Shown: in pieces, positions 1 to 64,000 of the stretch
Layout of the letters: each line of letters opens with the position of its first letter
Position numbering within the stretch: position 1 is the first letter of the stretch
Assembly: GCF_004010195.1 (NCBI RefSeq)
Contig: NC_057754.1
Span: forward strand, 2,326,228-2,390,227
DNA length: 64,000 nucleotides
Direction: 5' to 3'
DNA from: Chiloscyllium plagiosum
Lineage: Eukaryota
The notes under the pieces: generated by a model
What the model was told of the DNA's origin: nothing
Database searches by the model: none
What the model saw: the letters and a program-made list of their open reading frames with translations, nothing else
Position numbers and translations under genes: made by a program

Positions 1-324
1 TAATGGTTTTCTCTCGCCCTTCATCAAAGGGCTCTTCCAGTCAGGATTAGAAACCCTAAAGCAACCTTGTCCTGGCCATCAATCCTCGCAGCCAACAGCA
101 GAGTGGTTCAGTGTTGAAACATAGCCCCCTTTACGACCCTAGCCATCTTAGATGGGGGTTTGGGCTTGAAAACACAAACAGATCCACCATGATCATATTG
201 AATGGTGGAGCAGGCTTCAAGGACTGATCAGTCTATATCTGTTCCTAGTTCATATTCCCACATTGAAAGGTTCTGAAGCCACTTTGACAGCTGCTGAGAA
301 AAGGCCTACTCTCTCTTTTGAGAG

Positions 325-629
325 AGATTAGATTACTTACAGTGTGGAAACAGGCCCTTCGGCCCAACAAGTCCACACCGACCCGCCGAAGCGCAACCCA
401 CCCATACCCCTACATTTACCCCTTTAACCTAACACTACGGGCAATTTAGCATGGCCAATTCGCCTGACCCGCACATTTTTTGGATTGTGGGAGGAAACCG
501 GAGCACCCGGAGGAAACCCACGCAGACACGGGGAGAACGTGCAAACTCCACACAGTCAGTCGCCTGAGTCGGGAATTGAACCCGGGTCTCTGGCGCTGTG
601 AGGCAGCAGTGCTAACCACTGTGCCACCG
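325..629 (-). mobile_element. HE1-type tRNA-derived SINE (left member of head-to-head pair)
   Basis: Reverse complement of 629-947: A box TGGCACAGTGG, B box GGTTCAATTCC, LINE-like tail and TAATC repeats. Lacks the first ~8 nt. Confidence 0.9.
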
Positions 630-947
630 GGCGGCACGGTGGCACAGTGGTTAGCACTGCTGCCTCACAGCGCCTGAGACCCGGGTTCAATTCCCGCCTC
701 AGGCGACTGACTGTGTGGAGTTTGCACGTTCTCCCCGTGTCTGCGTGGGTTTCCTCCGGGTGCTCCGGTGTCCTCCCACAGTCCAAAGGATGTGCAGGGG
801 CAGGTGAATTGGCCATGCTAAATTGCCCGTAGTGTTAGGTAAGGGGTAAATGTAGGGGTATGGGTGGGTTTCGCTTCGGCGGGTCGGTGTGGACTTGTTG
901 GGCCGAAGGGCCTGTTTCCACACTGTAATCTAATCTAATCTAATCTA
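629..947 (+). mobile_element. HE1-type tRNA-derived SINE, full length
   Basis: GGGCGGCACGGTGGCACAGTGGTTAGC (A box), GGTTCAATTCC (B box), 3' GGCCGAAGGGCCTGTTTCCACACTG shared with CR1 tails, and (TAATC)n end. Confidence 0.92.
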
Positions 948-1094
948 AAGGAGAGAGACAACTAATGATGGTTTAACCTGAGGGTCACCACCCTCTGACA
1001 AGAAGAGAAGCTGAAAAGGAAAGTCCTTCTTGGTACCTTTAGCCTGTGCAGGAATCAAACCCATCACTCTGCATTGCAAACCAACCATCCAGCC

Positions 1095-1550
1095 GACTAC
1101 TATGATAACTGCTCTGCCCAGGTCCATAAGAAACAACAGAGAGTTGTGAACACAGCCCAGTCGATCACGCAAACCAATCTTCCATCCATTGACTCTATCT
1201 ACACTTCTCGCCATTTCAGAAAAACAGCCAACATCATCAAAGATTCTCTCCCACCCGGTTATAATCCCCTCCAACCTCTTCCATCATGCAGAAAATATAA
1301 AACACATCTCCCAACAGGTTTAAGAACAACTTCTTTCCTGCTGTTATTAGACTTCTCAATGGACCCTTCAAATTTCAAATTTAAATATTGATCTCGCTCT
1401 TTGTGCACCTTCTCTGCCGCCATTAAATTGTACTCCTCGCTCTGTTCTATCACCCTGATGATTTTGTATGGTATGATCTACCTGTACTGCACACAAAACA
1501 AAACTTCACCATACCTAGGTACACGTGATAACGATAAATAAAAATAAAAC
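1095..1550 (+). mobile_element. Rex1/Babar LINE 3' fragment
   Basis: ORF 1074-1391 reads NCSAQ..KKQQRVVNTAQSITQTNLPSIDSIYTSR...ANIIKD..P.Y, typical of the Rex1 ORF C-terminus, followed by a 3' UTR ending in AATAAA-like repeats. Confidence 0.75.
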
Positions 1551-1554
1551 TGGG

Positions 1555-2640
1555 CTAACTGGTGGGTGAGGGTTTGGTATGCTAAACAGTTGGCGGGGGG
1601 GGGGAATGGTAGGGATGAGAGTGTTAACGGTATGGGGAGTAGTGGTAAAAATGGTGGATAATAGAGGGAATAGGGTGGCCAAAAGGTGGGCCAGGTAGGA
1701 TGCCAGGTGTTTGGGAGTTTAGAGTATCTGCTAAATGTGGTTTAGGATGCCAGGTGATTGAGGGAGTGGGTTGGCAGGTGTGTTGGGAGAGTAGGCAGAT
1801 GAGTGTTGGCAGATGAGTGAAGTTGGGTGGCAGTGAGTGAAGGATAGGGAGGCAGGTGGGTGAAGGCAAGGATACCAGGTGGGTGAGGGGTTATAGTGCC
1901 ATGTGGGTTGTGTGCAAGGTGATGTGGGTTTTGGGATACAAGGTAGGTCAGAGGTTGGGCAAATAGGTGATTTTGTTGTAGTGGGCCAGGTGGGTAAGGG
2001 GTTAGACTGATAGATGAATGAGGGAGGAAGGCGGTGAGTGGGTGGGTAGTAAGATCTCAGTGCGAGATGTAGAATGCCAGGTGGATGCCAGATAATGAGG
2101 CGATATGGTGACAGGTTGATGAGGGGTAGGGTGGCACTTGGGTGAGGTGTAGAATATGAGGTGTGTAAGGATAGGGTGGCAGGTGAGTGAGGTACAGCTA
2201 CCAAATGGGTAGCTGCCAGTGGGTGATGGGTAAGGTGGCAGCTAAGTGAAGGATAGGGTGCGAGGTGAGAGGGATAATGGTCTCGTGTGAGGGTGTTTGA
2301 GCAGATGAGTGAAGAGTACCAGCTGAATGTATGCTGTCGGCTGAGTGATAGGTCAAGTTGGCTAGTGTATTGGTAGGGCAAGAGGGCAGGTGGGTGAAGG
2401 GTTATCATACCACATGGGTAGTGGGGTAATAGTGGACTAGGTGATTGAGGAGATAGGATGGCAGGTATTTGGGAGGTAAAGGTACCAGGTAGGTGGGAAT
2501 AGGATGCCAGGTAAGTGGATGAGTTCTTAGAGGAGGAAAGGGAAAGTTTGGCTGGGTCTAAGGGAGGAGAATTGGAGAGGTCTGTTAAAGAGGTTTTGTG
2601 GCGGTGAGAAGAGATGTCAGAAGATAGGGGCAATGCTCAA
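1555..2640. repeat. G-rich low-complexity/degenerate tandem region (GGATGCCAGGTG-like units)
   Basis: Recurrent ggatgccaggtg/ggcaggtgggtga words and strong G/C strand skew. The minus-strand ORF is P/S/H-rich noise. Confidence 0.7.
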
Positions 2641-2849
2641 CTCCAACGGAGGAGTTGTCAGGTGTCTAGTAGGTTTCCAGGAAGGTGATTCCGGTGTGGG
2701 GAGCTGCAGCTTGTTTGAGTGGATTTGGTCAAGGGGGTTATTCAGTTCAGGTCAGGATGGGTCAAAGCTCTTAGGTCTATGGGGAGACTAGTCTGAGCAC
2801 AGTATTGGGTGAGATTAGTCAAGTGAGGCTTATCAAGGGATCAAACTTA

Positions 2850-2955
2850 TGATTCTTGAAGAAGAGTCATATCGGACTGGAAACATTAACTTTGTTTCTC
2901 TCACCACCGATGCTACCAGACCTGCTGAGCTGCCCTAGCACTTTCTGTATATTTT
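2850..2955 (+). mobile_element. Degenerate PLE terminal-repeat fragment with decayed hammerhead
   Basis: ttgaagaagagtcatatcggactggaaacattaac...gatgctaccagacctgctgag; same family as 31861-31985. Confidence 0.6.
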
Positions 2956-3064
2956 TCAAATGTCTGACTTGCTGGTCTACATGATTATGTTTATCCATTT
3001 TGGGTTACCAAAGGGGGTTTTAAGTTTAGAAATATTACTTTTCTCAAACCTACCTCCAAAACAG

Positions 3065-3595
3065 TTATAGAGTCATAGAGTCATACAGCACAGAAACAGA
3101 GTCTTCAGTCCAACCAGTCCATGCCAAACTAGTCTGCTCCTGACCCATATCCCTCCAAGTATTTCTTATTCATGTACTTATCCCAATATCTTTTAAACAT
3201 GGTAACTGTACCACATCCACCACTCCCTCTGGAAGTTCATTCCATACACGAACCATTCTCTGTTTAACACAAATTGCCCTGATTTCTTTTTAAAATCCTT
3301 CTCCTCTCACCTTAAAAATGTGTCCCCTGTCTTGAAATCCCCCACCCTAGGGAAAAAACACTTACCATTCACCTTATCTATACCCCTCATAATTTTATAA
3401 AGCTCTAATGAAAAATGTCCCAGCCAATCCAGCCTCTCCTTGTAACTCAAGTCCTCCATCCCTGGCATTGTAAATGGTAAATCTCTACTGAACCCTCTCC
3501 AGTTTAATAATAATCTTCCTATAACAAAACCTCGACACAGTACTCCAGAAGAGGCCTCACCAACATCTGCACAACTTCAGCGTAACGTCCCAACT
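3065..3595 (-). mobile_element. CR1/HER1-type LINE 3' fragment
   Basis: Begins with the tagagtcatagagtc tail repeat; reverse complement of the CR1 3' region seen at 39400-39970. Confidence 0.85.
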
Positions 3596-4440
3596 TAAGT
3601 TAACTTGTATTTCACTTTGTAAAAACTCTCAAGACATTTCACATTAACATTAAAAGACCAAACCATATGAAGTGTTAGTGGGACAGGTAGTTAACAAGAC
3701 ACCCTGTTACTGGAGCGAATCCAAGTGACTTTGTTGTCTTCCATGGGATCTCTCGTGACTGAAGAGTCTGATGCAGGATCAGCATGAATATCCACCGAGC
3801 TGGCAGTTCATGTTGTCATTGTCGGTTCTTGGGGAGCAGTTCAAAAGCTTAGTGAAAGGAATAGGCTTTCAGGAGAAAGAAAGTACTTGAGTTAAACAAT
3901 CCAATGTAATCAGATGGCTGCAATGAAAATGAATTTATTGATGCTCCATGTGATAACAAGAGTTTACATATTTATGAGACGTTTAATAAAATTACAGCAA
4001 AAATGCTAATTGCTTTTACAGCTTTGAGTGAATAGCTACACTTAAGCATGATGAATGTTGAAACAGCTTTTTAAGTGAAGTAGTTGCCTGTGAGTGCAGA
4101 GAAATAATGAATCTCCAGGAGTGCTTGGTTGGTAGTAATCTAAATAACGGGTGTGAGTGATTAGAAACAGTAATGGTTACCCATCAGTGAGTTACTGCAA
4201 ACTAATTTTTTTTTATTATTCATTCATTCTCGCAATGAAGGCATCACTGGCTAGGCAGCATTTATTGCCCATCCCGAATTGCCCAGAAGGCAGTTGAGTC
4301 AAGCATGTTGCTATTGGTCTCGAGTCACATGCAGGTCAGAAAAGGTGAGGTTACCATATTTTCTTCCCTAAAGGTCAGTAGTGAACCAGGTGTGTTTTAG
4401 TTATGGTTACAAAATTGTCATCAGGTAAGTATTTTCACTT

Positions 4441-4795
4441 GGGAGTAATTTGCAGACTGGAATCTCATATAGGGGCTCAGGATAGTTTATGCATGTGATA
4501 ACAGTTACCTAGGTATGAGTGACAGATTAGAATACATTTGAGGGAGGCAAATTTATAGAGAAGATAACAGATACCGAGGAGCAATTTGCAGGCTAGCATC
4601 TCTTACACATGACTTATGTGTATGATAACAGGTACCCAGGTCTGAATTACAAACTGGAACCTAACTGAGGGGTTCAGGGCGGTTTATATATAGAATAACA
4701 GATTCCTGAGAGCAAGTTACAGACTGGAATCTAATCGAGTTACTCAGGATGTTTATACATAGGATAACAGATATCTGAGCGTGAGTGAACATAAT
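4441..4795. repeat. Degenerate ~69-70 bp tandem repeat
   Basis: About 5 units of (gagttacagactggaatctaatcgaggggttcagggcggtttatatatagaataacagatacc). Confidence 0.75.
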
Positions 4796-5609
4796 CGAGA
4801 TTAATGATTGTGCAATCCTAAATTGAGATCATTTTCTTTCAGTACTTGCGGTGTTTTCCAATTTGATACTTTGTCAGTGACACTGCTATTTGTTCATTTC
4901 TCCTTTTATTTTTGTCATTGCTGACACTGATAACCTGAACTCATCTTGTGGTTGATGAGTAGTGATACAGACAGTAGCAGGAGTGCAGCAATTACTGCAA
5001 AGTTCATTTAGCCCATTTTTGCAATGTTCCTCATGCAAGAGATCATTTTGAGATACGCACTGGTGCAGTGTGCGAGTGAATGCGATGGGAATGGGAGTTA
5101 GGAGAATGGAGACAAAAGCACTTTTGATGAGGTATATTTTTTCCAGGGGACGATGAAGAGGAATGAAAAGTGATGAGTTGCTGGTGGTGGCCTGGATTGA
5201 AAAAACCATAAGACGGGAGATAGCATGTTGAAGGACATTGGGATATTTGATTGGTGTGGATGTCGAGGATAGGCCAGAGTGATGACTAGTGCCATGACAT
5301 CAATATGATGTGGGCCATAGGAGCTGGTGGAGCTCGCCAAACTGAGGAATCGTGAGGTTGTGTATGAAAGGATTCAAGCTGCAGGTTTTAGATTAGCTGA
5401 CAACCGTTAAACTGATAAAATGTACAGCATGTATCTCAGGCTCAGCTAGCTCTTATTGTGAGAATTTGGCAACTCACTGGTTTCAGCAATATCAAGGATA
5501 TCTCCTTGGGTAGATCCTACCTCTGTCACCAAAGAGTTATAGTTACGTGGTGAAACAGCAAATAGGTTACATACTCTACGTTGCGATGAAATCTGCATTC
5601 ACAGTGCTG

Positions 5610-6228
5610 GAAAGTGTCCTTTATTGCGAGAAGGATGGAATTTAAAAATAGGGTGGTTACACTGCAGCTGTATAGGGTATTGGTGAGGCCACACCTGGAA
5701 TACTGTGTACAGTTTTGGTCTCCTTGCTTGAGAAAAGATTTACTAGAATGGGGCGGGGGGTGCAGAGGAGGTTCACTAGGTTGACGGTGCAGTTGAGAGG
5801 GTTGGCTTATGAGGAGAGACTGAGTAGACTGGGATTATACTTATTGGAATTTAGAAGAATGAGGGGGGATCTTGTGGAAGCATATAAAATTACAAAGGGA
5901 GTACATAAGATAGAAGCAGGGAGGGTATTCACACTGGCAGATGAAACTACAACTGGAGGGCATAGCCTCAAAATAAGGGGGAGCAGATTGAGGACTGAGT
6001 TGAGGAGGAACATCTTCACCAAAATGGTTGGGAATCTGTGGAATGCCCTTCCCATTGAAGCAGTTGAGGCTACTTCATTGAATGTTTTTAAGGCAAAGAT
6101 AGATAGAGATTTGAACAGTAAAGGAATTAAGGGCTATGGTAAGCAGACAGGTAAAGGGAGCTGATCAGCCACAGCGGAGCAGGCTTGATGGGCCAGATGG
6201 CCTACTCCTGCTCTTTGTTCTTATGTAA
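5610..6228 (+). mobile_element. CR1 LINE 3' fragment
   Basis: [13 protein letters not shown]...VQRRFTRL...YEERLSRLGLY.LEFRRMRGDL...GGHSLKI...WNALP (ORF 5715-6164) followed by a CR1 tail. Confidence 0.9.
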
Positions 6229-7417
6229 GTGACCAGAGGAGCTGATATCTCTGTACTTCCTACAACCTAGGCATTCATCTGGTTTCACATCCGATTTCTG
6301 AAGCTTTCTGTAATCATACAAATGTGAGTGTCTGTGCTACTTAACACGGACAAAAGCAGCATGTGACTCCGTTGATTAAAAGGACACTAAGATTGATAAT
6401 AAGGAATTGCTTGCAAATTTTTGCCACACGTGTTGTCACAGGGTGCATTTAGTTACAGCAATATACAATGAAGTATTTATGAAATATGAACAAATGGGCT
6501 ATGTTCAGGGCCTGCATACCCCATCATTTATGCATGCAAATGACATCAGAGTCACTTTAGCCGAGAGAGGGAAATAAATCACTGTAATAAGTACAACATT
6601 AGCCATGCCTGACTGCACATTTTTGTTTCAAGAAATATGGAGCTGTGTTACCATGAGTTTTGTTTAGTGTTAAATCCTTCATTTTGAACTGCAATCAAAA
6701 TTAAAATGAAAGATGTCTCATCGAGGGCGTTCCATTTCAACATATGGCTGAGGCAAACAGCGATACAGGACACCAATGATAGTAATCTCTGTCACTGGAA
6801 AATTCATCAGTTGAGAAATCATCATTTGTTTTTAAATAACAGTTATCTATTTGTTTGTGCATAGTCATTCTAACTGTATGTAGGACTATTTATGTCTTTA
6901 AGTTATGAGTCTAAGAGTCATGTTGTGTGATAAGAAGGAACAATTTCAAAGTGTCAAAAGAGTTGGGAAATATCTGATTTGAAATTTTCACTTCAGAGCT
7001 TTTATTTTCAGGTACATGGTCAGTGAATGCACTGACTTGTGTAGAAGTTGTTCTATCAGTACTAGCTACTATCTGGTACCCAAGCAATTGTAATTCAGAA
7101 CCTGCTCGTCTAACTAGAATGGTGACAGACTGCATCATGCTTAGGTCTCATCCTGTACATACCCAACAGCCAATAATTTCTCCATTCTGGTGATGGAAAC
7201 ATTAATAGCAACTATTTTCATCCATCCTGAATTGCCCTTGAGAAGGTGAAGGGGAGCTTCCTTCTTCAACTGCTGCAGCCCTTGTGGTGTGTGGACACTC
7301 ACTGTGTTGTGTGAAAGGATGTTCCAGGACTTTGTCCCAATGACAATGAAGGAAGAGGACTATAGTCCCAAGTCAAAGTTTAATATTATTTGGCGGGTAA
7401 CTTGCAGTTAGTGATAT

Positions 7418-8380
7418 TAGGTACAAAAGCTTAAGCACACATACCAACAGGTTCAAGAACAGTTTCTCCCTGCTGTTATTAGATTTGTGAATGGACCTCT
7501 CAAATTTCAAATCTTACGCTGATCTTGCTTTCTGTGCATCTTCTTTGCAGCCATAATTTTGTATTCCTCATTCTGTTCAATCACCTGCGCCCACACCTCC
7601 CCCCCACCCCCACTAACTCCATTCAAGGCCCCAAAGGATCCTTCCACATCCGGCAGAGATTTTCCTGCACATCCAAACACCTCATCTACAGTGTCGTTTT
7701 CTCAATATGGTCTCATCTACACTGGGGAGACAGGACGCCAACACCGTGGAACATTTCAGAGAACATGCCTGGACAACAGTCACGGAACGACCCCACTGCC
7801 CTGTGGCCAACCACTTCAACTCCCCCTCCTGCTCCGCCAAGGATGTGCAAGTCCTGCACCACCTCCACCACCAAATCCTAGCCACCGACACCTGGAGGAA
7901 GAATGCCTCATCTTCCATCTTGGGGCTGTCCAACCATACAGCATCAACATGGATTTCACCAGTTTCCTCATCTCCCCGCCCTCCACCTTATTCCAGATCC
8001 AACCCTCCAACTCGGCACTGCCCCTTTGGACTGTCCTACCTGTCCATCATCCTTCCCACCTATACGCTCAACCCTCCACTCCAACCTATCCCCCACTTTC
8101 ATCTACCTATCGCCTTCCCAGCTACCTTGCCCACCCCCTCATTCCTGATGAAGTGCTTATGCCCAAAACATTGATTCTCCTGCTCCTTGGATGCTGCTTG
8201 ACCTGCTGTGCTTTTTCAGCGCCACACTGTTTGACTCTGATCCCCAGCATCTGCAATTCTCACTTTCTCCTATCACCCTAATGCACTTTGCATGGTATGA
8301 TCGGTCTGTACTGCACGCAAAACAAAACTTATCACTGTACCTGTGTACATGTGACAGTATAAATCAAATCGAATCAAATC
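7418..8380 (+). mobile_element. Rex1-type 3' end interrupted by a PLE insertion (7586-8271)
   Basis: 7418-7585 and 8272-8380 are collinear with 1295-1550; ATCACC is duplicated at 7580-7585 and 8272-8277. Confidence 0.7.
7586..8271 (+). mobile_element. Penelope-like element 3' fragment (GIY-YIG endonuclease remnant plus terminal repeat)
   Basis: IQGPKGSFHIRQRFSCTSKHLIY...YGLIYTGETGRQ...HFREH...PVANHFNSP, then a decayed hammerhead (cctgatgaagtgcttatgcccaaaacattg, ~8144-8173) and the shared terminal sequence. Confidence 0.85.
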
Positions 8381-8579
8381 CCAAATGTCACCTGTGTTGT
8401 CCATCCAGGTGGTAGCAATTGCAGGTTTGGAAGCTGCTGTTGAACTGCTTTTGTAGATGCTCGATGCTGTCAGATGGTGATGCAAATGAATGTTTCATTG
8501 ATACATGGCATGTGAGTCATGTGGGCTGCTTTCTCCTGGATGACGTCAAGCTCCTTGTGCGTCGTTGGACTACATCAAT

Positions 8580-8704
8580 CCATCAGGAAGAAGGAGCAAT
8601 AGTCCAAAAGCTTAAGATTTCAAATAAACCTGTTGGACTATAACCTGGTGTCGTGTGACTTCTGACTTTGTCCACCCCAGTCCAATACCGGCTCCTCCCC
8701 ATCA
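8580..8704 (+). mobile_element. PLE terminal-repeat fragment (tagtccaacagg family)
   Basis: aaataaacctgttggactataacctggtgtcgtgtg...ccccagtccaataccggctcctcc; same family as 21489-21791. Confidence 0.75.
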
Positions 8705-10039
8705 GAGAATGCGAAGAGACTTTGAGGAGTCAGGTGAGTTACTCACTTCAAAATTCCCAAAGCTCACTTCATTTCTGACTTCCATAACAGAACAATGAAC
8801 AATAAAAACAAATCTTCCTAGTCTGTTTGGTTCAGCTCCACAAACAGCAACACGGTTTCTCAGTGATCTTCCATGACAATATTGGGCGCCAGTGATATAT
8901 TTATCACATCAGAATTGTGATCTCCTTTCTCACTATAAATAACCTCTACCTGGGTCCCATGTCAGTTCCAACTAGTAACCAAGCAATGCTGCCTCTTCCA
9001 ACCAATGTAACGCTCTCCCTACTAAGCTTGCTGCCTTGTTGCATACCAGCTACTGTGATTTCTGAAATGAATCTGTAAGTTATAGGACAGTAAGCATAAC
9101 TGCAGTTTTAAGAAGAAAATAGGATTATTTAACAGAGCATGAATTGAAATGTGGCATTTGAAATGTGAATCCACATTCTCAACTACCTTGGAGTCCCCAT
9201 CAACAATCCCGCATTTTCTTCTCTCTTAGAAAGGAGATTATTGTAGTGATAAAGGAACAAATTTTGTCCTGTTGCACTGATGGTGTTTGTAATTGGTTTT
9301 GGGAGCTGAGGCAGGATAAAATATGTAGTTTGGTCGTTTATTGTATCTTTACTCTTGTGTACAGTGATCTGATACAGTTTGCAGCAGGATATTCCTGGCA
9401 CTGGCTGCTGAAGCCCTTTGTGAGTTAGTTGTGAAACAGATGGACGAGCTAATTGTTGAAGTGTTTCGTGTTATTGGTGCTGTGTTGACACTAAGCAATG
9501 GAACCTCTTGGTTTGAAAGAACTGGGCTAGGATGTGCTGACCACCCTCCTCAATACAGAGAATGGATATGATTTCACCCACCCAGTCATTCCTCCATGTG
9601 TATCAGGCATTCCTGGCAAGCCAAACTGACTTGAATGGTGGTGAAAGCATGTCAAACAGTTTCCATTTTATGAAATTCTGATAAGGGCTTTAGCTGATTG
9701 ATGGCAGGAGCAAAGCTCATTAATGGCTTTCTGTGATGTCTGAATGTCCTGCAGTGCTGTCATTGCCTGCACTGACAGGTGACCATTTCCAGTGGGAGCC
9801 AGGGGGCCTTGAGAAGGTTCAGCAATCTGAACAGCAGCTTGAAGCTAATTACTTGAAAATCTGGGCAGAATGTTTAAGAAACATCACTAAAATAACGTAA
9901 AGCTTTCATTCTTTTGCCAGTGTGGTCCATTAATTTTGTCTCTGATAGCTTGGTCTCTGCTTCTAAAACTTCTCTTTCCAACTCTTCCCACATCTTATCC
10001 TGACTTGTACTGTGTACTTTTCCATATGTGCTAACAGGT

Positions 10040-10445
10040 TCTGTCTTTAGTTTTGTCTTTTTCTCTATCTGTCTCTCTTTGATCTCTCTTTCTCTCTGGC
10101 TCACTCTAAATCTCGCTTTTTTTTCTCTCTCTCCATCTCTTCTCTGCTTTTTCTCTACGTCTATCTTTGTCTTTTTCTCTATCTTTCTTTCTCACTTTCT
10201 CTCCCTTCCTTTGTCTCTTGCTTTCTTTTTCTTTCTCCTCTCTCTCCCTCACTCATTCTGTCTTTCTTTGTCCATTTCTTTCACTCTCTTTCTCACTTCC
10301 TTTCTCACTGTCTTTCTCTCTTTCCTTCTCTATTTATCCTTCTTTCTTTCTCACCTTCTTCAGCTTTTCTCTCTCTCTCACTTGCTCTTTCTTTCCTTCT
10401 TGCTCGGTCTTTCTCCCCTTGTCTCTCTCTCTCTCTCTCTCACCC
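10040..10445. repeat. CT-rich microsatellite/low-complexity tract
   Basis: Nearly pure C/T with (CT)n runs. Confidence 0.9.
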
Positions 10446-11024
10446 CTTTCGTTCCTTTATCACAAATACTTGTGGCCGTAAGTCCTCAGTCTGTTGATTT
10501 TTTTTCTCATCTCAAGGTGCGCAGGTCAGTAATGCACCTCCAGTGCTACACAGAATTGCCTTACCTTACCCAGCACAGACTGAGCTTCTATCCTCCTTAC
10601 TGTGTGTGTCTCAAGACCACACCAGTGAGTGTTTCCACATACGCATCAACTGACTAATAATGTCAGTCTGGTTCTCTGTGGTTTCAAATCAAATTCACTC
10701 AGCTTGCATTAAAAATCTGTGGCCTTGCTGGTTCCAAGATGAAAATGTGAGTGTCTTGGGGGCTCATTACACTATTGTGCTATGTTAGGGCATTATTTTT
10801 ATCACTGTTTAAAATCTGTGATTATCTAATGGTCTTGATTTGTGCTGCCTAAGGATTTTCAGAAAGGGAGTCTGTCACGTGTAAAAGCTCCTAACTCATA
10901 GATGATGTTGACCCTAAAATTCAACACACTGAGTTGGGCCAGTTTGGCACTATGAGTCAACTGTTCTACCCCTCGATGCTCTGAGATGACAGAATTTCCT
11001 GAGTCGGTTATTTTACATATGGAG

Positions 11025-11465
11025 TCAAAGAGTTATAGAGCTGTATAGCATGGAAACAGACCCTTCAATATCTTACCATTACGTGTATAAGTCCTAGCCT
11101 GATTTGCCTTTCCAAAATGCAGCAACTCACATTTATCTAAATTAAACTTCATCTGCCACTTCTCAGGCCATTGGCCCATCTGATCAAGGTCCCATTGTAC
11201 TCTGAGGTAACCTACTTCTTCGCTGTCCACTACACCTCCAATGTTGGTGTCATCTGCAAACTTACTAACCGTACCTCATATGTTCACATCCAAATCATTT
11301 ATATAAATGGTGAAAAGCAGTGGACCCAGCACACACTGGTCACAGGCCTCCAGTCTGAAAAGCAACCCTCCACACCATCTTGTACCTTCGAGCCAGCTCT
11401 CTATCCAAATGGCTAGTTCTCCCTGTATTCCATGTGATCTAACCTTGCTAACCAGTCTCCCATGG
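11025..11465 (-). mobile_element. CR1 LINE fragment (internally deleted, RT C-terminal part)
   Basis: Minus strand encodes SKFADDT...QWDLDQMGQW.EKWQMKFNLDKCE.LHFGKAN, joined to a CR1 tail. Confidence 0.85.
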
Positions 11466-12377
11466 AGTGCAGTGGAGATTTCTCCGATAAATCCCTTGAA
11501 TGACAGGAGTGAGGATACTAGGAAATGAGAACTTTTGGTCAGCCAGCTTTAGCTAAAGATTACTGAAGTAGGTTGATGAAGCAGCAAACTTCTACTTTGG
11601 GGCTTACTTTTTTAAAGACTTTTCATGGGATATGGGTATCTCTGGACAGGCGTCTCCCTGTTTGCCCTCGAGACTGTGGTGTTGAGCTGCTGCAGTAGTG
11701 TGGTATAGTAATAGCCACACTGTTGTCAGAACGGGAGGTCCAGGATTTTGACCCAGCAAATCCTCTGTAAGACAACCAAAAAAAAAGAAGTGAGAGCAAA
11801 TTCATGAGAAAGGCTCAATTTCAGTGAGTCAGACTTCCACACTCTATCTCAAGGAGATATACTGCTGGTTTTGCTTATAAAAACCTCCAAAAGAAGCCTT
11901 AGTCCGTTTGGAATTAAAGGTTATTGGGGGTAGGTAGGAATGTGAAATTTAAAACACAAACAGATGAGCTATGGTTTTACTAAATGGCAGTGCAGGCTCG
12001 AAGGGTTGAATGACTGCTCCTAATTGCTATGTTTATAAGTTTGAAGAGGAGGTAGAGCCAGTATTGTTCCTCCTCCCTCGCATTCAGAACTGCTGACAGT
12101 GCAGTAAGATGTTCAATGACCTATTCAGAATGCATAAGCTAACAAACCGATCACACTTTCTTGTCTTTACTGTCAGCTCATCTGCACACTGAATTCTGGC
12201 TGAAGTGGACTCAAACAATGGTCTGAAAGTGTGTGTGGCTATGCTCACCCAGATAACCAAACCACTGACTTGGGGATCCATCTCCAGTTTCTTCAGAGCT
12301 ACAGAATAAAACTAGATGGAGAGGGGTTTCAGAATGTCCAGTAATGTCAATGCAACAGAGTTGGCTGGTGTTTAGTA

Positions 12378-13490
12378 TTAATTTATCGAGACGTGGGCGT
12401 TGCTGTCTAGGCTAGTAATTATTTCACTTCACTAATTGCTTCTGAGAAGGTGGTGGTGAGCCGCCTTCTTGAACGACTGAAGTACATGTGGTACAGGAAC
12501 ACCCAGAGTGCCTTTAAGAAGAGTATTCCAGGACTTTTACCCAGTGACACTGAAGAAACGACAAATACAGTCCAAGTCAAGATGGTGTGTGCTCTAGAGG
12601 GCAACTTGTAGATGGTGGTGCTCCCATGTATCTGCTGCTCTTGCCCTTCTGGTGGTAGAGGTTATGGGTTTGGAAGGTGCTGCCTGTACAACCTCAGTGA
12701 GTTATTATAGTGCATCTTATAAATGACAGGCAGTGTTGCTATTGCTCATCAATGGTGAAGGGAAGTAAATGTGAAAGGATGTGGTGCTAATCAAGTGGAC
12801 TGCTTTGCTCTGTATAGCATCAAGCTTCTTGAGTGTTGTTGGAGCTCATCCAGGCAAGTGGAGAGTATTCTATCACATTCCTGGCTTGCACCTTTTGTTG
12901 GTAGACCAGCTTTGAAGAGTCAGGAGGTGAGTAATTCACTGCAGGAGTTTTGGTCTCAAAGCTGTTTTGTAGGCACAGTATTTATATGGCTAGCCCTTTT
13001 GAGTTCTGATCAATGATAACCCCAAGCATGTTGATAATGGGGGAATCCAGTGATGGTAACACCATTGAACGTCAAGAGGAGATCGTTAGATTCTCTCTTG
13101 TTGGAGATGGTTATTCCCTGGCACTTGTATGGTGAGAAAGTTACTTGGCACTTGTCAGTGCAAACCATATCTTGTTGCACTTGGCCATTGACTACTCAGT
13201 ACCTGAGGAATCATGAATGGTGCTGTCATCAGTAAATGTACCATTTCTGACCTTACAGTGGACTCATTGATGAAGCAACTTTGGAAGCCCTAAGTAATGT
13301 CCTGAGATTAAGAAGGTTGATCTCCAGCTACCGTTGCCATTCTTCCAGTGTGCTATGAATGAACCAGTGTAAAGGTTTCCTCTGGGTTCCCATTGCCTCT
13401 AGTTATGATAGGCTTTCTTGGTGCCACACTTGTTTGAACACTGCCTTGATGTCAAGGGCAATGACGCTCACCTCATCAGCTCTTCTGTTA
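12378..13490 (-). mobile_element. Old CR1/L2-group LINE 3' fragment
   Basis: Minus strand near 13415-13460 reads ALDIKAVFKQVWHQE (RT motif). Its 3' end recurs at ~7200-7410, 24215-24585 and 61710-62280. Confidence 0.7.
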
Positions 13491-14529
13491 GTGCTGTGGC
13501 TTCAGTGGTGACGTTGCTATTGGAAATAATTGTATAAGGAAAATGGAACACATAAGCCAGCGTGTGGACAGAATTCTAATGTTACATTTTAGTGAAGAGG
13601 TTTTTCTTGTGATTAATTGGGACTTTGTTTGTGTTAATGGTCATCTTGCACTCAAGGAAATGAACCTAAAACAAACACATTTCATTATCAGCAGCACTTT
13701 AGTTTCAGGGTCTAGGTTAAAGACTGCTAACAATTTGCACAGAGATCAATCACCACTCTAAACAGCAGCCAAATGCAGTTTTGTAATGCTCAAATTATGA
13801 TGTTCTTAAAACAAGAAGTAGTTAGGAATGAGAAAAGTTACTGCAGTATCCTGTGAAATGTTGTATCGATACGTGGAAATCTGTAATCACTCATCTTTCT
13901 GACCCATACTCACTGATTTCTCTTGCATTAGCCCACTGGACCTGTCCTTCCCTTCTGAAAGAGCGGGCTGAATTGTATCTGGTGACTGGAACCCCTGATG
14001 CCACTGTGATAGTGGGTACTGGGCCCGCACTTGCTAGCAACAGGTCCCGATTGACAAGATTTTACACAGGCACTTTCCTAATTGGCTACCGGTGTCATGC
14101 TGTCTGTGCTGTGTTTATTTCAGCACACTGGGAGAGGTGGTTGCAACCAAGGATTGCAGTACACCCAAGGCTTACAGCACGTAGGTGAAAGAAAAATCAG
14201 ATTCACTCATGTCCTTAAGGGAAAGAAACTGCCATCTTCATCCAGTCTGGCCTATATGTGACTGCTGATCGACAGCAATGTGGTTGATTCCTAACTGTCC
14301 TCTGGGCTGTTTGAGGTGGCCAATAAATGCTGGCCTTGCCAGAGATGTCCACATTTCCTGAGCAAATAGTTTAACTTATAGTTGACCTTCATACTATTTG
14401 CAATAGCTCTGTGGAAAATGCAGAGATGTTGTGTTGCAGTAAGCCAGACGGACCCATCTCTCTCGTAGCTATTTTCCAAAAGTACGTTTGCCGCGGAGAT
14501 AAGGGTAAGGGACCTTCAGATTGACATCT

Positions 14530-14840
14530 CCAAAGCACTTGAGATAAATGACCAACTCACCTATTTCAGGTGTTGGATGAAAGATAAACATTGTCCCAGA
14601 GTGTTGGGAGGAACTCCTCTGCTGTTCTTCAAACAGTAATCCTGGGACCTTTTACACCACATGCAGAGAACAGCTGGGGCCTGAATTTAACATCTCACCT
14701 GAAATATGGAGCCACTAACGGCCTTGTAGTTCTTCAGTGCTGGCCTTAAAGGCCCACATTGGAGCCCCTGGGGGAGGGATATTAAAAACCCACAAACCAT
14801 TCAAAAGCAGATACGAGAGTGCTGCCAACTGAGCTGTAGC
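14530..14840 (-). mobile_element. Ancient Deu-domain SINE (SacSINE1/AmnSINE1-like)
   Basis: Reverse complement resembles the recalled Deu core (GATGTTAAA...CCCC...GTAAAAGGTCCCA...GAAGAACAGCAG.GGAGTT) and the in-window copy at 38345-38610. Confidence 0.6.
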
Positions 14841-16251
14841 TGATGCCTTGGTGCTGCCTATATCGGGGGAAAGGTTACGTGACCAAACTCAGATAAGAAC
14901 AGAACAGGTGACCGAATAAAACTGTGTTGGGGGTCTGAGCATGAAGTGTACAACCTCCATTCGTGGTCCTTGTGACCTTTGTGAGACATGGGAAAGCATG
15001 GGCTAGTGAATCCCACCCATAGCAAAGGTCAGGCCTACTAAGGAACTCCCAGTGAACCTTTAAATAACTTTCACAGGTTGGGCAGCTTTCCAAATTGTGA
15101 GCTTTCTAATTCTGACCAGCTCAAAGGTGGCAAATGGACTCACTGTTTTGGTTGAAGAAGACATACAAGTCACAGTGATGAAAGAGGCTCCGTGGAGCGT
15201 TTACAAGCAGTCATGTTCCTCTCCTATCCTGGGTTCCAGATCTCCACCTGCCCTCCAAAATCTGCAAAGTCTGCATGTTCCATTTATCCAACTGCAATCG
15301 TTCATGACCAAAGAGAAGTCACAATGTGGCATGCATTCCCAGTGACCCGCCTCACTAACTCTCCTCCAGTCCAACACTCCCAGTCAATAATTGACTGGCA
15401 GACCCAATACTGACCCAACCCCAACTCACCTACACCAAAATACTAGGAAGTTTCCACTTCCCTGTGGACGCACTTTGGCAAATGATAAACGAACCCACCT
15501 CCCTATTTCCACCTCTAACATGAGAATTCCACCCTGAATCTCAAGCATGCTTTAATCCTTACTGCTGTGGGCTACCTGTGAAGTTTATCACATGCAAATA
15601 ACTTGTTTAGTGGATTTTTGAAAAGTCCATTTGTAAGTATATCCCATTTCTTAAAACCTTCAGCCTGATCTTTTACTTTGGTGTGCAGACTTTTGACTTT
15701 GATCGGTATGTTGATACCAAGTTTCAAAAGGTCTTTGCAACCTTACAGATATCGTGACAGTCTCAGCAGAGACCAGTAATTGATTACTTTTTAGCTCCAG
15801 CTATAGTGAAAAGAATGATGCAACAAAATTCCATGGTTTAAAATGGAAGAACTTTAACAACATTTAAAAAAAGACATTAAATACTATTTTAGGCAATCAT
15901 CCATCCTCTAAAAGTCAGAATCTGCTGAAATTAAACATGAAATAACAGACAAATTGGGACTGATTATAAACTATAAATTACGCATTAAGTGGCAGATGCA
16001 TCTAAGACAGATTTTATAAATAGGTTGACATACAACATCAAATGTCACAAAGACCTTCAAAAACTACTCTTCTTCATGAAGAATTTCGGTTTCTGACCTT
16101 CTTGGAGCTAATCTGATTCCCGGCCACCAGCAGCACGTAACCAACCTGATTTCTATGGACACAGTCTTCATTAAAGATGGCACATATCTGTAGAATGTTC
16201 GCAGACTACTCTGGATAGCATTGTTTCACTAATACTGTCTTCAAGTAAAAG

Positions 16252-17405
16252 TCATGATTTGGAGGAGCCGGTGTTGGACTGGGGTGAACAAAACTAAACA
16301 TCACAATACACCAGGTTACAGTCCAACAGGTTTATTTGGAAGCACTAGCTTTTGGAGCATAAGTGGTTGAAACTTTATTGCTGGAACAGCACAGCAGGTC
16401 AGGCAGCATCCAGGGAACAGGAGAAGGGCCTGTGCCCAAAACGTCGAATCTCCTGTTCCCTGGATGCTGCCTGACCTGCTGTGCTGTTCCAGCAATAAAG
16501 TTTCAACTTTGATCTCCAGCATCTGCAGACCTCACTTTCTCCTCGAGCATAAGTGGTTGCAGAGTATAAGATCATAAAACACAGAATTTATAGCAAAACG
16601 GTTACAGTGTCATGGAACTGTAATAATAGATTAAACAAATCCAGATTAAGTCTTTCATTTTTTAGAATGGGATATGCTAATTCCAGTTCTCTAATATGTA
16701 AATCCCAAAACTCCTTTTAAGTTACATTCTCAAAATAGTTTTAGCTTTTCTAAAAATAGGTGCCATCTCAGCTCAGACAATGCCTTTAAGGTGTACTTGA
16801 CCAAGCTCTCTCTCGCTCTCACTCTCTTTCGCTCTTTCTTTCTCTCTCTCTCTCTCTCTCTCACACACAGTCTTTCTCTCTCTCTCACACACATGTACTC
16901 ACGCCCCACATGCACACACTCACTCTATCTCTCCTGCGTGCGTACACATATAAGTTTATGGGGTGAATTTATATTTGCAGAATTACATTTTATTTTGCTG
17001 AAAAAAGCTGCATAAATCCAAGTAAGATTCTGTAAGTCCCACTTTAGAAATAGCACCAGCCTGACTCAACATTGGGTCACAGACAGACTTTAACGTCACA
17101 CCTTAAAGGCATTGTCTGAGCTGAGATGGCACCTATTGTTAGAAAAGCTAAGGCTATTTTGAGAATTTAACTTAAAAGGAGTTCTGGGACTTACATATTA
17201 AAGAACTGGAACTAGCATATCCCGTTCTAAAAAATGAAAGACTTAATCTGAATTGGTTTAATATATGATTACAGCTCGATGCTATAAATTCTGTGTTTTA
17301 TGATTTTATACTCCACAACCACAGATGAAGGAGCAGCACTTAGAAAGCTAGTGCTTCCAAATAAACCTGTTGGACTGTAACCTGGTATTGTGTGATTTTA
17401 AACTT
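16252..17405. mobile_element. PLE-derived asymmetric fold-back element
   Basis: Arms ~16252-16794 and ~17098-17405 are inverted. TSD-like cttcaagtaaaag (16239-16251) / cttcaaataacag (17403-17415). Contains a nested insertion. Confidence 0.85.
16370..16544. mobile_element. Nested small PLE fold-back (same family as 58405-58939)
   Basis: Arms ~16366-16424 and ~16449-16507; perfect 15-bp TSD gagcataagtggttg at 16355-16369 and 16545-16559. Confidence 0.9.
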
Positions 17406-17500
17406 CAAATAACAGGAACAACTGCAAAACCTTATTCTACATTTCCAGACTTGCCATTTGTCTTTTTCAGCTGCCTGTAATGCACAACTGAACTCATCCA

Positions 17501-17530
17501 CTGATGAAGGGCTCCGGCCCGAAACGTCGA
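17501..17530 (+). ncRNA. Minimal type I hammerhead ribozyme motif
   Basis: CUGAUGA A GGGC-UCCG-GCCC GAAAC GUC; predicted cleavage after 17528. The 5' strand of stem I is lost by truncation. Confidence 0.75.
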
Positions 17531-17627
17531 TTTTCCTGCTCCTCAGATGCTGCCTGACCTGCTGTGCTTTTCCAGCACCACACACTCTCGACTTTGATCT
17601 CCAGCATCTGCAGTCCTCACTGTCTCT
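17501..17627 (+). mobile_element. PLE terminal-repeat insertion starting at the hammerhead
   Basis: TSD tcatccactg at 17494-17503 and 17628-17637. Confidence 0.85.
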
Positions 17628-18884
17628 TCATCCACTGCTACTACTGAGCGATGATGTCTCTGTATTCCCTTATGTAATGTCAACAGTTTCGCTCTCTGCA
17701 GAAGCTTTAGTTTCCATCTCAGTTCCAAGTTTTAGCCTGCGCTGACATATTTTGCCCATCTATACTAGAACTATCTTTACTTACATGACCTGTATCCCTC
17801 TATTACCTTCCAATTCATGTATTCATCCAGGTGTTTCTTGTATTGTTTCTGCTTCCACCATTCCAGCTCATTCCTGACACCATCTTTTTATGTGAAAAAC
17901 TTGCTTCACAAATCTCTTTTAAACCCCCTCTGCCCACCCATGGACCTGTGTCCCCCTTGTAATCAATCCCTCCATCTTATTCACAATCTTATAAACTTCT
18001 ATCAGTTATGTTTTTCCTTTCTCTCTTCATTCGTTTTCAGTTGCCCATTTCAGTTTCTGCTTTAAGTTAGGATCTGCCTCAAAATCTCCATCTCTGAAGC
18101 TACGCATTCCATCATCGGATCAGTAGTTGAGTAAGGGGAGGGGAGTGTAAGTTGCAGCGCTGAGTGAGAGGAAGATTGATTCTTGCCAGAAAGGGTATCT
18201 TTCAGTGAACAGATTTTAAAGTACTGAGCATTAACACCTGATTACAGGTCTCATTGGTGAGCATTGAGTGCAAATGAAGATATGTTTGGCACTTCCGATG
18301 TCGCCAAGGGAGTGGCTTCTTTTAGCATTTCATCAAATAATTCTGAGTTCCAAAGTTGCTGCTTTTCTAATGTGAGCTTCTCTCAAAGGTAGTTCAGCAG
18401 ATTCATGTGGCTTTGTCAAAATGCTTTGAATAAGAGAATACACATTTAGGTTTATTCTGTAACTTTCTCTTTTGAGCTTCTTGTGACTTTAATCCTCTGA
18501 GTTACAATGGTCTAACCATGTCCCATAATGGCTCTGAAAAGAAAGGCTGCATAGGATCAGTTACTGATTCGAGGCCTGCAGCTTTGTAATGGGTTGGTAA
18601 TGGGTTCATTTCAGTCGGCTGCAACATCTGAATGCTTATCAACCTCGCAACGAGGGTGACTTTTAAGGACCCTTGGAATCTCATTGTTTTTGTGTACCTT
18701 CAGGGTCTTGTGCATTCATGCCAAAGTGGCTGGAATCACGAGCAAAAGCTCTCCCAAATCCCAAGTAAAAATGTATTGTGGCTTTTCAGATGGAATGGGA
18801 AGGGAGTTTTAAGGAAAACCAATTTGTGTAGATGTCAAGTCTGTTGCCTTGTGGCTTTGCCAGGACTCAGGGACTGATGATCCA

Positions 18885-19080
18885 GACTCGGATGCTGCCT
18901 GAATTGCTGTGCTCTTCCAGCACCACTGATCCAGAATCTGGTTTCCAGCATCTGCAGTCATTGTTTTTACCTCGTTGATTTTAACCCTACTGCGAATCCT
19001 CTTGCAAGGATGCCTGCCTTGAAGAAGTTTTCCTCCTCTCTCTACAAGAATCTCAGGGAGTCTCTCTCTCACTGCAACTC
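18885..19080 (+). mobile_element. PLE terminal repeat running into the probable 5' body/ORF start
   Basis: Matches the reverse complement of ~49725-49810, then continues past the tail into ATGCCTGCCTTGAAG (MPALKKFSSSLYKNLRESLSHCN). Confidence 0.55.
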
Positions 19081-19449
19081 GCCCATCCGTTTTATCCTGA
19101 AAGACAGTAATGCCACAATACCAAGTTTTTAATTGTAATCAAAAACTGTTGGTAAGATCATTTCAAACACAGATGAAGATACAGAAAGAAATTAGCAAGA
19201 CGATACCTGTCTTACACAATAAAAATTTGAAACAATCAGTTCTGCCCTCTTACAGATCTTTTCAGTGACTTTAAACCAAGATTCTATATCACAAAGTAAA
19301 TTGTGCATAGAATCATCCTGTTAACCCCATGGCTCTAGAAGTGTAGAGCATCAGACATCACAAAGCTACTCTACAATAATGTGCTTTCTTTCACTTTGAC
19401 ATCAATATAAAATAACAGATAATCAAACCATCTCTACTCATGATCAGAT

Positions 19450-19640
19450 AGAGTCAGAGAGCTGTGCAGCACAGAAACAGACTCTTTGGTCCAACTTGTC
19501 CATGCTGACCAGATATCCAAAATTAATCTACTCTCATTTGCCAGCATTTGGCCCATAAACCCTCCAGATCATCCAGATGCATTTTAATTGTTGTAACTGT
19601 ACCAGCCTCCACCGCTTCCTCTGGCTGCTTTTTCCATGAT
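19450..19640 (-). mobile_element. CR1 3' end fragment
   Basis: agagtcagagagctgtgcagcacagaaacagac...accagcctccaccgcttcctctggc. Confidence 0.8.
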
Positions 19641-21121
19641 CAAAATATTTCCAATGATTAACTAAAAAGGTATGAACAATAGTCCCCTATTCACCTAATG
19701 ATCTACCTGTTTACTTCTGGACTCCTCGCTATATCTGATGGGTATGAGCTAGAATCTACAAAGAAAATACTTTCAAAACAGACAACTAATCTGACATCTC
19801 TCCAAAAAGAGATTTCTGGTAAAAGCAAATATCAAAGTACATGGCTGTAACTTGCAGGCAGCTCGGTTCTGATTTGCAATGTGAAGTTTACTAACCTAAG
19901 ACAACTACCCTTTTAATTTATTATCTTGAAAATATATTGTCCTCCATGTATAATTTTTTTAAATTTCCCCTTTTCGATGCAGAATAAAGTTAGTTCACAT
20001 GGAGAGTCCCAGAAACTTCCTTGTGTGCAAGAAAACACCACTTAAACCCCCCATCTGATCACAATGGAAAATTAACCCCAACTACCAGGCTGAGACTAAT
20101 TCTCTCAGCAATTACATGCATTCAGTCCCATGCATGAATGCAAGGGATGATTTTCAACTGTTGACTCAAATTCACTAAGAGACATTTTTACAGTATAAGT
20201 AGATGTTTCAAATATCGAACCATTCAAGGCTATTTTCTAAAACCAGTGAGCATAAACTAATCATGAAAACATCCATTATTCCTTGCGAGTAAATACAGTT
20301 ACTGAACTTTCCTCACGAAAGTGCAGCGCATTACCCAATGTGCAATAAAGTGAAAGTAATTAAAATCACAACAGTCCCAGACTATTGGACTTCTCTCTCA
20401 TTAGAGAGACAACTGGTGGTGGTTTAATCTGAGGGTCAGATTAAGGAGTGCGTTCGAAAAAGAGGGATGTTCATTTTAACCTCAGCCAGAATGGGAACTG
20501 AACATGCATTGTTGGCATCACGTTGCATCAAAGATCCATGCAACTGAGCTAATGTTGATTACCAAAGTACTGCTCTGTCCCAACTTGGGAAAACAGCGTC
20601 TTGTAAAAGGACACAAGAAGTTCCAAAGAAAAGCCCAAGTGATCATTTATAATCCATTTCACCTTATGTTTATGTCACAACACGTAGCAACAGAAAGGAA
20701 ACAATTAATTCAAATAGCAGCTTAAGTGCAAGTGGCATTTTCTGAACTCTTACCAAAGCTTGGCTAACATTTCCACCAGTGGCTAGGGATTTGAAGTGGC
20801 TACTGTTGTAAACCAATTGAACTTCAGCAATGTCCACGATCTCCAGCTCTTCTTGACTATGACGGTCCACCACATGGAGCTTCTCTGCACTGTCCAGTAG
20901 AGCCAATGTACGAGAATTAATCCACTGTGTGCAGAGAAAGGGGAAAGTTAACAATACATTCTCCCCTGATTGTTCATGCAAAATGTGAATTCCACCCAAA
21001 TGATGGAACAAAGACAAAACATTATTTTGTATGATTCGGAGATGTCGGTGTTGGACTGGGGTGTACAAAGTTAAAAATCACACAACACCAGGTTATAGTC
21101 CAACAGGTTTAATTGGAAGCA

Positions 21122-21156
21122 CACTAGCTTTCGGAGCGACGCTCCTTCATCAGGTG
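21122..21156 (-). ncRNA. Minimal type I hammerhead ribozyme motif
   Basis: Minus strand: CAC CUGAUGA A GGAGC-GUC-GCUCC GAAA GCUA GUG (stem I CAC/GUG; palindromic AGCU helix III). Confidence 0.8.
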
Positions 21157-21665
21157 ATTGTGGAGGGCTCGATCGTAACACAGAATTTATAGCAAAAATT
21201 TGCAGTATGATGTAACTGAAATTATACATTGAAGAATTGATTGTCTGTTAAGCCTTTCATCTGTTAGAATAAGTGATAGTTTCACTTCTTTCATGTGTAA
21301 ATCACAAAACCCTTTTTTTTAAAGTTGCATTCTCGGGTTAGCTGTTAACAATGGTGATAGCTAGACAATGTGTTGAAGGTGTTAGCCCCCTGTGTTCTCT
21401 GTCTATAACCTGATGTTTAGATTGATTCCAATCTAAAAAGTGAGATAACAGAGTTTTACATAAATTCATACAGTTTTTGAGTAACTTTAATGCAACTTTT
21501 AAAAAAAGGGTTTTGTGATTTACACATGAAAGAAATGAAACTATCACTGTATTCTAACAGATGAAAGGCTTAACAGACAATCAATTCTTCAATGTATAAT
21601 TTCAGTTACATCACACTGCAAATTTTTGCTATAAATTCTGTGGTTATGATCGAGCCCTCCACAAT

Positions 21666-21700
21666 CACCTGATGAAGGAGCGTCGCTCCGAAAGCTAGTG
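21666..21700 (+). ncRNA. Minimal type I hammerhead ribozyme motif
   Basis: CAC CUGAUGA A GGAGC-GUC-GCUCC GAAA GCUA GUG; predicted cleavage after 21697 (CUA). Confidence 0.8.
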
Positions 21701-23031
21701 TGCTTCCAATTAAACCTGTTGGACTATAACCTGGTGTTGTGTGATTTTTAACTTTGTACACCCCAGTCGAACACCGGCATCTCTGAATCATTTCTATGTA
21801 TAGTCAGCACTGCCAGATGCATGTATGATCATTCAATCTAACTGCCAGAAGGATGATAAGCCCCTGTTTGGTGTGGGTTCTTTTATGACCTCCCCATGAT
21901 GCAGACCTGCACTTTCAGGATAACTGTCCACTTATGTGGTCTCAGACTCAGATAGCCATGTTTAAAAAATGCAAAAACAGGGTGTAGTAGACCCCACAAC
22001 ACGGGTGACATACTGGGAGCCTAAATAGATTAATGCAGTGAAATCGTGCTATTAACTAGCTGTTTCGAGACTTTGCTAAAATGTTTTTAAAAAGTAACTT
22101 TTGAACATCATGTATTTTCCAAGAAGCAGGAGAGTTAAATGAAGATGGTAATTTAGCAATCTAAATCCTCACACACTCCTGAAATCGTTGATGTTAGTGG
22201 GAACATCATACAGGTCAGTAAATGTATTTCCTGGCTGGAACAGGGGGGATTTCATGGGCCACATTTGACATTTGGCCTGAATGCTAACAAGACAAAATGC
22301 AAAGGCAAGTAATGTTCTGAAAGTAGTTTTTATGCTGCTGGAACATTGCATTATAAATATAGTAACAAATAAATGAGATAGCTGGAAGTAGGGGAGATGT
22401 CAGCGAGCTGAGTTATAGAAGATTGTCTTGTTTAATCCGCAACTGTTTTGATTGCTTGGGAATGAAAGAGACTTCTAAGTATCTCAGAAGCAGAAATGAT
22501 CAAGGAGAACTGGGTTAATTTACGGACAGGATTAAGTGTTGTATCACAGAAACAGGCAAAATGCTTTATAATTAAATGCACAAAGCCACATCTTCTGTAC
22601 GAGTATCTCACTGACTTGGTTTAATGTAGCACAAAGCTAGATAGAGCCGATTTGATCCCCAATCCACACTAAATTAATTGGTCTTGAATAGGCCGATGTG
22701 CGCCAGCACTTCTAGCTGAAAATAGAGAAATACATTCTGCATTCCTACTCCTGACCACTTTGCAGGAACTCCTCGAAACTTACTGAAGATGTGAAGTTGT
22801 CAGATAAAGTCGAAATGTTGACAAATGAGTGGTTGCTTGGCAGTGGAAAACTGATAAACAGTCTTTCACTGTGTACACTGGACACATGAGTAATGATTAC
22901 TTGGTTGTGAGATAAGAACCGATGATGAAGCCTGGGTAAAAATGTTCTCCTGATAACGAGTTTTGAGAAGATTTGTAGCTCAGGTTGAGGTTCTGGATGT
23001 AGGTTTGCATGCTGAGCTGGAAGGTTTGTTT

Positions 23032-23071
23032 TCAAATGTTTCGTCACCATACTAGGTAACATCATCAGTGA
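23032..23071 (-). ncRNA. Hammerhead ribozyme motif (slightly decayed)
   Basis: Minus strand: UCA CUGAUGA U GUUACC-UAGUAU-GGUGAC GAAAC AUU UGA. Confidence 0.65.
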
Positions 23072-23098
23072 GCCTCTGAATGAAGCTTCACGGGATGC

Positions 23099-23138
23099 TC
23101 TCTGAAGATGTTACCTAGTATGGTGACGAAACATCTGA
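23099..23138 (+). ncRNA. Hammerhead ribozyme motif (slightly decayed)
   Basis: CUGAAGA U GUUACC-UAGUAU-GGUGAC GAAAC AUC UGA. Confidence 0.65.
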
Positions 23139-24214
23139 AAACGAACCTTCCAGCTCAGCAAGCAAACCTATATGCATGTTTCTCCTGAATTTTATTAGAT
23201 GTATTGCTCATTATTGTACAGAGATGGTTCCCTCCACAATTGCAACATCTTCTCTGTGCCTGACCCATTAAATGTTAAGACCTTGAATAGGTCGTTCTCA
23301 GCCCTCTCTTTTCACCACCTCTGCAAATGTTGTGTCCAACATGTCTTAGAAAGGTGAAAATGCCTATGTCTTAATTCCCACATGTAATGCAAACAATGAC
23401 ATGGAACAGTGGACTGATAGGTCTTCATTGGGCGAGGGAGAAAGAGCAGAGCAGTTGGATTAACTTCAAACAAAAAACTGGCATAGAAACAAGAGGCAAA
23501 GTGAGCTCCTCCTGTACTATTTACTTGTAGCTCACAGTAGCATTACAAGGAATGTCTGGAGTAGATTACAATACAATATTTGTCAACAGCTAGGGTACAG
23601 TTTTCCTGACACATCCAATGCCTGACTGCTTCAAGACAGTACCTCTCATGAATCCACTTGCATTTAGGACCCAACGTTTGTGGGTCCCAGCAACAAGTGA
23701 TTGCTGAAGGTGTTTCATTTTGCCGCAGTGTAAAGGACATGAGACTTCTCGAAAATTATGATTATTCATTTGGACTGCTTCAGCTGATCTCTCATTCCCT
23801 TCCATTCCATGACGAATTTATCAGAAGCAGACTTATCATAGTGAGTAACAAGAGACCTTCTGTTAAGCTGCTTGGAAGGAAGCTGTTGTAGCCAATTTAA
23901 CTTGACTGAGGTTTAAGGAAGTTACTGCTTCAAGTTTCGCAAACTTTCCACTTGTTTCAGATGGCATTAACCCCTTCAAGGAACTATCCATCTTTTCCAG
24001 ACTGAAAACATGACCTGCAGTTTCTGGTTAGGGTCAGCTGTGTCCACATTTGCCAGTTTGATTCTGAGTGCTACTTTGCTGTCTTGCTCTTCACAGAAGA
24101 AGGCATCTCAGAACGCCGTACCTGACCAGAGAATTAAAATTCTCAGAGGGTCCAATAAATATGGAATTCCATATCACAGTTCCGCTAAGCCTTCCCACTG
24201 AAGCTTTGAGTTTA

Positions 24215-24585
24215 ATCATTCATGGGATGTGATGTCAGTGGCTAGGCTAGTGACCATCCCTCCTTGTCCTTGTGAAGGTGCTGGTGAGCTGCTTTCTGTG
24301 TAGTGTAGGGACCCCACAATACTGTTAAAGAGGGAATTCCAGGATTTTGGCCGGGCAACGGTGAAGGACCGGTGATATATTTCTGTCAGGATGGTGAGTG
24401 GCCTGGAGGGAAACTTGCTGGAGTTGGTGTTCCCAGGTATCTGCTGTCCCTGTCCTTCTAGATGATAGAAGTTGCATATTTGGAAGGAGACTTACTGAGT
24501 TGTGCATTGCATCTTATAGATGGAACATAATACTGCCATTGAGCATTGGTGGTGAAAGGAGTGGATGGTGAAGGTGCTGGATGAA
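24215..24585 (-). mobile_element. Old CR1/L2-group LINE 3' end
   Basis: Homologous to 12378-12800. Confidence 0.65.
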
Positions 24586-25984
24586 ATAGACTGACCATGG
24601 TCCTTAAAGCCCCATCAGACATTGAAAAGAATGCTCTTTACCCTTGCTCGTTTTCATTGCCTTGTGAAATTTCCACAAAATTCTCGGCCTCCTCCATATT
24701 TTTCTCTCACTTCCTTTCCAGAAAATGTCATGAGTAAAGGTTTTTTCTCTCTGTATGTTCAAAATGCAACAGCTGTCCCTGTTGCAAAAGGGCGTGCACA
24801 TTCATTCCAGTCTGCGTTAGCTACATTGGTCTTTTGAAATAGTACTGCTGACTCCAAATGAGAGAAGGCTGGCAGAGTCATTCATCCTATTGGCATCTTT
24901 CTCACTTCCCACACCTGAAAGAAATATGACAAGTACAGTAAAATTCAGAAGCTGTTGTTTCAAACACCATCAAGTGCCACACACACACACACGCACCCGC
25001 ACCCGCACCCCCCCCCCCCCCACCATTTATCACTAATCCCTGATGGTTTTTGCTTTCCAAGTGGTGAAGAGGAACACCACTACAAACGCTGCCCTTTAAT
25101 TACTACCATCTTTGCTGCCTCCTGCAAACCATTACAGCTTATCTGGAATCCCTGCTTGACAATCTGTTGAATCAGGACAGAGTCTATTGTGCCTAAAATC
25201 TGACAGTGGTCTGTGCATCCTGTGGGAGCTCTCCATTATTTATACAAGAAATCTGTGCCATCTGCTGTGCCCGTCTGAGCTGCGCAGTAAATGAGTAGCG
25301 CTTCTGTGGCATCTGCACAGCTTTCCCCCAACCATCTTAATTGTAGTTGAATGTAACTTGTCTGTGGGGTTGCTAAGCAGCAGGACGCAGGGCCAGAGGC
25401 AGCATGATTGCCTGTTCCCTTTGTTGTGAGATGCAGATAGTTTCGCAGGCATTCTGGCCACTTCTGATTCAGGAACAATGGCACAGTTTCTTTGTGCTCC
25501 TGCCACCCCAGTTCACCCAATTCTCCTGAAAAGGGGACCCTCGTGCAGCCATCAGTCAGCCCATTCTGAAATCGCAGCAAGCAATTGAGTCTGAGCTATT
25601 TTGCTGGCAATTATTGACTCCCTGGCTTTACGAATGTGGGAGCCACATTTACTGTAATGGCCATTGCCGTAAAACCATTATCATCTGCTTTAGCCCATGC
25701 ACAAATGCACTTTTCATCACAGATCATTGGACTTATGAAAAAAGTTATATTTTTGATAGGAAACTTGGATTTATCTAGCACCATTCACAACTTTGGTTCC
25801 TTGCAAAGTGCTTTTCCACCATTGAAGTAATTTATTGATGTGTTGTAAGAAAGGAATTGCAGCTGCCAGGTTGTGCATAGCAAACCCCCACAGATAACAA
25901 TCGATTTTATTAATGTTGCTTGAGGGAGCAGTGTTACCTGGGACACTGAGGGGAAGTCTACAGGACTTATACAATTAAAAAATA

Positions 25985-26293
25985 GGATTAGATTAGATAC
26001 AGTGTGGAAACAGGCCCTTCGGCCCAACCAGTCCACACTGACCCTCCGAAGAGTAACCCACCCAGACCCATTTCCCTCTGACTAATGCACCTAACACTAT
26101 GGGCAATTTAGCATGGCCAATTCACCTGACCTGCACATCTTTGAACTGTGGGAGGAAACCGAAGCACCCGGAGGAAACCCACGCAGACACAGGGAGAATG
26201 TGCATACTCCACACAGACAGTTGCCTGAGGCTGGAATCGAACCTGGACCCTGGTGCTGTGAGGCAGCAGCGCTAACCACTGAGCCACCATGCC
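25985..26293 (-). mobile_element. HE1-type SINE
   Basis: Reverse complement of the HE1 consensus seen at 629-947 and 57905-58225. Confidence 0.9.
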
Positions 26294-26347
26294 TGGGTAA
26301 TGTTGTAGAACAGAGAGACCTAGAGGTTCAGGTATATAATTCTTCAT

Positions 26348-26688
26348 GGGTGGCACGGTGGCTCAGTGGTTATAACTGCTTCCTTACAGCGCCATGGACT
26401 TAGGTTCAATTCCACCCTTGGGCGGCTGTCCATGTGGAGTTTGCGCATTCTCCCCTTGTCTGTGTGGATTGCCTTTTGGTGCTCTGGTTTCCGCCCACAG
26501 TTCAAAGATGTGCAGGTTAGGTGATTGGCCGTGTTAAATTGCCCATAGTGTTCAGGGATGTGCAGGCTAGGTGGGTTAGGGTCGGGAGGTGGGACTGTGT
26601 GGGATGCTGTTCAGAGGGTCAGTGTGGACTCATTGGGTCAGATGGCTAGCTTCTACACTGTAGGGATTCTATGAATTTCTATGATTCT
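26348..26688 (+). mobile_element. HE1-type SINE (older subfamily)
   Basis: gggtggcacggtggctcagtgg A box, ggttcaattcc B box, ctatga tail. Confidence 0.85.
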
Positions 26689-26850
26689 ACATAGATAGCG
26701 TTGTTGAGGTGGCATTATTCATGCTTGCCTGCATTACTCACCTTTGTTTTTAGGGGTTGGAACGTTATGTTGAGATTGCACAGGATATCGGTGAGGCCTC
26801 TTCTGGAGTACTGTGTCCAATTCTGGTGGCTGTGCTACAGGAAGGATATT

Positions 26851-27010
26851 AAATGAAGGTCTTTTGCCCGAAATGTCGATTTTCTGATGAAGGGCTTTTG
26901 CCCGAAACGTTAATTTTCCTGCTCCTCGGATGCTGCCTGACCTGCTGTGCTTTTCCAGCACCACTCTAATCTTGACTCTAGCCTCCAGCATCTGCAGTAC
27001 CCAATTCTGC
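26851..27010 (+). mobile_element. PLE terminal repeat with tandem duplicated hammerhead, inserted in CR1
   Basis: TSD cta(c/t)aggaaggatatt at 26835-26850 and 27011-27026. Partial motif at 26853-26880, then CUGAUGA A GGGC-UUUU-GCCC GAAAC GUU at 26884-26911. Confidence 0.85.
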
Positions 27011-27509
27011 CTATAGGAAGGATATTGTTAATTTTGAAGATGGTTCAAAAGAGGTTAACCAGGATGTTGCTGGGAATAGAGGTTGAGTTATAAGGAGAGG
27101 CTGGATACGCAGGAACTTTTTTCACTGGAGTATAGGAGGTTGAGGGGTGACCTTATAGAGGTTTATATAATCATGAGGGGTATAGACTAGGTGAATGATG
27201 TGTCTTTTCCCAAGGATAGGGGATTTCAAGACTCAGAGGCATATTTTTAAGGTGAGAGGAGAATAATTTAAAGAAAGACACAGGCAGAATTTCTTTTTAA
27301 GCAAAGAGTGATTCATGTGTGGAATGAAACTTCTAGAAAAGGAAGGGGATGCGGGTACAGTTAAAATGTTTAAAAGACATTTGAGTAAGTACATAGAATA
27401 AGAAAAGTTTGGAGGGATATGGGCCAGGCGCAGGCAGGTGGGACTAGTTTAGTTTGGGATTATGGTCAGCGTGGACGGGTTGGACCAAAGGGTATGCTGT
27501 ATGACTCTA

Positions 27510-27695
27510 TAACTGCTCTTCTTCAAAATAGTGGGGTGGGATCTTTGTCACCCATCCAAATGTCGGTGCCTATGGCAGTGCAGCACTCCCTCCATGCTGC
27601 ATTAGAAGTGTCATTCTGCAAGGTACACTTCAGTCAGTTTGTGACTTGAACCCACCAGTTTCTTGACTCAGAAATGAGGCTGTCACTAACCAAGG
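27510..27695 (-). mobile_element. Deu-domain SINE relic
   Basis: ctgctcttcttcaaaatagtg...gggatcttt...gcagtgcagcactccctc...gacttgaacccac. Confidence 0.55.
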
Positions 27696-28574
27696 CCCAA
27701 GTGAAACCCCTAAACTGGAACAGCAGAAAGATTCTCAGTTCTGGTAACAAACTGGAGATCCCGAGAATGAAGCAGCATCTACGCAGATGTTGGTAGAAGA
27801 GCAGATTGAGCTCAGCCAGGATGCTCTCTTATTGAATAACCTGTCAGCATTCACTGTGTAACCACACAGGTGGAGAATGCTGACTGGAGGCTGAGATACT
27901 GGGCTTGTGAAACTGCACCCCACCATGAGAAAAAAGCAAGGCAGCTGGAAAAGTTCTTTTCTAAAACTGGAAGCACTAATATATTTTCCAGAACAGGTTT
28001 TACATATGGAAAATTGACTCTGATATCCTGCCAGTGTGTGACATGTGAAGCATGAGCACAATGGCCTTTGTATTTAACAGTTATAATTACCATTGAAATT
28101 CAATATGTCTATAATTACAACTGAATTTCTGTAAATGGCAATTATACATTAGAGGAACACAATGTCCACCAATTTTCACCCATCAATTTTAACAGTAATA
28201 AAATCTGACAACCGCCAAGCTGAAGCATATCATAAGTCTCCTTCACTGTAAAACACTGACAGCAATATGAGGCAGTTTAGTTTGCAGCAACTAATAAAAC
28301 TCTCAGAGGCATGGCAATGTGGTTTAATTACCTCTGGCATTACTGCAGCAAATAAAGATTGCGGGCGGAACGGAAATTAAGCACAGTAAAGATAGTCATG
28401 TTGCAGAATTTATTTCACTGGATGCGTTTCCAAAGTGTGTTCCTCAAGGTGAGGAGTGACATGCAGTTACCCATGTTATACTTGTGTTCCAGTGCTACTT
28501 TCCTCCCCACAGTTGCCTTGAAACCTACCTTTTTCTGTCACTAAATCAAATAGAGTTGATGACAATGTGACACA

Positions 28575-28770
28575 CTCCCCATTCATGCATAACATCAGTA
28601 TTGATTAGATCAAAGTAAATCTGCCTCTGCACTGCTCCCTCAACCACCTGCAGAGTAGATAAAGCATTGATTAGGTACAATGCAAAGCTCTCTCTACACT
28701 GTGCCCATCAAACACTCCCCGGAGAGGGATAGCACAGGGTTAGATACAGATTAAAGCACCCTCTACACTT
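28575..28770. repeat. Degenerate ~70-bp tandem repeat
   Basis: About 3 units of ttagatacagagtaaagctccctctacactgtgcccatcaaacactccc. Confidence 0.65.
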
Positions 28771-29439
28771 CAGGATATCAACTAAATTGATCTGAGCAAT
28801 CTATCTAGTAGTTCAGTTTCACATCCACAGCTCAGTGTGATAAAGGTCAAAGGAAGGTTACACCTGCGATCCTGGGTCAATACTGCATTCTACATTCATT
28901 CTGCATTCATCTATACTGGTCTGAAGCTGGGTGTGGCGAGCATTGCTGCAATAATGGGATTCCTGAGCCAAAAGTGAAAAATGTCTCTTGCCCACTGGTC
29001 GGCAGTTAAAAACTAAACATATAATTAGGACAGACTATGATAGCAGGCAAAAAGTAACATATTCTGGGGAGAGAGAAAGAGAATTGGTAAAAATAGATAA
29101 AACTATTGAAAACAGAGGAAGCAGAGAGTAATGGTATGATCTGAGGTGTGTGATTTATATTTATGTATGTCATTTAATTTGGTATTTTGAACTTTGAACT
29201 TTGAATGCTATAGGTATTTTCCATGTATCTGAAGGGGTTTAATAATTAACTTGAAGGTATTTCTGTAGCCATGGTGAATCTTTGAAAAAGCAGCCTGAGA
29301 GAGAGAGTTTGTGGAGGCTAATATGAATCTTTTTACATTGGGAGGTATTTATAACACATTAAATCATTGTACATTAGTTTGTTAGTTTTAGAAGGTCATG
29401 GATTTTTTTCCCCCCTTTTGTTAAGGGGAAACACCCATA

Positions 29440-30335
29440 GCTTAGAAGTGCTGCAGTTGGAATAGTGGATAGGCAGCAGATGACATTTAATCTGGAGATG
29501 TGTGAGATGTTATATTTTTGTGGGAAGATCATGGAGACAAAGTCTAAACTAAAGGCTGCTTACTCTATTGCAGTATTAGCACTATGTGTAGTTGTGCATT
29601 AACCATTAAAAGTTGCACGACAGCTTAAAATAGCAGTTAATAAATCAGTATCCTGTGCTTTATTAGGGACACAGAGCACAAGAACATGTTGAATCTAACT
29701 GTTAATATAAAATACACTATTCCAGCCTTAGCTGGAATATTGTTTAAAGTTCTGGGTGCCACATTATAGAAAGGATGTGAACATATTGGAGAGAGAGCAG
29801 GAGAGGTTTATAAGAATGGTTCTAGGAATGAGAAACTTCAGTTATGAAGTTAAAAATCACACAACACCAGTTTATAGTCCAACAGGTTTAATCCAGTCCA
29901 GTCCAACACTGGCACCTCCAAACTTCAGTTCTGAAAACAGATTGGCAAGGTTGGGTCTCATCCGAAGAGAATGCTGAGAGGAGATCAGATAACAAAATTC
30001 AAAATCATGTGGAGGCTAGACAGCAGAAATAGGGAGAAAATGTTCTCATTCCTGATCCTTTCAGGAATGGGAGGCATGGACTAAAAGTAATTCATAAAAT
30101 AAGCAAAAGTTACGTGAGGAAAATCTTTTCACGCGGCAAATGATTCAGGTCTGGAATGCACCCTGTAGTGAAAAATTTTGGTGGAGGCAAATTCAATTGA
30201 GAAAGTTGAAAGAGAATTAGATTTGAAAAGGAAGAACGTGCAGGGCTACTGGAAGAAAGTGGAGAGTGGCACTTGGTGAATTGTTCAATTGAAGAGGCAA
30301 TGCAGACAGAATGGGCAGAATGGCCTCCTGTGTTG
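29440..30335 (+). mobile_element. Old CR1 LINE 3' fragment
   Basis: QP.LEYCLKFWVPHYRKDVNILEREQERFIRMV...; contains a PLE mini-insert. Confidence 0.75.
29849..29919. mobile_element. 71-bp minimal PLE fold-back remnant (inverted arm start plus tail only)
   Basis: TSD aaacttcagtt(a/c)tgaa at 29833-29848 and 29920-29935. Confidence 0.8.
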
Positions 30336-31604
30336 GAAGAACTCAGCAGCGCTTTAATTCTATTAATCTGAGAGTTACATGCAGCACAGAAACAAGTGTT
30401 CGGTCCAGCATTTCACACAAAGCTCCTTAACAATCTTCTCCATCTCACCCAATCAGCATTTCCTTCTGTCCTTTCCTTCCCTCATGTGTTTACCCAGCTT
30501 CCCGAACACCTTTGCTATTTGTCTCGATCATTCATTGTGGTAGCGAGTTCCACATGCTTCCCCCACTCTCTGGGGAATGCTTCTCTTGAATTCCTGATTG
30601 AATTTATTAGTGGCTAGCTATCATATTCACGTAGTTTTGAAGTCGAGTGGAACCAGCCCCCCCCCTGCATTCAATGCTCCTGAATGCAATCTCCTTCATA
30701 AAGCAGTGTCTGGCGTGGCCCACATCTCATTAAAGGTCGAGTCCGACCCAGCCAAAACCTTGGCACAGCTGAAATATCTAATGTTTCATTTGAGACAAAG
30801 GCGCATTAGTGAGCAAATCCTACACCCCCTCAGCACAGTGGCTGAGGTATTAATGGCTGCTGCGAGTTGGCTGGTGCACTCACATTACATTTCATTCCTC
30901 ATATTGCAGACAGCTGCGAAATGTCAGGCATCATGCTGGAGTTTGAGGTGATCTTTGGGTAGGATTAACATTGTGTACTGAACAACTGGCATAGGAAGCT
31001 GCTCTCTTCCTTTACTTCATTTGATTTGCAGCAAATGAAATGGAAGATTAAAAACAACTTGAAAAAGAATATCTTTTCTCATTAAGACTCTTTATTTTTC
31101 TCTTGCTTAATTCCTTCCCCCACATTTATCCGGTTATTTTCTACTTTAGGCACTGGTCAATCATTTGACACGCAATCTCTCCATTCCAATTATGTTATAT
31201 TCTGTACAGCAAAACGAATTGTACATATTGCCCCAAAATATTACCCTATTAATTTTGCACAGAATTCAATCTGGCCACATTTCTGTTATTCTTGCCTAAC
31301 CACAAAAGCACGTCGGTTCTTCCGTCCTAAAGATACGATTTAATGATAATTCCTTAAATCAGGCTTCTCAAAGTGCCGGTCCGCAGGCCAGAGTTTTGGG
31401 ATTGTGAGTTTGGAGGTTATTGTGGAGCTCTGACCGAGCGAGCAGCTGGGAGAAGATGACTTTAAATCGTTGCTTTTCTTTCCAACTGTGCACTAATTCG
31501 ACCTCAAGTTCTGCTCCTTCAGAAGTAAAAAGAACAGACCTTAAAAAGCCATGAAATTTCCTCACAACCCTTTCTGTTCCACATCCTGTGTGTTCACAGG
31601 ATAC

Positions 31605-32290
31605 CCCTGTTGTGAAACTTGGAAGGGTTCAGAAAAGATTTACCAGGATGTTGCTGGAGTTGAAGGGTTTGAACTATAGGGAGAAGCTGAATAGGCTGGG
31701 GCTATTTTCCTTGGAGTATCATAAGCTGAGGGGTGATCCTATGGAAGTTTGTAAAATTAGGAGGGGCATTGATAGGGCGGCTAACCAAGGACTTTACCGA
31801 GGAAAGGCTCAGCAGGTCTTGCAGCATCCATGAAGAGAAGTCAGAATTAATGATTTGGGTCTGAGGAAGGGTCACTTGACCTGAAACGTTAACTCTGATT
31901 TCTCTTCACAGATGCTGCCAGACCTGCTGAGCCTTTCCAGCAACTTCTGTTTTTGTTTCTGATTTACAGCATCCGCAGTTGTTTCCGTCTTTTCCCTAGG
32001 GCAGGGGAGTCCTAGAGGGCATAGAGGGCCAAGATTTAAAAGAGATCTAAGTGACAATGTTTTCACACAGAGGGTGGTGTGTGTATAGAATGAGCTGCCA
32101 GGCAAATTGGTGGAGGCTGGTACAATTACAACATTTAAAAGGCATCCGGATGGGTAGATGAATAGGAAGGGTTTAGAGGGATATGGACTAAATGCTGGCA
32201 AATGGAACTAGATTAATTTAGGATATCTGGTCAGCATGAAGGAGTTGGACCAAAGGCTCTGTTTCTGTGTTATACACCTCTATGACTCTA
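31605..32290 (+). mobile_element. CR1 LINE 3' fragment
   Basis: VVKLGRVQKRFTRML.ELKGLNYREKLNRLGLFSLE...; ctctatgactcta tail. Confidence 0.9.
31800..31987. mobile_element. PLE-derived asymmetric fold-back nested in CR1
   Basis: 31801-31860 is the reverse complement of ~31878-31938. The right arm starts at a hammerhead CUGAGGA AGGGUCA-CU-UGACCU GAAAC GUU (31861-31890). Confidence 0.8.
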
Positions 32291-33139
32291 CCCAACTCCT
32301 TCAGGCTAGGTGTGAAACTAGAGGCCTGTGGGAGAGAACCTGATAAATATACCTCCTTGACAAAAGTCTGGGTGAGTTACCCTAATATCTCCTATGAGGC
32401 TTCCCATCAGTTTTAATCTGGTTAACCTGCTGCAAAGTACCTTAGTATGTTTTATGATGTTAATGATGCTGTAAAGACGCAAACTGTTGTTGTCAACAAA
32501 CCAAATGAGCTGACAAATAAAGCTATCTGTATGAAAGAAGATAATTCAATATGTTTATGTCTAGCAGGGTGTTGAGATTACTCAGAACTCTCAGATATTG
32601 TGTCCCCCCACCCCCACTTCTCTGTTTATTGCCCATCCTTTGAACTGAGTGTCTCACTCAGCCATTTCAGAGGCAGTTAAGAGTTATCTACAGTGCTGTG
32701 GGTTTGCAGTCGTATGTAGGTCAGACCAAGTAAGGATGGTAGAGTTCCTTCCCTAAAGGACATTAGTGAACCATTTATAATAGTTTCATGGCCACCATCA
32801 CTGAGACTAAATTTATTTTCCACATTTTAATTATTTATTCATTGAATTTAAATTCCACCAGATTCGTGATGGAATTTGAATCCATATCCCCCAAAACATT
32901 CATCTGGACCTTTGGATTACAAGTCAAGTGATATTTAATTCCTTAACACAAGTAAAGATATTCCTTGAACCACACTCCCTCTAATGCTTTGAAGCTTGAG
33001 TTTCTCTGAGCCTTTCTCACAGCTTGCCCTCTAGTAGACTGGTTGGTCTTCTCTGCATTTTTTAAAAAATTTAACATTTATTTTTAATCAACCTGTTCAG
33101 AGATGTTATTCCACACCTCTGGAGCAGGTGGGACTGGAG

Positions 33140-33270
33140 CACCCAGTGGAAACCTATGCCAACACAGGAAGAATATGCAAACTCAACATGGACAATCACC
33201 CAAGGGTGGAATCAAACCCTGGTCCCTGACACTGTGAGGCAGCAGTGCTAACCACCGAGCCACCATGCTT
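33140..33270 (-). mobile_element. HE1-type SINE 5' half
   Basis: cacccagtggaaacc...gaggcagcagtgctaaccaccgagccaccatgc. Confidence 0.75.
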
Positions 33271-33306
33271 CTCCATCTGCCTTTAGGATGTGGCAGTCAT
33301 GGTAAG

Positions 33307-33529
33307 TGTGGTGATTATAACAAGGTCAGCCCGGTGGACATAATAGAATATGAGTTCCCTGATTAGGGTTCAATCAGGGAGCCCTGGCTAACAGATAAAA
33401 AGAGGCATGTCAGACATTCTGACATGCTGAGAGCTGGCTCTGAGGGAGCTGGACCAGTGTCAAGGACTCTCCACGTGTACATAAAGGGTGACTTGATGAC
33501 TGGATACAGGCCTCTGTGGAGTTATTTCA
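33307..33529 (+). mobile_element. Possible solo LTR
   Basis: TG...CA ends, TATA-like gataaaaag, polyA-like cataaa ~45 nt before the end; no clean TSD. Confidence 0.4.
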
Positions 33530-34129
33530 ATCAGAACTCTCAGGAGGACATAGGCAAGTTCGCAGACAGGGCAAAAACGTCTGGCAGATGAAATTCAGTG
33601 AAACCAAAAATCTGGCAAGAGAAAGCTAGCCAAATGTAACCACCTGCAAATTGCCATAAAGACCCACCTGGTTCACTAATATTCTTTAGTGAAGGAAATC
33701 TGCCATCCTTACCTGTCTACTGTGTGTGTGACTTCAGATCCTGTTGGCAATGTGCTTGTCTCTTTAGTGCTATCTGGAAATTTAAGGATGGGCAATAAGT
33801 GCTGACCCAGACTATGAATGAATGAAACAAAAGTGATGTGATTCATTTTGGGGAGGAATAATGTGTAGGGGTAGCATTAAATCAAAGATGCAACTCTAAT
33901 AGGGTGTCAGAGCAGAGGGATCTGGGAATGTGCAGTATAAACCAGTGAAAGTGACAGTACAAGGTTGAGAAAGCTATTGGTAAATTGTACGGAATCCTGG
34001 GCTTTTGAAAGAAACATTGATACAATAAACTGCATTTCAGGAAGGATGTGAAGACCTTACTGCAGATGAGATTTACAAGACTGGCTGGAGGGAGGAGGGA
34101 GTTCAGTTACTTAGGGAGATTGGAGAAAC

Positions 34130-34300
34130 CGGAAATCAAAAACAGAAATTGCTGGAAATGCTCAGCCGATCTGGCAGCATCTGTGGAGAGAAATCAGAGT
34201 TAATGTTTCTGGTTCAAAAGTTGCTGACAGACCTGCTGAGCTTTTCCAGCAGTTTCTGTTTTTGTTTCTGATTTACAGTATCCATAGTCCTTTTGGTTTT
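34130..34300. mobile_element. PLE-derived fold-back in an old CR1
   Basis: aaacagaaattgctggaaatgctcagc... is inverted to ...gctgagcttttccagcagtttctgttt. Confidence 0.75.
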
Positions 34301-35024
34301 TATTGGGGTTGTTCGCTTGGGAAGGAGAAGGTTCAGAGGAAATTTGGTCTGGATAGTGTAGACAGGGAGAAAGTGTTTCCACTCTGGGGAGGATCCAGAA
34401 TGAGAGGACAGAAATCAGTCAATTGGCAAAAGTAGCAATGGAAATATGCAGATAAACTTTCTTCACAGAGTGAGTGATTTCGGTGCGGATTGTACTGTCT
34501 GAGCATCTCAGGTTCCTTTGAGGCTGTAACAAGGGAGTAAGACAAACGTGCAGGGTCACGGAGAGAAGGCGAGAGAATGGAATGAGGCGAATTGCTCATT
34601 CAGAGAGCCAGGGCAGACATGCTGGGCCGAATGGCCTCCTGAACTGTCACCAATCTGTAAGGTGATTGGCAAAAGATGCACTGGTGACATGAAGGGTACC
34701 CTTTGTACACAGTGCAGGGTAGAGATGGGCTGCCTGAGAACATGGTCAAGGCAGATTGTAACTGGGAATTTCAAAAGAGGATTAAAAACTTATCTGAAGA
34801 GACGTGACTTGTAGGGCTACAGGGAAAGGGGAATGAGACTATCTGAGTTCCTCTTGCAGGGAGTTGGAACAGATGTAAAGGGCTGAATAGCCTTGTTACT
34901 ATGCAGTAATCATCCTTTAGTTGTGTGAATGTGGATCACGGAGTGGCATCTTTAAAATGAAGAAACTTGAATGTTCCCAAGATGAGGAAGCTGAGATTGA
35001 CACCATCCAACCTGGAAAGCATTG

Positions 35025-35710
35025 GAGATACATCCAGGGCCCCAAACAATTCGCCCTGGTGAGACAGAGGTTCACCTGCCTCTCCTCCAACCTAGTTTAC
35101 TGTATCCGGTGCTCCCGATGTGGTCTGCTCTAGATTGGGAGATCAAATGTAAACTCAGGGCACATTTCGCTGAGCATCTAAGCCGGGCCTGCAAGGGCTG
35201 ACCTGATCTCCCAGGCACTGCCCAATTTAATTCCCCTTCCCACTCCCTTTCCAACATGACCATCCTCGACCTCCTCCATTGCCATGATGAATCAGATTGC
35301 AAATTGGAGAAACAGCACCTCATCTTCTGCCTGCGCAGCCTACAATCTGGAGGAGTCAATACTGAGTTCTCTAATTTCAAATTCCCTCCCTTCCCATTCC
35401 CCAACTCCCTTCCCAGCCCCAACCCCTCCCTTCCATCCCTCTGATCAACCCTTCCTTCCAGCTATCACCAGATTCATTCCTCCCATCGACCAACCAGGCC
35501 GTACCCTCTATCCATGTTCACCTAACCCCACTTCACCACCCTGTCCCTCTCCCCACCCAAAACCCTCCCTCAACACCCCCCCTGCCCTTTATCTGCAGCT
35601 CCCCCAAGACCCACCCCCAGTCCTGAAGAAGGGTTACACCTGAAACATTGACTTCACCTCCTGATGCTGCCTGGCTTGCTGTGTTCCTCCAGCCTCCTGC
35701 TTGTCTATTG
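35025..35710 (+). mobile_element. Penelope-like element 3' fragment (GIY-YIG plus terminal repeat)
   Basis: IQGPKQFALVRQRFTCLSSNLVYCIRCSRCGLL*IGEIK.KLRAHFAEHL...KLEKQHLIFCLRSLQ.GGVN.EFSNF; hammerhead at 35619-35653. Confidence 0.88.
35619..35653 (+). ncRNA. Hammerhead ribozyme motif (decayed)
   Basis: AGUC CUGAAGA A GGGU-UAC-ACCU GAAAC AUU GACU (stem I AGUC/GACU). Confidence 0.65.
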
Positions 35711-36015
35711 GGTGATTACGAGGCAGCAGTAACTCTCTGGTGACTCAAAATACCTATCTCCCCAACTATGAATTGCAGGTGATATTGCAAAATCGCCTGC
35801 ATTAATGTAATGCTTACAATGTTGTTCCAAGGCTTTTTACAGGAGCTTTATCAGAGGTAAATCTGCACCAAAATGGAAGGAGATGCTAAGAGACAAGCTA
35901 AGATGCTTTATTGTTTAGTTTCCAGACAAAGGAGGGAAAGATGACATGTAGGGGGAGTACAGAATTTAGGCCCTAGCCAGTCACCAATGGGTGAACAAAG
36001 GATTATATTACACTT

Positions 36016-36312
36016 CAGCACGGTGGCTCAGTGGTTAGCACTGTTGCCTTTCAGCCTGTCTGTGTGTAATGTTTGCACATTCTCCCTCTGTCTGTGTGGG
36101 TTTCCTCCAGGTGCTCCGGTTTCCTCCCACAATCCAAAGATGTGCAAGTCAGGTGAATTGGCCATGCTAAATTGCCCATAGTGTTAGGTGCGTTAGTCAG
36201 GGGTAAATAAAGGTAGGGGAATTTGTTTGGGTGGGTTTCTCTTCGGAGGGGCGGTGTGGACTTGTTGGGCCGAAGGGCCTGTTTCCACACTGTAGAGAAT
36301 CTAATCTAAAAA
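36016..36312 (+). mobile_element. HE1-type SINE (B-box region deleted)
   Basis: cagcacggtggctcagtggttagcactg...ggcctgtttccacactgtagagaatctaatct. Confidence 0.88.
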
Positions 36313-37409
36313 AAAGACTTTTGCTCTTCTGATCCATATTCATAAAGAAGTTGATTAAAGGCAGCAAGCCTTCATTCGGCTCCGAAACACATAACCGTTC
36401 TCAGACAGAAAACACCATGGTTCAGTTTGTCAGGATTGAAAAGAGCCTGAGTCCCATTGGTAACATTGCTCTGTGGTATGCAGGCCCTTCAATACTGAAA
36501 CAGCGGTGCCCCACAGAGTTATTTTACAAACAGACACCATCGTCTTAAACTACTGCTGAGAGACACAGAGCCCCGTCTAATTGCCATATTGTTTGCTGAG
36601 GTTATCTCTGTGGCTGCTGCCTGAGACTGGTGCTTCGTTCATCTATTGCATTGCTGCAGGTCACTGCACACAGCAAGTGCTTGTGTCAGACAAACAGGCA
36701 CAGCGTGCAAATTAGATTGTAATGCACCTTGGTATACACTGAAAGCAATAATTTTTTCCATCTCTTTATTTTCCTCTTTCGTTTTTGTTCTTGCCCAGTT
36801 CTGCCCCTGCCCCCTCCCTGCCAGCCATTCTCTTCTGTACACAGCGACACACGTTGGGCAAAGTTCCACCAGCTAACTTTCGTTTTGAGCGTCAACACAA
36901 TGTTCCAGCACATGCACCATCACAACTCAGCCATATCCTGTATGTGATGGAGATTTCAGCACAGAAATCGAGGCAGACATTCATGATATCGTCACTGAAG
37001 GAGCCGGGCCCTAAGAATTCTTTCACAAGCAGACAGCACCATCTTAACAAGGTCATGGTGAACCTTTTTGAGACACTTGTTCGACCTCAGTTGGAGTAAT
37101 GTGAACAATTCTGAATCCACAGCAAAGGAAAGATATGAACGTACATGAGAGTGCAGGAGAGATGTACAAAAATGGTTCCAGGCATGAGGAGAGATTGGAG
37201 AAGTTGGGAAAGATAGATAGAAATATATTGTTACTTGTATTTGTGAACATAAAGTTAATTTGTATCAGTCACCATAAAAACAGCGGCATTTAATTATATA
37301 ACATTTAAAAATTATATATAAAATGAGACCAAGTTGAGACAAATGTCATTCCACGACCTCTTGGTTTCACAAACCAGCTACTGCCAAAGAGTAGGTCATG
37401 TCCAAAAGC

Positions 37410-37585
37410 CATGGACTGGGGACCTCTTGAAACTGCCAAAAAGTGAGGGCCTGACAAATTCACCAAGGACCGGGCCCTGTCTAAACCGCTGAGGACCAGG
37501 TTTTGTCGAAACTGCCGAGGACTGGGGCCTGTTGAAACTGTAGAGGACAGGGGCCCTCCAAAACTGCCAAGGACCCAGGGCTGTC
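37410..37585. repeat. ~26-27 bp GC-rich minisatellite
   Basis: About 6 units of ggactggggcctgttgaaactgccga variants. Confidence 0.75.
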
Positions 37586-37779
37586 CAATGGAAATTGATG
37601 CAACCCAGCTGCAGAAAGAACAAAAGATGAATTTGGTACGAAAGGTGAAATTTAGAAATAATAATAATAAGTAACAATTTTAAAAGGGTGCAGCCGGTAA
37701 ACTGAAAGGGAGTGGATGAACCAGGAGCCCAAACACTACCTAACTCGCCATCTCTGCCACCTTGCTCACCCAAAACAAG

Positions 37780-38050
37780 GTAAGTGAAGATCTGATGGAA
37801 GTTTTCAAGCACGTGAGAGGTCTGGATAGAGTATATTGGGAGAAACTGTTCCCTCACATAAAAGGATCAAGAATGAGAGGTCAGAGATTTAAAGTGACTT
37901 GCAAACTTTACAAATTTGACGTGAGGAAAAGAAATTTTGCCCCACAAATGGTTCAGCTCTGGAATGCACTGACTGGAAGTGTGGGGAGACAGAGTCATTT
38001 CAAGAGGGCAATGGATGAATATTTGAATAGAACTAACTGTAAGGGTATGA
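37780..38050 (+). mobile_element. CR1 LINE 3' fragment
   Basis: EDLMEVFKHVRGLDRV.WEKLFP...RMRGQRFKV...WNAL. Confidence 0.75.
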
Positions 38051-38344
38051 TGTTCATTGGGGAGCCAGTGCCCACACAATAACCTCCTGGTGATATTTGC
38101 TGTGAGAGAAGCTCTCTGTGCCCCTGGCCTCTCCTGGCCCACAGCTGAGCACTTACCAAAAAGGACCGGGAAGTTATAATTTATTTTTCTGTCTTTCTAT
38201 ACTATGTTTTAGTTTATGCATTTTGAGACGTCAGTGGAGATTGGCGACACTATACAACACTTTTCACTGTATTTTGTAACAAAAATACATGTGACAGTAA
38301 ATAAATCAGATCAAATCTATAAGCTTTGTAACACTGACATGATT

Positions 38345-38610
38345 CTGAACACTGTCAGAAGTGCTGTCTTCCTGATCAGACTGAAAATCCAGCTTCCATC
38401 TGCTCTCACTCATGACGAGAAAGATTCCCTGGCCACTATTGGATGAAAAGCAGGGACAGTTGTCCTGGGGTAATATTTATCCCTCACCCAATGTCAGGGT
38501 CATTACCTGAGTGCTGTGCATGGGAGCTTCCTGATTCAAAGTTGGCTGCTGTGTTTCCTACACGATGACACTGTAAAATATAACTAAATGTACAGCACTT
38601 TGGAAAGGCA
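38345..38610 (+). mobile_element. Deu-domain SINE relic
   Basis: cactgtcagaagtgctgtctt...aaagattccctggccactatt...aatatttatccctca...ttggctgctgtgtttcctaca...gcactttgg. Confidence 0.65.
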
Positions 38611-38934
38611 CCAGTTGTAAATTATATTTTTCCAACTTACATCCAATATCTATACACAGATCTCAGCAGACCCTGGATAGCAATTAGGAATTAGAGCCCT
38701 GACAAATCTTTCCCTTTCTGTTGTAATCCCAAAGGACAGTTACCTTAATCTTGAATGGAGGGAGTCGAGTCGAGGGTGATAGGCAGTTAGAGAGGACAGG
38801 GGGAATTTAATGCTTACCAAAGGCTTTAGTGAGACCCAGGCAAACTCAATCAAGGATTAAATTTCACAAATACTTGTGAACGCTTCACAGATAGTTTACA
38901 CTCACACACAAACACACACACACACATTCACTCA

Positions 38935-39966
38935 TATGATACAGAACTGGTTCGAAGGTAGAACACAGAGGGTGGTGGTGATGGAGGGGTGTTTTTCAGA
39001 CTGGAGGCCTGTGACCATTGGAGTGCCACAAGGATCGGTACTGGGTCCACTACTTTTCGTCATTTATATAAATGATTTGGATGTGAGCATAAGAAGTATG
39101 GTTAGTAAGTTTGCAGATAACACCAAAATTGGACAGCGAAGAAGATTACTTCAGATTACAATGGGATCTTGATCAGATGGGCCAATGGGCTGAGGAGTGG
39201 CAGATGGAGTTTAATTCAGATAAATGCGAGGTGCTCCATTTTGGGAAAGCAAATCTTAGCAGGACTTATACACTTAATGGTAAGGTCTTAAGGAGTGTTG
39301 CTGAGCAAAACGACCTTGGAGTGCAGGTTCATAGCTCCTTGAAAGTAGAGTCACAGGTAGGTAGGTAGTGAAGAAGGCATTTGGTATGCTTTCCTTTATT
39401 GGTCAGAGCATTGAATACAGGAGTTGGGAGGTTATGTTGCAGCTGTAGAGGATATTGGTGAGACCACGTTTGGAATAGTGCATGCTATTCTGGTCTCCTT
39501 CCTATCCGAAGGATGTTGTGAAACTTGAAAGGGTTCAGAAAAGATTTACAAGGATGTTGCCAGGGTTGGAGGATTTGAGCTATAGGGAGAGGCTGAACAG
39601 GCTGGGGCTGTTTTCCCTGGAGCATTGGAGGTTGAGGGGTGATCTTATAGGTGTTAATAAAATCATGAGGGGTATGGATAGGATAAATAGACAAGGTCAT
39701 TTCCCTGTGGTGTGGGAGTCCAGAATGAGAGGGCATAGGTTTAGGGTGAGAGGGGAAAGGTATAAAGAGACTTAAGGGGCAATGTTTTACACAGAGGGTG
39801 ATATGTGTATGGAATGAGCTGCCAGAGGAAGTGGTGGAGGCTGGTACGATTGCAACATTTAAAAGGCATCCGGATGGGTATATGAATAGGAAGGGTTTGG
39901 AGGGATATGGGCCAGGTGCTGGCAAGTGGGACTGGATTAGGTTAGGAAATCTGTTTGGCATGGACT

Positions 39967-39970
<4 letters not shown>
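38935..39970 (+). mobile_element. CR1/HER1-type LINE RT C-terminal and 3' end
   Basis: GVPQGSVLGPLLFVIYINDLD...SKFADNTK...QWDLDQMGQWAEEWQMEFN; flanked by (CA)n tracts. Confidence 0.93.

Positions 39971-39972
<2 letters not shown>

Positions 39973-40012
<40 letters not shown>
39973..40012. repeat. (CA)n microsatellite
   Basis: About 20 CA units. Confidence 0.9.
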
Positions 40013-40014
<2 letters not shown>

Positions 40015-40819
40015 TAAGTTAATGTTATTGAATGATTTTCACCCACAGGCCGGTATGGCAGGAAAATTGCACGTCATATTTCCAGTCTGTACAAACATTG
40101 CACTCACCGGTCTATGGATGCTGTACAAGCTGAAGAACTGGCAAATGGTGTTGAAACTGTAAATCTGAGTTGAAATTTGTGTAAAACGTACCACTGCTTT
40201 TGAACCTTGAATGTAAAGCCTAAGTTGACCTCTGTGCCACCTTGAACTAACTCTGGTACATTATCACACAGATGGAACTTATCAACATCCTGCATCCCAA
40301 AACTTAGGGCACCTGGAATATCTTTGCAGTTCTGCCTTTTTGATGTGAGGAAAATATCAGGGCACAGACTGCGACCTGCAGCCATGTCTGATCTTGGTCT
40401 CATCTGTCAGCCAGCAGAGATGAGAAGTTTTATTGATGAAAAGCAGTAGACAGCTTGAAATGAATCGTCTGATCTCTAACTGGCAGGATTAGGGACAGTT
40501 GGATTTGTTATTTGATTGCATTGTTAATCTTTTATAAATCTTTTCGATTTTTTTTTTAGTTTCTGGCAAAGGGAAGCACAAGGACCTTCTTCTATATAGA
40601 TTGAAGTCTTTACAGAGATTGTATCCTCCTTGTTTTCAATTTTCCCACTCTCCCAAGGAGAGTGTGGATACCCTGGATACCCTCCAAACATGTTTCCAAT
40701 ATGTGGTGAACCTGCACAGCCAGGGGACGTACAGAACCAGAGTACACGGTCTTGTCTTTGTCTGATACTAACCAATCAGTAATCGCTAATGGGCCAGTGG
40801 GCAGCTGCAAGGCACGACA

Positions 40820-41300
40820 GGATTATCAGCAGCAACGGTGCCTTCACGAAACCCTCCAAATCCATAGACAAGAAAAACCCTCCCATAGCAATGCCCTCTT
40901 CCAAGCCAACTTGCCCAGCATTGAGGGGCCAATTCTTGGGTGAGACATATCATTCAATTGCCTGACACCAGACTACACAGCAAGAGATTTACAGGAGGAT
41001 AGTAGAAACCTGTGGACCATCCTGTAAGTGTCCCTCGGGAGGACAGGCATCTCTGCTGAGTCCTGAGTGACCCTGGCTTGGGACTGAGCCAAATGGAGAA
41101 CGCTCATTCAGGAAGGCACCAAACACATTGAGTGGTTTCATCAGGAAGGTGAGGTTGAGGCATTGGAGGGAAGCACATGGACCTCCAAACACCTCATCTA
41201 CCTGATCCATCTGTGGCAGAGTCCACGGGTCATGTATTGGCTTACCAGCCGTGCCAGACCCGTCAAGCCAGAGTGGAGACAAGCCACTCTCAATCCCGAT
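40820..41300 (+). mobile_element. RTE-clade LINE 3' fragment
   Basis: QQRCLHETLQIHRQEK.SHSNALFQANLPSIE ... TLAWD*AKWRTLIQEGTKHIE ... ICGRVHGSCIGL resembles the RTE ORF C-terminus. Confidence 0.7.
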
Positions 41301-41993
41301 GTGGAGTGGTGAAGAGGGAGAGGAGTGGATAACCTTCTCATTATGAGCTGTAAGGTCGTGAGTTCAAGCTCCATTTCAATATGTCTGAGCAAAATAATCT
41401 CGAGGGGATGCTTCAGCAGAGAATGGAAGGATGTCTGCCTATGTTTTGGATTATGTATTCTTCTGCCTTCTCTTCCAGAAACAGACAATCCCAAAGCACT
41501 ACTGTAAAGAGAAGGCAGTGCTCCCTGGCGGGCATGTCCTAAGTTTAATAGTAGATTTGCAAAGCTGTGCTGCCCACAGTGCAGTTCTTTTTCTGTCCTT
41601 CTAATGGAGTGTTCTAGATGGCGTACCTTGGGAGGGGTAAGTGGTTTGGAAGATCCAAGATTTCCATCTATGACTCAGACACATGCATAACTAGACCCTG
41701 GTTTCCCATGTGTACTACCTGAGCAGTAAGTTGAAAGGGACTGCACTGGTTAGGAGGTAAACATTGTAGCTCAACCCTGGCACGCTAACTGAATATTAAT
41801 CAGTGCTTTAAGAAAATGATCAAAACTTTTCTTTGACCTCTCTCAAAGGCACAGGCTTTTGTTTTCCTAGCACCAGTTTTAGAATTCTAAACTGCAAATG
41901 AGACTTGAACAATATTGCTGTATATCAAAAACAGCAAAAAGCCACTGTCTTGTTTCAGTTTGGTCTCTTTTATTCTCTCCCCTGTCTCTATAG

Positions 41994-42112
41994 ATGTCAT
42001 CCACACAGTGGGACCCATCGTACAGGGGAAGGAGAGGCTGCCAGAGAAAGCCCTCCAGAGTTGTTACATAAAAAGCCTGAAACTAGCAGAGGACAACAAC
42101 CTGCGAACCATT
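41994..42112 (+). CDS. MACROD1: Internal coding exon of a MacroD-type ADP-ribose glycohydrolase (MACROD1 favoured, MACROD2 not excluded)
   Basis: Polypyrimidine tract and TAG acceptor (41991-41993), GTAAGT donor at 42113. The 119-nt exon (phase 1 in, phase 0 out) encodes [Y]VIHTVGPIVQGKERLPEKALQSCYIKSLKLAEDNNLRTI, matching the VIHTVGP...L..CY...L......LRS/TV exon of MACROD1/2. Paralogue choice is from recalled resemblance only. Confidence 0.88.
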
Positions 42113-43607
42113 GTAAGTCTCTTCATAAATATCGAGAGTAAAGTGCAATTAATGGATATTTTAAAATGATTGAAGTCATATAAACTCCTGCCCTGCCTTG
42201 TGAAGACACTGCTGCACGTTAGAACATAATTGCAGAGGTGCCAAGCATTTAGATATTTGGCTTTCTTTGAAACATAAGATCCAAGGGACTGCAAAATAGT
42301 CACAGCTCCCCCGTTTCAACGACAACTTACATTTTGATATTACCGCCAGCATTTTGAAATGTCTCAAAGCATTTCACATAAGGACCATTGTGAAATAAAA
42401 TCTGATGTTGGGCAAGGTGAGGAGACATTAGACCAAAAGCTCAATCGAAGTGTGAACGTTTTTAAGGAGCCTGTTGAAGGCAGGGAGAGAAGTTTTAGGG
42501 AGGGATTTCCAGAGCTTGGCACTCAAGCAGATAACGGTGCAACCACCCCTGATAGAGTGTGTAACATCGGGACACTCAATGTTAAATGGATCTTAGACAG
42601 ATAGTGAACCAGGAACCGAGAGACGCCGTGACATTATTCTATAGAGTGTGGCCTATTGTTGCAGCTCTCCCCTTTTTATACTGTGTTGAATGCTCCAATC
42701 AAGTATGTAACGTAAACTGAATTTCAAAGGAAACGTAACCATTTTCACTGTTATTTTGTTAGGGGTTTGGCGCACTTCAGCCCCAATGGATGCTTCCATC
42801 TGTGGAAGGTCTCAAGCGTACCAGTGTACACCATGTGCTCCCTCTCCAGGAACATCCAGGTGATGACATAACCCCACACAAGGTGGGCCAGGCAAAAGGG
42901 TCTAACAAGCTCCTTGCAGCCTGCTGCCTGGATCTGCCAGTGGTTGGGTCCCAGAGCTGACCAATGACAATTTGCCTTGCCCTTACACCCTTCAATAGGT
43001 AGCCAGCTATTCAGATGGTAGGACTGAAGTGTAAACTGAACATTCAAGAGCAGCCCCCTCAAATAAGCAGATATAATCTGTAACCTAACACACCTTATAG
43101 GCATAGAACACAGAATCCATAAGGCCACAAAAACACTGGCAGCCTGGGAGTCTGTGAATGTCTTAGTCCCCTATTGTACTGGAATGCTGCATGCAACACA
43201 ATTAATTGAACACCCAATACAACTTCACGCTTGACCGTAACTATGCAATTGATGTAATTTTAACATCAAAAGGCCATCATTGAGCTTTGGGGATCTTGAA
43301 GGATTGCAGGGCTGGAACTAGCTCCTGAGAGAAGCTTACCTGATGTACAGACTTGCATTTTCCACTTCGGGTTGGAACATAGCAATCAGGAGCAAGAATC
43401 CTGGCTGACATGTTCCCCCTCAGTGGTCAGTGAGGGCCAATTTTGGCAGCCATAAAGTCACCTGGCTGGAATCAAAGAAACAGACAAATTACATCCTAGA
43501 TGATATTCTGAAGCCCAAGACTTCTTGAAAAGTGGTAACTGTTGTGATGTCGAAATGTAAATGCCAAGTTGTTCACAGCAGACTCCAGCAAACAAAAAGA
43601 TAAATGA

Positions 43608-43834
43608 ATCAAACAAAGCAAAGAACTCCAGATACTGGAAACCTGAAACATAACAGAAATTGCTGGAGAAACTGAGCAGGTCTGGCAGCATCTGTAGAGA
43701 AAAAAAACAGAGTTAATGGTTGAAATCCAGTGACCAGAGTCTAGTCTAGAAAGGATTTGAGAGGTTGGCTGGTTTTTTTCTCCACAGATGCTGCCAGAGC
43801 TGCTGAGTTTCTCCAGCAATTTCTGTTCTTGAAC
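43608..43834. mobile_element. PLE-derived asymmetric fold-back
   Basis: TSD aagataaatga at 43597-43607 and 43835-43845; inverted arms acagaaattgctggagaaact.../...agtttctccagcaatttctgt. Confidence 0.8.
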
Positions 43835-44149
43835 AAGATAAATGATCTATTTTTAGTGATGTTGGTTAAAAACATGTTCGTAACTTGAGAAAAGTTGGTT
43901 TATGTAGCCTAATTGATCATTTAAACTACCTTGCTTGTTTATGGTACTCACACTGGCTGAGGCTGGTCTTCTCTCCAGTGATGACCTTTCAAGATTCACT
44001 TGTCCTGATTACCTTCGCATCTTTTCAAAGTTATTTTTCTGTGATGTATCAGCTTCTCTCTCACATCCTTTTCCTTGGTCTGTATGATAGATTCTCTTCT
44101 TCATGAGCAGAGACACAGAGGACGTTCCTGTAACATTCAAATAGACGTA

Positions 44150-44485
44150 CTGTGGATCCTGAGGATCTGAAATAAAAACAGAAAGTGCTGGAGAAACTCA
44201 GTAGGTCTGGCAGCGTCTGTGGAGAGAGAAGCTGTTAACATGTCAGATCCAATTTGACACTTCTTCGAAATTCAGTTCTAAGTCATGCCGGATTCTCGTT
44301 CCACATGAATAGGAAGCGTTTAAAAGGATATGGGCCAAATGCTAGCAAATACGACTTGATTTAATTAGGATATCTGGTCGGCATGGACACATTGGACTGA
44401 AGAGTCTGTTTCCGTGCTGTACATCTCTATGATTCTATGACACAGATACTGCCAGACTTGCTGAGTTGATCCATACTTTCTCTTC
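44150..44485. mobile_element. PLE fold-back with a CR1 3' tail (~44301-44440) inserted
   Basis: gaaagtgctggagaaactcagtaggtctggcagc is inverted to ctgccagacttgctgagttgatccatactttc. Confidence 0.6.
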
Positions 44486-44992
44486 GTATTTCTGTTAATG
44501 CTACCTCCTCAGAAAATGCATGAACATTATACCACACTTGATTTAAACCATATTCTTCCATTATAGCAACCTTAAGCTGCTTTCTTGTTACTATATTAGT
44601 GTGAGGCTCCTGAGACATGAAAAGCATTCATCTTGAACAGAAGAGACAATAACCCAGAGATCAAGGCTGCAGACTCCATCCCCATGCTGTTAAGTTCCAT
44701 GGACTACTGCACTCTGCCTGTTAATGGCATGGATATGGCCCTTCCCTTTAGTAATATCAATTCACATCAGACAAATAGGAGATTTTTCAAGGGGAAACAT
44801 CCATTTCTTTCATTCCTCTGCTTGATTTCTCTAATGGTTTAGCGCCATGCTGGGACTATACATCAAATGTTACTTATGTTTTGCACATTTGGATTGTTAG
44901 GTATCTCCAATCGTTGAGAGCCAGGGGGGAATATCTCCCTGAAGGAACATTGTAGAAAGCTCTAGCTGCCTTTTGTGTTACAGCACAGATAA

Positions 44993-45752
44993 AGTCATAG
45001 AGATGTACAGCACGGAAACAGACCCTTAGGTCCAACTCGTCCATGCCGACCAGATATCCTAAATAAATCTAGTCCCATTTGCCAGCCCATATCCCTCCAA
45101 ACCCTTTCTATTCATATACCCATCCAAATGCCTTTTAAATGTTGTAATTGTACCAGCCTCCACCACTTCCTCTGACAACTCATTCCATACACGCACCGCC
45201 CTCTGTGTGAAAAAGTTGCCCCTTAGGTTCTTTTTAAATCATTACCCTCTCACCCTAAACCTATGCCGTCTAGTTTTGGACTCTTCCACCCTGGGGAAAA
45301 TACCTTGTCTAATTACTGTATCCTTGCCCCACATGATTTTATAAACCTCTATAAGGTCCACCCTCAGCCTCCTACTTTCCAGGGAAAACAGCCCCAGTCT
45401 ATTCAGCCTCTCCCTATAGCTCAAACCCTCCAACCCTGCCAACACCCTTGTAAATCTTCTTTGAACCCTTTCTAGTTTCACAGCATGTTTCCTGTAATAG
45501 GGAGACCAGAAGTGAACACAGTATTCCAAAATTGGCCTCAACAACATCCTGTCAAGCCGCAAACTGACCTCCCAACTGCTATACTCAATGTACTGTACAA
45601 AGGCAAGCAAATCAAACACCTTCTTCACTACCCTGTCTACCTTGAACTCCACTTTCAAGGAACTATGAACCTGCACTCCAAGGTCTTTTTGTTCAGCAAC
45701 ACTCCCCAGGACCTTACCACTACATGTGAAAGTCCTGCCCTTATTTGCCTGA
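44993..45752 (-). mobile_element. CR1/HER1-type LINE 3' fragment
   Basis: ORF 45242-45760: GKVLGSVAEQKDLGVQVHSSLKV...RPILEYCVHFWSP...ERVQRRFTR. Confidence 0.93.
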
Positions 45753-47371
45753 TCTTCCATTTAGTCCTCAGTCTTTCAGCTCAGCTTCATCCTGTGCAAG
45801 AGGGCAGAAGTAGAATGCAAATGACTTTTGATCAGTGCCTGGAAAAGCCTTTTGGAGATTTATAAGGATTTTATCGTAAAACTATAGTTTAGCCCAAACA
45901 CCAGTTTCCAGCTTTCCCTTTTGCTCAGTGGAGAACCCAGACCGCACTGGGGAAGAATACATTGTCCAATGCACATCACCTATACTCCGTTAACTCTGAA
46001 ACCATTCTGGTAACCCTTCAACAGCGCCTGTACTGCTAATACTGACACTGACAAGGAAACAGAGAACGCCCAAGGCACAATGAACCTTACCACAGCGAGG
46101 ATTGAACACATTTTAGGCAGCAAGTGATAAGATACAAGAGATCCACTGAAAATTAAAAAGAGAAGCATAGGTTGGCATATAATCAATATGGAACCAGTGC
46201 AATCCTATTCACCAGAATTACCTCAGGGATGTGGTGCAGACACAGAGATTATACAACAATACGCAGCAGCCTGGTATTAAACTGATCCTCTGCTTGCATT
46301 GTTCTATCTAATAATGTGCCTAGCAGCATGTGATACAGATTGGCTGCAGAATGCCCTAAACAATGAGTCTTTTGGCTCCTGTCTCTGAGGCTGAACTGAT
46401 TGAGAACCAGATGGGGGCTGCAGTGCTTTGATATTGTTTCTTTTCCCTGTTGTCTTTGTTTCTTTCAATTAGTCTTCTTCGACAAATAGTATAAGATTTC
46501 TACTCTTCACAACGACCATTCTGAGTGAAATCATTAATTACTGATCAATTATATAAAAGCTTATCTTGGACTGGTTGCTGTTAATGTCAGTAACTATCCT
46601 AAATGCTATTTGACCAGTGATCATTTTGGCCTCTTTTCCCAAGATAGCTGACCCCGGTAGTGTCCAGTCTGTTGGGGAATGCCTGCAGATTCATGTGTCC
46701 TGCCTCTGACTCTCTTTAAACTGCTGCTTGGCCTACTCTGCATTTGCAGTGGGTCCTGTTTCAGTGGCGCTTCTCCCGCAGTCTCAGTATTCCTTCTTAC
46801 CTCTTGAGCGAATACACAGCAGGGCAGAATCTGGATAACAGATGCATTCATTCAGTACCGTCATTACCATCTTTAATTTACATCGTCAGAGCCATAATGT
46901 AACTGAGTGCCATTTAGCGTATGAGTTGGTGGGACAGATTAGAATTTAAACATCACAGCCATCAGTGGATTTTGGTGCAGAACTATTTAGGAGGAAAAAA
47001 CCCTGAATCGTATCTATTAATTGTGTTGAATAATGGCTAAATATTGCTCAGGATATGAGGAAACTGCTGATTTTCTTGATTGCAGTAGAGGCCTGGGGCT
47101 TGAGATGAGGCAGCTAAATCTAACCATAAATTACACAGTAGTGCACTGAGGAAAAAAGGAATTGTGACCGATCAAAGTTGGTTCTGCAGATTATTGGTAT
47201 CGGTGACATTCATTGGCCACAGTACAAGCTCCACCTGACTAGTATCGAGTCCAGGTAGGTGATCTGATCTGCCCTCACAGTCTGCTGTAACTACAGTGAT
47301 GGGCTATTTATCAGCAACAGGATTTGTACCTGACAAGGCAAAATTCTGTTAGCTCCAGTAAAATAAGAACT

Positions 47372-48000
47372 AGATAGAATCATACAGCACAGAAACAGAC
47401 TCTTCATCCAACTACTCCATGCCGAACATAAACCCAAATTAAACTAGTCCCACAGAAGCGCTTCACAGGAGGCTCCCAAGCACTGAGGATGTCACCTAGA
47501 CAGGGGACAAAACGTCTGCAACACAAATTCCCAGCTCAGCAAGCAGAACCACAACAACTAGTCCCACCTTCCAGCTCCTGACCCAGATCCCTCCAAACCT
47601 TTCCTCTTCATGTATTTATGAAAATGTCTTTTAAATGTTGTAATTGTACCCACATCTACCACTTCCTCAGGAAGTTCATTCCACATGCGAACCACCCTCT
47701 GTGTAAAAGCATTGCCCCTCATGTCTTCTTTTAATTCTCTCTCCTCTCATCTTAAAAATGTGCCCCCTAGTCTTGAAATCCTTCATCCTAGGGAAAAGAC
47801 ATCTGCCACTAACACTGCCTATACCTCTCATTATTTTATAAACTTCTATTACATCGCCTCTCAACCTCCTACGCTCCAGTAAAAACGGTCCCAACCTATC
47901 CAGCCTTTCTTTATAACTCAGACCTTCCATACCTCTCAACATCCTGGTAACTCTCTTCTAAGCCCTCTCCAGCTTAATAATATCCTTCCTATAGCTGGGC
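47372..48000 (-). mobile_element. CR1 LINE 3' fragment
   Basis: MLRGMEGLSYKERLDRLG.F.LERRRLRGDVIEVYKIMRG; interrupted by a PLE insert. Confidence 0.88.
47454..47555 (+). mobile_element. PLE terminal-repeat insertion with hammerhead motif (47480-47519)
   Basis: TSD aactagtcccac at 47442-47453 and 47556-47567. GCA CUGAGGA UGUC...GAC aAAAC GUC UGC carries a G-to-A change in the GAAA core. Confidence 0.8.
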
Positions 48001-48624
48001 ACTGAAAGATCTTTCATGCAACTCCTGTTATCTACATATAAATTACAGTTATGGTCACTGCTCCATCATGGCTAGTACTGAGCACTTTGATTACAAATTG
48101 TTGCATGCTTCCCTCGTTGTATCATTCTGCAAGTGGCACCAGTAAGATGGTGACTGAGACGTTTACAGCGTCAGGTCAAAAGCTATGGTATGTGTCTCAT
48201 GAAGGTATATTGCATTCCAGCTGTAAAGCATCACACGACAGTGGGCAACATGCTTAATATTCCAGCTGCCTCGGTTTCTCCTATAATGAATAATGGGAAA
48301 ATGCACAGTAAGCCAGTTGATCCAGTCATGGGATTTAGACAATGCCTTAAACTTGAAGTACAAACTCCAGGTGGTTTATCAATGTCATCAGTGCATGCTA
48401 TATTTCCTTCCTTCTCCATTTGTTTGTTTCTCAAAGAGATCTCGGGCAATAGGAAGGAAGGTGTTTCATTTTTTCCACAATGCCAGAACACTCTGAAGCA
48501 CTTTGCTGGCTATGTAGTCACTGGCTGAATTGTACGATAAGTGACCAGCAGCAAGCTTGCACAAACAGCACTGGAAGAAAGACAAGATAATGTGGTGTAG
48601 TGTTATTGTTTGCAAGATACAATT

Positions 48625-49520
48625 GTCAGTATAGTGAACAGTGAAGAAGGTTACCTCACAGTGCAACAGGATCTTGATCAGATGGATTAATGGGCCAAGG
48701 AGTAGCAGATGGGAGTTTAATTTAGATACATGCGAGGTGCTGCACTTTGGAAAGGCAAATCAGGGCAGGACTTATACACTTAATGGTAAGGTCCTGGGGA
48801 GTGTTGCTGAACAAAGAGACCTTGGAGGGCAGGGTCATAGCTCCTTGGAAGTGGAATCACAGGTAGATAGAATAGTAAAGAAGGTGTTTGGTATGCTTTC
48901 CTTTATTGGTCAGTGCATTAAGTATAGGAGTTGGTAGGTCATGTTGTGGCTGTACAGGACATTGGTTAGGTCACTTTTGGAATACTGCATACAGTTCTGG
49001 TCTCCATGCTATGGGAAGGATGTTGTGAAACCTAAAAGGGTTCAGAAAAGATTTACAAGGATGTTTCCATAATTAGAGAGCTCCAGCTAGAGGGAGGGGC
49101 TGAATGGACCCGGTCTATTTTCCCTGAAGTGTCAGAGGCTGAGAGGTTATAGAGGTTTATAAAATCATGGGGGTGCATGGGTAGAATAAATAGACAAGTA
49201 TTTTCCTCTGGTGGGGGAGTCCAAAGCTAGAGGGCATAGGTTTAAAATGAGAAGGGGAAGAATTAAAAGGGACCTAAGGGACAACTTTTTCACGCAGAGG
49301 GTGATGCGTATATGGAATGAGCTGCCAGAGGAAGTGGTGGAGACTGGTGCAATTACATCATTTAAAAGGCATCTGGATGGGTATTTGAACAGGAAGGATA
49401 TAGAGGGATATGGGCCAATTTGCTGGCAAATGGGACTAGATTAATTTAGGACATCTGGTCAGCATGGGCGAGTTGGACTGAAGGGTATGTTTCTGTGCTG
49501 CATATCTTTATGTCTCTACA
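48625..49520 (+). mobile_element. CR1/HER1-type LINE 3' fragment
   Basis: WEFNLDTCEVLHFGKANQGRTYTLNGKVL...WNELPEEVVE. Confidence 0.92.
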
Positions 49521-49663
49521 CCTGTTGGTCAGGACAGTACTGAGCTCCAATGTTTTGCTTCAAATGGTGCCAAGGGATCTGTTCTACTGCTTACTGTGGG
49601 ATAATCAGATGAAGCTAAAAATCATACATCTCCAGGGTATAGTCCAACAGGTTTATTTGGAAG

Positions 49664-49698
49664 CACTAGCTTTCGGAGCACTGCTCCTTCATCAGGTG
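49664..49698 (-). ncRNA. Minimal hammerhead ribozyme motif
   Basis: Minus strand: CAC CUGAUGA A GGAGC-AGU-GCUCC GAAA GCUA GUG. Confidence 0.78.
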
Positions 49699-49819
49699 GT
49701 TGTGTGATGTTTAACTTTGTATAGGTAAAAACAATGACTGCAGATGCTGGAATCCAGATTCTGGATCAGTGGTGCTGGAAGAGCACAGCAATTCAGGCAG
49801 CATCCGACGAGCAGCAAAA

Positions 49820-49851
49820 TCGACGTTTCGGGCAAAAGCCTTTCATCAGGA
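49820..49851 (-). ncRNA. Minimal hammerhead ribozyme motif
   Basis: Minus strand: UC CUGAUGA A aGGC-UUUU-GCCC GAAAC GUC GA. Confidence 0.7.
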
Positions 49852-52022
49852 ATAAAGGTGGAGTTAACTTTGTTTACCCTAGTCCAACACCGGCATCTCC
49901 ATATCGTAATCAGATGAGATATTGAATGGCTCGAGGGGCTGGGACCTATTACATCCATATGTTTATATGTTCAGCTGAAGGGGCAGCCAGGGCCTCAGTT
50001 TAGTATTTCATGCACAAGATGGCACTCCCTCTCTGGTGCAGGAGCAGTTGTCCAGCAGCCATGAACAGTTGATTTCAGAGAAGGAGGCAGGCAGTCACTC
50101 TTGGCTGGTGAGTTTGTTCTACTGCAAGCTCAGGAAAAATAGATTAGATATATTCAGTGATAAATGGCAGTGTGTGATTGGCCCATCATGCTTACACTTT
50201 TTACAGTGTTTTGTCAAGAAAGGAAATTCCATTTGTCCTGTTGTGTAAGCTGATTATAATCGCTGGGGGGGTGTGTAAAGAGGTGAGTACATTGCCTTTG
50301 GCATCAGTGTTCACAGTGCATCGCAGACAATCTCCCCATCCAGGCCTGAGGTAGACACTTAGCAGAAGTATTCGCACTGCATTGCTTTCCTTAGATTAAC
50401 ATTGTGATAACCAATGTGTGATGGAAGCTAACTGCAGGATGAGTTCCAACAAAACCTGCTGTCTTGTTAGAATCACTTTGTCTGGGGAAATATTTTTGAC
50501 AGACAAGGGGAAAAGCCGCAATTGATTCTGATGGTATTGTTTTCACCCCCACCCCGCAACACTGCATGTAAACATAGTGCCTTGGGGGTTTTCCACTGAA
50601 GGGCGTGTGAATATTTTCACCAAGCACTGACTAATAGGGCACTTAGGGAAGCAGTTCATTATTGATGAGGCACACTAGCAGCTGAGGATTTCTTATTTTC
50701 AATTTATTCTTTCTCTTCAGTTTGTTTTCTTCACTGGTCAATAAGCGATTTTGGATTTAACCCATTCCACATTTCTCACAAGCCCATCTGTCATCTCTGT
50801 GCTGTGAGACTGTTTGCTGAACTTCCCTTTTAGATTGATTGAAATCTTCCAGCTGAATCTCACTAAGTTCAAAAGCATCGACCTACAAAGTTGGCTCACA
50901 ATTTCAGGCTGTAATTGAATTCCACTAGGCTCCATATGAAGATCATGGAGAAACACATGCAAACTCATCTTTACAAGTTCATTCTGAGGATGTGAACGTC
51001 ATTGACAAGGTCAGTCCTTGTTTCCTATCCTAAATTGCCCCTGAGAAGGGGATGCAGTCTATGTGGTGTAGGAATACCAAAAGCTCAATCAAAACTCTGT
51101 TGCCTGTATCTAATCTGACATCACGTCCCATTGACCCATCACTCCCATGCTTGTTATATCAGCTACCTGTCCCAATTTCAAATCCTCATCCCTATGTTTA
51201 TATTGCTCCATAACCATCCCTCACTCTGTAACCTTACAGCCTGACCCCATACTATACCCTTCCTTCCTTTCATACACCTCTTCTGAATCTCTGTCTGTTT
51301 TAGTCATATTACTTGGACTTGTGTCATCAGCCACACCAGGACCCACTAACAAAATGTTCCATCTAAACCCCTCCACTGCCTCTTTAACCAAATCGCAAAC
51401 CGCTCCTAATCTGAATCCTAACATGACTTAATGGTTGCCTAGTTGAGAGGGTGCAATTCTATATTTAGTCTTAGGAAATAAGGTTGAACAGGTCGATGAA
51501 GTAGCAATGAGTGGCCATTTTGGAAATAGTGATCATAATATAGTTAAATTCAGCATCATTATGGAATGGGACAAAGCACGGCAGTAAAAGTTCAAAACTG
51601 GGGAAACTTCATGAAGTTGAGAAATGATCTGGAAAAAAGACTGGTTATAGCTACGTAAAGGAAAGTCGGTGATAAATTAGTGGAAGGTATTCATAAGTGA
51701 GAATCTCCAAGCAGAGTAGGCATGTTCCACAAAAGGAAAAGATCATGTTGCATCTAGAGTTCGCAGGTTATCTGCAAGTGTACAGGATCAGATAAAACAG
51801 AAAAGTAGAGTTGAGACAGTCTCAAACAAAAGGAATGCTTTAGGAAGCTTAGAGGAGGAGAGGAAGTACATGGATGGCATGGAAAGGAAACTAGGATAAC
51901 AAAGAGAGGTTATGAAAAATTATTGTACAATAATACAGTAAAATTAAGGAAAATCCAAAGTTGTTTTCCAATACACTAAGAGCAAGAGGATGAGTCAGGA
52001 AAGGGTTGCCCCTCTCAGAGAT

Positions 52023-52191
52023 ATGATGTGGAGATGCCGGTGGTGGACTGGGGTGGACAAAGTTAAAAATCACACAACACCAGGTTACAGTCCAACAGGT
52101 TTATTTGGAAGCACTAGCTTTCAGAGCGCTGCTCCTACATCAGGTAGGCATGACGGACTAAACCTGATGTTGTGTGATTTTTAACTTTGTC
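52023..52191. mobile_element. PLE asymmetric fold-back (tagtccaacagg family)
   Basis: Full left arm with a decayed minus-strand hammerhead (~52112-52145); right arm ends at ttaactttgtc without the tail. Confidence 0.8.
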
Positions 52192-52440
52192 GACTGGAGT
52201 AGGGAAAGGGGATGGTGGTCAGTGAATGTAACAAGTAAAGTTTTCTCTGTCACCATGTCAGCTCTGCACTCCCTCCACTCCAGTGGGACTGTCTGTTCTT
52301 TCCAATCTGGCAATTAGACACACCATTCTGCCATTCTCACATTCCGATCACTTAATGTGCACTATCAACACCTTTTCTCCCCAGCACTCCACCCCTATAC
52401 TATTGCATAAATACTGCCTCCTCCACACTTCAGGTCAATG

Positions 52441-52474
52441 CTGATGAAGAGTCATCTGGACTCGAAATGTTAGC
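52441..52474 (+). ncRNA. Hammerhead motif in PLE terminal repeat (~52240-52530)
   Basis: CUGAUGA A GAGUC-AUCUG-GACUC GAAA uGUU AGC. Confidence 0.65.
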
Positions 52475-53689
52475 TTGCTCTCCATAGACGCTGTCTGACC
52501 CGCTGTGATCTCCAGCACTTTTTGTCTTGAATTGTACCATAGCTTGTTAAAGGAAACTGTGAAGAGATAATGGATGCTCTGAGGACCATTTCCAATTCTT
52601 GCTGGACATAGACAATGTACAAGAGGGTTGGAGGACTGCAAGTGTTGTGCCATTATTTAAAAAAGGTGTGAGGAACAGGCAAGATAACTATAGACTGCTC
52701 AGTCTGTCTTCAGTGGGAGACAAATTACTGGAATGAATGTAGGTGAAAGCGAGCTTTGAGAAGATTTGTAGCTCAGGTGAGAGGTTGGAATAACTAACTT
52801 GGAGAAGCGAGGATTAATCAGGGGTAGTCACAGTGGGTTTGTGAAGCAATATTGTGTTGTACAAACCTAATAGATTTTTTTGAGGGTAGTGACGATTGAT
52901 GAGGGTTGCCTACATGGAAAAATGCACATTTATCATTTTGGTGGGAAGAATAGATGTACAGAGAATTTCTTAAATGGTAAGAGGTTTGAAAGTATAGATG
53001 TGCAAAGAGTGACCTTCAGTAAGCCACTGAAGGCTGCTGTGCTGATGCAGCAAGCTTTTAGGAAGGCTAATGGAATGATGTCTGTTATTGCAAGAGGATT
53101 TGAGTACAGGACCAGTGAAGCCTTGCTTCAGTTGTAGAGGAGTTTGGTTGGAACACACCTTGTCTCAGGAAAGATATTACTGGCATAAAGGAAGGGCAAC
53201 AGATGTTCACCAGACTTGTTCCTGTCAGGGCAATGTTGCCCTTTAAAGAGAGATGAGAGAAACTGGGCCGACATCAAAGGCCTGTATGAAAGACTTTTTG
53301 GGAACATCAAACGATAAAGAGGTAATTTCATTGAAAGCTACAAAATGCATAAAAGAATAGACAGAGTGGATGCAGGTAATATATTTCCCCTGGTTGGAGA
53401 GCCTGGAAACAGAGAAACAATTTGAAAAGGGGGATGCCATTTAGTACTGAGGTAGGAAGAAATTTGTTGACTCTGAGGTTGTACACCTTTGGTATTCTCT
53501 ACTCTCGAGGGTTGTGGAAGCTCAGTGTTAAACTATATTTAAAGCAAAGGTTGATGTATTTTGGATTACCAGATTTGTAAAGGGTTATGGGGGTAATGTA
53601 AAAGCCATGATCATGTTAAGTGGCAGAGCAGACTCGACTTTCTGAACAGTCCACTCCAAAATTTAATTGGCTACTGGCCTATGCGTATT

Positions 53690-53850
53690 CTCCAGTCCCT
53701 ATAACCCTCCCTGTCTGTGTAACTGCCTCTAACACCTATAACCTACCTCTGTAACCACCCCACCCTGGATCAGCAATCTTTCCAATGTCTGTAACCTCCT
53801 CCAGCTCCTACACCCCCTCCCTATCTCTGTAACCCCCCTCCAGCACCTAC
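53690..53850. repeat. ~38-bp tandem repeat (ctccctatctctgtaacctcctccagc...), resuming at 54935-55085
   Basis: The same unit occurs on both sides of the gap. Confidence 0.7.
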
Positions 53851-54054
53851 ATTCCAGGCCAGGTCGGGAGACTGCTAGGCCAGGCTGCTGAAAGACTGCG
53901 GTGGCTCTTTTCTGAGCAGAGTCGGGGAAGGAGGTCATAGGGGTCACAGCGGCCATCGAACCGCGAAACAAAAAAATCCCCCTTTCACGGCAAATAAAAG
54001 GGAAGCTGCAAAAACACATGAGGCAGAAATAGGGGGAATCTCAGCAGTGTATGT

Positions 54055-54325
54055 GGAGAGAGGGAGAAAGAGAAAGAGAGGGAGGGAGGGAGAGAGAGAG
54101 AGAGGAGGAAGGTAGAGAGACACAGAGAGAGAGAGGCAGTCAGGCAGGTACAGAGTCACAGAGAGAGACAGGCTGGTAGAGAGACACAGAGAGAGATGCA
54201 GGCAAGTAGAGAGACACAGAGACAGATGCCAGCAGGAGAGAGTCACAGAGAGAGAGGCAAGCAGGTAGAGAGAAACAGAAAGAGAGGCAGACAGGTAGAG
54301 AGAGAAGGAAAAGAGAGGCAGGCAA
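54055..54325. repeat. GA-rich low-complexity repeat
   Basis: (gaga)n and aggcaggtagagaga units running into the gap. Confidence 0.85.
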
Positions 54326-54934
54326 NNNNNNNNNNNNNNNNNNNNNNNNNNNNNNNNNNNNNNNNNNNNNNNNNNNNNNNNNNNNNNNNNNNNNNNNNNN
54401 NNNNNNNNNNNNNNNNNNNNNNNNNNNNNNNNNNNNNNNNNNNNNNNNNNNNNNNNNNNNNNNNNNNNNNNNNNNNNNNNNNNNNNNNNNNNNNNNNNNN
54501 NNNNNNNNNNNNNNNNNNNNNNNNNNNNNNNNNNNNNNNNNNNNNNNNNNNNNNNNNNNNNNNNNNNNNNNNNNNNNNNNNNNNNNNNNNNNNNNNNNNN
54601 NNNNNNNNNNNNNNNNNNNNNNNNNNNNNNNNNNNNNNNNNNNNNNNNNNNNNNNNNNNNNNNNNNNNNNNNNNNNNNNNNNNNNNNNNNNNNNNNNNNN
54701 NNNNNNNNNNNNNNNNNNNNNNNNNNNNNNNNNNNNNNNNNNNNNNNNNNNNNNNNNNNNNNNNNNNNNNNNNNNNNNNNNNNNNNNNNNNNNNNNNNNN
54801 NNNNNNNNNNNNNNNNNNNNNNNNNNNNNNNNNNNNNNNNNNNNNNNNNNNNNNNNNNNNNNNNNNNNNNNNNNNNNNNNNNNNNNNNNNNNNNNNNNNN
54901 NNNNNNNNNNNNNNNNNNNNNNNNNNNNNNNNNN
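54326..54934. other. Assembly gap (609 N)
   Basis: Run of n. Confidence 1.
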
Positions 54935-55211
54935 GCCCCTACACCCCCTCCCTATCTCTGTAACCCCCTCCAGCCCTTACACTGCTCCCTTGCTTTGTAA
55001 TGACCTCCAACCTCTGCACCTCTCCCATCTCTATAATTTTTAAGATCCCCTGCAACCCATTTCTGTAATCTCCAGAGTCCCTACAGCCATCTGATATTTT
55101 TGCACATCCCTGGATTCCAGCCACTTGGGCAGTCCTCTGATTCCCATCACTCCATCAATGGGGGCCATGCTTTCAGCTACATGGGTCCCTAAGTTTTGGA
55201 ATTCTCTGCCT

Positions 55212-55525
55212 AACAGCGCCAGGGACCTGATTCCAGCCTCAGGTAACTGTCTGTGTGGAATTTGCACATTCTCCCCGTGTCTGCGTGGGTTTCCTCTGGG
55301 TGCTCCAGTTTCCTCCCACAGTCCAAAGATGTGCAGGTTAGGGTGGATTGGCCATGCTTAATTGCCCCATGGTGTCCAGAGATGTCTAGGCTAGGTGGGT
55401 TAGCTATGGAAAATGCAGGGTTACAGGGATAAGATCGGGTGATGGGTCTGGGTGGGATGCTCTTCGGAGGGTCAGTGTGGACTTGATGGGCCGAATGGCC
55501 TGCTTCCACACTGTAGGGAGTTCAT
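55212..55525 (+). mobile_element. HE1-type SINE, 5'-truncated
   Basis: acagcgccagggacc...ctgtgtggaatttgcacattctccccg...ggcctgcttccacactgtaggg. Confidence 0.85.
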
Positions 55526-56589
55526 TCTAAATCTGTCTCCTCTGACCTCTGTCAAGACGCTCCTTAAAACTGACCTCTGACGGAGCTTTGGGTCAGAGTT
55601 TGGGTTTGATGTCATTCCTGAGAAGCACTTTGGAATGTTTTACTACATCAAAGGCATTTAAATAAACACAGTGTTCCTGTTGTTGAAAGGAGCCCCCAGT
55701 TCTCGAATCACTTTTCAAATCTGCAGTCTATGGCTGGCTCAATTATTGACCGGTTAAATTGGTTCACTTGTCATGAAGTCGCTGCAGTTAATAATTTTTA
55801 TCCTTCTTTTGGAAGCGGTAAAGAGGAAGGAATTGGGTGAGAGGGGAATTCTATTACCACACACCCCCTTTGCCCACTGTTTCCAGACACTTGTCCCCTT
55901 TATTACTGAGTGGGTTAAAATGAGAAATGAGACGCCTTTCCAACACTGCTGAGTGATCCTTGTTTGTAATGAATTTTATGATTGACGATTGAGTGCATAA
56001 GAATCCTGGGACCTGTCCAGCATTTGCGAGTGGCAGAAAACCAGTTTAAACTGGATTAATGTCATTCACCTCTCTTACACCTGTACAAGAGTTTGCTGAC
56101 TTGATCCATATTGATCAGCTGCTCTTCATTTGTCACTGTGTTTGGGGATATATATTCGCGTGTTCTTTCAGTCAGTATCTCTATCTCTGTCCATGCCATT
56201 GATATAGTTTAATATGCTGAGATGGACGGTGGACAAAATATCTGACTCACTTCTGTTTTTCAGCATGTTTGATACAGAAGGTTGCATTCTCACCTAATAC
56301 ATTACAAGCCTGCATCATGAGAAAGTTCTCAGATTTGATTCCCAGGCTGCTCAAGATAGCCAACTGTGGGGGTGGGGGATTGAGTGGAGGGGGGGGAGTG
56401 GATTTAAGATAAAAGTAGCCCTACGTGGTTAGCTTTGCCGAATTCACTCAGCATTCTGAGCAGAACTTAACTCTGCCTCTGACAAATCCTTCCAGACCAT
56501 GTTGGACCAGGGCTGGAAAAAAGGAGCATCCTGAAGGCTAATGGGACAGGGTTGGTAAAGCTTGCTTCAATTGTGTGGAATCTTTGGTA

Positions 56590-57100
56590 GACTGCACCTC
56601 GAATATTGTGTGCAATTTTGGTCCCCTTACTTTAGGAAGGATGTTATTGCCACAGAGGGAGAGGAAAAAAGTGTTCCCTGGACTATCTATGAAGAGAGAT
56701 TAGAGAAATTGAGCCAGTATTCTCTAGAGCTTTGAAGAATGACGTGATTTCGTTGAGAACCCATGAAATACTTAAAGGGATAGACAGAGGAGATGTGCTG
56801 GAAATCACAGTAGGTCAGGCAGCATCCATGGAGAACGTGCACACTAATGTTTCGAGTCTAGGTGACTCTGATGAAGAGACATCTCGACTCCAAACATTAG
56901 CCTGTTCTCTCTGCACAGATGCTGTCTGACCCGCTGTGATTTCCAGCAATTTTTGTTTAGAATTCTCTCCACTCAGTCATTGGATATGTTTCAAATAGAG
57001 ATTGATAGATTTCTGAATGCCAATGACGAAAAGGATTTTGGAATGGTGTGGGAAAAAGACATTGAAGTGGATGGTCAGCCATGATAGTATGGAATGGCAG
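56590..57100 (+). mobile_element. CR1 3' fragment containing a PLE fold-back (~56795-56958); the CR1 resumes at 59052-59120
   Basis: cacctcgaatattgtgtgcaattttggtcccc; inverted gtgctggaaatcacag.../ctgtgatttccagca with a decayed hammerhead at ~56868-56900. Confidence 0.75.
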
Positions 57101-57166
57101 GAGGCTGGAAGAAGACAGCAAGCCAGGCAGCATCAGGAGATGGAGAAGTTGACGTTTTAAGCTAGA

Positions 57167-57304
57167 CCAAAAGTGAGGACTGCAGATGCTGGAGATCAAG
57201 ATTAGAGTGTTGCTGGAAAAGCACAGCAGGTCAGGCAGCATCCGAGGAGCAGAATAATCGACGTTTAGGGCAGGAGCACTTCATCAGGAATGAGGCCTAC
57301 AACC
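57167..57304 (-). mobile_element. Nested PLE terminal repeat with decayed hammerhead (57260-57287)
   Basis: TSD-like tttaagctaga (57156-57166) / ttcgagctaga (57305-57315). Confidence 0.75.
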
Positions 57305-57344
57305 TTCGAGCTAGAGGTCAGGGTGAGTAGTACAAGCTGCTAAC

Positions 57345-57660
57345 CAAGTTAAGATTCAGGGTGAGTTTGAATGTTGACACCGAGGTTAGAATAAGACCAG
57401 ATGCTGAGATTGGAAATCAGAGACAGTCCGGGTGTTAAGATTGGAGTTTAGAACACATCTGGGTATTAAGACTGGGGTTTAGGATAAAGCTGGGTGTTGA
57501 GACTGGGGTTCATTACCTACCTGGATGTTCAGAGCACTCCTGGATATTGAGACAAGAAATTTAGGATGTATCTCGGTATTGAAGGTGGGTTTTCAGCAAC
57601 TTTCTGCCTATTGAGACTAGGGTTCAGGAAATCTCAAAGTTATAATTAGGATTCAGGTGC
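57345..57660. repeat. Degenerate ~31-bp minisatellite
   Basis: gggtattaagactggggtttaggataaagct-like units. Confidence 0.7.
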
Positions 57661-57904
57661 ACAGATGTAATTGTTTATTGAGTTTCTGAATCAAATTAAA
57701 ATTTGTTCAGGTTATCCTTATACTTTGCTATTGTAGGGATTGAGTTGAGTGATATCATCCAAATAAAAGCAGAAGTTGTTTGAAAGCCCCCAGTGTCTGT
57801 TAGGAAAATTGGGCTGGTAATGTTGAACAGAAGCCCTGTTCTACTGCAACAGTAGTAACCCTGCCAACTCTATGGGCATTTAAATGGTCATTGGATAAAC
57901 ATAT

Positions 57905-58225
57905 GGGCAGCACGGTGGCTCAGTGGTTAGCGCTGCTGCCTCACAGCACCAGGGTCCAAGGTTCGATTCCAGCCTCGGGTGACTGTCTGTGTGGAGTTTG
58001 CACATTCTCCCCGTCTCTGCGTGGGTTCCTCCGGGTGCTCCAGTTTCCTCCCACAGTCCAAAGATGTGCAGGTCAGGTGAATTGGCCATGCTAAATTGCC
58101 CATAGGTTAGGTGCATTAGTCAGAGGGAAATGGGTCTGGCTGGGTTACTCTTTGGAGGGTTGGTGTGGACTTGTTGGGCCAAAGGGCCTGTTTCCACACT
58201 GTAGGGAATCTAATCTAAAAATCTA
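57905..58225 (+). mobile_element. HE1-type SINE, full length
   Basis: A and B boxes and aatct tail; atatgg duplicated at 57901-57906 and 58226-58231. Confidence 0.92.
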
Positions 58226-58495
58226 ATATGGATAATAATGGAGCAGGGTAGGATGAATAGGCTTCGGATTGGTTCCACAGGTCAGCACAACATCAAGGGC
58301 CGAAGGGCCTGTACTGCGCTGTAATAGAGTCATAGAGCTATAGAGATGTCTGTGTTCTCTCAGTGTAACCCTTCTTCAGGACTGAGGAAGGGTTACACCC
58401 GAAAAGAAAGTGAGGTCTGCAGATGCTGGAGATCAAAGTTGAAACTTTATTGCTGGAACAGCACAGCAGGTCAGGCAGCATCCAGGGAACAGGAG

Positions 58496-58531
58496 ATTCG
58501 ACGTTTCGGGCACAGGCCCTTCTTCAGGAAT
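58496..58531 (-). ncRNA. Minimal type I hammerhead ribozyme motif
   Basis: Minus strand: AUUC CUGAAGA A GGGC-CUGU-GCCC GAAAC GUC GAAU. Confidence 0.82.
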
Positions 58532-58845
58532 GAGCAGAGAGTGTTCAGCAGGAGAAAATAAAAGGTAGGGAGGAGGGACTTGGAGGAGGGGCGTTGGAAA
58601 TGTGATAGGTGGAAAGAGGTCAAGATGAGGGTGATAGGTCGGAGTAGGATGGAGGCGGAGAGGTCTCTACTGGACCTCCAAAAGGACCTCTACTGTTCTT
58701 CATCCACAGAAGACCTCTCCGCCTCCATCCTACTCCGACCTATCACCCTCACCTTGACCTCTTTCCACCTATCACATTTCCAACGCCCCTCCTCCAAGTC
58801 CCTCCTCCCTACCTTTTATCTTCTCCTGCTGAACACTCTCTGCTC

Positions 58846-58881
58846 ATTCCTGAAGAAGGGCCTGTGCCCGAAACGTCGAAT
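58846..58881 (+). ncRNA. Minimal type I hammerhead ribozyme motif
   Basis: AUUC CUGAAGA A GGGC-CUGU-GCCC GAAAC GUC GAAU; stem I AUUC/GAAU; predicted cleavage after 58877. Confidence 0.82.
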
Positions 58882-59734
58882 CTCCTGTTCCCTGGATGCT
58901 GCCTGACCTGCTGTGCTGTTCCAGCAATAAAGTTTCAACTTACACCCGAAACATCGACTTCTCCACCTCCTGATGCTGCCTGGCTTGCTGTGTTCTTCCA
59001 GCCTCCTGCTTATTTACCTTAGATTCCAGCATCTGCAGTTTTTTTGTCTCTATGATAGTATGGAATGGCAGAACAGATTTGATGGACTAAATGGCCTGCT
59101 CTTGTTCCTATGTTTATGTTATAATGGATTCAAAGTCTGCTCGCTCAATCATTGGCTAGATTTGAACTGCTTGGTCTATCGTTTGTCATTTGAAACATTG
59201 GTAGTGTCAGACTACAAAATAGAAAGCATCTCTGTGATATAGACGAGATTTTCGTTTTCATTTAAACTGTATTATGGTCTTTTCTAATAACAAATATTGT
59301 CGACAGCCATAATCAAAGATTCTGGGTGTTACTATTGAATTACCATCCAAAACTGTAGTGTTTCCTTTGAGCAATGTACACCCTGTAGCTGTACTCATTC
59401 AGTTGAGGGACAGTGCTAACTGTGGTCAGCATGAGGTCTCTTTGACCTTGTTTGACCTGAAACTTTGAGAAAATCTGGGCCAATCCCTATGCATCACTGT
59501 CTCTCCCACAACTGGTGGCTCTGACCTACTGTTGGGACATACCCATGGATGTTGATGAAGGAGTCTGGGATGAGGGCTAATAAATAGATTAATTCTGGGC
59601 AAGTGTGCAGAACAGTATCAGTCATCCAATGTCAATGAGGAGGAATTTACAAAGTTGATTGAAATTCCCATAATCTTATCTTGGTGTCCTTATCAGGAAA
59701 TTATACACCAGTTAAGCCGAACATCTGGGAGAAT

Positions 59735-60530
59735 AAGGTCAGAAGTCAGACAACACCAGGTTATAGTCCAACAGGTTTAATTGAGATCACAAGCTTTTGG
59801 AGCATTGCCCCTTTGTTAGGTAGAGCGAGAGAGAAGCATACAGGCAGAGAATTTATGGGCAGAGAGATCAAAAAACCATACAAATGGTGTGAGTGGAGGG
59901 TCGAGAGGCTGAGTAATAAGTCTCTGCAGGAGATCATCAGAGTCAGACGGTGTGAGTAAAGTTGAGAGTGTGGTGCTGGAAAAGCACGGCAGGTCAGGCA
60001 GCATCCAAGGAGCAGGAAAATTGACATTTTGGACAAATGCCCTTGGTCAGGAATGAGGCTGGGAACCTTGGGAGTGGAGAGATAAATGAGAGGTGGGTGG
60101 GGCTGGGGAGAAAGTAGCTGAGAGTGCAATAGGTGGATGAAGGTGGGGGTAATGGTGATAGGCCAGAGAGGAGGGTGGAGCAGATAGGTGGGAAGGAAGA
60201 TGGACAGATAGGACAGGTTGTGAGGGCAGTGCTAAGCTAGAAGGTTGGAACTGGGATAAGGTGAAGGGAGGGGAAATGAGGAAACTGGTGAAATCCACAT
60301 TGATGCCATGGGGTTGGAGGATCCCAAGGCAGAAGATGAGGCGTTCTTCCTCATGGGTGATAAGGGAGTGGTGAGGGAGGAGGCCCTCCATTTATCTGTT
60401 CTCATAGCGTCTGCATGGTCTCGGCAATATACCATGCCTTGGGGGGTCCTTGCCTGCAGCATATGAGGTAGACAACATTGGCCAAGTTACTTGCCGTGTA
60501 TGTGATGGGTGTGTTCCCACGGCAGATACT
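59735..60530 (-). mobile_element. PLE (tagtccaacagg family) with GIY-YIG remnant, interrupted by a second PLE
   Basis: Terminal repeat at 59735-59960; minus strand at ~60390-60490 reads ANVVYLICCRQGPPKAWYIAETMQTL. Confidence 0.75.
59960..60390 (-). mobile_element. PLE 3' fragment (GIY-YIG C-terminus plus terminal repeat)
   Basis: EEERLIFCLGILQPHGINVDFTSFLISPP; homologous to 7890-8240. Confidence 0.85.
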
Positions 60531-61709
60531 CATGTATCTTCCTTACTGTCCTGTTTTGGCATCATCGCCTTGAAGAATTGTTACGATCTCTCAGCTTAAG
60601 TAGCTTGTACAGTTTTAGATTACTTATTACTGGTTAGACCCTCGGTATGTGACTCTTAATGGCTCCTGGGCTCAGGGATAGCCAATTTAGAAACAATGGA
60701 ATATCCTGAAGATTCAGCCAGGATGAGACCACCACACAGGCCTGCTAGAATATTGGGCCAGAAACCACTCCTAAGAAGACCAGCATGCTGGGCCAAGACT
60801 GCTAACCCAGGACAAGAGTGCCAGGCTGAGCCAAGACTGCCTTTCTCCTTCAGGCCCCCAGGCCGAGCTGCAGACATGGAGTCTCAGCCTAACCTGCAGG
60901 TCCAGGCAAGGGGAGTCAGCCCGGGACCTTCTCCTCACTCACTAGGAGACCCCGGGCTGGGGTGGAACTGGGTCCAGCTCGACCTGGTGGTGGTGCCACT
61001 GCCACCACGGGAGGCATCCTCCTTCACCCACCACTCTCCAGGCTTAAAAGAAAAAACAAAACAAAACCAGCAAAAGTGAAAAGAAGGCAAGAAAGAAAGA
61101 AAGCTGACGGGAGTGGACAAACCTCGGGCTCAGGCCCCTTGCTCCACCACCTCCTTGAAAGAAGAGTTTAAGAACACAATCCTTTATTAGGGAACAATTT
61201 TCAAATTTTTTTTTATTGGATGATAGCTTGGAATTCCTGGGCTGGCTCCATATCCTGAGCAGCTGGTCCTGGTTTGGCTGTGCATTCTAGCTGCCTGCTT
61301 TGTGGCCGGCTTTACGCTGTCACAAGCTGGTTTGTGGGTTGACTCCGCACCCTGACATGTGTCGCCTTGGCCCCTAGATGTAATTTTCTGAGGAATTATG
61401 CTACTAACAGAATAATTAAGCCAGCTGAATTCATCATGGCCTGTCTGAGCACACAAAGGCTAAAGGTTGATGGCTTGGTCGGCTCCACCACATCACTCGA
61501 GAGTAACACATTGCTCCTGGATTCCATATTCAGCTCATTTCTTCTCAATGAATCCATTGCACGGGGATTAAGTGACTGTTATCCAGGGGAGAGGCAGACA
61601 CTTTTCATCTGCTGGCCACTAAGCCAAATGTTGGAATGGATATCTGGACTCTGACCTCACCAGTCTTCGTGGTGTTTAGACAGAATATTTTACTTTGCAG
61701 TCACCACAT

Positions 61710-62280
61710 ATTTTTGTTTTTATTTATGCATTTTGTGGGATGTGGGTGTCGCTGACTAGCAGCATTTATGGCCCGTTATCCATTGCCCTTGAGAAGGTGG
61801 GTATGAGGTGTCTTCTTGAACCACTGCAGTCCACCTGCTTTGGCTTGACTCACAATGCCCTTAGGGAGGGAATTCCAGGATTTTGACCCAGTGACAATGA
61901 AGGAGTATATCCAGGAGGAGGCAGGAATTTTTGGCTGTCACTCATATACAGTATTTGGAATAATTGCATTAATTGTAGGCGTGGGTCTGGCCATCCCTAG
62001 TTGCCCGTGAGAAGGCGGTGGTGAGCACCCTTCTTGAACCACAGCAGTCTATGTGGTGTAGGTGTGCGCACACAGTGCTGTTAGAGAGGGAATTCCAGGA
62101 TTTTCACCCAGTAACACTGAAGTAAAACAGCGAAAAACTTCCGAGTCAGGAAGTGAGTGGCTCGGAGGGAAACTTGCACGGGTTGGCGTTCCCATGTACC
62201 TGCTGCTCTTGTCTTTCTAGATGGAAGTGGCTTTGGTGAATTTCAGCAGTGAATTTGGTAGATAGAACATACTGCTGCAA
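61710..62280 (-). mobile_element. Two adjacent old CR1/L2-group LINE 3' ends
   Basis: ttgcccttgagaaggtgg...ttcttgaacc...gagggaattccaggatttt occurs twice; homologous to 12378-12750. Confidence 0.65.
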
Positions 62281-62339
62281 ATGCAGCTAATGAGAATAAT
62301 AGCAGAACTGAAAGGTGAGGTCAGGAAGGGTTATGAGGT

Positions 62340-64000
62340 ACAATTTTTAACATTACAAACATTGACTGGGATTGCCATAGTGTTAAGGGTTGAGATGGAG
62401 AGGAATTTGTTACGTGTGTACAAGAAAGGTTTCTGAGTCAGTATGTGGATGTACCTACCTAGAGAAGGTGCAAACCTTGACCTACTCTTGAGAAATAAGG
62501 CAGGGCAGGTGACTGAGGTGTCAGTGAGGGCTTGGAAGATATAGAATGTAGGGAAATAAATGGTGACATCTTGAAAAATGTCCATATTACAGAGGAGGAA
62601 GTGCTTGAAACAGGTAAAGATGGATAAATCCCCAGGACTTGCTCAGGTGTATCATAGATCTCTGTGGAAAGCTAGAGAAGTAATTGCTGGGCCTCTTGCT
62701 GAGATATTTGTATCATCGATAGTCACAGGTGAGGTGCCGGAAGACTGGAGGTTAGCTAACATGGTACCACTATTTAAGAAAGTTGGTAAGGACAAGCCAG
62801 GGAACTGTATACCAATGAGCCTGATATCGGTGATGTGCAAGTTGTTGGAGGGAATCCTGAGGGACAGGATGTACATGTATTTGGAAAGGCAAGGACTGAT
62901 TAGGGATAGTCAATATGGCTTTGTGCGTGGGAAATCATGTCTGACAAACTTGATTGAGTTTTTTGAAGAAGTAACAAAGAGGATTGATGAGGGCAGAGTG
63001 CTAGACGTGATCTGTATGGACTTCAGTAAGGCGTTCGACAAGGTTCCCCATGGGAGACTGGTGACCAAGGTTAGATCTCATGGAATACAGGGAGAACTAG
63101 CCATTCGGATACAGAACTGGCTCAAAGGTAGAAGGTGGTACTTGAGGGTTATTTTTCAGACTGATGGCCTGTGACCAGTGGAGTGTCACAAGGATCGGTG
63201 CTGGGTCCACTACTTTTCATCATTTATATAAATCATTTATATAAATGCAAGCATAAGAGGTATTGTTAGTAAGTTTGCAGATGACACCAAAATTGGAGGT
63301 GTAGTGGACAGCAAAGAAGGTTACCTCAGATTACAACAGGATCTTGACCAGATGGGACAATGGGCTGAGGAGTGGCAGATGGTGTTTAATTCAGATAAAT
63401 ATGAGGTGCTGCATTTTGGGAAAGCAAATCTTAACAGGACTTATACACTTAATGGTTAAGGTCCTAGGGAGTGTTGCTGAACAAAGAGACCTTGGAGTGC
63501 AGGTTCATAGCTCCTTGAAAGTGGAGTCGCAGGTAGATAGGATAGTGAAGGTGGTGTTTGGTATGCTTTCCTTTATTGGTCAGAATACGGAGTACAGGAG
63601 TTGGGAGGTCATATTGTGGCTGTACAAGCCATTGGTTAGGCTCCTGTTGGAATATTGCATGCAATTCTGGTCTCCGTCCTACCGAAAAGATGTGAAACTT
63701 GAAAGGGTTCAGAAAAGATTTACAAGGATGTGCCAGGGTTGGAGGTTTTGTGTTATAGGGAGGGGCTGAATAGCTTGGGGCTGTTTTGCCTGGAGCATCG
63801 GAGGCAGAGGGGTGACCTTATAGAGGTTTATAAAATCATGAGGGCCGTGGGATAGGGTAAATAGACAAAGTCTTTTCCCGAGGTGGGGGAGTCCAGAACT
63901 GGAGGGCATAGGTTTAGGCTGAGAGGGGAAAGATACAACAGAGACCTAAGGAGCAACATTTTCACGCAGACGATAGTGCCTGTATGGAATGAGCTGCCAG
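62340..64000 (+). mobile_element. CR1/HER1-type LINE ORF2 (RT), frameshifted, runs off the window end
   Basis: ORF 62578-63174: DKSPG...EDWRLANMVPLFKK...SQYGFVRGKSCLTNLIEFFE...DFSKAFDKVPH, then GV.QGSVLGP and SKFADDTK. Confidence 0.95.

Follow-up and report, generated by a model that had tools for sequence, protein, structure and literature searches.

The 64-kb window analysed here, i.e., the whole stretch of Chiloscyllium plagiosum DNA, is populated by stubs that are very probably hammerhead-motif end modules of endonuclease-positive Penelope-like elements (PLEs) from three lineages, mostly short, decaying insertions that were likely target-primed from uncut RNA. The element is of a known kind, and the stubs extend the described system to another vertebrate genome. 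We use "ribozyme" as a label at the level of the motif, most copies being broken.

Hammerhead motifs in the window

We identified 29 homologous hammerhead remnants in the window, most of them decayed and 13 with both core boxes kept; 15 lie sense and 14 antisense to the host gene. A strict motif, consisting of the type I core (CUGANGA, GAAA, and UH) closed by stems I and II, was present seven times compared to zero in each of 30 local shuffles, and five of the seven also keep the helix III palindrome (21153−, 21669+, 49695−, 58527−, and 58850+). Nine motifs were found when one mismatch was allowed (0–1 in shuffles), and two mismatches gave 11 motifs versus 0–6, so that nothing was gained over chance. 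The more than 20 motifs of the original prediction are there only if decayed or truncated remnants count; seven keep the core and both stems.

The five motifs singled out in that prediction were found at their positions with the described stems: stem I is AUUC/GAAU at 58846, CAC/GUG at 21666, UCA/UGA at 23032 (−), GCA/UGC at 47480, and AGUC/GACU at 35619. The predicted cuts, after 58877 and after 21697, are also correctly placed. The palindromic helix III assigned to these examples is present at 58846 and 21666, but 23032 (−) and 35619 have CA instead, and the core of 47480 is damaged (G12 to A). An Rfam search of the window at E≤10 gave 30 matches, none of them to a hammerhead family. None of the 17 tandem-repeat entries for the window is a motif-bearing array; only a 34-base local duplication was seen at 26853.

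Families, covariation and helix III

There are three lineages, which comprise at least eight subfamilies. The repeats had been described as unrelated and as representing at least six families; the GGGC, GGGT, GAGTC, and GGGTC types, however, share a downstream block, align together, and constitute one clan. Within this homologous clan the proposed covariation was borne out: in 7 of 10 pairs both partners have changed, a value reached by 0 of 500 shuffles, and slid controls score lower than the true pairing. The set comprises 13 related clan copies picked by hand, whose alignment used sequence only; their relatedness is not accounted for in the shuffle control.

Covariation across homologous subfamilies extends to the C3-G8 core pair as well as to the stems, and a U3-A8 variant of the core has 2,014 matches in the genome versus 427 in controls. 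The 10.1-11.1 pair is GC in nine and GU in four of the 13 clan copies, and stem I of the commonest clan A type contains a U-U mismatch. All 116 strict motifs from sampled genome DNA, whose loci are enriched for families A1 and B by design, carry an extra base between A9 and 10.1; positions 15.2/16.2 are GC in 62 and CG in 41 of them (103/116 together).

The AGCU palindrome had been regarded as a distinct helix III solution, a view that is not supported: G-C at 15.2/16.2 is already published for Adineta vaga, Philodina, Schistosoma mansoni, and the turtle Chrysemys (PMC4209133, Fig. S3). The same figure has a CUA triplet in Marsupenaeus, and the exact combination of AGCU with A17 is absent from its 56 examples. 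Folding energies of isolated motifs are no better than those of shuffles (z −0.3 to −1.7), and a modelled A1 dimer is not stabler than two monomers (−13.1 versus 2 × −7.1 kcal/mol); energy models do not discriminate here.

Coding regions upstream of the motifs

The predicted PLE identity is supported by GIY-YIG or reverse transcriptase (RT) coding upstream of the motif in three lineages. In family A, GIY-YIG coding precedes the motifs (Pfam E 3.9e-6), and RT was not seen upstream. Two such remnants lie in the window: one at 7583–7886, downstream of which lie a decayed motif of clan A near 8145 and its tail (7583–8281, +), and one at 35032–35279, followed by a family D motif with decayed palindrome at 35619–35653 (35032–35653, +). 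On the other strand, an ORF-end remnant at 60390–60494 leads into a decayed clan A motif near 60050 (59944–60494, −).

Family B, which carries the AGCU palindrome, has RT and endonuclease (EN) motifs in copy L117, where the hammerhead lies 661 bases past the ORF-end anchor. The Pfam match of its RT (E 0.007) is below the curated cut-off and GIY-YIG is without a match; the assignment of this family is based on motifs and on an identity of 35% with the endonuclease of family A. Family C has RT (E 3.4e-11) and EN motifs upstream of the hammerhead. In the window, a Poseidon-type ORF end runs into the damaged family C motif at 47480–47519 (47452–47519, +), and another family C motif, at 23032–23071 (−), has a partner motif at 23102 (+).

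A CX2-5CxxC linker between RT and EN, the Neptune/Nematis criterion given in PMC8557442, is present in family A and in the family B copies L117 and L121, and judged by this linker both families are of putative Neptune type. It is absent from the family C copies, which are therefore Penelope/Poseidon-like. Of three candidate regions (L031, L032, and L254), none holds an intact full-length element between two terminal repeats.

Architecture of the insertions

Each module comprises a minimal hammerhead and a further ~60–95 bases, and stops at one of two ends ~35 bases apart (the PLE tail); in long copies, GIY-YIG and RT coding lies upstream of it. Copies are flanked by target duplications of 10–16 bp, and head-to-head pairs join one long to one short end in 19/19 A1 pairs and 21/26 B pairings. 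A PLE tail of 30–40 bp, inverted repeats, and target duplications are all present.

Family A1 is represented by an intact minimal type I motif with ACGU palindrome (58846–58881, +), the 32-mer of which has 12,076 exact copies in the genome. Together with its mirror copy (58496–58531, −) it belongs to a head-to-head insertion (58405–58939) with a long tail on the left, a short end on the right, and a 12-bp target duplication, which is nested in a family D motif whose halves lie at 58382 and 58940. An intact family B motif with AGCU palindrome and CUA triplet (21666–21700, +; 12,186 genome copies when the 3-nt loop is left free) and its mirror copy (21122–21156, −) lie in a head-to-head insertion that is long-tailed at both ends (21031–21791). 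A further intact family B motif is found at 49664–49698 (−), and a clan A stub (49740–49889, −; motif 49849) is inserted in a family B element.

Two clan A stubs begin at the core, one at 17501–17629 (+), which has lost the 5′ strand of stem I, and one at 26884–26975 (+). A head-to-head family F pair (31861+ and 31878−) occupies 31801–31970, and a decayed family B motif (52143−) accompanies a family E motif (52441+) at 52036–52550. The region 56786–57294 holds a decayed family E pair (56869+ and 56876−), a family D half-motif (57177−), and a clan A stub (57286−). A decayed clan remnant lies at 2856–2957 (+), with other decayed remnants at 8585+, 16418+, 17322+, 43744−, 44268−, and 59818−.

We also considered that PLEs target the hammerheads of other PLEs, as nesting in the window might suggest. 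This was rejected: the 3′ flank opens in a module in 1/66 A1 and 1/55 B copies versus a background of 2.2%.

Many Neptune-type copies end at the 5′ edge of the motif

Among tail-selected A1 copies, 41/67 have their 5′ end at −6 to +2, the 5′ edge of the motif, and 2/67 at +26 to +30, the cut site. Tail-selected family B copies behave similarly, with 29/56 ends at −15 to +3 and 1/56 at +25 to +33, and the idea that insertions begin at the cut site was rejected for both families. The left edge is sharp in A1, with 2/67 ends between −30 and −7; a peak at −2 in family B is probably a subfamily missing from the reference set. In family C (Poseidon-type), 0/27 tail-selected copies end at the 5′ edge of the motif, and run-off is therefore not general. 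The 5′ pile-up fits copying of uncut RNA whose start is the ribozyme motif.

A 3′ splice site at this edge, as in Drosophila virilis Penelope, is not favoured, as there is no AG before stem I in A1 or B; a shared upstream exon was likewise not seen at the 5′ edge of either family. A cap-derived extra G is absent from 11 A1 junctions with target duplication, and 5/7 B junctions at −8 follow a G (by eye), several of them being fold-backs. At the RNA level, the similarity of 89 reads, derived from many loci, breaks off where stem I begins (58846). A second raw run gave no matching reads, and the 1,045 RNA reads of the first showed no pile-up of starts or ends at the cut site; they come from many loci and a poly(A) single-cell library and are therefore no test of cleavage or start sites.

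A proposed mechanism and its alternatives

In our model, the element protein would nick the target and start to copy at a point within the RNA immediately 3′ of the motif; in Neptune-type families, the RT would usually continue to the RNA 5′ end, located at the first base of stem I, and run off there. PMC11167929 reports that priming is internal, at two sites, that uncut RNA serves as the main substrate, and that cleavage is assisted by protein. Tentatively, we suggest that transcription of Neptune-type elements begins with the first base of stem I (initiator-like YYA) and that priming ~90–125 bases downstream yields a short run-off cDNA, similar to retroviral strong-stop DNA, which integrates alone or as a mirror pair. 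If this is true, hundreds of thousands of solo minimal hammerheads would be by-products of uncut RNA, the ribozyme would be a 5′-end device that removes the capped first 32 bases or pairs two RNAs via its palindrome, and Neptune-type replication would be set apart from the Poseidon type. Only in active masters would selection retain the motif, which would there cleave in dimeric form or helped by the element protein; inserted copies would likely be without effect on the host MACROD transcript.

It is possible, if rather unlikely, that the 5′ pile-up reflects RT stalling or DNA repair at the structured motif instead of an RNA start. Such events would be in line with junctions that spread over ~9 bases, many with 2–5 bases of microhomology and many of them fold-backs, and self-priming at palindromes is discussed in PMC3846280. 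However, the first part of the motif that RT encounters is the 3′ strand of stem I, and a stall is therefore expected near +28 to +32, where just 2/67 A1 ends fall; the hard left edge described above also argues against it, as does the equally structured family C motif, which has no pile-up.

We consider it improbable that the short copies represent a SINE-like, non-autonomous family in its own right, ~95–130 bases long, transcribed from masters that start at the motif and mobilised by PLE proteins. Non-autonomous PLE derivatives have been proposed (bioRxiv 10.64898/2026.07.22.740005), and the sharpness of the 5′ boundary and the very large number of copies would be in line with such a family. 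Yet short and long A1 copies are near-identical across the module, a continuum of longer copies extends up to the ORF, the same boundary occurs in two unrelated lineages, and the window is without a motif-bearing tandem array.

The window does lie in a host gene, confirmed by one exon of a MACROD-type macrodomain gene at 41994–42112 (+) with flanking exons outside the window. That the intronic motifs are active host elements cutting MACROD pre-mRNA as dimers is nevertheless highly improbable: the motifs sit in an expressed gene and 15/29 are on the sense strand, but a strand bias is absent (15 versus 14), of the sense copies just two are fully intact, lying 37 kb from each other and having different palindromes, both are in a near-perfect hairpin with their mirror arm that sequesters the motif, the core has no extra conservation in sampled copies, and the reads lack a pile-up at the cut site, the last being a weak test in a poly(A) single-cell library.

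Comparison with known systems

The motifs closely resemble the minimal hammerheads of metazoan PLE terminal repeats (Cervera and De la Peña 2014, PMC4209133) in the type I core and its U3-A8 variant, the extra base at 9/10.1, the G10.1-C11.1 pair, and the palindromic 15.2-16.2 including G-C, as well as in having many families per genome, mostly solo copies, and opposite-strand pairs 100–700 bp apart. In contrast to our data, the 56 examples listed there include no cartilaginous fish, and a 5′ boundary at the motif is not described in the parts of that paper available to us. Its counts are ~4,000 for coelacanth and ~9,000 for Xenopus compared to ~165,000 core-pattern matches here, although the search rules differ.

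Our modules share with the Poseidon element PAc of Anolis (Frangieh et al. 2024, PMC11167929) a tail that arises from two adjacent internal start sites of the RT, as well as extension on both strands and uncut RNA as template, and family C also has its ATG at the start of stem II. Unlike PAc, families A and B have the Neptune-type CxxC linker and copies ending at the 5′ edge of the motif, which family C does not. Inverted terminal repeats, target duplications, heavy 5′ truncation, a 30–40 bp tail often at one end only, and an initiator-like sequence in the terminal repeat are all known from PLE insertions (Arkhipova et al. 2013, PMC3846280; Craig et al. 2021, PMC8557442), whereas most insertions here consist of nothing but the module of 95–130 bases, either single or in a mirror pair. 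Non-LTR retrozymes, reported in one chondrichthyan, are likewise non-coding repeats that are related to PLE ends and carry type I hammerheads (PMC7229834; bioRxiv 10.64898/2026.07.22.740005); they form tandem arrays with mostly canonical motifs, in contrast to the dispersed, solo or head-to-head copies here.

The role of the PLE hammerhead is still called unclear (PMC8557442). With tens of thousands of young copies from three lineages that record where copying starts and stops, this genome could serve as a test bed, and the different 5′ ends of Neptune- and Poseidon-type copies offer a direct test of the motif at the RNA start and of copying from cut RNA.

Copy number, decay and density

Hammerhead-bearing PLE end-pieces are very abundant in the genome, with 165,449 matches to the core pattern versus 224 in controls and control counts of 0 in the copy-number searches for families A1, B, and C. 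Modules cover ~2.2% of the sampled DNA. At non-CpG positions, A1 copies differ at 4/510 core and 3/1122 flank sites. Family B has similar values in core (15/360) and flank (31/792) but 18/40 in loop II, and its masters therefore vary in the loop only. In the sampled inserted copies the core is thus not better conserved than the flanks, and we infer that inserted copies decay neutrally.

The density that the original prediction found notable is one remnant per 2.2 kb in the window compared to one per 6.4 kb elsewhere (29 in 185 kb of arbitrarily chosen genome), a modest excess of just 2–3 times the genome average. For the core pattern, seven occurrences compare with an expectation of 2.9 (P=0.03; each mirror pair contributes two counts). 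A density this modest needs no intron-specific cause.

Hammerhead motifs and their remnants in the window

A sequence check confirmed all five motifs cited in the original prediction at their positions. A strict scan (CUGANGA, optionally one extra base, stem II of at least three pairs, GAAA-NN-UH, stem I of at least three pairs) detected seven motifs in the window versus none in each of 30 local dinucleotide shuffles; it skips the commonest type of the main family group (clan A), in which stem I contains a U-U mismatch. Homology search with seeds from the window revealed 29 remnants, each spanning 20 or more of the motif's 30 bases, distributed over the strands without bias (15 vs. 14). Both core boxes are retained in 13 of them and core, stems and palindrome together in five, so that the predicted number of more than 20 motifs holds for homologous remnants but not for intact motifs. 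Much of the damage lies at CpG steps (the ACGU palindrome and C11.1-G12), pointing to CpG as its cause. An Rfam search returned no matching model for the window motifs, and folding predicts that the two intact sense motifs form long hairpins with their own mirror arms.

The window motifs are real and represent an abundant, known kind of element. Exact or near-exact patterns matched 12,076 genome copies of A1 (GGGC stem II, ACGU palindrome), 12,186 of family B (AGCU palindrome) and 5,110 of the long-stem family C, with no control matches, and the core pattern gave 165,449 matches vs. 224 in controls. A sample of 20 stretches of 10 kb, chosen arbitrarily and comprising 185 kb of gap-free sequence, contained 29 remnants. 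The density that had been called notable is thus about threefold that of the sampled DNA, with module coverage of 6.5% vs. 2.2% and seven core patterns observed vs. 2.9 expected (P=0.03), but since mirror pairs (two head-to-head copies) are counted twice, the seeds were window sequences and the hammerheads were the reason for choosing the window, we do not read it as a special locus. PLE (Penelope-like element) stubs sit inside or abut the end modules of other PLEs at 58405-58939, 16367-16545, 49740-49889 and near 57152-57294; such nesting is not enriched in the genome samples.

Families and covariation

Rather than at least six otherwise unrelated families, there is one clan, comprising the GGGC (A), GGGT (D), GAGTC (E, H) and GGGTC (F, G) types, which can be aligned with each other and have a downstream block in common; B and C each stand apart from it. 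The proposed stem covariation is seen within this clan: in a sequence-only alignment of 13 copies, seven of the ten named pairs changed on both sides, which none of 500 shuffles reached, and the covariation score was 0.435 for the named structure vs. 0.04-0.15 for slid structures; because the copies were picked by hand for the readability of their motif and relatedness does not enter the shuffle control, these values are support and not a probability. The AGCU helix III, proposed as a distinct solution, is already listed in Fig. S3 of PMC4209133, where it occurs in two rotifers, in Schistosoma and in a turtle. A subfamily with a U3-A8 core pair (L213-L222 and L166:2410-2486, minus strand, in sampled genomic regions) has 2,014 genome matches to its core-pair pattern vs. 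427 in controls, i.e., ∼1,600 above control, and no member among the window motifs; PMC4209133 reports the same swap in Schistosoma.

The repeats are Penelope-like elements

As predicted, the shark repeats are PLEs. GIY-YIG coding sequence lies 5′ of the motif in one A1 copy (Pfam E 3.9e-6), and two window remnants upstream of motifs at 8145 and 35623 match this A1-linked GIY-YIG (E 4e-18 and 7e-13). The coding sequence of long family B copies includes an RT motif, a CxxC linker and, 370-740 bases ahead of the hammerhead, an endonuclease-like end; its Pfam support is weak. Family C copies have an RT (E 3.4e-11) and an endonuclease without CxxC linker. By the linker criterion described in PMC8557442, A and B would be Neptune-type and C Penelope/Poseidon-type. 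No intact full-length element occurs among the genomic regions examined.

The ORF of family C (L224-L253; window 47452-47519) ends with a stop codon within the motif, and a frame that starts from an ATG where stem II begins extends across the tail; such a frame has also been described for the Anolis Poseidon element. Family B terminal repeats (L113-L142) have a CA-rich microsatellite between ORF end and motif.

Many A1 and B copies begin at the 5′ edge of the motif

To map the 5′ ends of A1 copies, all exact matches to the A1 tail within the initial 12.2 Mb of contig C1 were used (n=67, mirror arms counted separately, after removal of duplicates and of four rows belonging to a region that had been selected for its length). 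Most (41/67) start at −6 to +2 from C3, with 2/67 at −30 to −7, 7/67 further upstream, 11/67 at +3 to +25, 2/67 near the predicted cut site and 4/67 beyond. Among family B copies, 29/56 start at −15 to +3 and 1/56 near the cut site, with one copy unaligned. In motif-selected sets, 23/30 A1 copies vs. 0/27 of the main C subfamily (excluding one unaligned copy and two of another subfamily without reference) start at most 15 bases from the core. The similarity of 89 RNA reads breaks off at 58846, where stem I begins. In eight clan subfamilies, long copies show by eye an A at this base, preceded by two pyrimidines, which resembles a Pol II initiator; the likeness is only suggestive, since the region is pyrimidine-rich and the A also pairs in stem I.

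In mirror pairs, a long end is combined with a short one in 19/19 A1 and 21/26 B cases, the B count including a few cross-pairings. A PLE tail on one end is known from PMC8557442 and PMC3846280. Within the open literature examined, we found no description of a 5′ pile-up at the motif and no shark study of these motifs save one chondrichthyan in a retrozyme survey.

PMC11167929 describes internal priming at two sites with extension of both strands, mainly on uncut RNA, and protein-assisted cleavage; the copy ends fit this scheme. We add that Neptune-type RNA may begin at stem I: priming near the 5′ end of such an RNA would yield short run-off copies. A pile-up caused by stalling at the structured motif remains a rival to this start at stem I. 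The D. virilis element differs from the families here, because its start (371) and intron end (491; PMC2377424) lie ahead of C3 at 496 (PMC4209133 Fig. S3).

Among tail-selected copies, the core is kept no better than the flank in A1 (4/510 vs. 3/1122 differences) or B (15/360 vs. 31/792 non-CpG differences), and a non-CpG position of B loop II differs in 18/40 copies while the stems differ by ∼4%. Thus, structure is preserved from one master lineage to another, but no longer once a copy has inserted.

Host gene and neighboring sequence

In agreement with the proposed intronic location, the window contains a single exon of a MACROD-type gene (41994-42112, plus strand), matching MACROD2 (E 4e-5) and MACROD1 (E 3e-4). 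Contigs from two studies cover it exactly and continue beyond the compared stretch; peptide motifs from these continuations have no exon-like match in the window, so that its remainder is likely intron.

Two SINE-like copies, similar to tRNA-derived fish SINEs, lie head to head at 468-798 (165-base arms, 1-base gap). A probably spurious Rfam mir-15 match below gathering score (16371-16502, minus strand) overlaps a fold-back PLE stub. Outside the window, an A1 stub adjoins a retrovirus-like pol frame (L001, G000:C1:39821-42852), and a 298-residue open frame (L016, G000:C1:2505153-2508184) resembles a host glycosidase exon. Many LINE-type fragments with RT are found in the window (39280-39964, 45085-45760, 48753-49473 and 62575-64000), the last with a Pfam RVT_1 match at 62575-63171.

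Follow-up and report, generated by a model that had tools for sequence, protein, structure and literature searches.

The 1,951 bp enclosed by a 20-bp target-site duplication in the window (the whole 64-kb stretch of DNA that was analysed) are made up of three pieces, an older stub of a Penelope-like element (PLE), here called A, a younger PLE fold-back (B) and a 1,205-bp block of foreign sequence, and from left to right they partition as 57 + 1205 + 42 + 535 + 12 + 100 bp. An earlier note on this DNA had described a single 1.95-kb fold-back, but 547 bp of it are B together with one copy of its own 12-bp duplication. The nest is real and is made of known kinds of insertion. As it stands the locus is a dead, non-coding heap of mobile DNA of little significance; it is nonetheless a clean teaching example of nesting order, and its lesson is that a unit bounded by a duplication may comprise more than one event.

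The host site and the two PLE insertions

The features of the host site and of the two PLE insertions are as follows (the foreign block, 57158–58362, separates the two parts of the inverted arm of A and is listed in the next section):

56500–57100, + strand: left part of the host CR1-type LINE 3' region (tblastx to other LINE copies in the window and collinear alignment of the re-joined site)
57081–57100, + strand: 20-bp target-site duplication of PLE stub A, left copy (the final 4 nt also form microhomology with the arm)
57101–57157, − strand: PLE stub A, outer part of the inverted tail-less arm, ending at the GAAA of the hammerhead core
58363–58384, − strand: PLE stub A, inner part of the inverted arm (22 nt identical to family copy 35590–35715; hairpin z −6.1)
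58382–58404, + strand: PLE stub A, first part of the tail-bearing arm (hammerhead CTGANGA, helix II, GAAA)
58393–58404, + strand: left copy of the 12-bp duplication of B
58405–58939, − strand: younger PLE fold-back B (arms 229/231 complementary; both hammerhead cores intact)
58405–58666, − strand: tail-bearing arm of B
58667–58710: centre of B, 44 nt
58711–58939, + strand: tail-less arm of B
58940–58951, + strand: right copy of the 12-bp duplication of B
58952–59051, + strand: PLE stub A, second part of the tail-bearing arm, including its 42-nt one-sided tail
59052–59071, + strand: right copy of the 20-bp target-site duplication of PLE stub A
59072–59125, + strand: remainder of the host CR1 tail (alignment to 6160–6240, z 11.7, 0/200 shuffles)

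CR1 reading frames from other parts of the window match the left flank (tblastx, best E 1.5e-8), which an old PLE palindrome (56796–56948) interrupts. When that palindrome and 57101–59071 are removed, what remains is one CR1-type 3' end that is collinear with the copy at 5560–6250 (287/434 columns identical, z 8.1, 0/100 shuffles). Since the CR1 flanks re-join collinearly in this way, the 1,951 bp are inserted at this site and not native to it. The earlier note had claimed a perfect 20-bp duplication that splits a CR1 3' tail, and both halves of that description hold: the direct repeat 57081–57100 / 59052–59071 is identical at 20/20 positions, where about 1e-5 such pairs are expected per 4.5 kb, and its two flanks form a single CR1 3' end.

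Without B, stub A is about 200 bp long and has two arms. Its inverted tail-less arm consists of 57101–57157 and 58363–58384, minus 3 nt at the foreign block, and its tail-bearing arm of 58382–58404 and 58952–59051, with a tail at 59010–59051 in the right arm only. The outer part of the inverted arm is complementary to 58949–59005 at 53/57 positions and, like the inner part, aligns to family copy 35590–35715. The break of the left arm inside its hammerhead was correctly seen before: the arm ends at 57157 and continues at 58363 with 3 nt missing. At the centre of A the antisense register of the family copy is kept through 58384, with a CTG overlap with the sense arm, and 58363–58384 is assigned to the left cDNA because the centre follows this register in the one comparator at hand. 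The arm on either side of the block is thus a single register, which argues for an interruption of a single cDNA by the block and against filler laid down where two cDNAs met; the assignment of 58363–58381 to a fold-back of the right cDNA, with the block as filler, was rejected on the same single comparison. Both hammerhead cores of A are destroyed, and the motif in A is visible, with one change, only when B is removed.

Stub A probably had a two-primer origin. The PLE would have cut an old CR1 tail on both strands, with the two nicks 20 bp apart, and would then have copied the end of its own RNA twice, one copy per target end, to give a fold-back whose arms overlap by the 3-nt CTG. The inverted arm begins with the same 4 nt that close the left copy of the 20-bp duplication, a match that would be predicted if a separate cDNA had been primed by the second target strand, with the RNA as template. 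Purified lizard PLE protein nicks and extends both strands, initiating at two sites that bracket the tail, and in vitro it starts inside its own RNA without homology (PMC11167929).

Element B corresponds to the long inverted repeat 58436–58666 / 58711–58941 (229/231 complementary, 99%), with a tail at 58405–58435 in the left arm only, and it is identical to the copy at 16422–16545 at 118/119 positions. Its 12-bp duplication is exact and sits in the right hammerhead of stub A. B is a separate insertion and is younger than A; mismatches over arms plus duplications number 2/243 in B versus 5/94 in A (Fisher p 0.02), and divergence from the nearest relative in the window is 0.8% for B versus 5.0% for A. 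The most recent step at the locus would have been the insertion of B, a member of a second PLE family, at the mirror position in the right arm of A, so that its 12-bp target in the right arm mirrors the stretch of the left arm in which the block sits (p ~0.13 taken alone). Sub-threshold Rfam microRNA matches in this region were rejected, as they arise from the perfect hairpin of B.

Both A and B have an inverted truncated copy joined to a tail-bearing copy, a one-sided tail and a target-site duplication around the whole (20 bp and 12 bp, respectively). The terminal repeat carries a minimal hammerhead motif (CTGANGA, helix II, GAAA and a short helix III) that is intact in both arms of B. By our reading, a credible duplication of 10–20 bp lies beside the tail in 6/11 tail-bearing stubs of the window. 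Rfam returned no hammerhead match, and nothing overall at gathering level. A link of the family to a frame for reverse transcriptase plus GIY-YIG endonuclease is only putative. The decayed frames at 35031–35390 and 7700–7960, which lie beside family copies, presumably resemble the endonuclease end of a PLE; Pfam found no match in the decayed frames beside the PLE family copies (4/4 and 5/5 frames without one) and no endonuclease domain among them. The motif is as given in PMC4209133.

Contents and junctions of the foreign block

57158–58362, no strand: foreign block, 1,205 bp (loss of 3 nt from the target; neither duplication nor poly(A))
57170–57296, − strand: PLE stub C inside the block (114/122 to copy 17493–17625; hammerhead core with its GAAA broken)
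57367–57645, no strand: decayed 31-bp minisatellite (57367 to ~57645 scores above the 99th background percentile for the unit)
57646–57830, no strand: unique sequence of ~185 bp, unmatched in the window
57830–58360, + strand: CR1-type 3' end, left boundary approximate (SINE and a 24-nt inverted tail piece inside; hairpin 58297–58310)
57907–58225, + strand: tRNA-derived SINE (286/305 to copy 25986–26292)
58326–58349, − strand: 24-nt piece of a LINE/SINE microsatellite tail, reversed (matches 11019–11044 and 3064–3088; E 0.003 and 0.009)

That the block is not native at this site is supported by the way in which the flanks and both halves of the arm of A re-join cleanly without it. The earlier note allowed that the block might after all be native, with the layout produced by a local inversion or duplication; within the window the clean re-joining contradicts this, since removal of 57101–59071 restores a collinear CR1 end (287/434, z 8.1, with z 11.7 for the right piece alone) and removal of the block restores the arm of A, and we consider that explanation extremely improbable. 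Two details of the earlier description need correction. The foreign DNA was said to begin at about 57310 and to span about 1 kb, and it was taken to be wholly non-PLE; it begins at 57158, is 1,205 bp long and contains a third PLE stub, C, at 57170–57296.

Only 12 unassigned nt at the start of the block (57158–57169) precede stub C, which puts the tail end of C at that distance from the left junction. The ends of C lack any exact duplication of at least 8 nt. A 7-nt repeat (57160 and 57309) flanks it and may be a decayed duplication; it is not flush with the tail. The 31-bp minisatellite reported earlier was recovered by TRF at 57430–57510 (2.6 copies, 82%). In comparisons of the unique part, 57646–57830, with the window, blastn gave a best E of 0.028 over 26 nt and nhmmer no match. 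Neither a second copy of 57297–57840 nor a local donor was found in the 64-kb window, which reaches no further than 5 kb downstream and is broken 2.2 kb upstream by a 609-N gap (54326–54934).

The right part of the block is, as had been noted, a CR1 3' end with a tRNA-type SINE inside it. The SINE is flanked by a 6-bp duplication (57901–57906 / 58226–58231), has A and B boxes at ~57917 and ~57960 and has at least six relatives in the window; it is a putative HE1 element. HE1 appears among the shark tRNA-derived SINEs in PMC3747384. After the SINE and the 24-nt piece had been removed by hand, the CR1 part was compared with five CR1 ends of the window that had been chosen from earlier weak matches, and this gave z values of 5.6, 3.4, 2.4, 1.9 and 1.3, with 0, 2, 4, 9 and 16 of 200 shuffles, respectively, scoring as well. 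The CR1 identity is thus strong in only one of the five alignments; the tail has the 24-nt inverted piece within it, and the hairpin at 58297–58310 has a z of −1.9. The two best alignments reach the terminal repeat, which stops about 2 nt before the right junction. Both ends of the block therefore adjoin outward-facing retroelement tails, that of stub C on the left and that of the CR1 end on the right.

The earlier observation that the block has no target-site duplication of its own also stands, the longest direct repeat at its ends being 3 nt. It contains no poly(A), the longest run of A being 5 and of T 4, and the lack of a poly(A) tail and of a duplication speaks against an origin as a LINE-1-type retrocopy (a class 1 insertion). 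About 650 of its 1,205 bp are recognisable mobile DNA. This amount, and the position of both block ends at element tails, would also suit an unrecognised repeat in place of a unique piece of host DNA, either a non-autonomous multi-copy element mobilised by CR1 or PLE or several separate small insertions stacked together (CR1 end, minisatellite-bearing repeat, stub C and SINE). We regard such a repeat as improbable, given that 57297–57840 has no second copy in 64 kb, that nothing similar turned up in an index covering only 148 stretches of this genome, and that by eye the non-repeat part has neither terminal repeats nor a duplication around it.

Sequencing runs bear on the interior of the block. 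All or part of 57300–57900 is contained in 20 of the 24 runs listed, and 58/58 sampled words of it are present in a run from a study other than the possible source study, which vouches for the block interior only. Runs of organism B (9 runs, 4 studies) hold 0.38–0.45 of the words, and runs of organism C (3 runs, 1 study) hold 0.28–0.34. For either organism these values are compatible both with an orthologue of ~96–97% identity and with a conserved part, and both with this locus and with a donor. None of the runs listed as containing 57300–57900 is an RNA run. A single metagenome match to a 21-mer was rejected as chance, since only those 21 letters agree.

A misassembly that joined unrelated sequence at PLE repeats is very unlikely. 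Inverted PLE structures are described as troublesome for short-read assemblies in PMC8557442, the window does contain the 609-N gap at 54326–54934, and the junctions are known from the assembly alone; but a mis-join would not leave three nested duplications (20, 12 and 6 bp), nor an arm that picks up again after 3 nt, and the 58/58 words speak against one for the interior of the block.

Timing and route of entry of the block

When and how the block arrived can be argued from its position and its junctions. We favour, at no better than even chances, its entry into stub A after A had formed, over its capture during the reverse transcription of A. The block, 1,205 bp derived from another place in the genome, would have entered the left arm of A at the hammerhead, with the loss of 3 bp. 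The earlier note had offered two routes, template switching during PLE reverse transcription and later capture at the hairpin; the second fits at least as well as the first because the block lies inside one arm, A was later struck by B and a CR1 tail stands at the end of the block, and the first is retained as the less favoured of the two. The block interrupts the cDNA arm 19–22 bp off the centre of the fold-back, and B shows that the hammerhead of A took another insertion later. Insertion of one PLE into another is described for Adineta vaga in PMC3846280.

Dating fits either order, because stub C and the SINE (6.6% and 6.2% diverged from their nearest relatives) are about as diverged as A (5.0–5.3%). 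The minisatellite looks older than A, its best units being 82% alike, and so looks imported and not grown in place. Other considerations weigh against later insertion. It requires a stub of 200 bp to have been struck twice afterwards, where a single later event would be the simpler history. The break in the arm falls 1 nt short of hammerhead helix II, a plausible pause site for a reverse transcriptase. The CR1 tail at the right end of the block is not clean, no donor was found in the window, and the mirror position of the two insertions counts for little by itself (p ~0.13).

Among the routes by which a later insertion might have occurred, reverse transcription of a host RNA primed from the CR1 tail at the right end is perhaps the best candidate, tentative as it is; it is suggested by the right end of the block lying about 2 nt from the CR1 terminal repeat. 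A random break would fall within 3 nt of a same-strand tail in 0.13–0.39% of cases, a post hoc figure with tail density taken from motif counts. According to PMC3747384, LINEs outside the LINE-1 group probably recognise their own 3' ends, and there are LINEs in which this recognition is stringent. A patch made by break repair seems unlikely. The tail of stub C, outward-facing and 12 nt from the left end, is a second possible primer, and priming of a reverse-transcribed host RNA from it is a shade more doubtful again. At zebrafish LINE 5' junctions the extra templated nucleotides derive from flanking DNA (PMC4760211); templating of that type fits poorly here, since the block has no local donor.

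Capture while A was being made is a possibility that we hold to be less probable than later entry. The reverse transcriptase would have stalled at helix II and switched to a host RNA, perhaps held via stub C, with copying from 12 nt beyond the tail of C, and after 1.2 kb would have returned to the RNA of A 3 nt further on. The position of the break 1 nt ahead of helix II and the return within 3 nt agree with this, as do the orientation of stub C, which is that of the left cDNA, and its place 12 nt from the junction; only one later event, B, is then required. The in vitro abilities of the PLE protein to extend both target strands and to start internally without homology (PMC11167929) would serve such a process, and in rotifers host DNA is found between PLE ends with duplications, as PMC3846280 reports. 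On the other hand, the out-and-back path demands two switches in the synthesis of one cDNA, the presence of a CR1 tail at the right junction would have to be a coincidence, and clear microhomology is absent at the return point.

The earlier note went on to propose that these fold-backs are vehicles for moving host DNA. This proposal is unproven: neither a donor nor a second copy was found in the window, and a later patch would leave A a passive target. A more general and improbable idea is that breaks or pauses might recur at helix II of vertebrate PLE stubs, where the PLE enzyme would switch to host transcripts that bear stubs, starting from the stub tail, copy about 1 kb and return, or where PLE-primed and CR1-primed cDNAs would meet head to head. 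If this were true, millions of dead stubs would be handles for the dispersal of host DNA by shark PLEs. An out-and-back switch at the hammerhead during insertion would matter, since the building of inverted PLE ends and the carriage of host DNA by PLEs are still open questions in PMC11167929 and PMC8557442, and shark genomes carry enough PLE copies for such events to be counted.

Comparison with known systems

A and B share head-to-head arms with a one-sided tail with the inverted 5'-truncated insertions of endonuclease-bearing PLEs (Craig et al. 2021, PMC8557442; Arkhipova et al. 2013, PMC3846280), and the target-site duplication and the minimal terminal hammerhead of those insertions are likewise found in both. 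They differ from them in being merely non-coding stubs of 200–535 bp, and A has a 42-nt tail and a 20-bp duplication, whereas the rotifer examples have duplications of 8–10 bp (PMC3846280).

Captures of host DNA by PLEs are already known in a rotifer; no report of such capture in sharks was found in a literature search that left out supplements and most subscription journals. In Adineta vaga, host DNA lies between Penelope pLTRs, namely an NRPS gene and the 0.9–1.5 kb Pen1 spacers (PMC3846280). The locus described here shares with these cases about 1 kb of unrelated DNA within PLE ends and a duplication around the whole. The Adineta cargo, however, lies between complete pLTRs and an empty allele has been shown for it, whereas the cargo here is non-coding and interrupts one arm, 19–22 nt off centre, and is not placed between intact terminal repeats. 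In spite of this off-centre place, the block may work like a capture of the Adineta type.

For mammalian LINE-1 there is a catalogue of 5' transductions and of chimeras that arose through template switching or twin priming (PMC13174262), and templated genomic insertions within LINE-1 events have been described (PMC11702581). Like the block, LINE chimeras have foreign sequence 5' of a LINE 3' end and a tail at the junction (PMC13174262). LINE-1 chimeras carry poly(A) and duplications (PMC13174262), whereas the block has a CR1-type tail and no duplication.

The junctions of the block, with no duplication, no poly(A) and 3 nt lost, are those of class 2 templated insertions (Onozawa and Aplan 2016, PMC5110952), which likewise have no duplication, a micro-deletion and no poly(A). 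Experimental class 2 inserts are 73–414 bp long (PMC5110952), whereas the block measures 1,205 bp and has both ends at retroelement tails. Class 2 insertions are presumed to be copies of distant DNA (PMC5110952), and the same is presumed for the block.

Element B and a second copy of its family

Between the inverted arms of B, the younger PLE (Penelope-like element) fold-back at 58405-58939, lies a 44-nt centre (58667-58710) that is a mosaic of 7-8 nt repeats of the sequence around it. This mosaic is the pattern that templated end-joining would be expected to leave, and some of the centre may be native element sequence. A second B-family copy is also present and is identical to B at 118 of 119 positions, but the centres of the two differ:

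16355-16559, short fold-back with a 15-bp duplication

The foreign block and the assembly gap

The foreign block (57158-58362) in the left arm of A, the older PLE fold-back stub, carries a CR1-type LINE 3' end at its right end and a 24-nt reverse-oriented LINE/SINE tail repeat at 58326-58349. Alternatively, an in-place inversion within the tail of the LINE itself, some 27 nt long, could account for this 24-nt piece (58318-58360). An assembly gap of 609 N (54326-54934) adjoins a GA-rich repeat, and a local donor of the block could be hidden within it.

PLE stubs and other inverted repeats

In the region around A, five short truncated PLE copies (stubs) lie within 3.4 kb. A search for a duplication around the old PLE palindrome in A's host CR1 found none. 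The palindrome and some additional stubs of the window are:

56796-56948, old PLE palindrome, arms 78% complementary, 150 bp from A
~59959-60184, PLE stub
26850-27015, PLE stub, 12-bp duplication, part of the hammerhead tandemly repeated on the 5' side
17484-17636, PLE stub, 10-bp duplication, starting just ahead of an intact hammerhead core

Other inverted repeats of the window include:

468-798, head-to-head SINE pair, 165-nt arms 95% complementary, 1 nt between them
16611-17281, inverted-repeat element, 184-nt inverted repeat, 92%
21031-21791, inverted-repeat element, 149-nt inverted repeat, 97%

The last two look like MITE-type DNA transposons.
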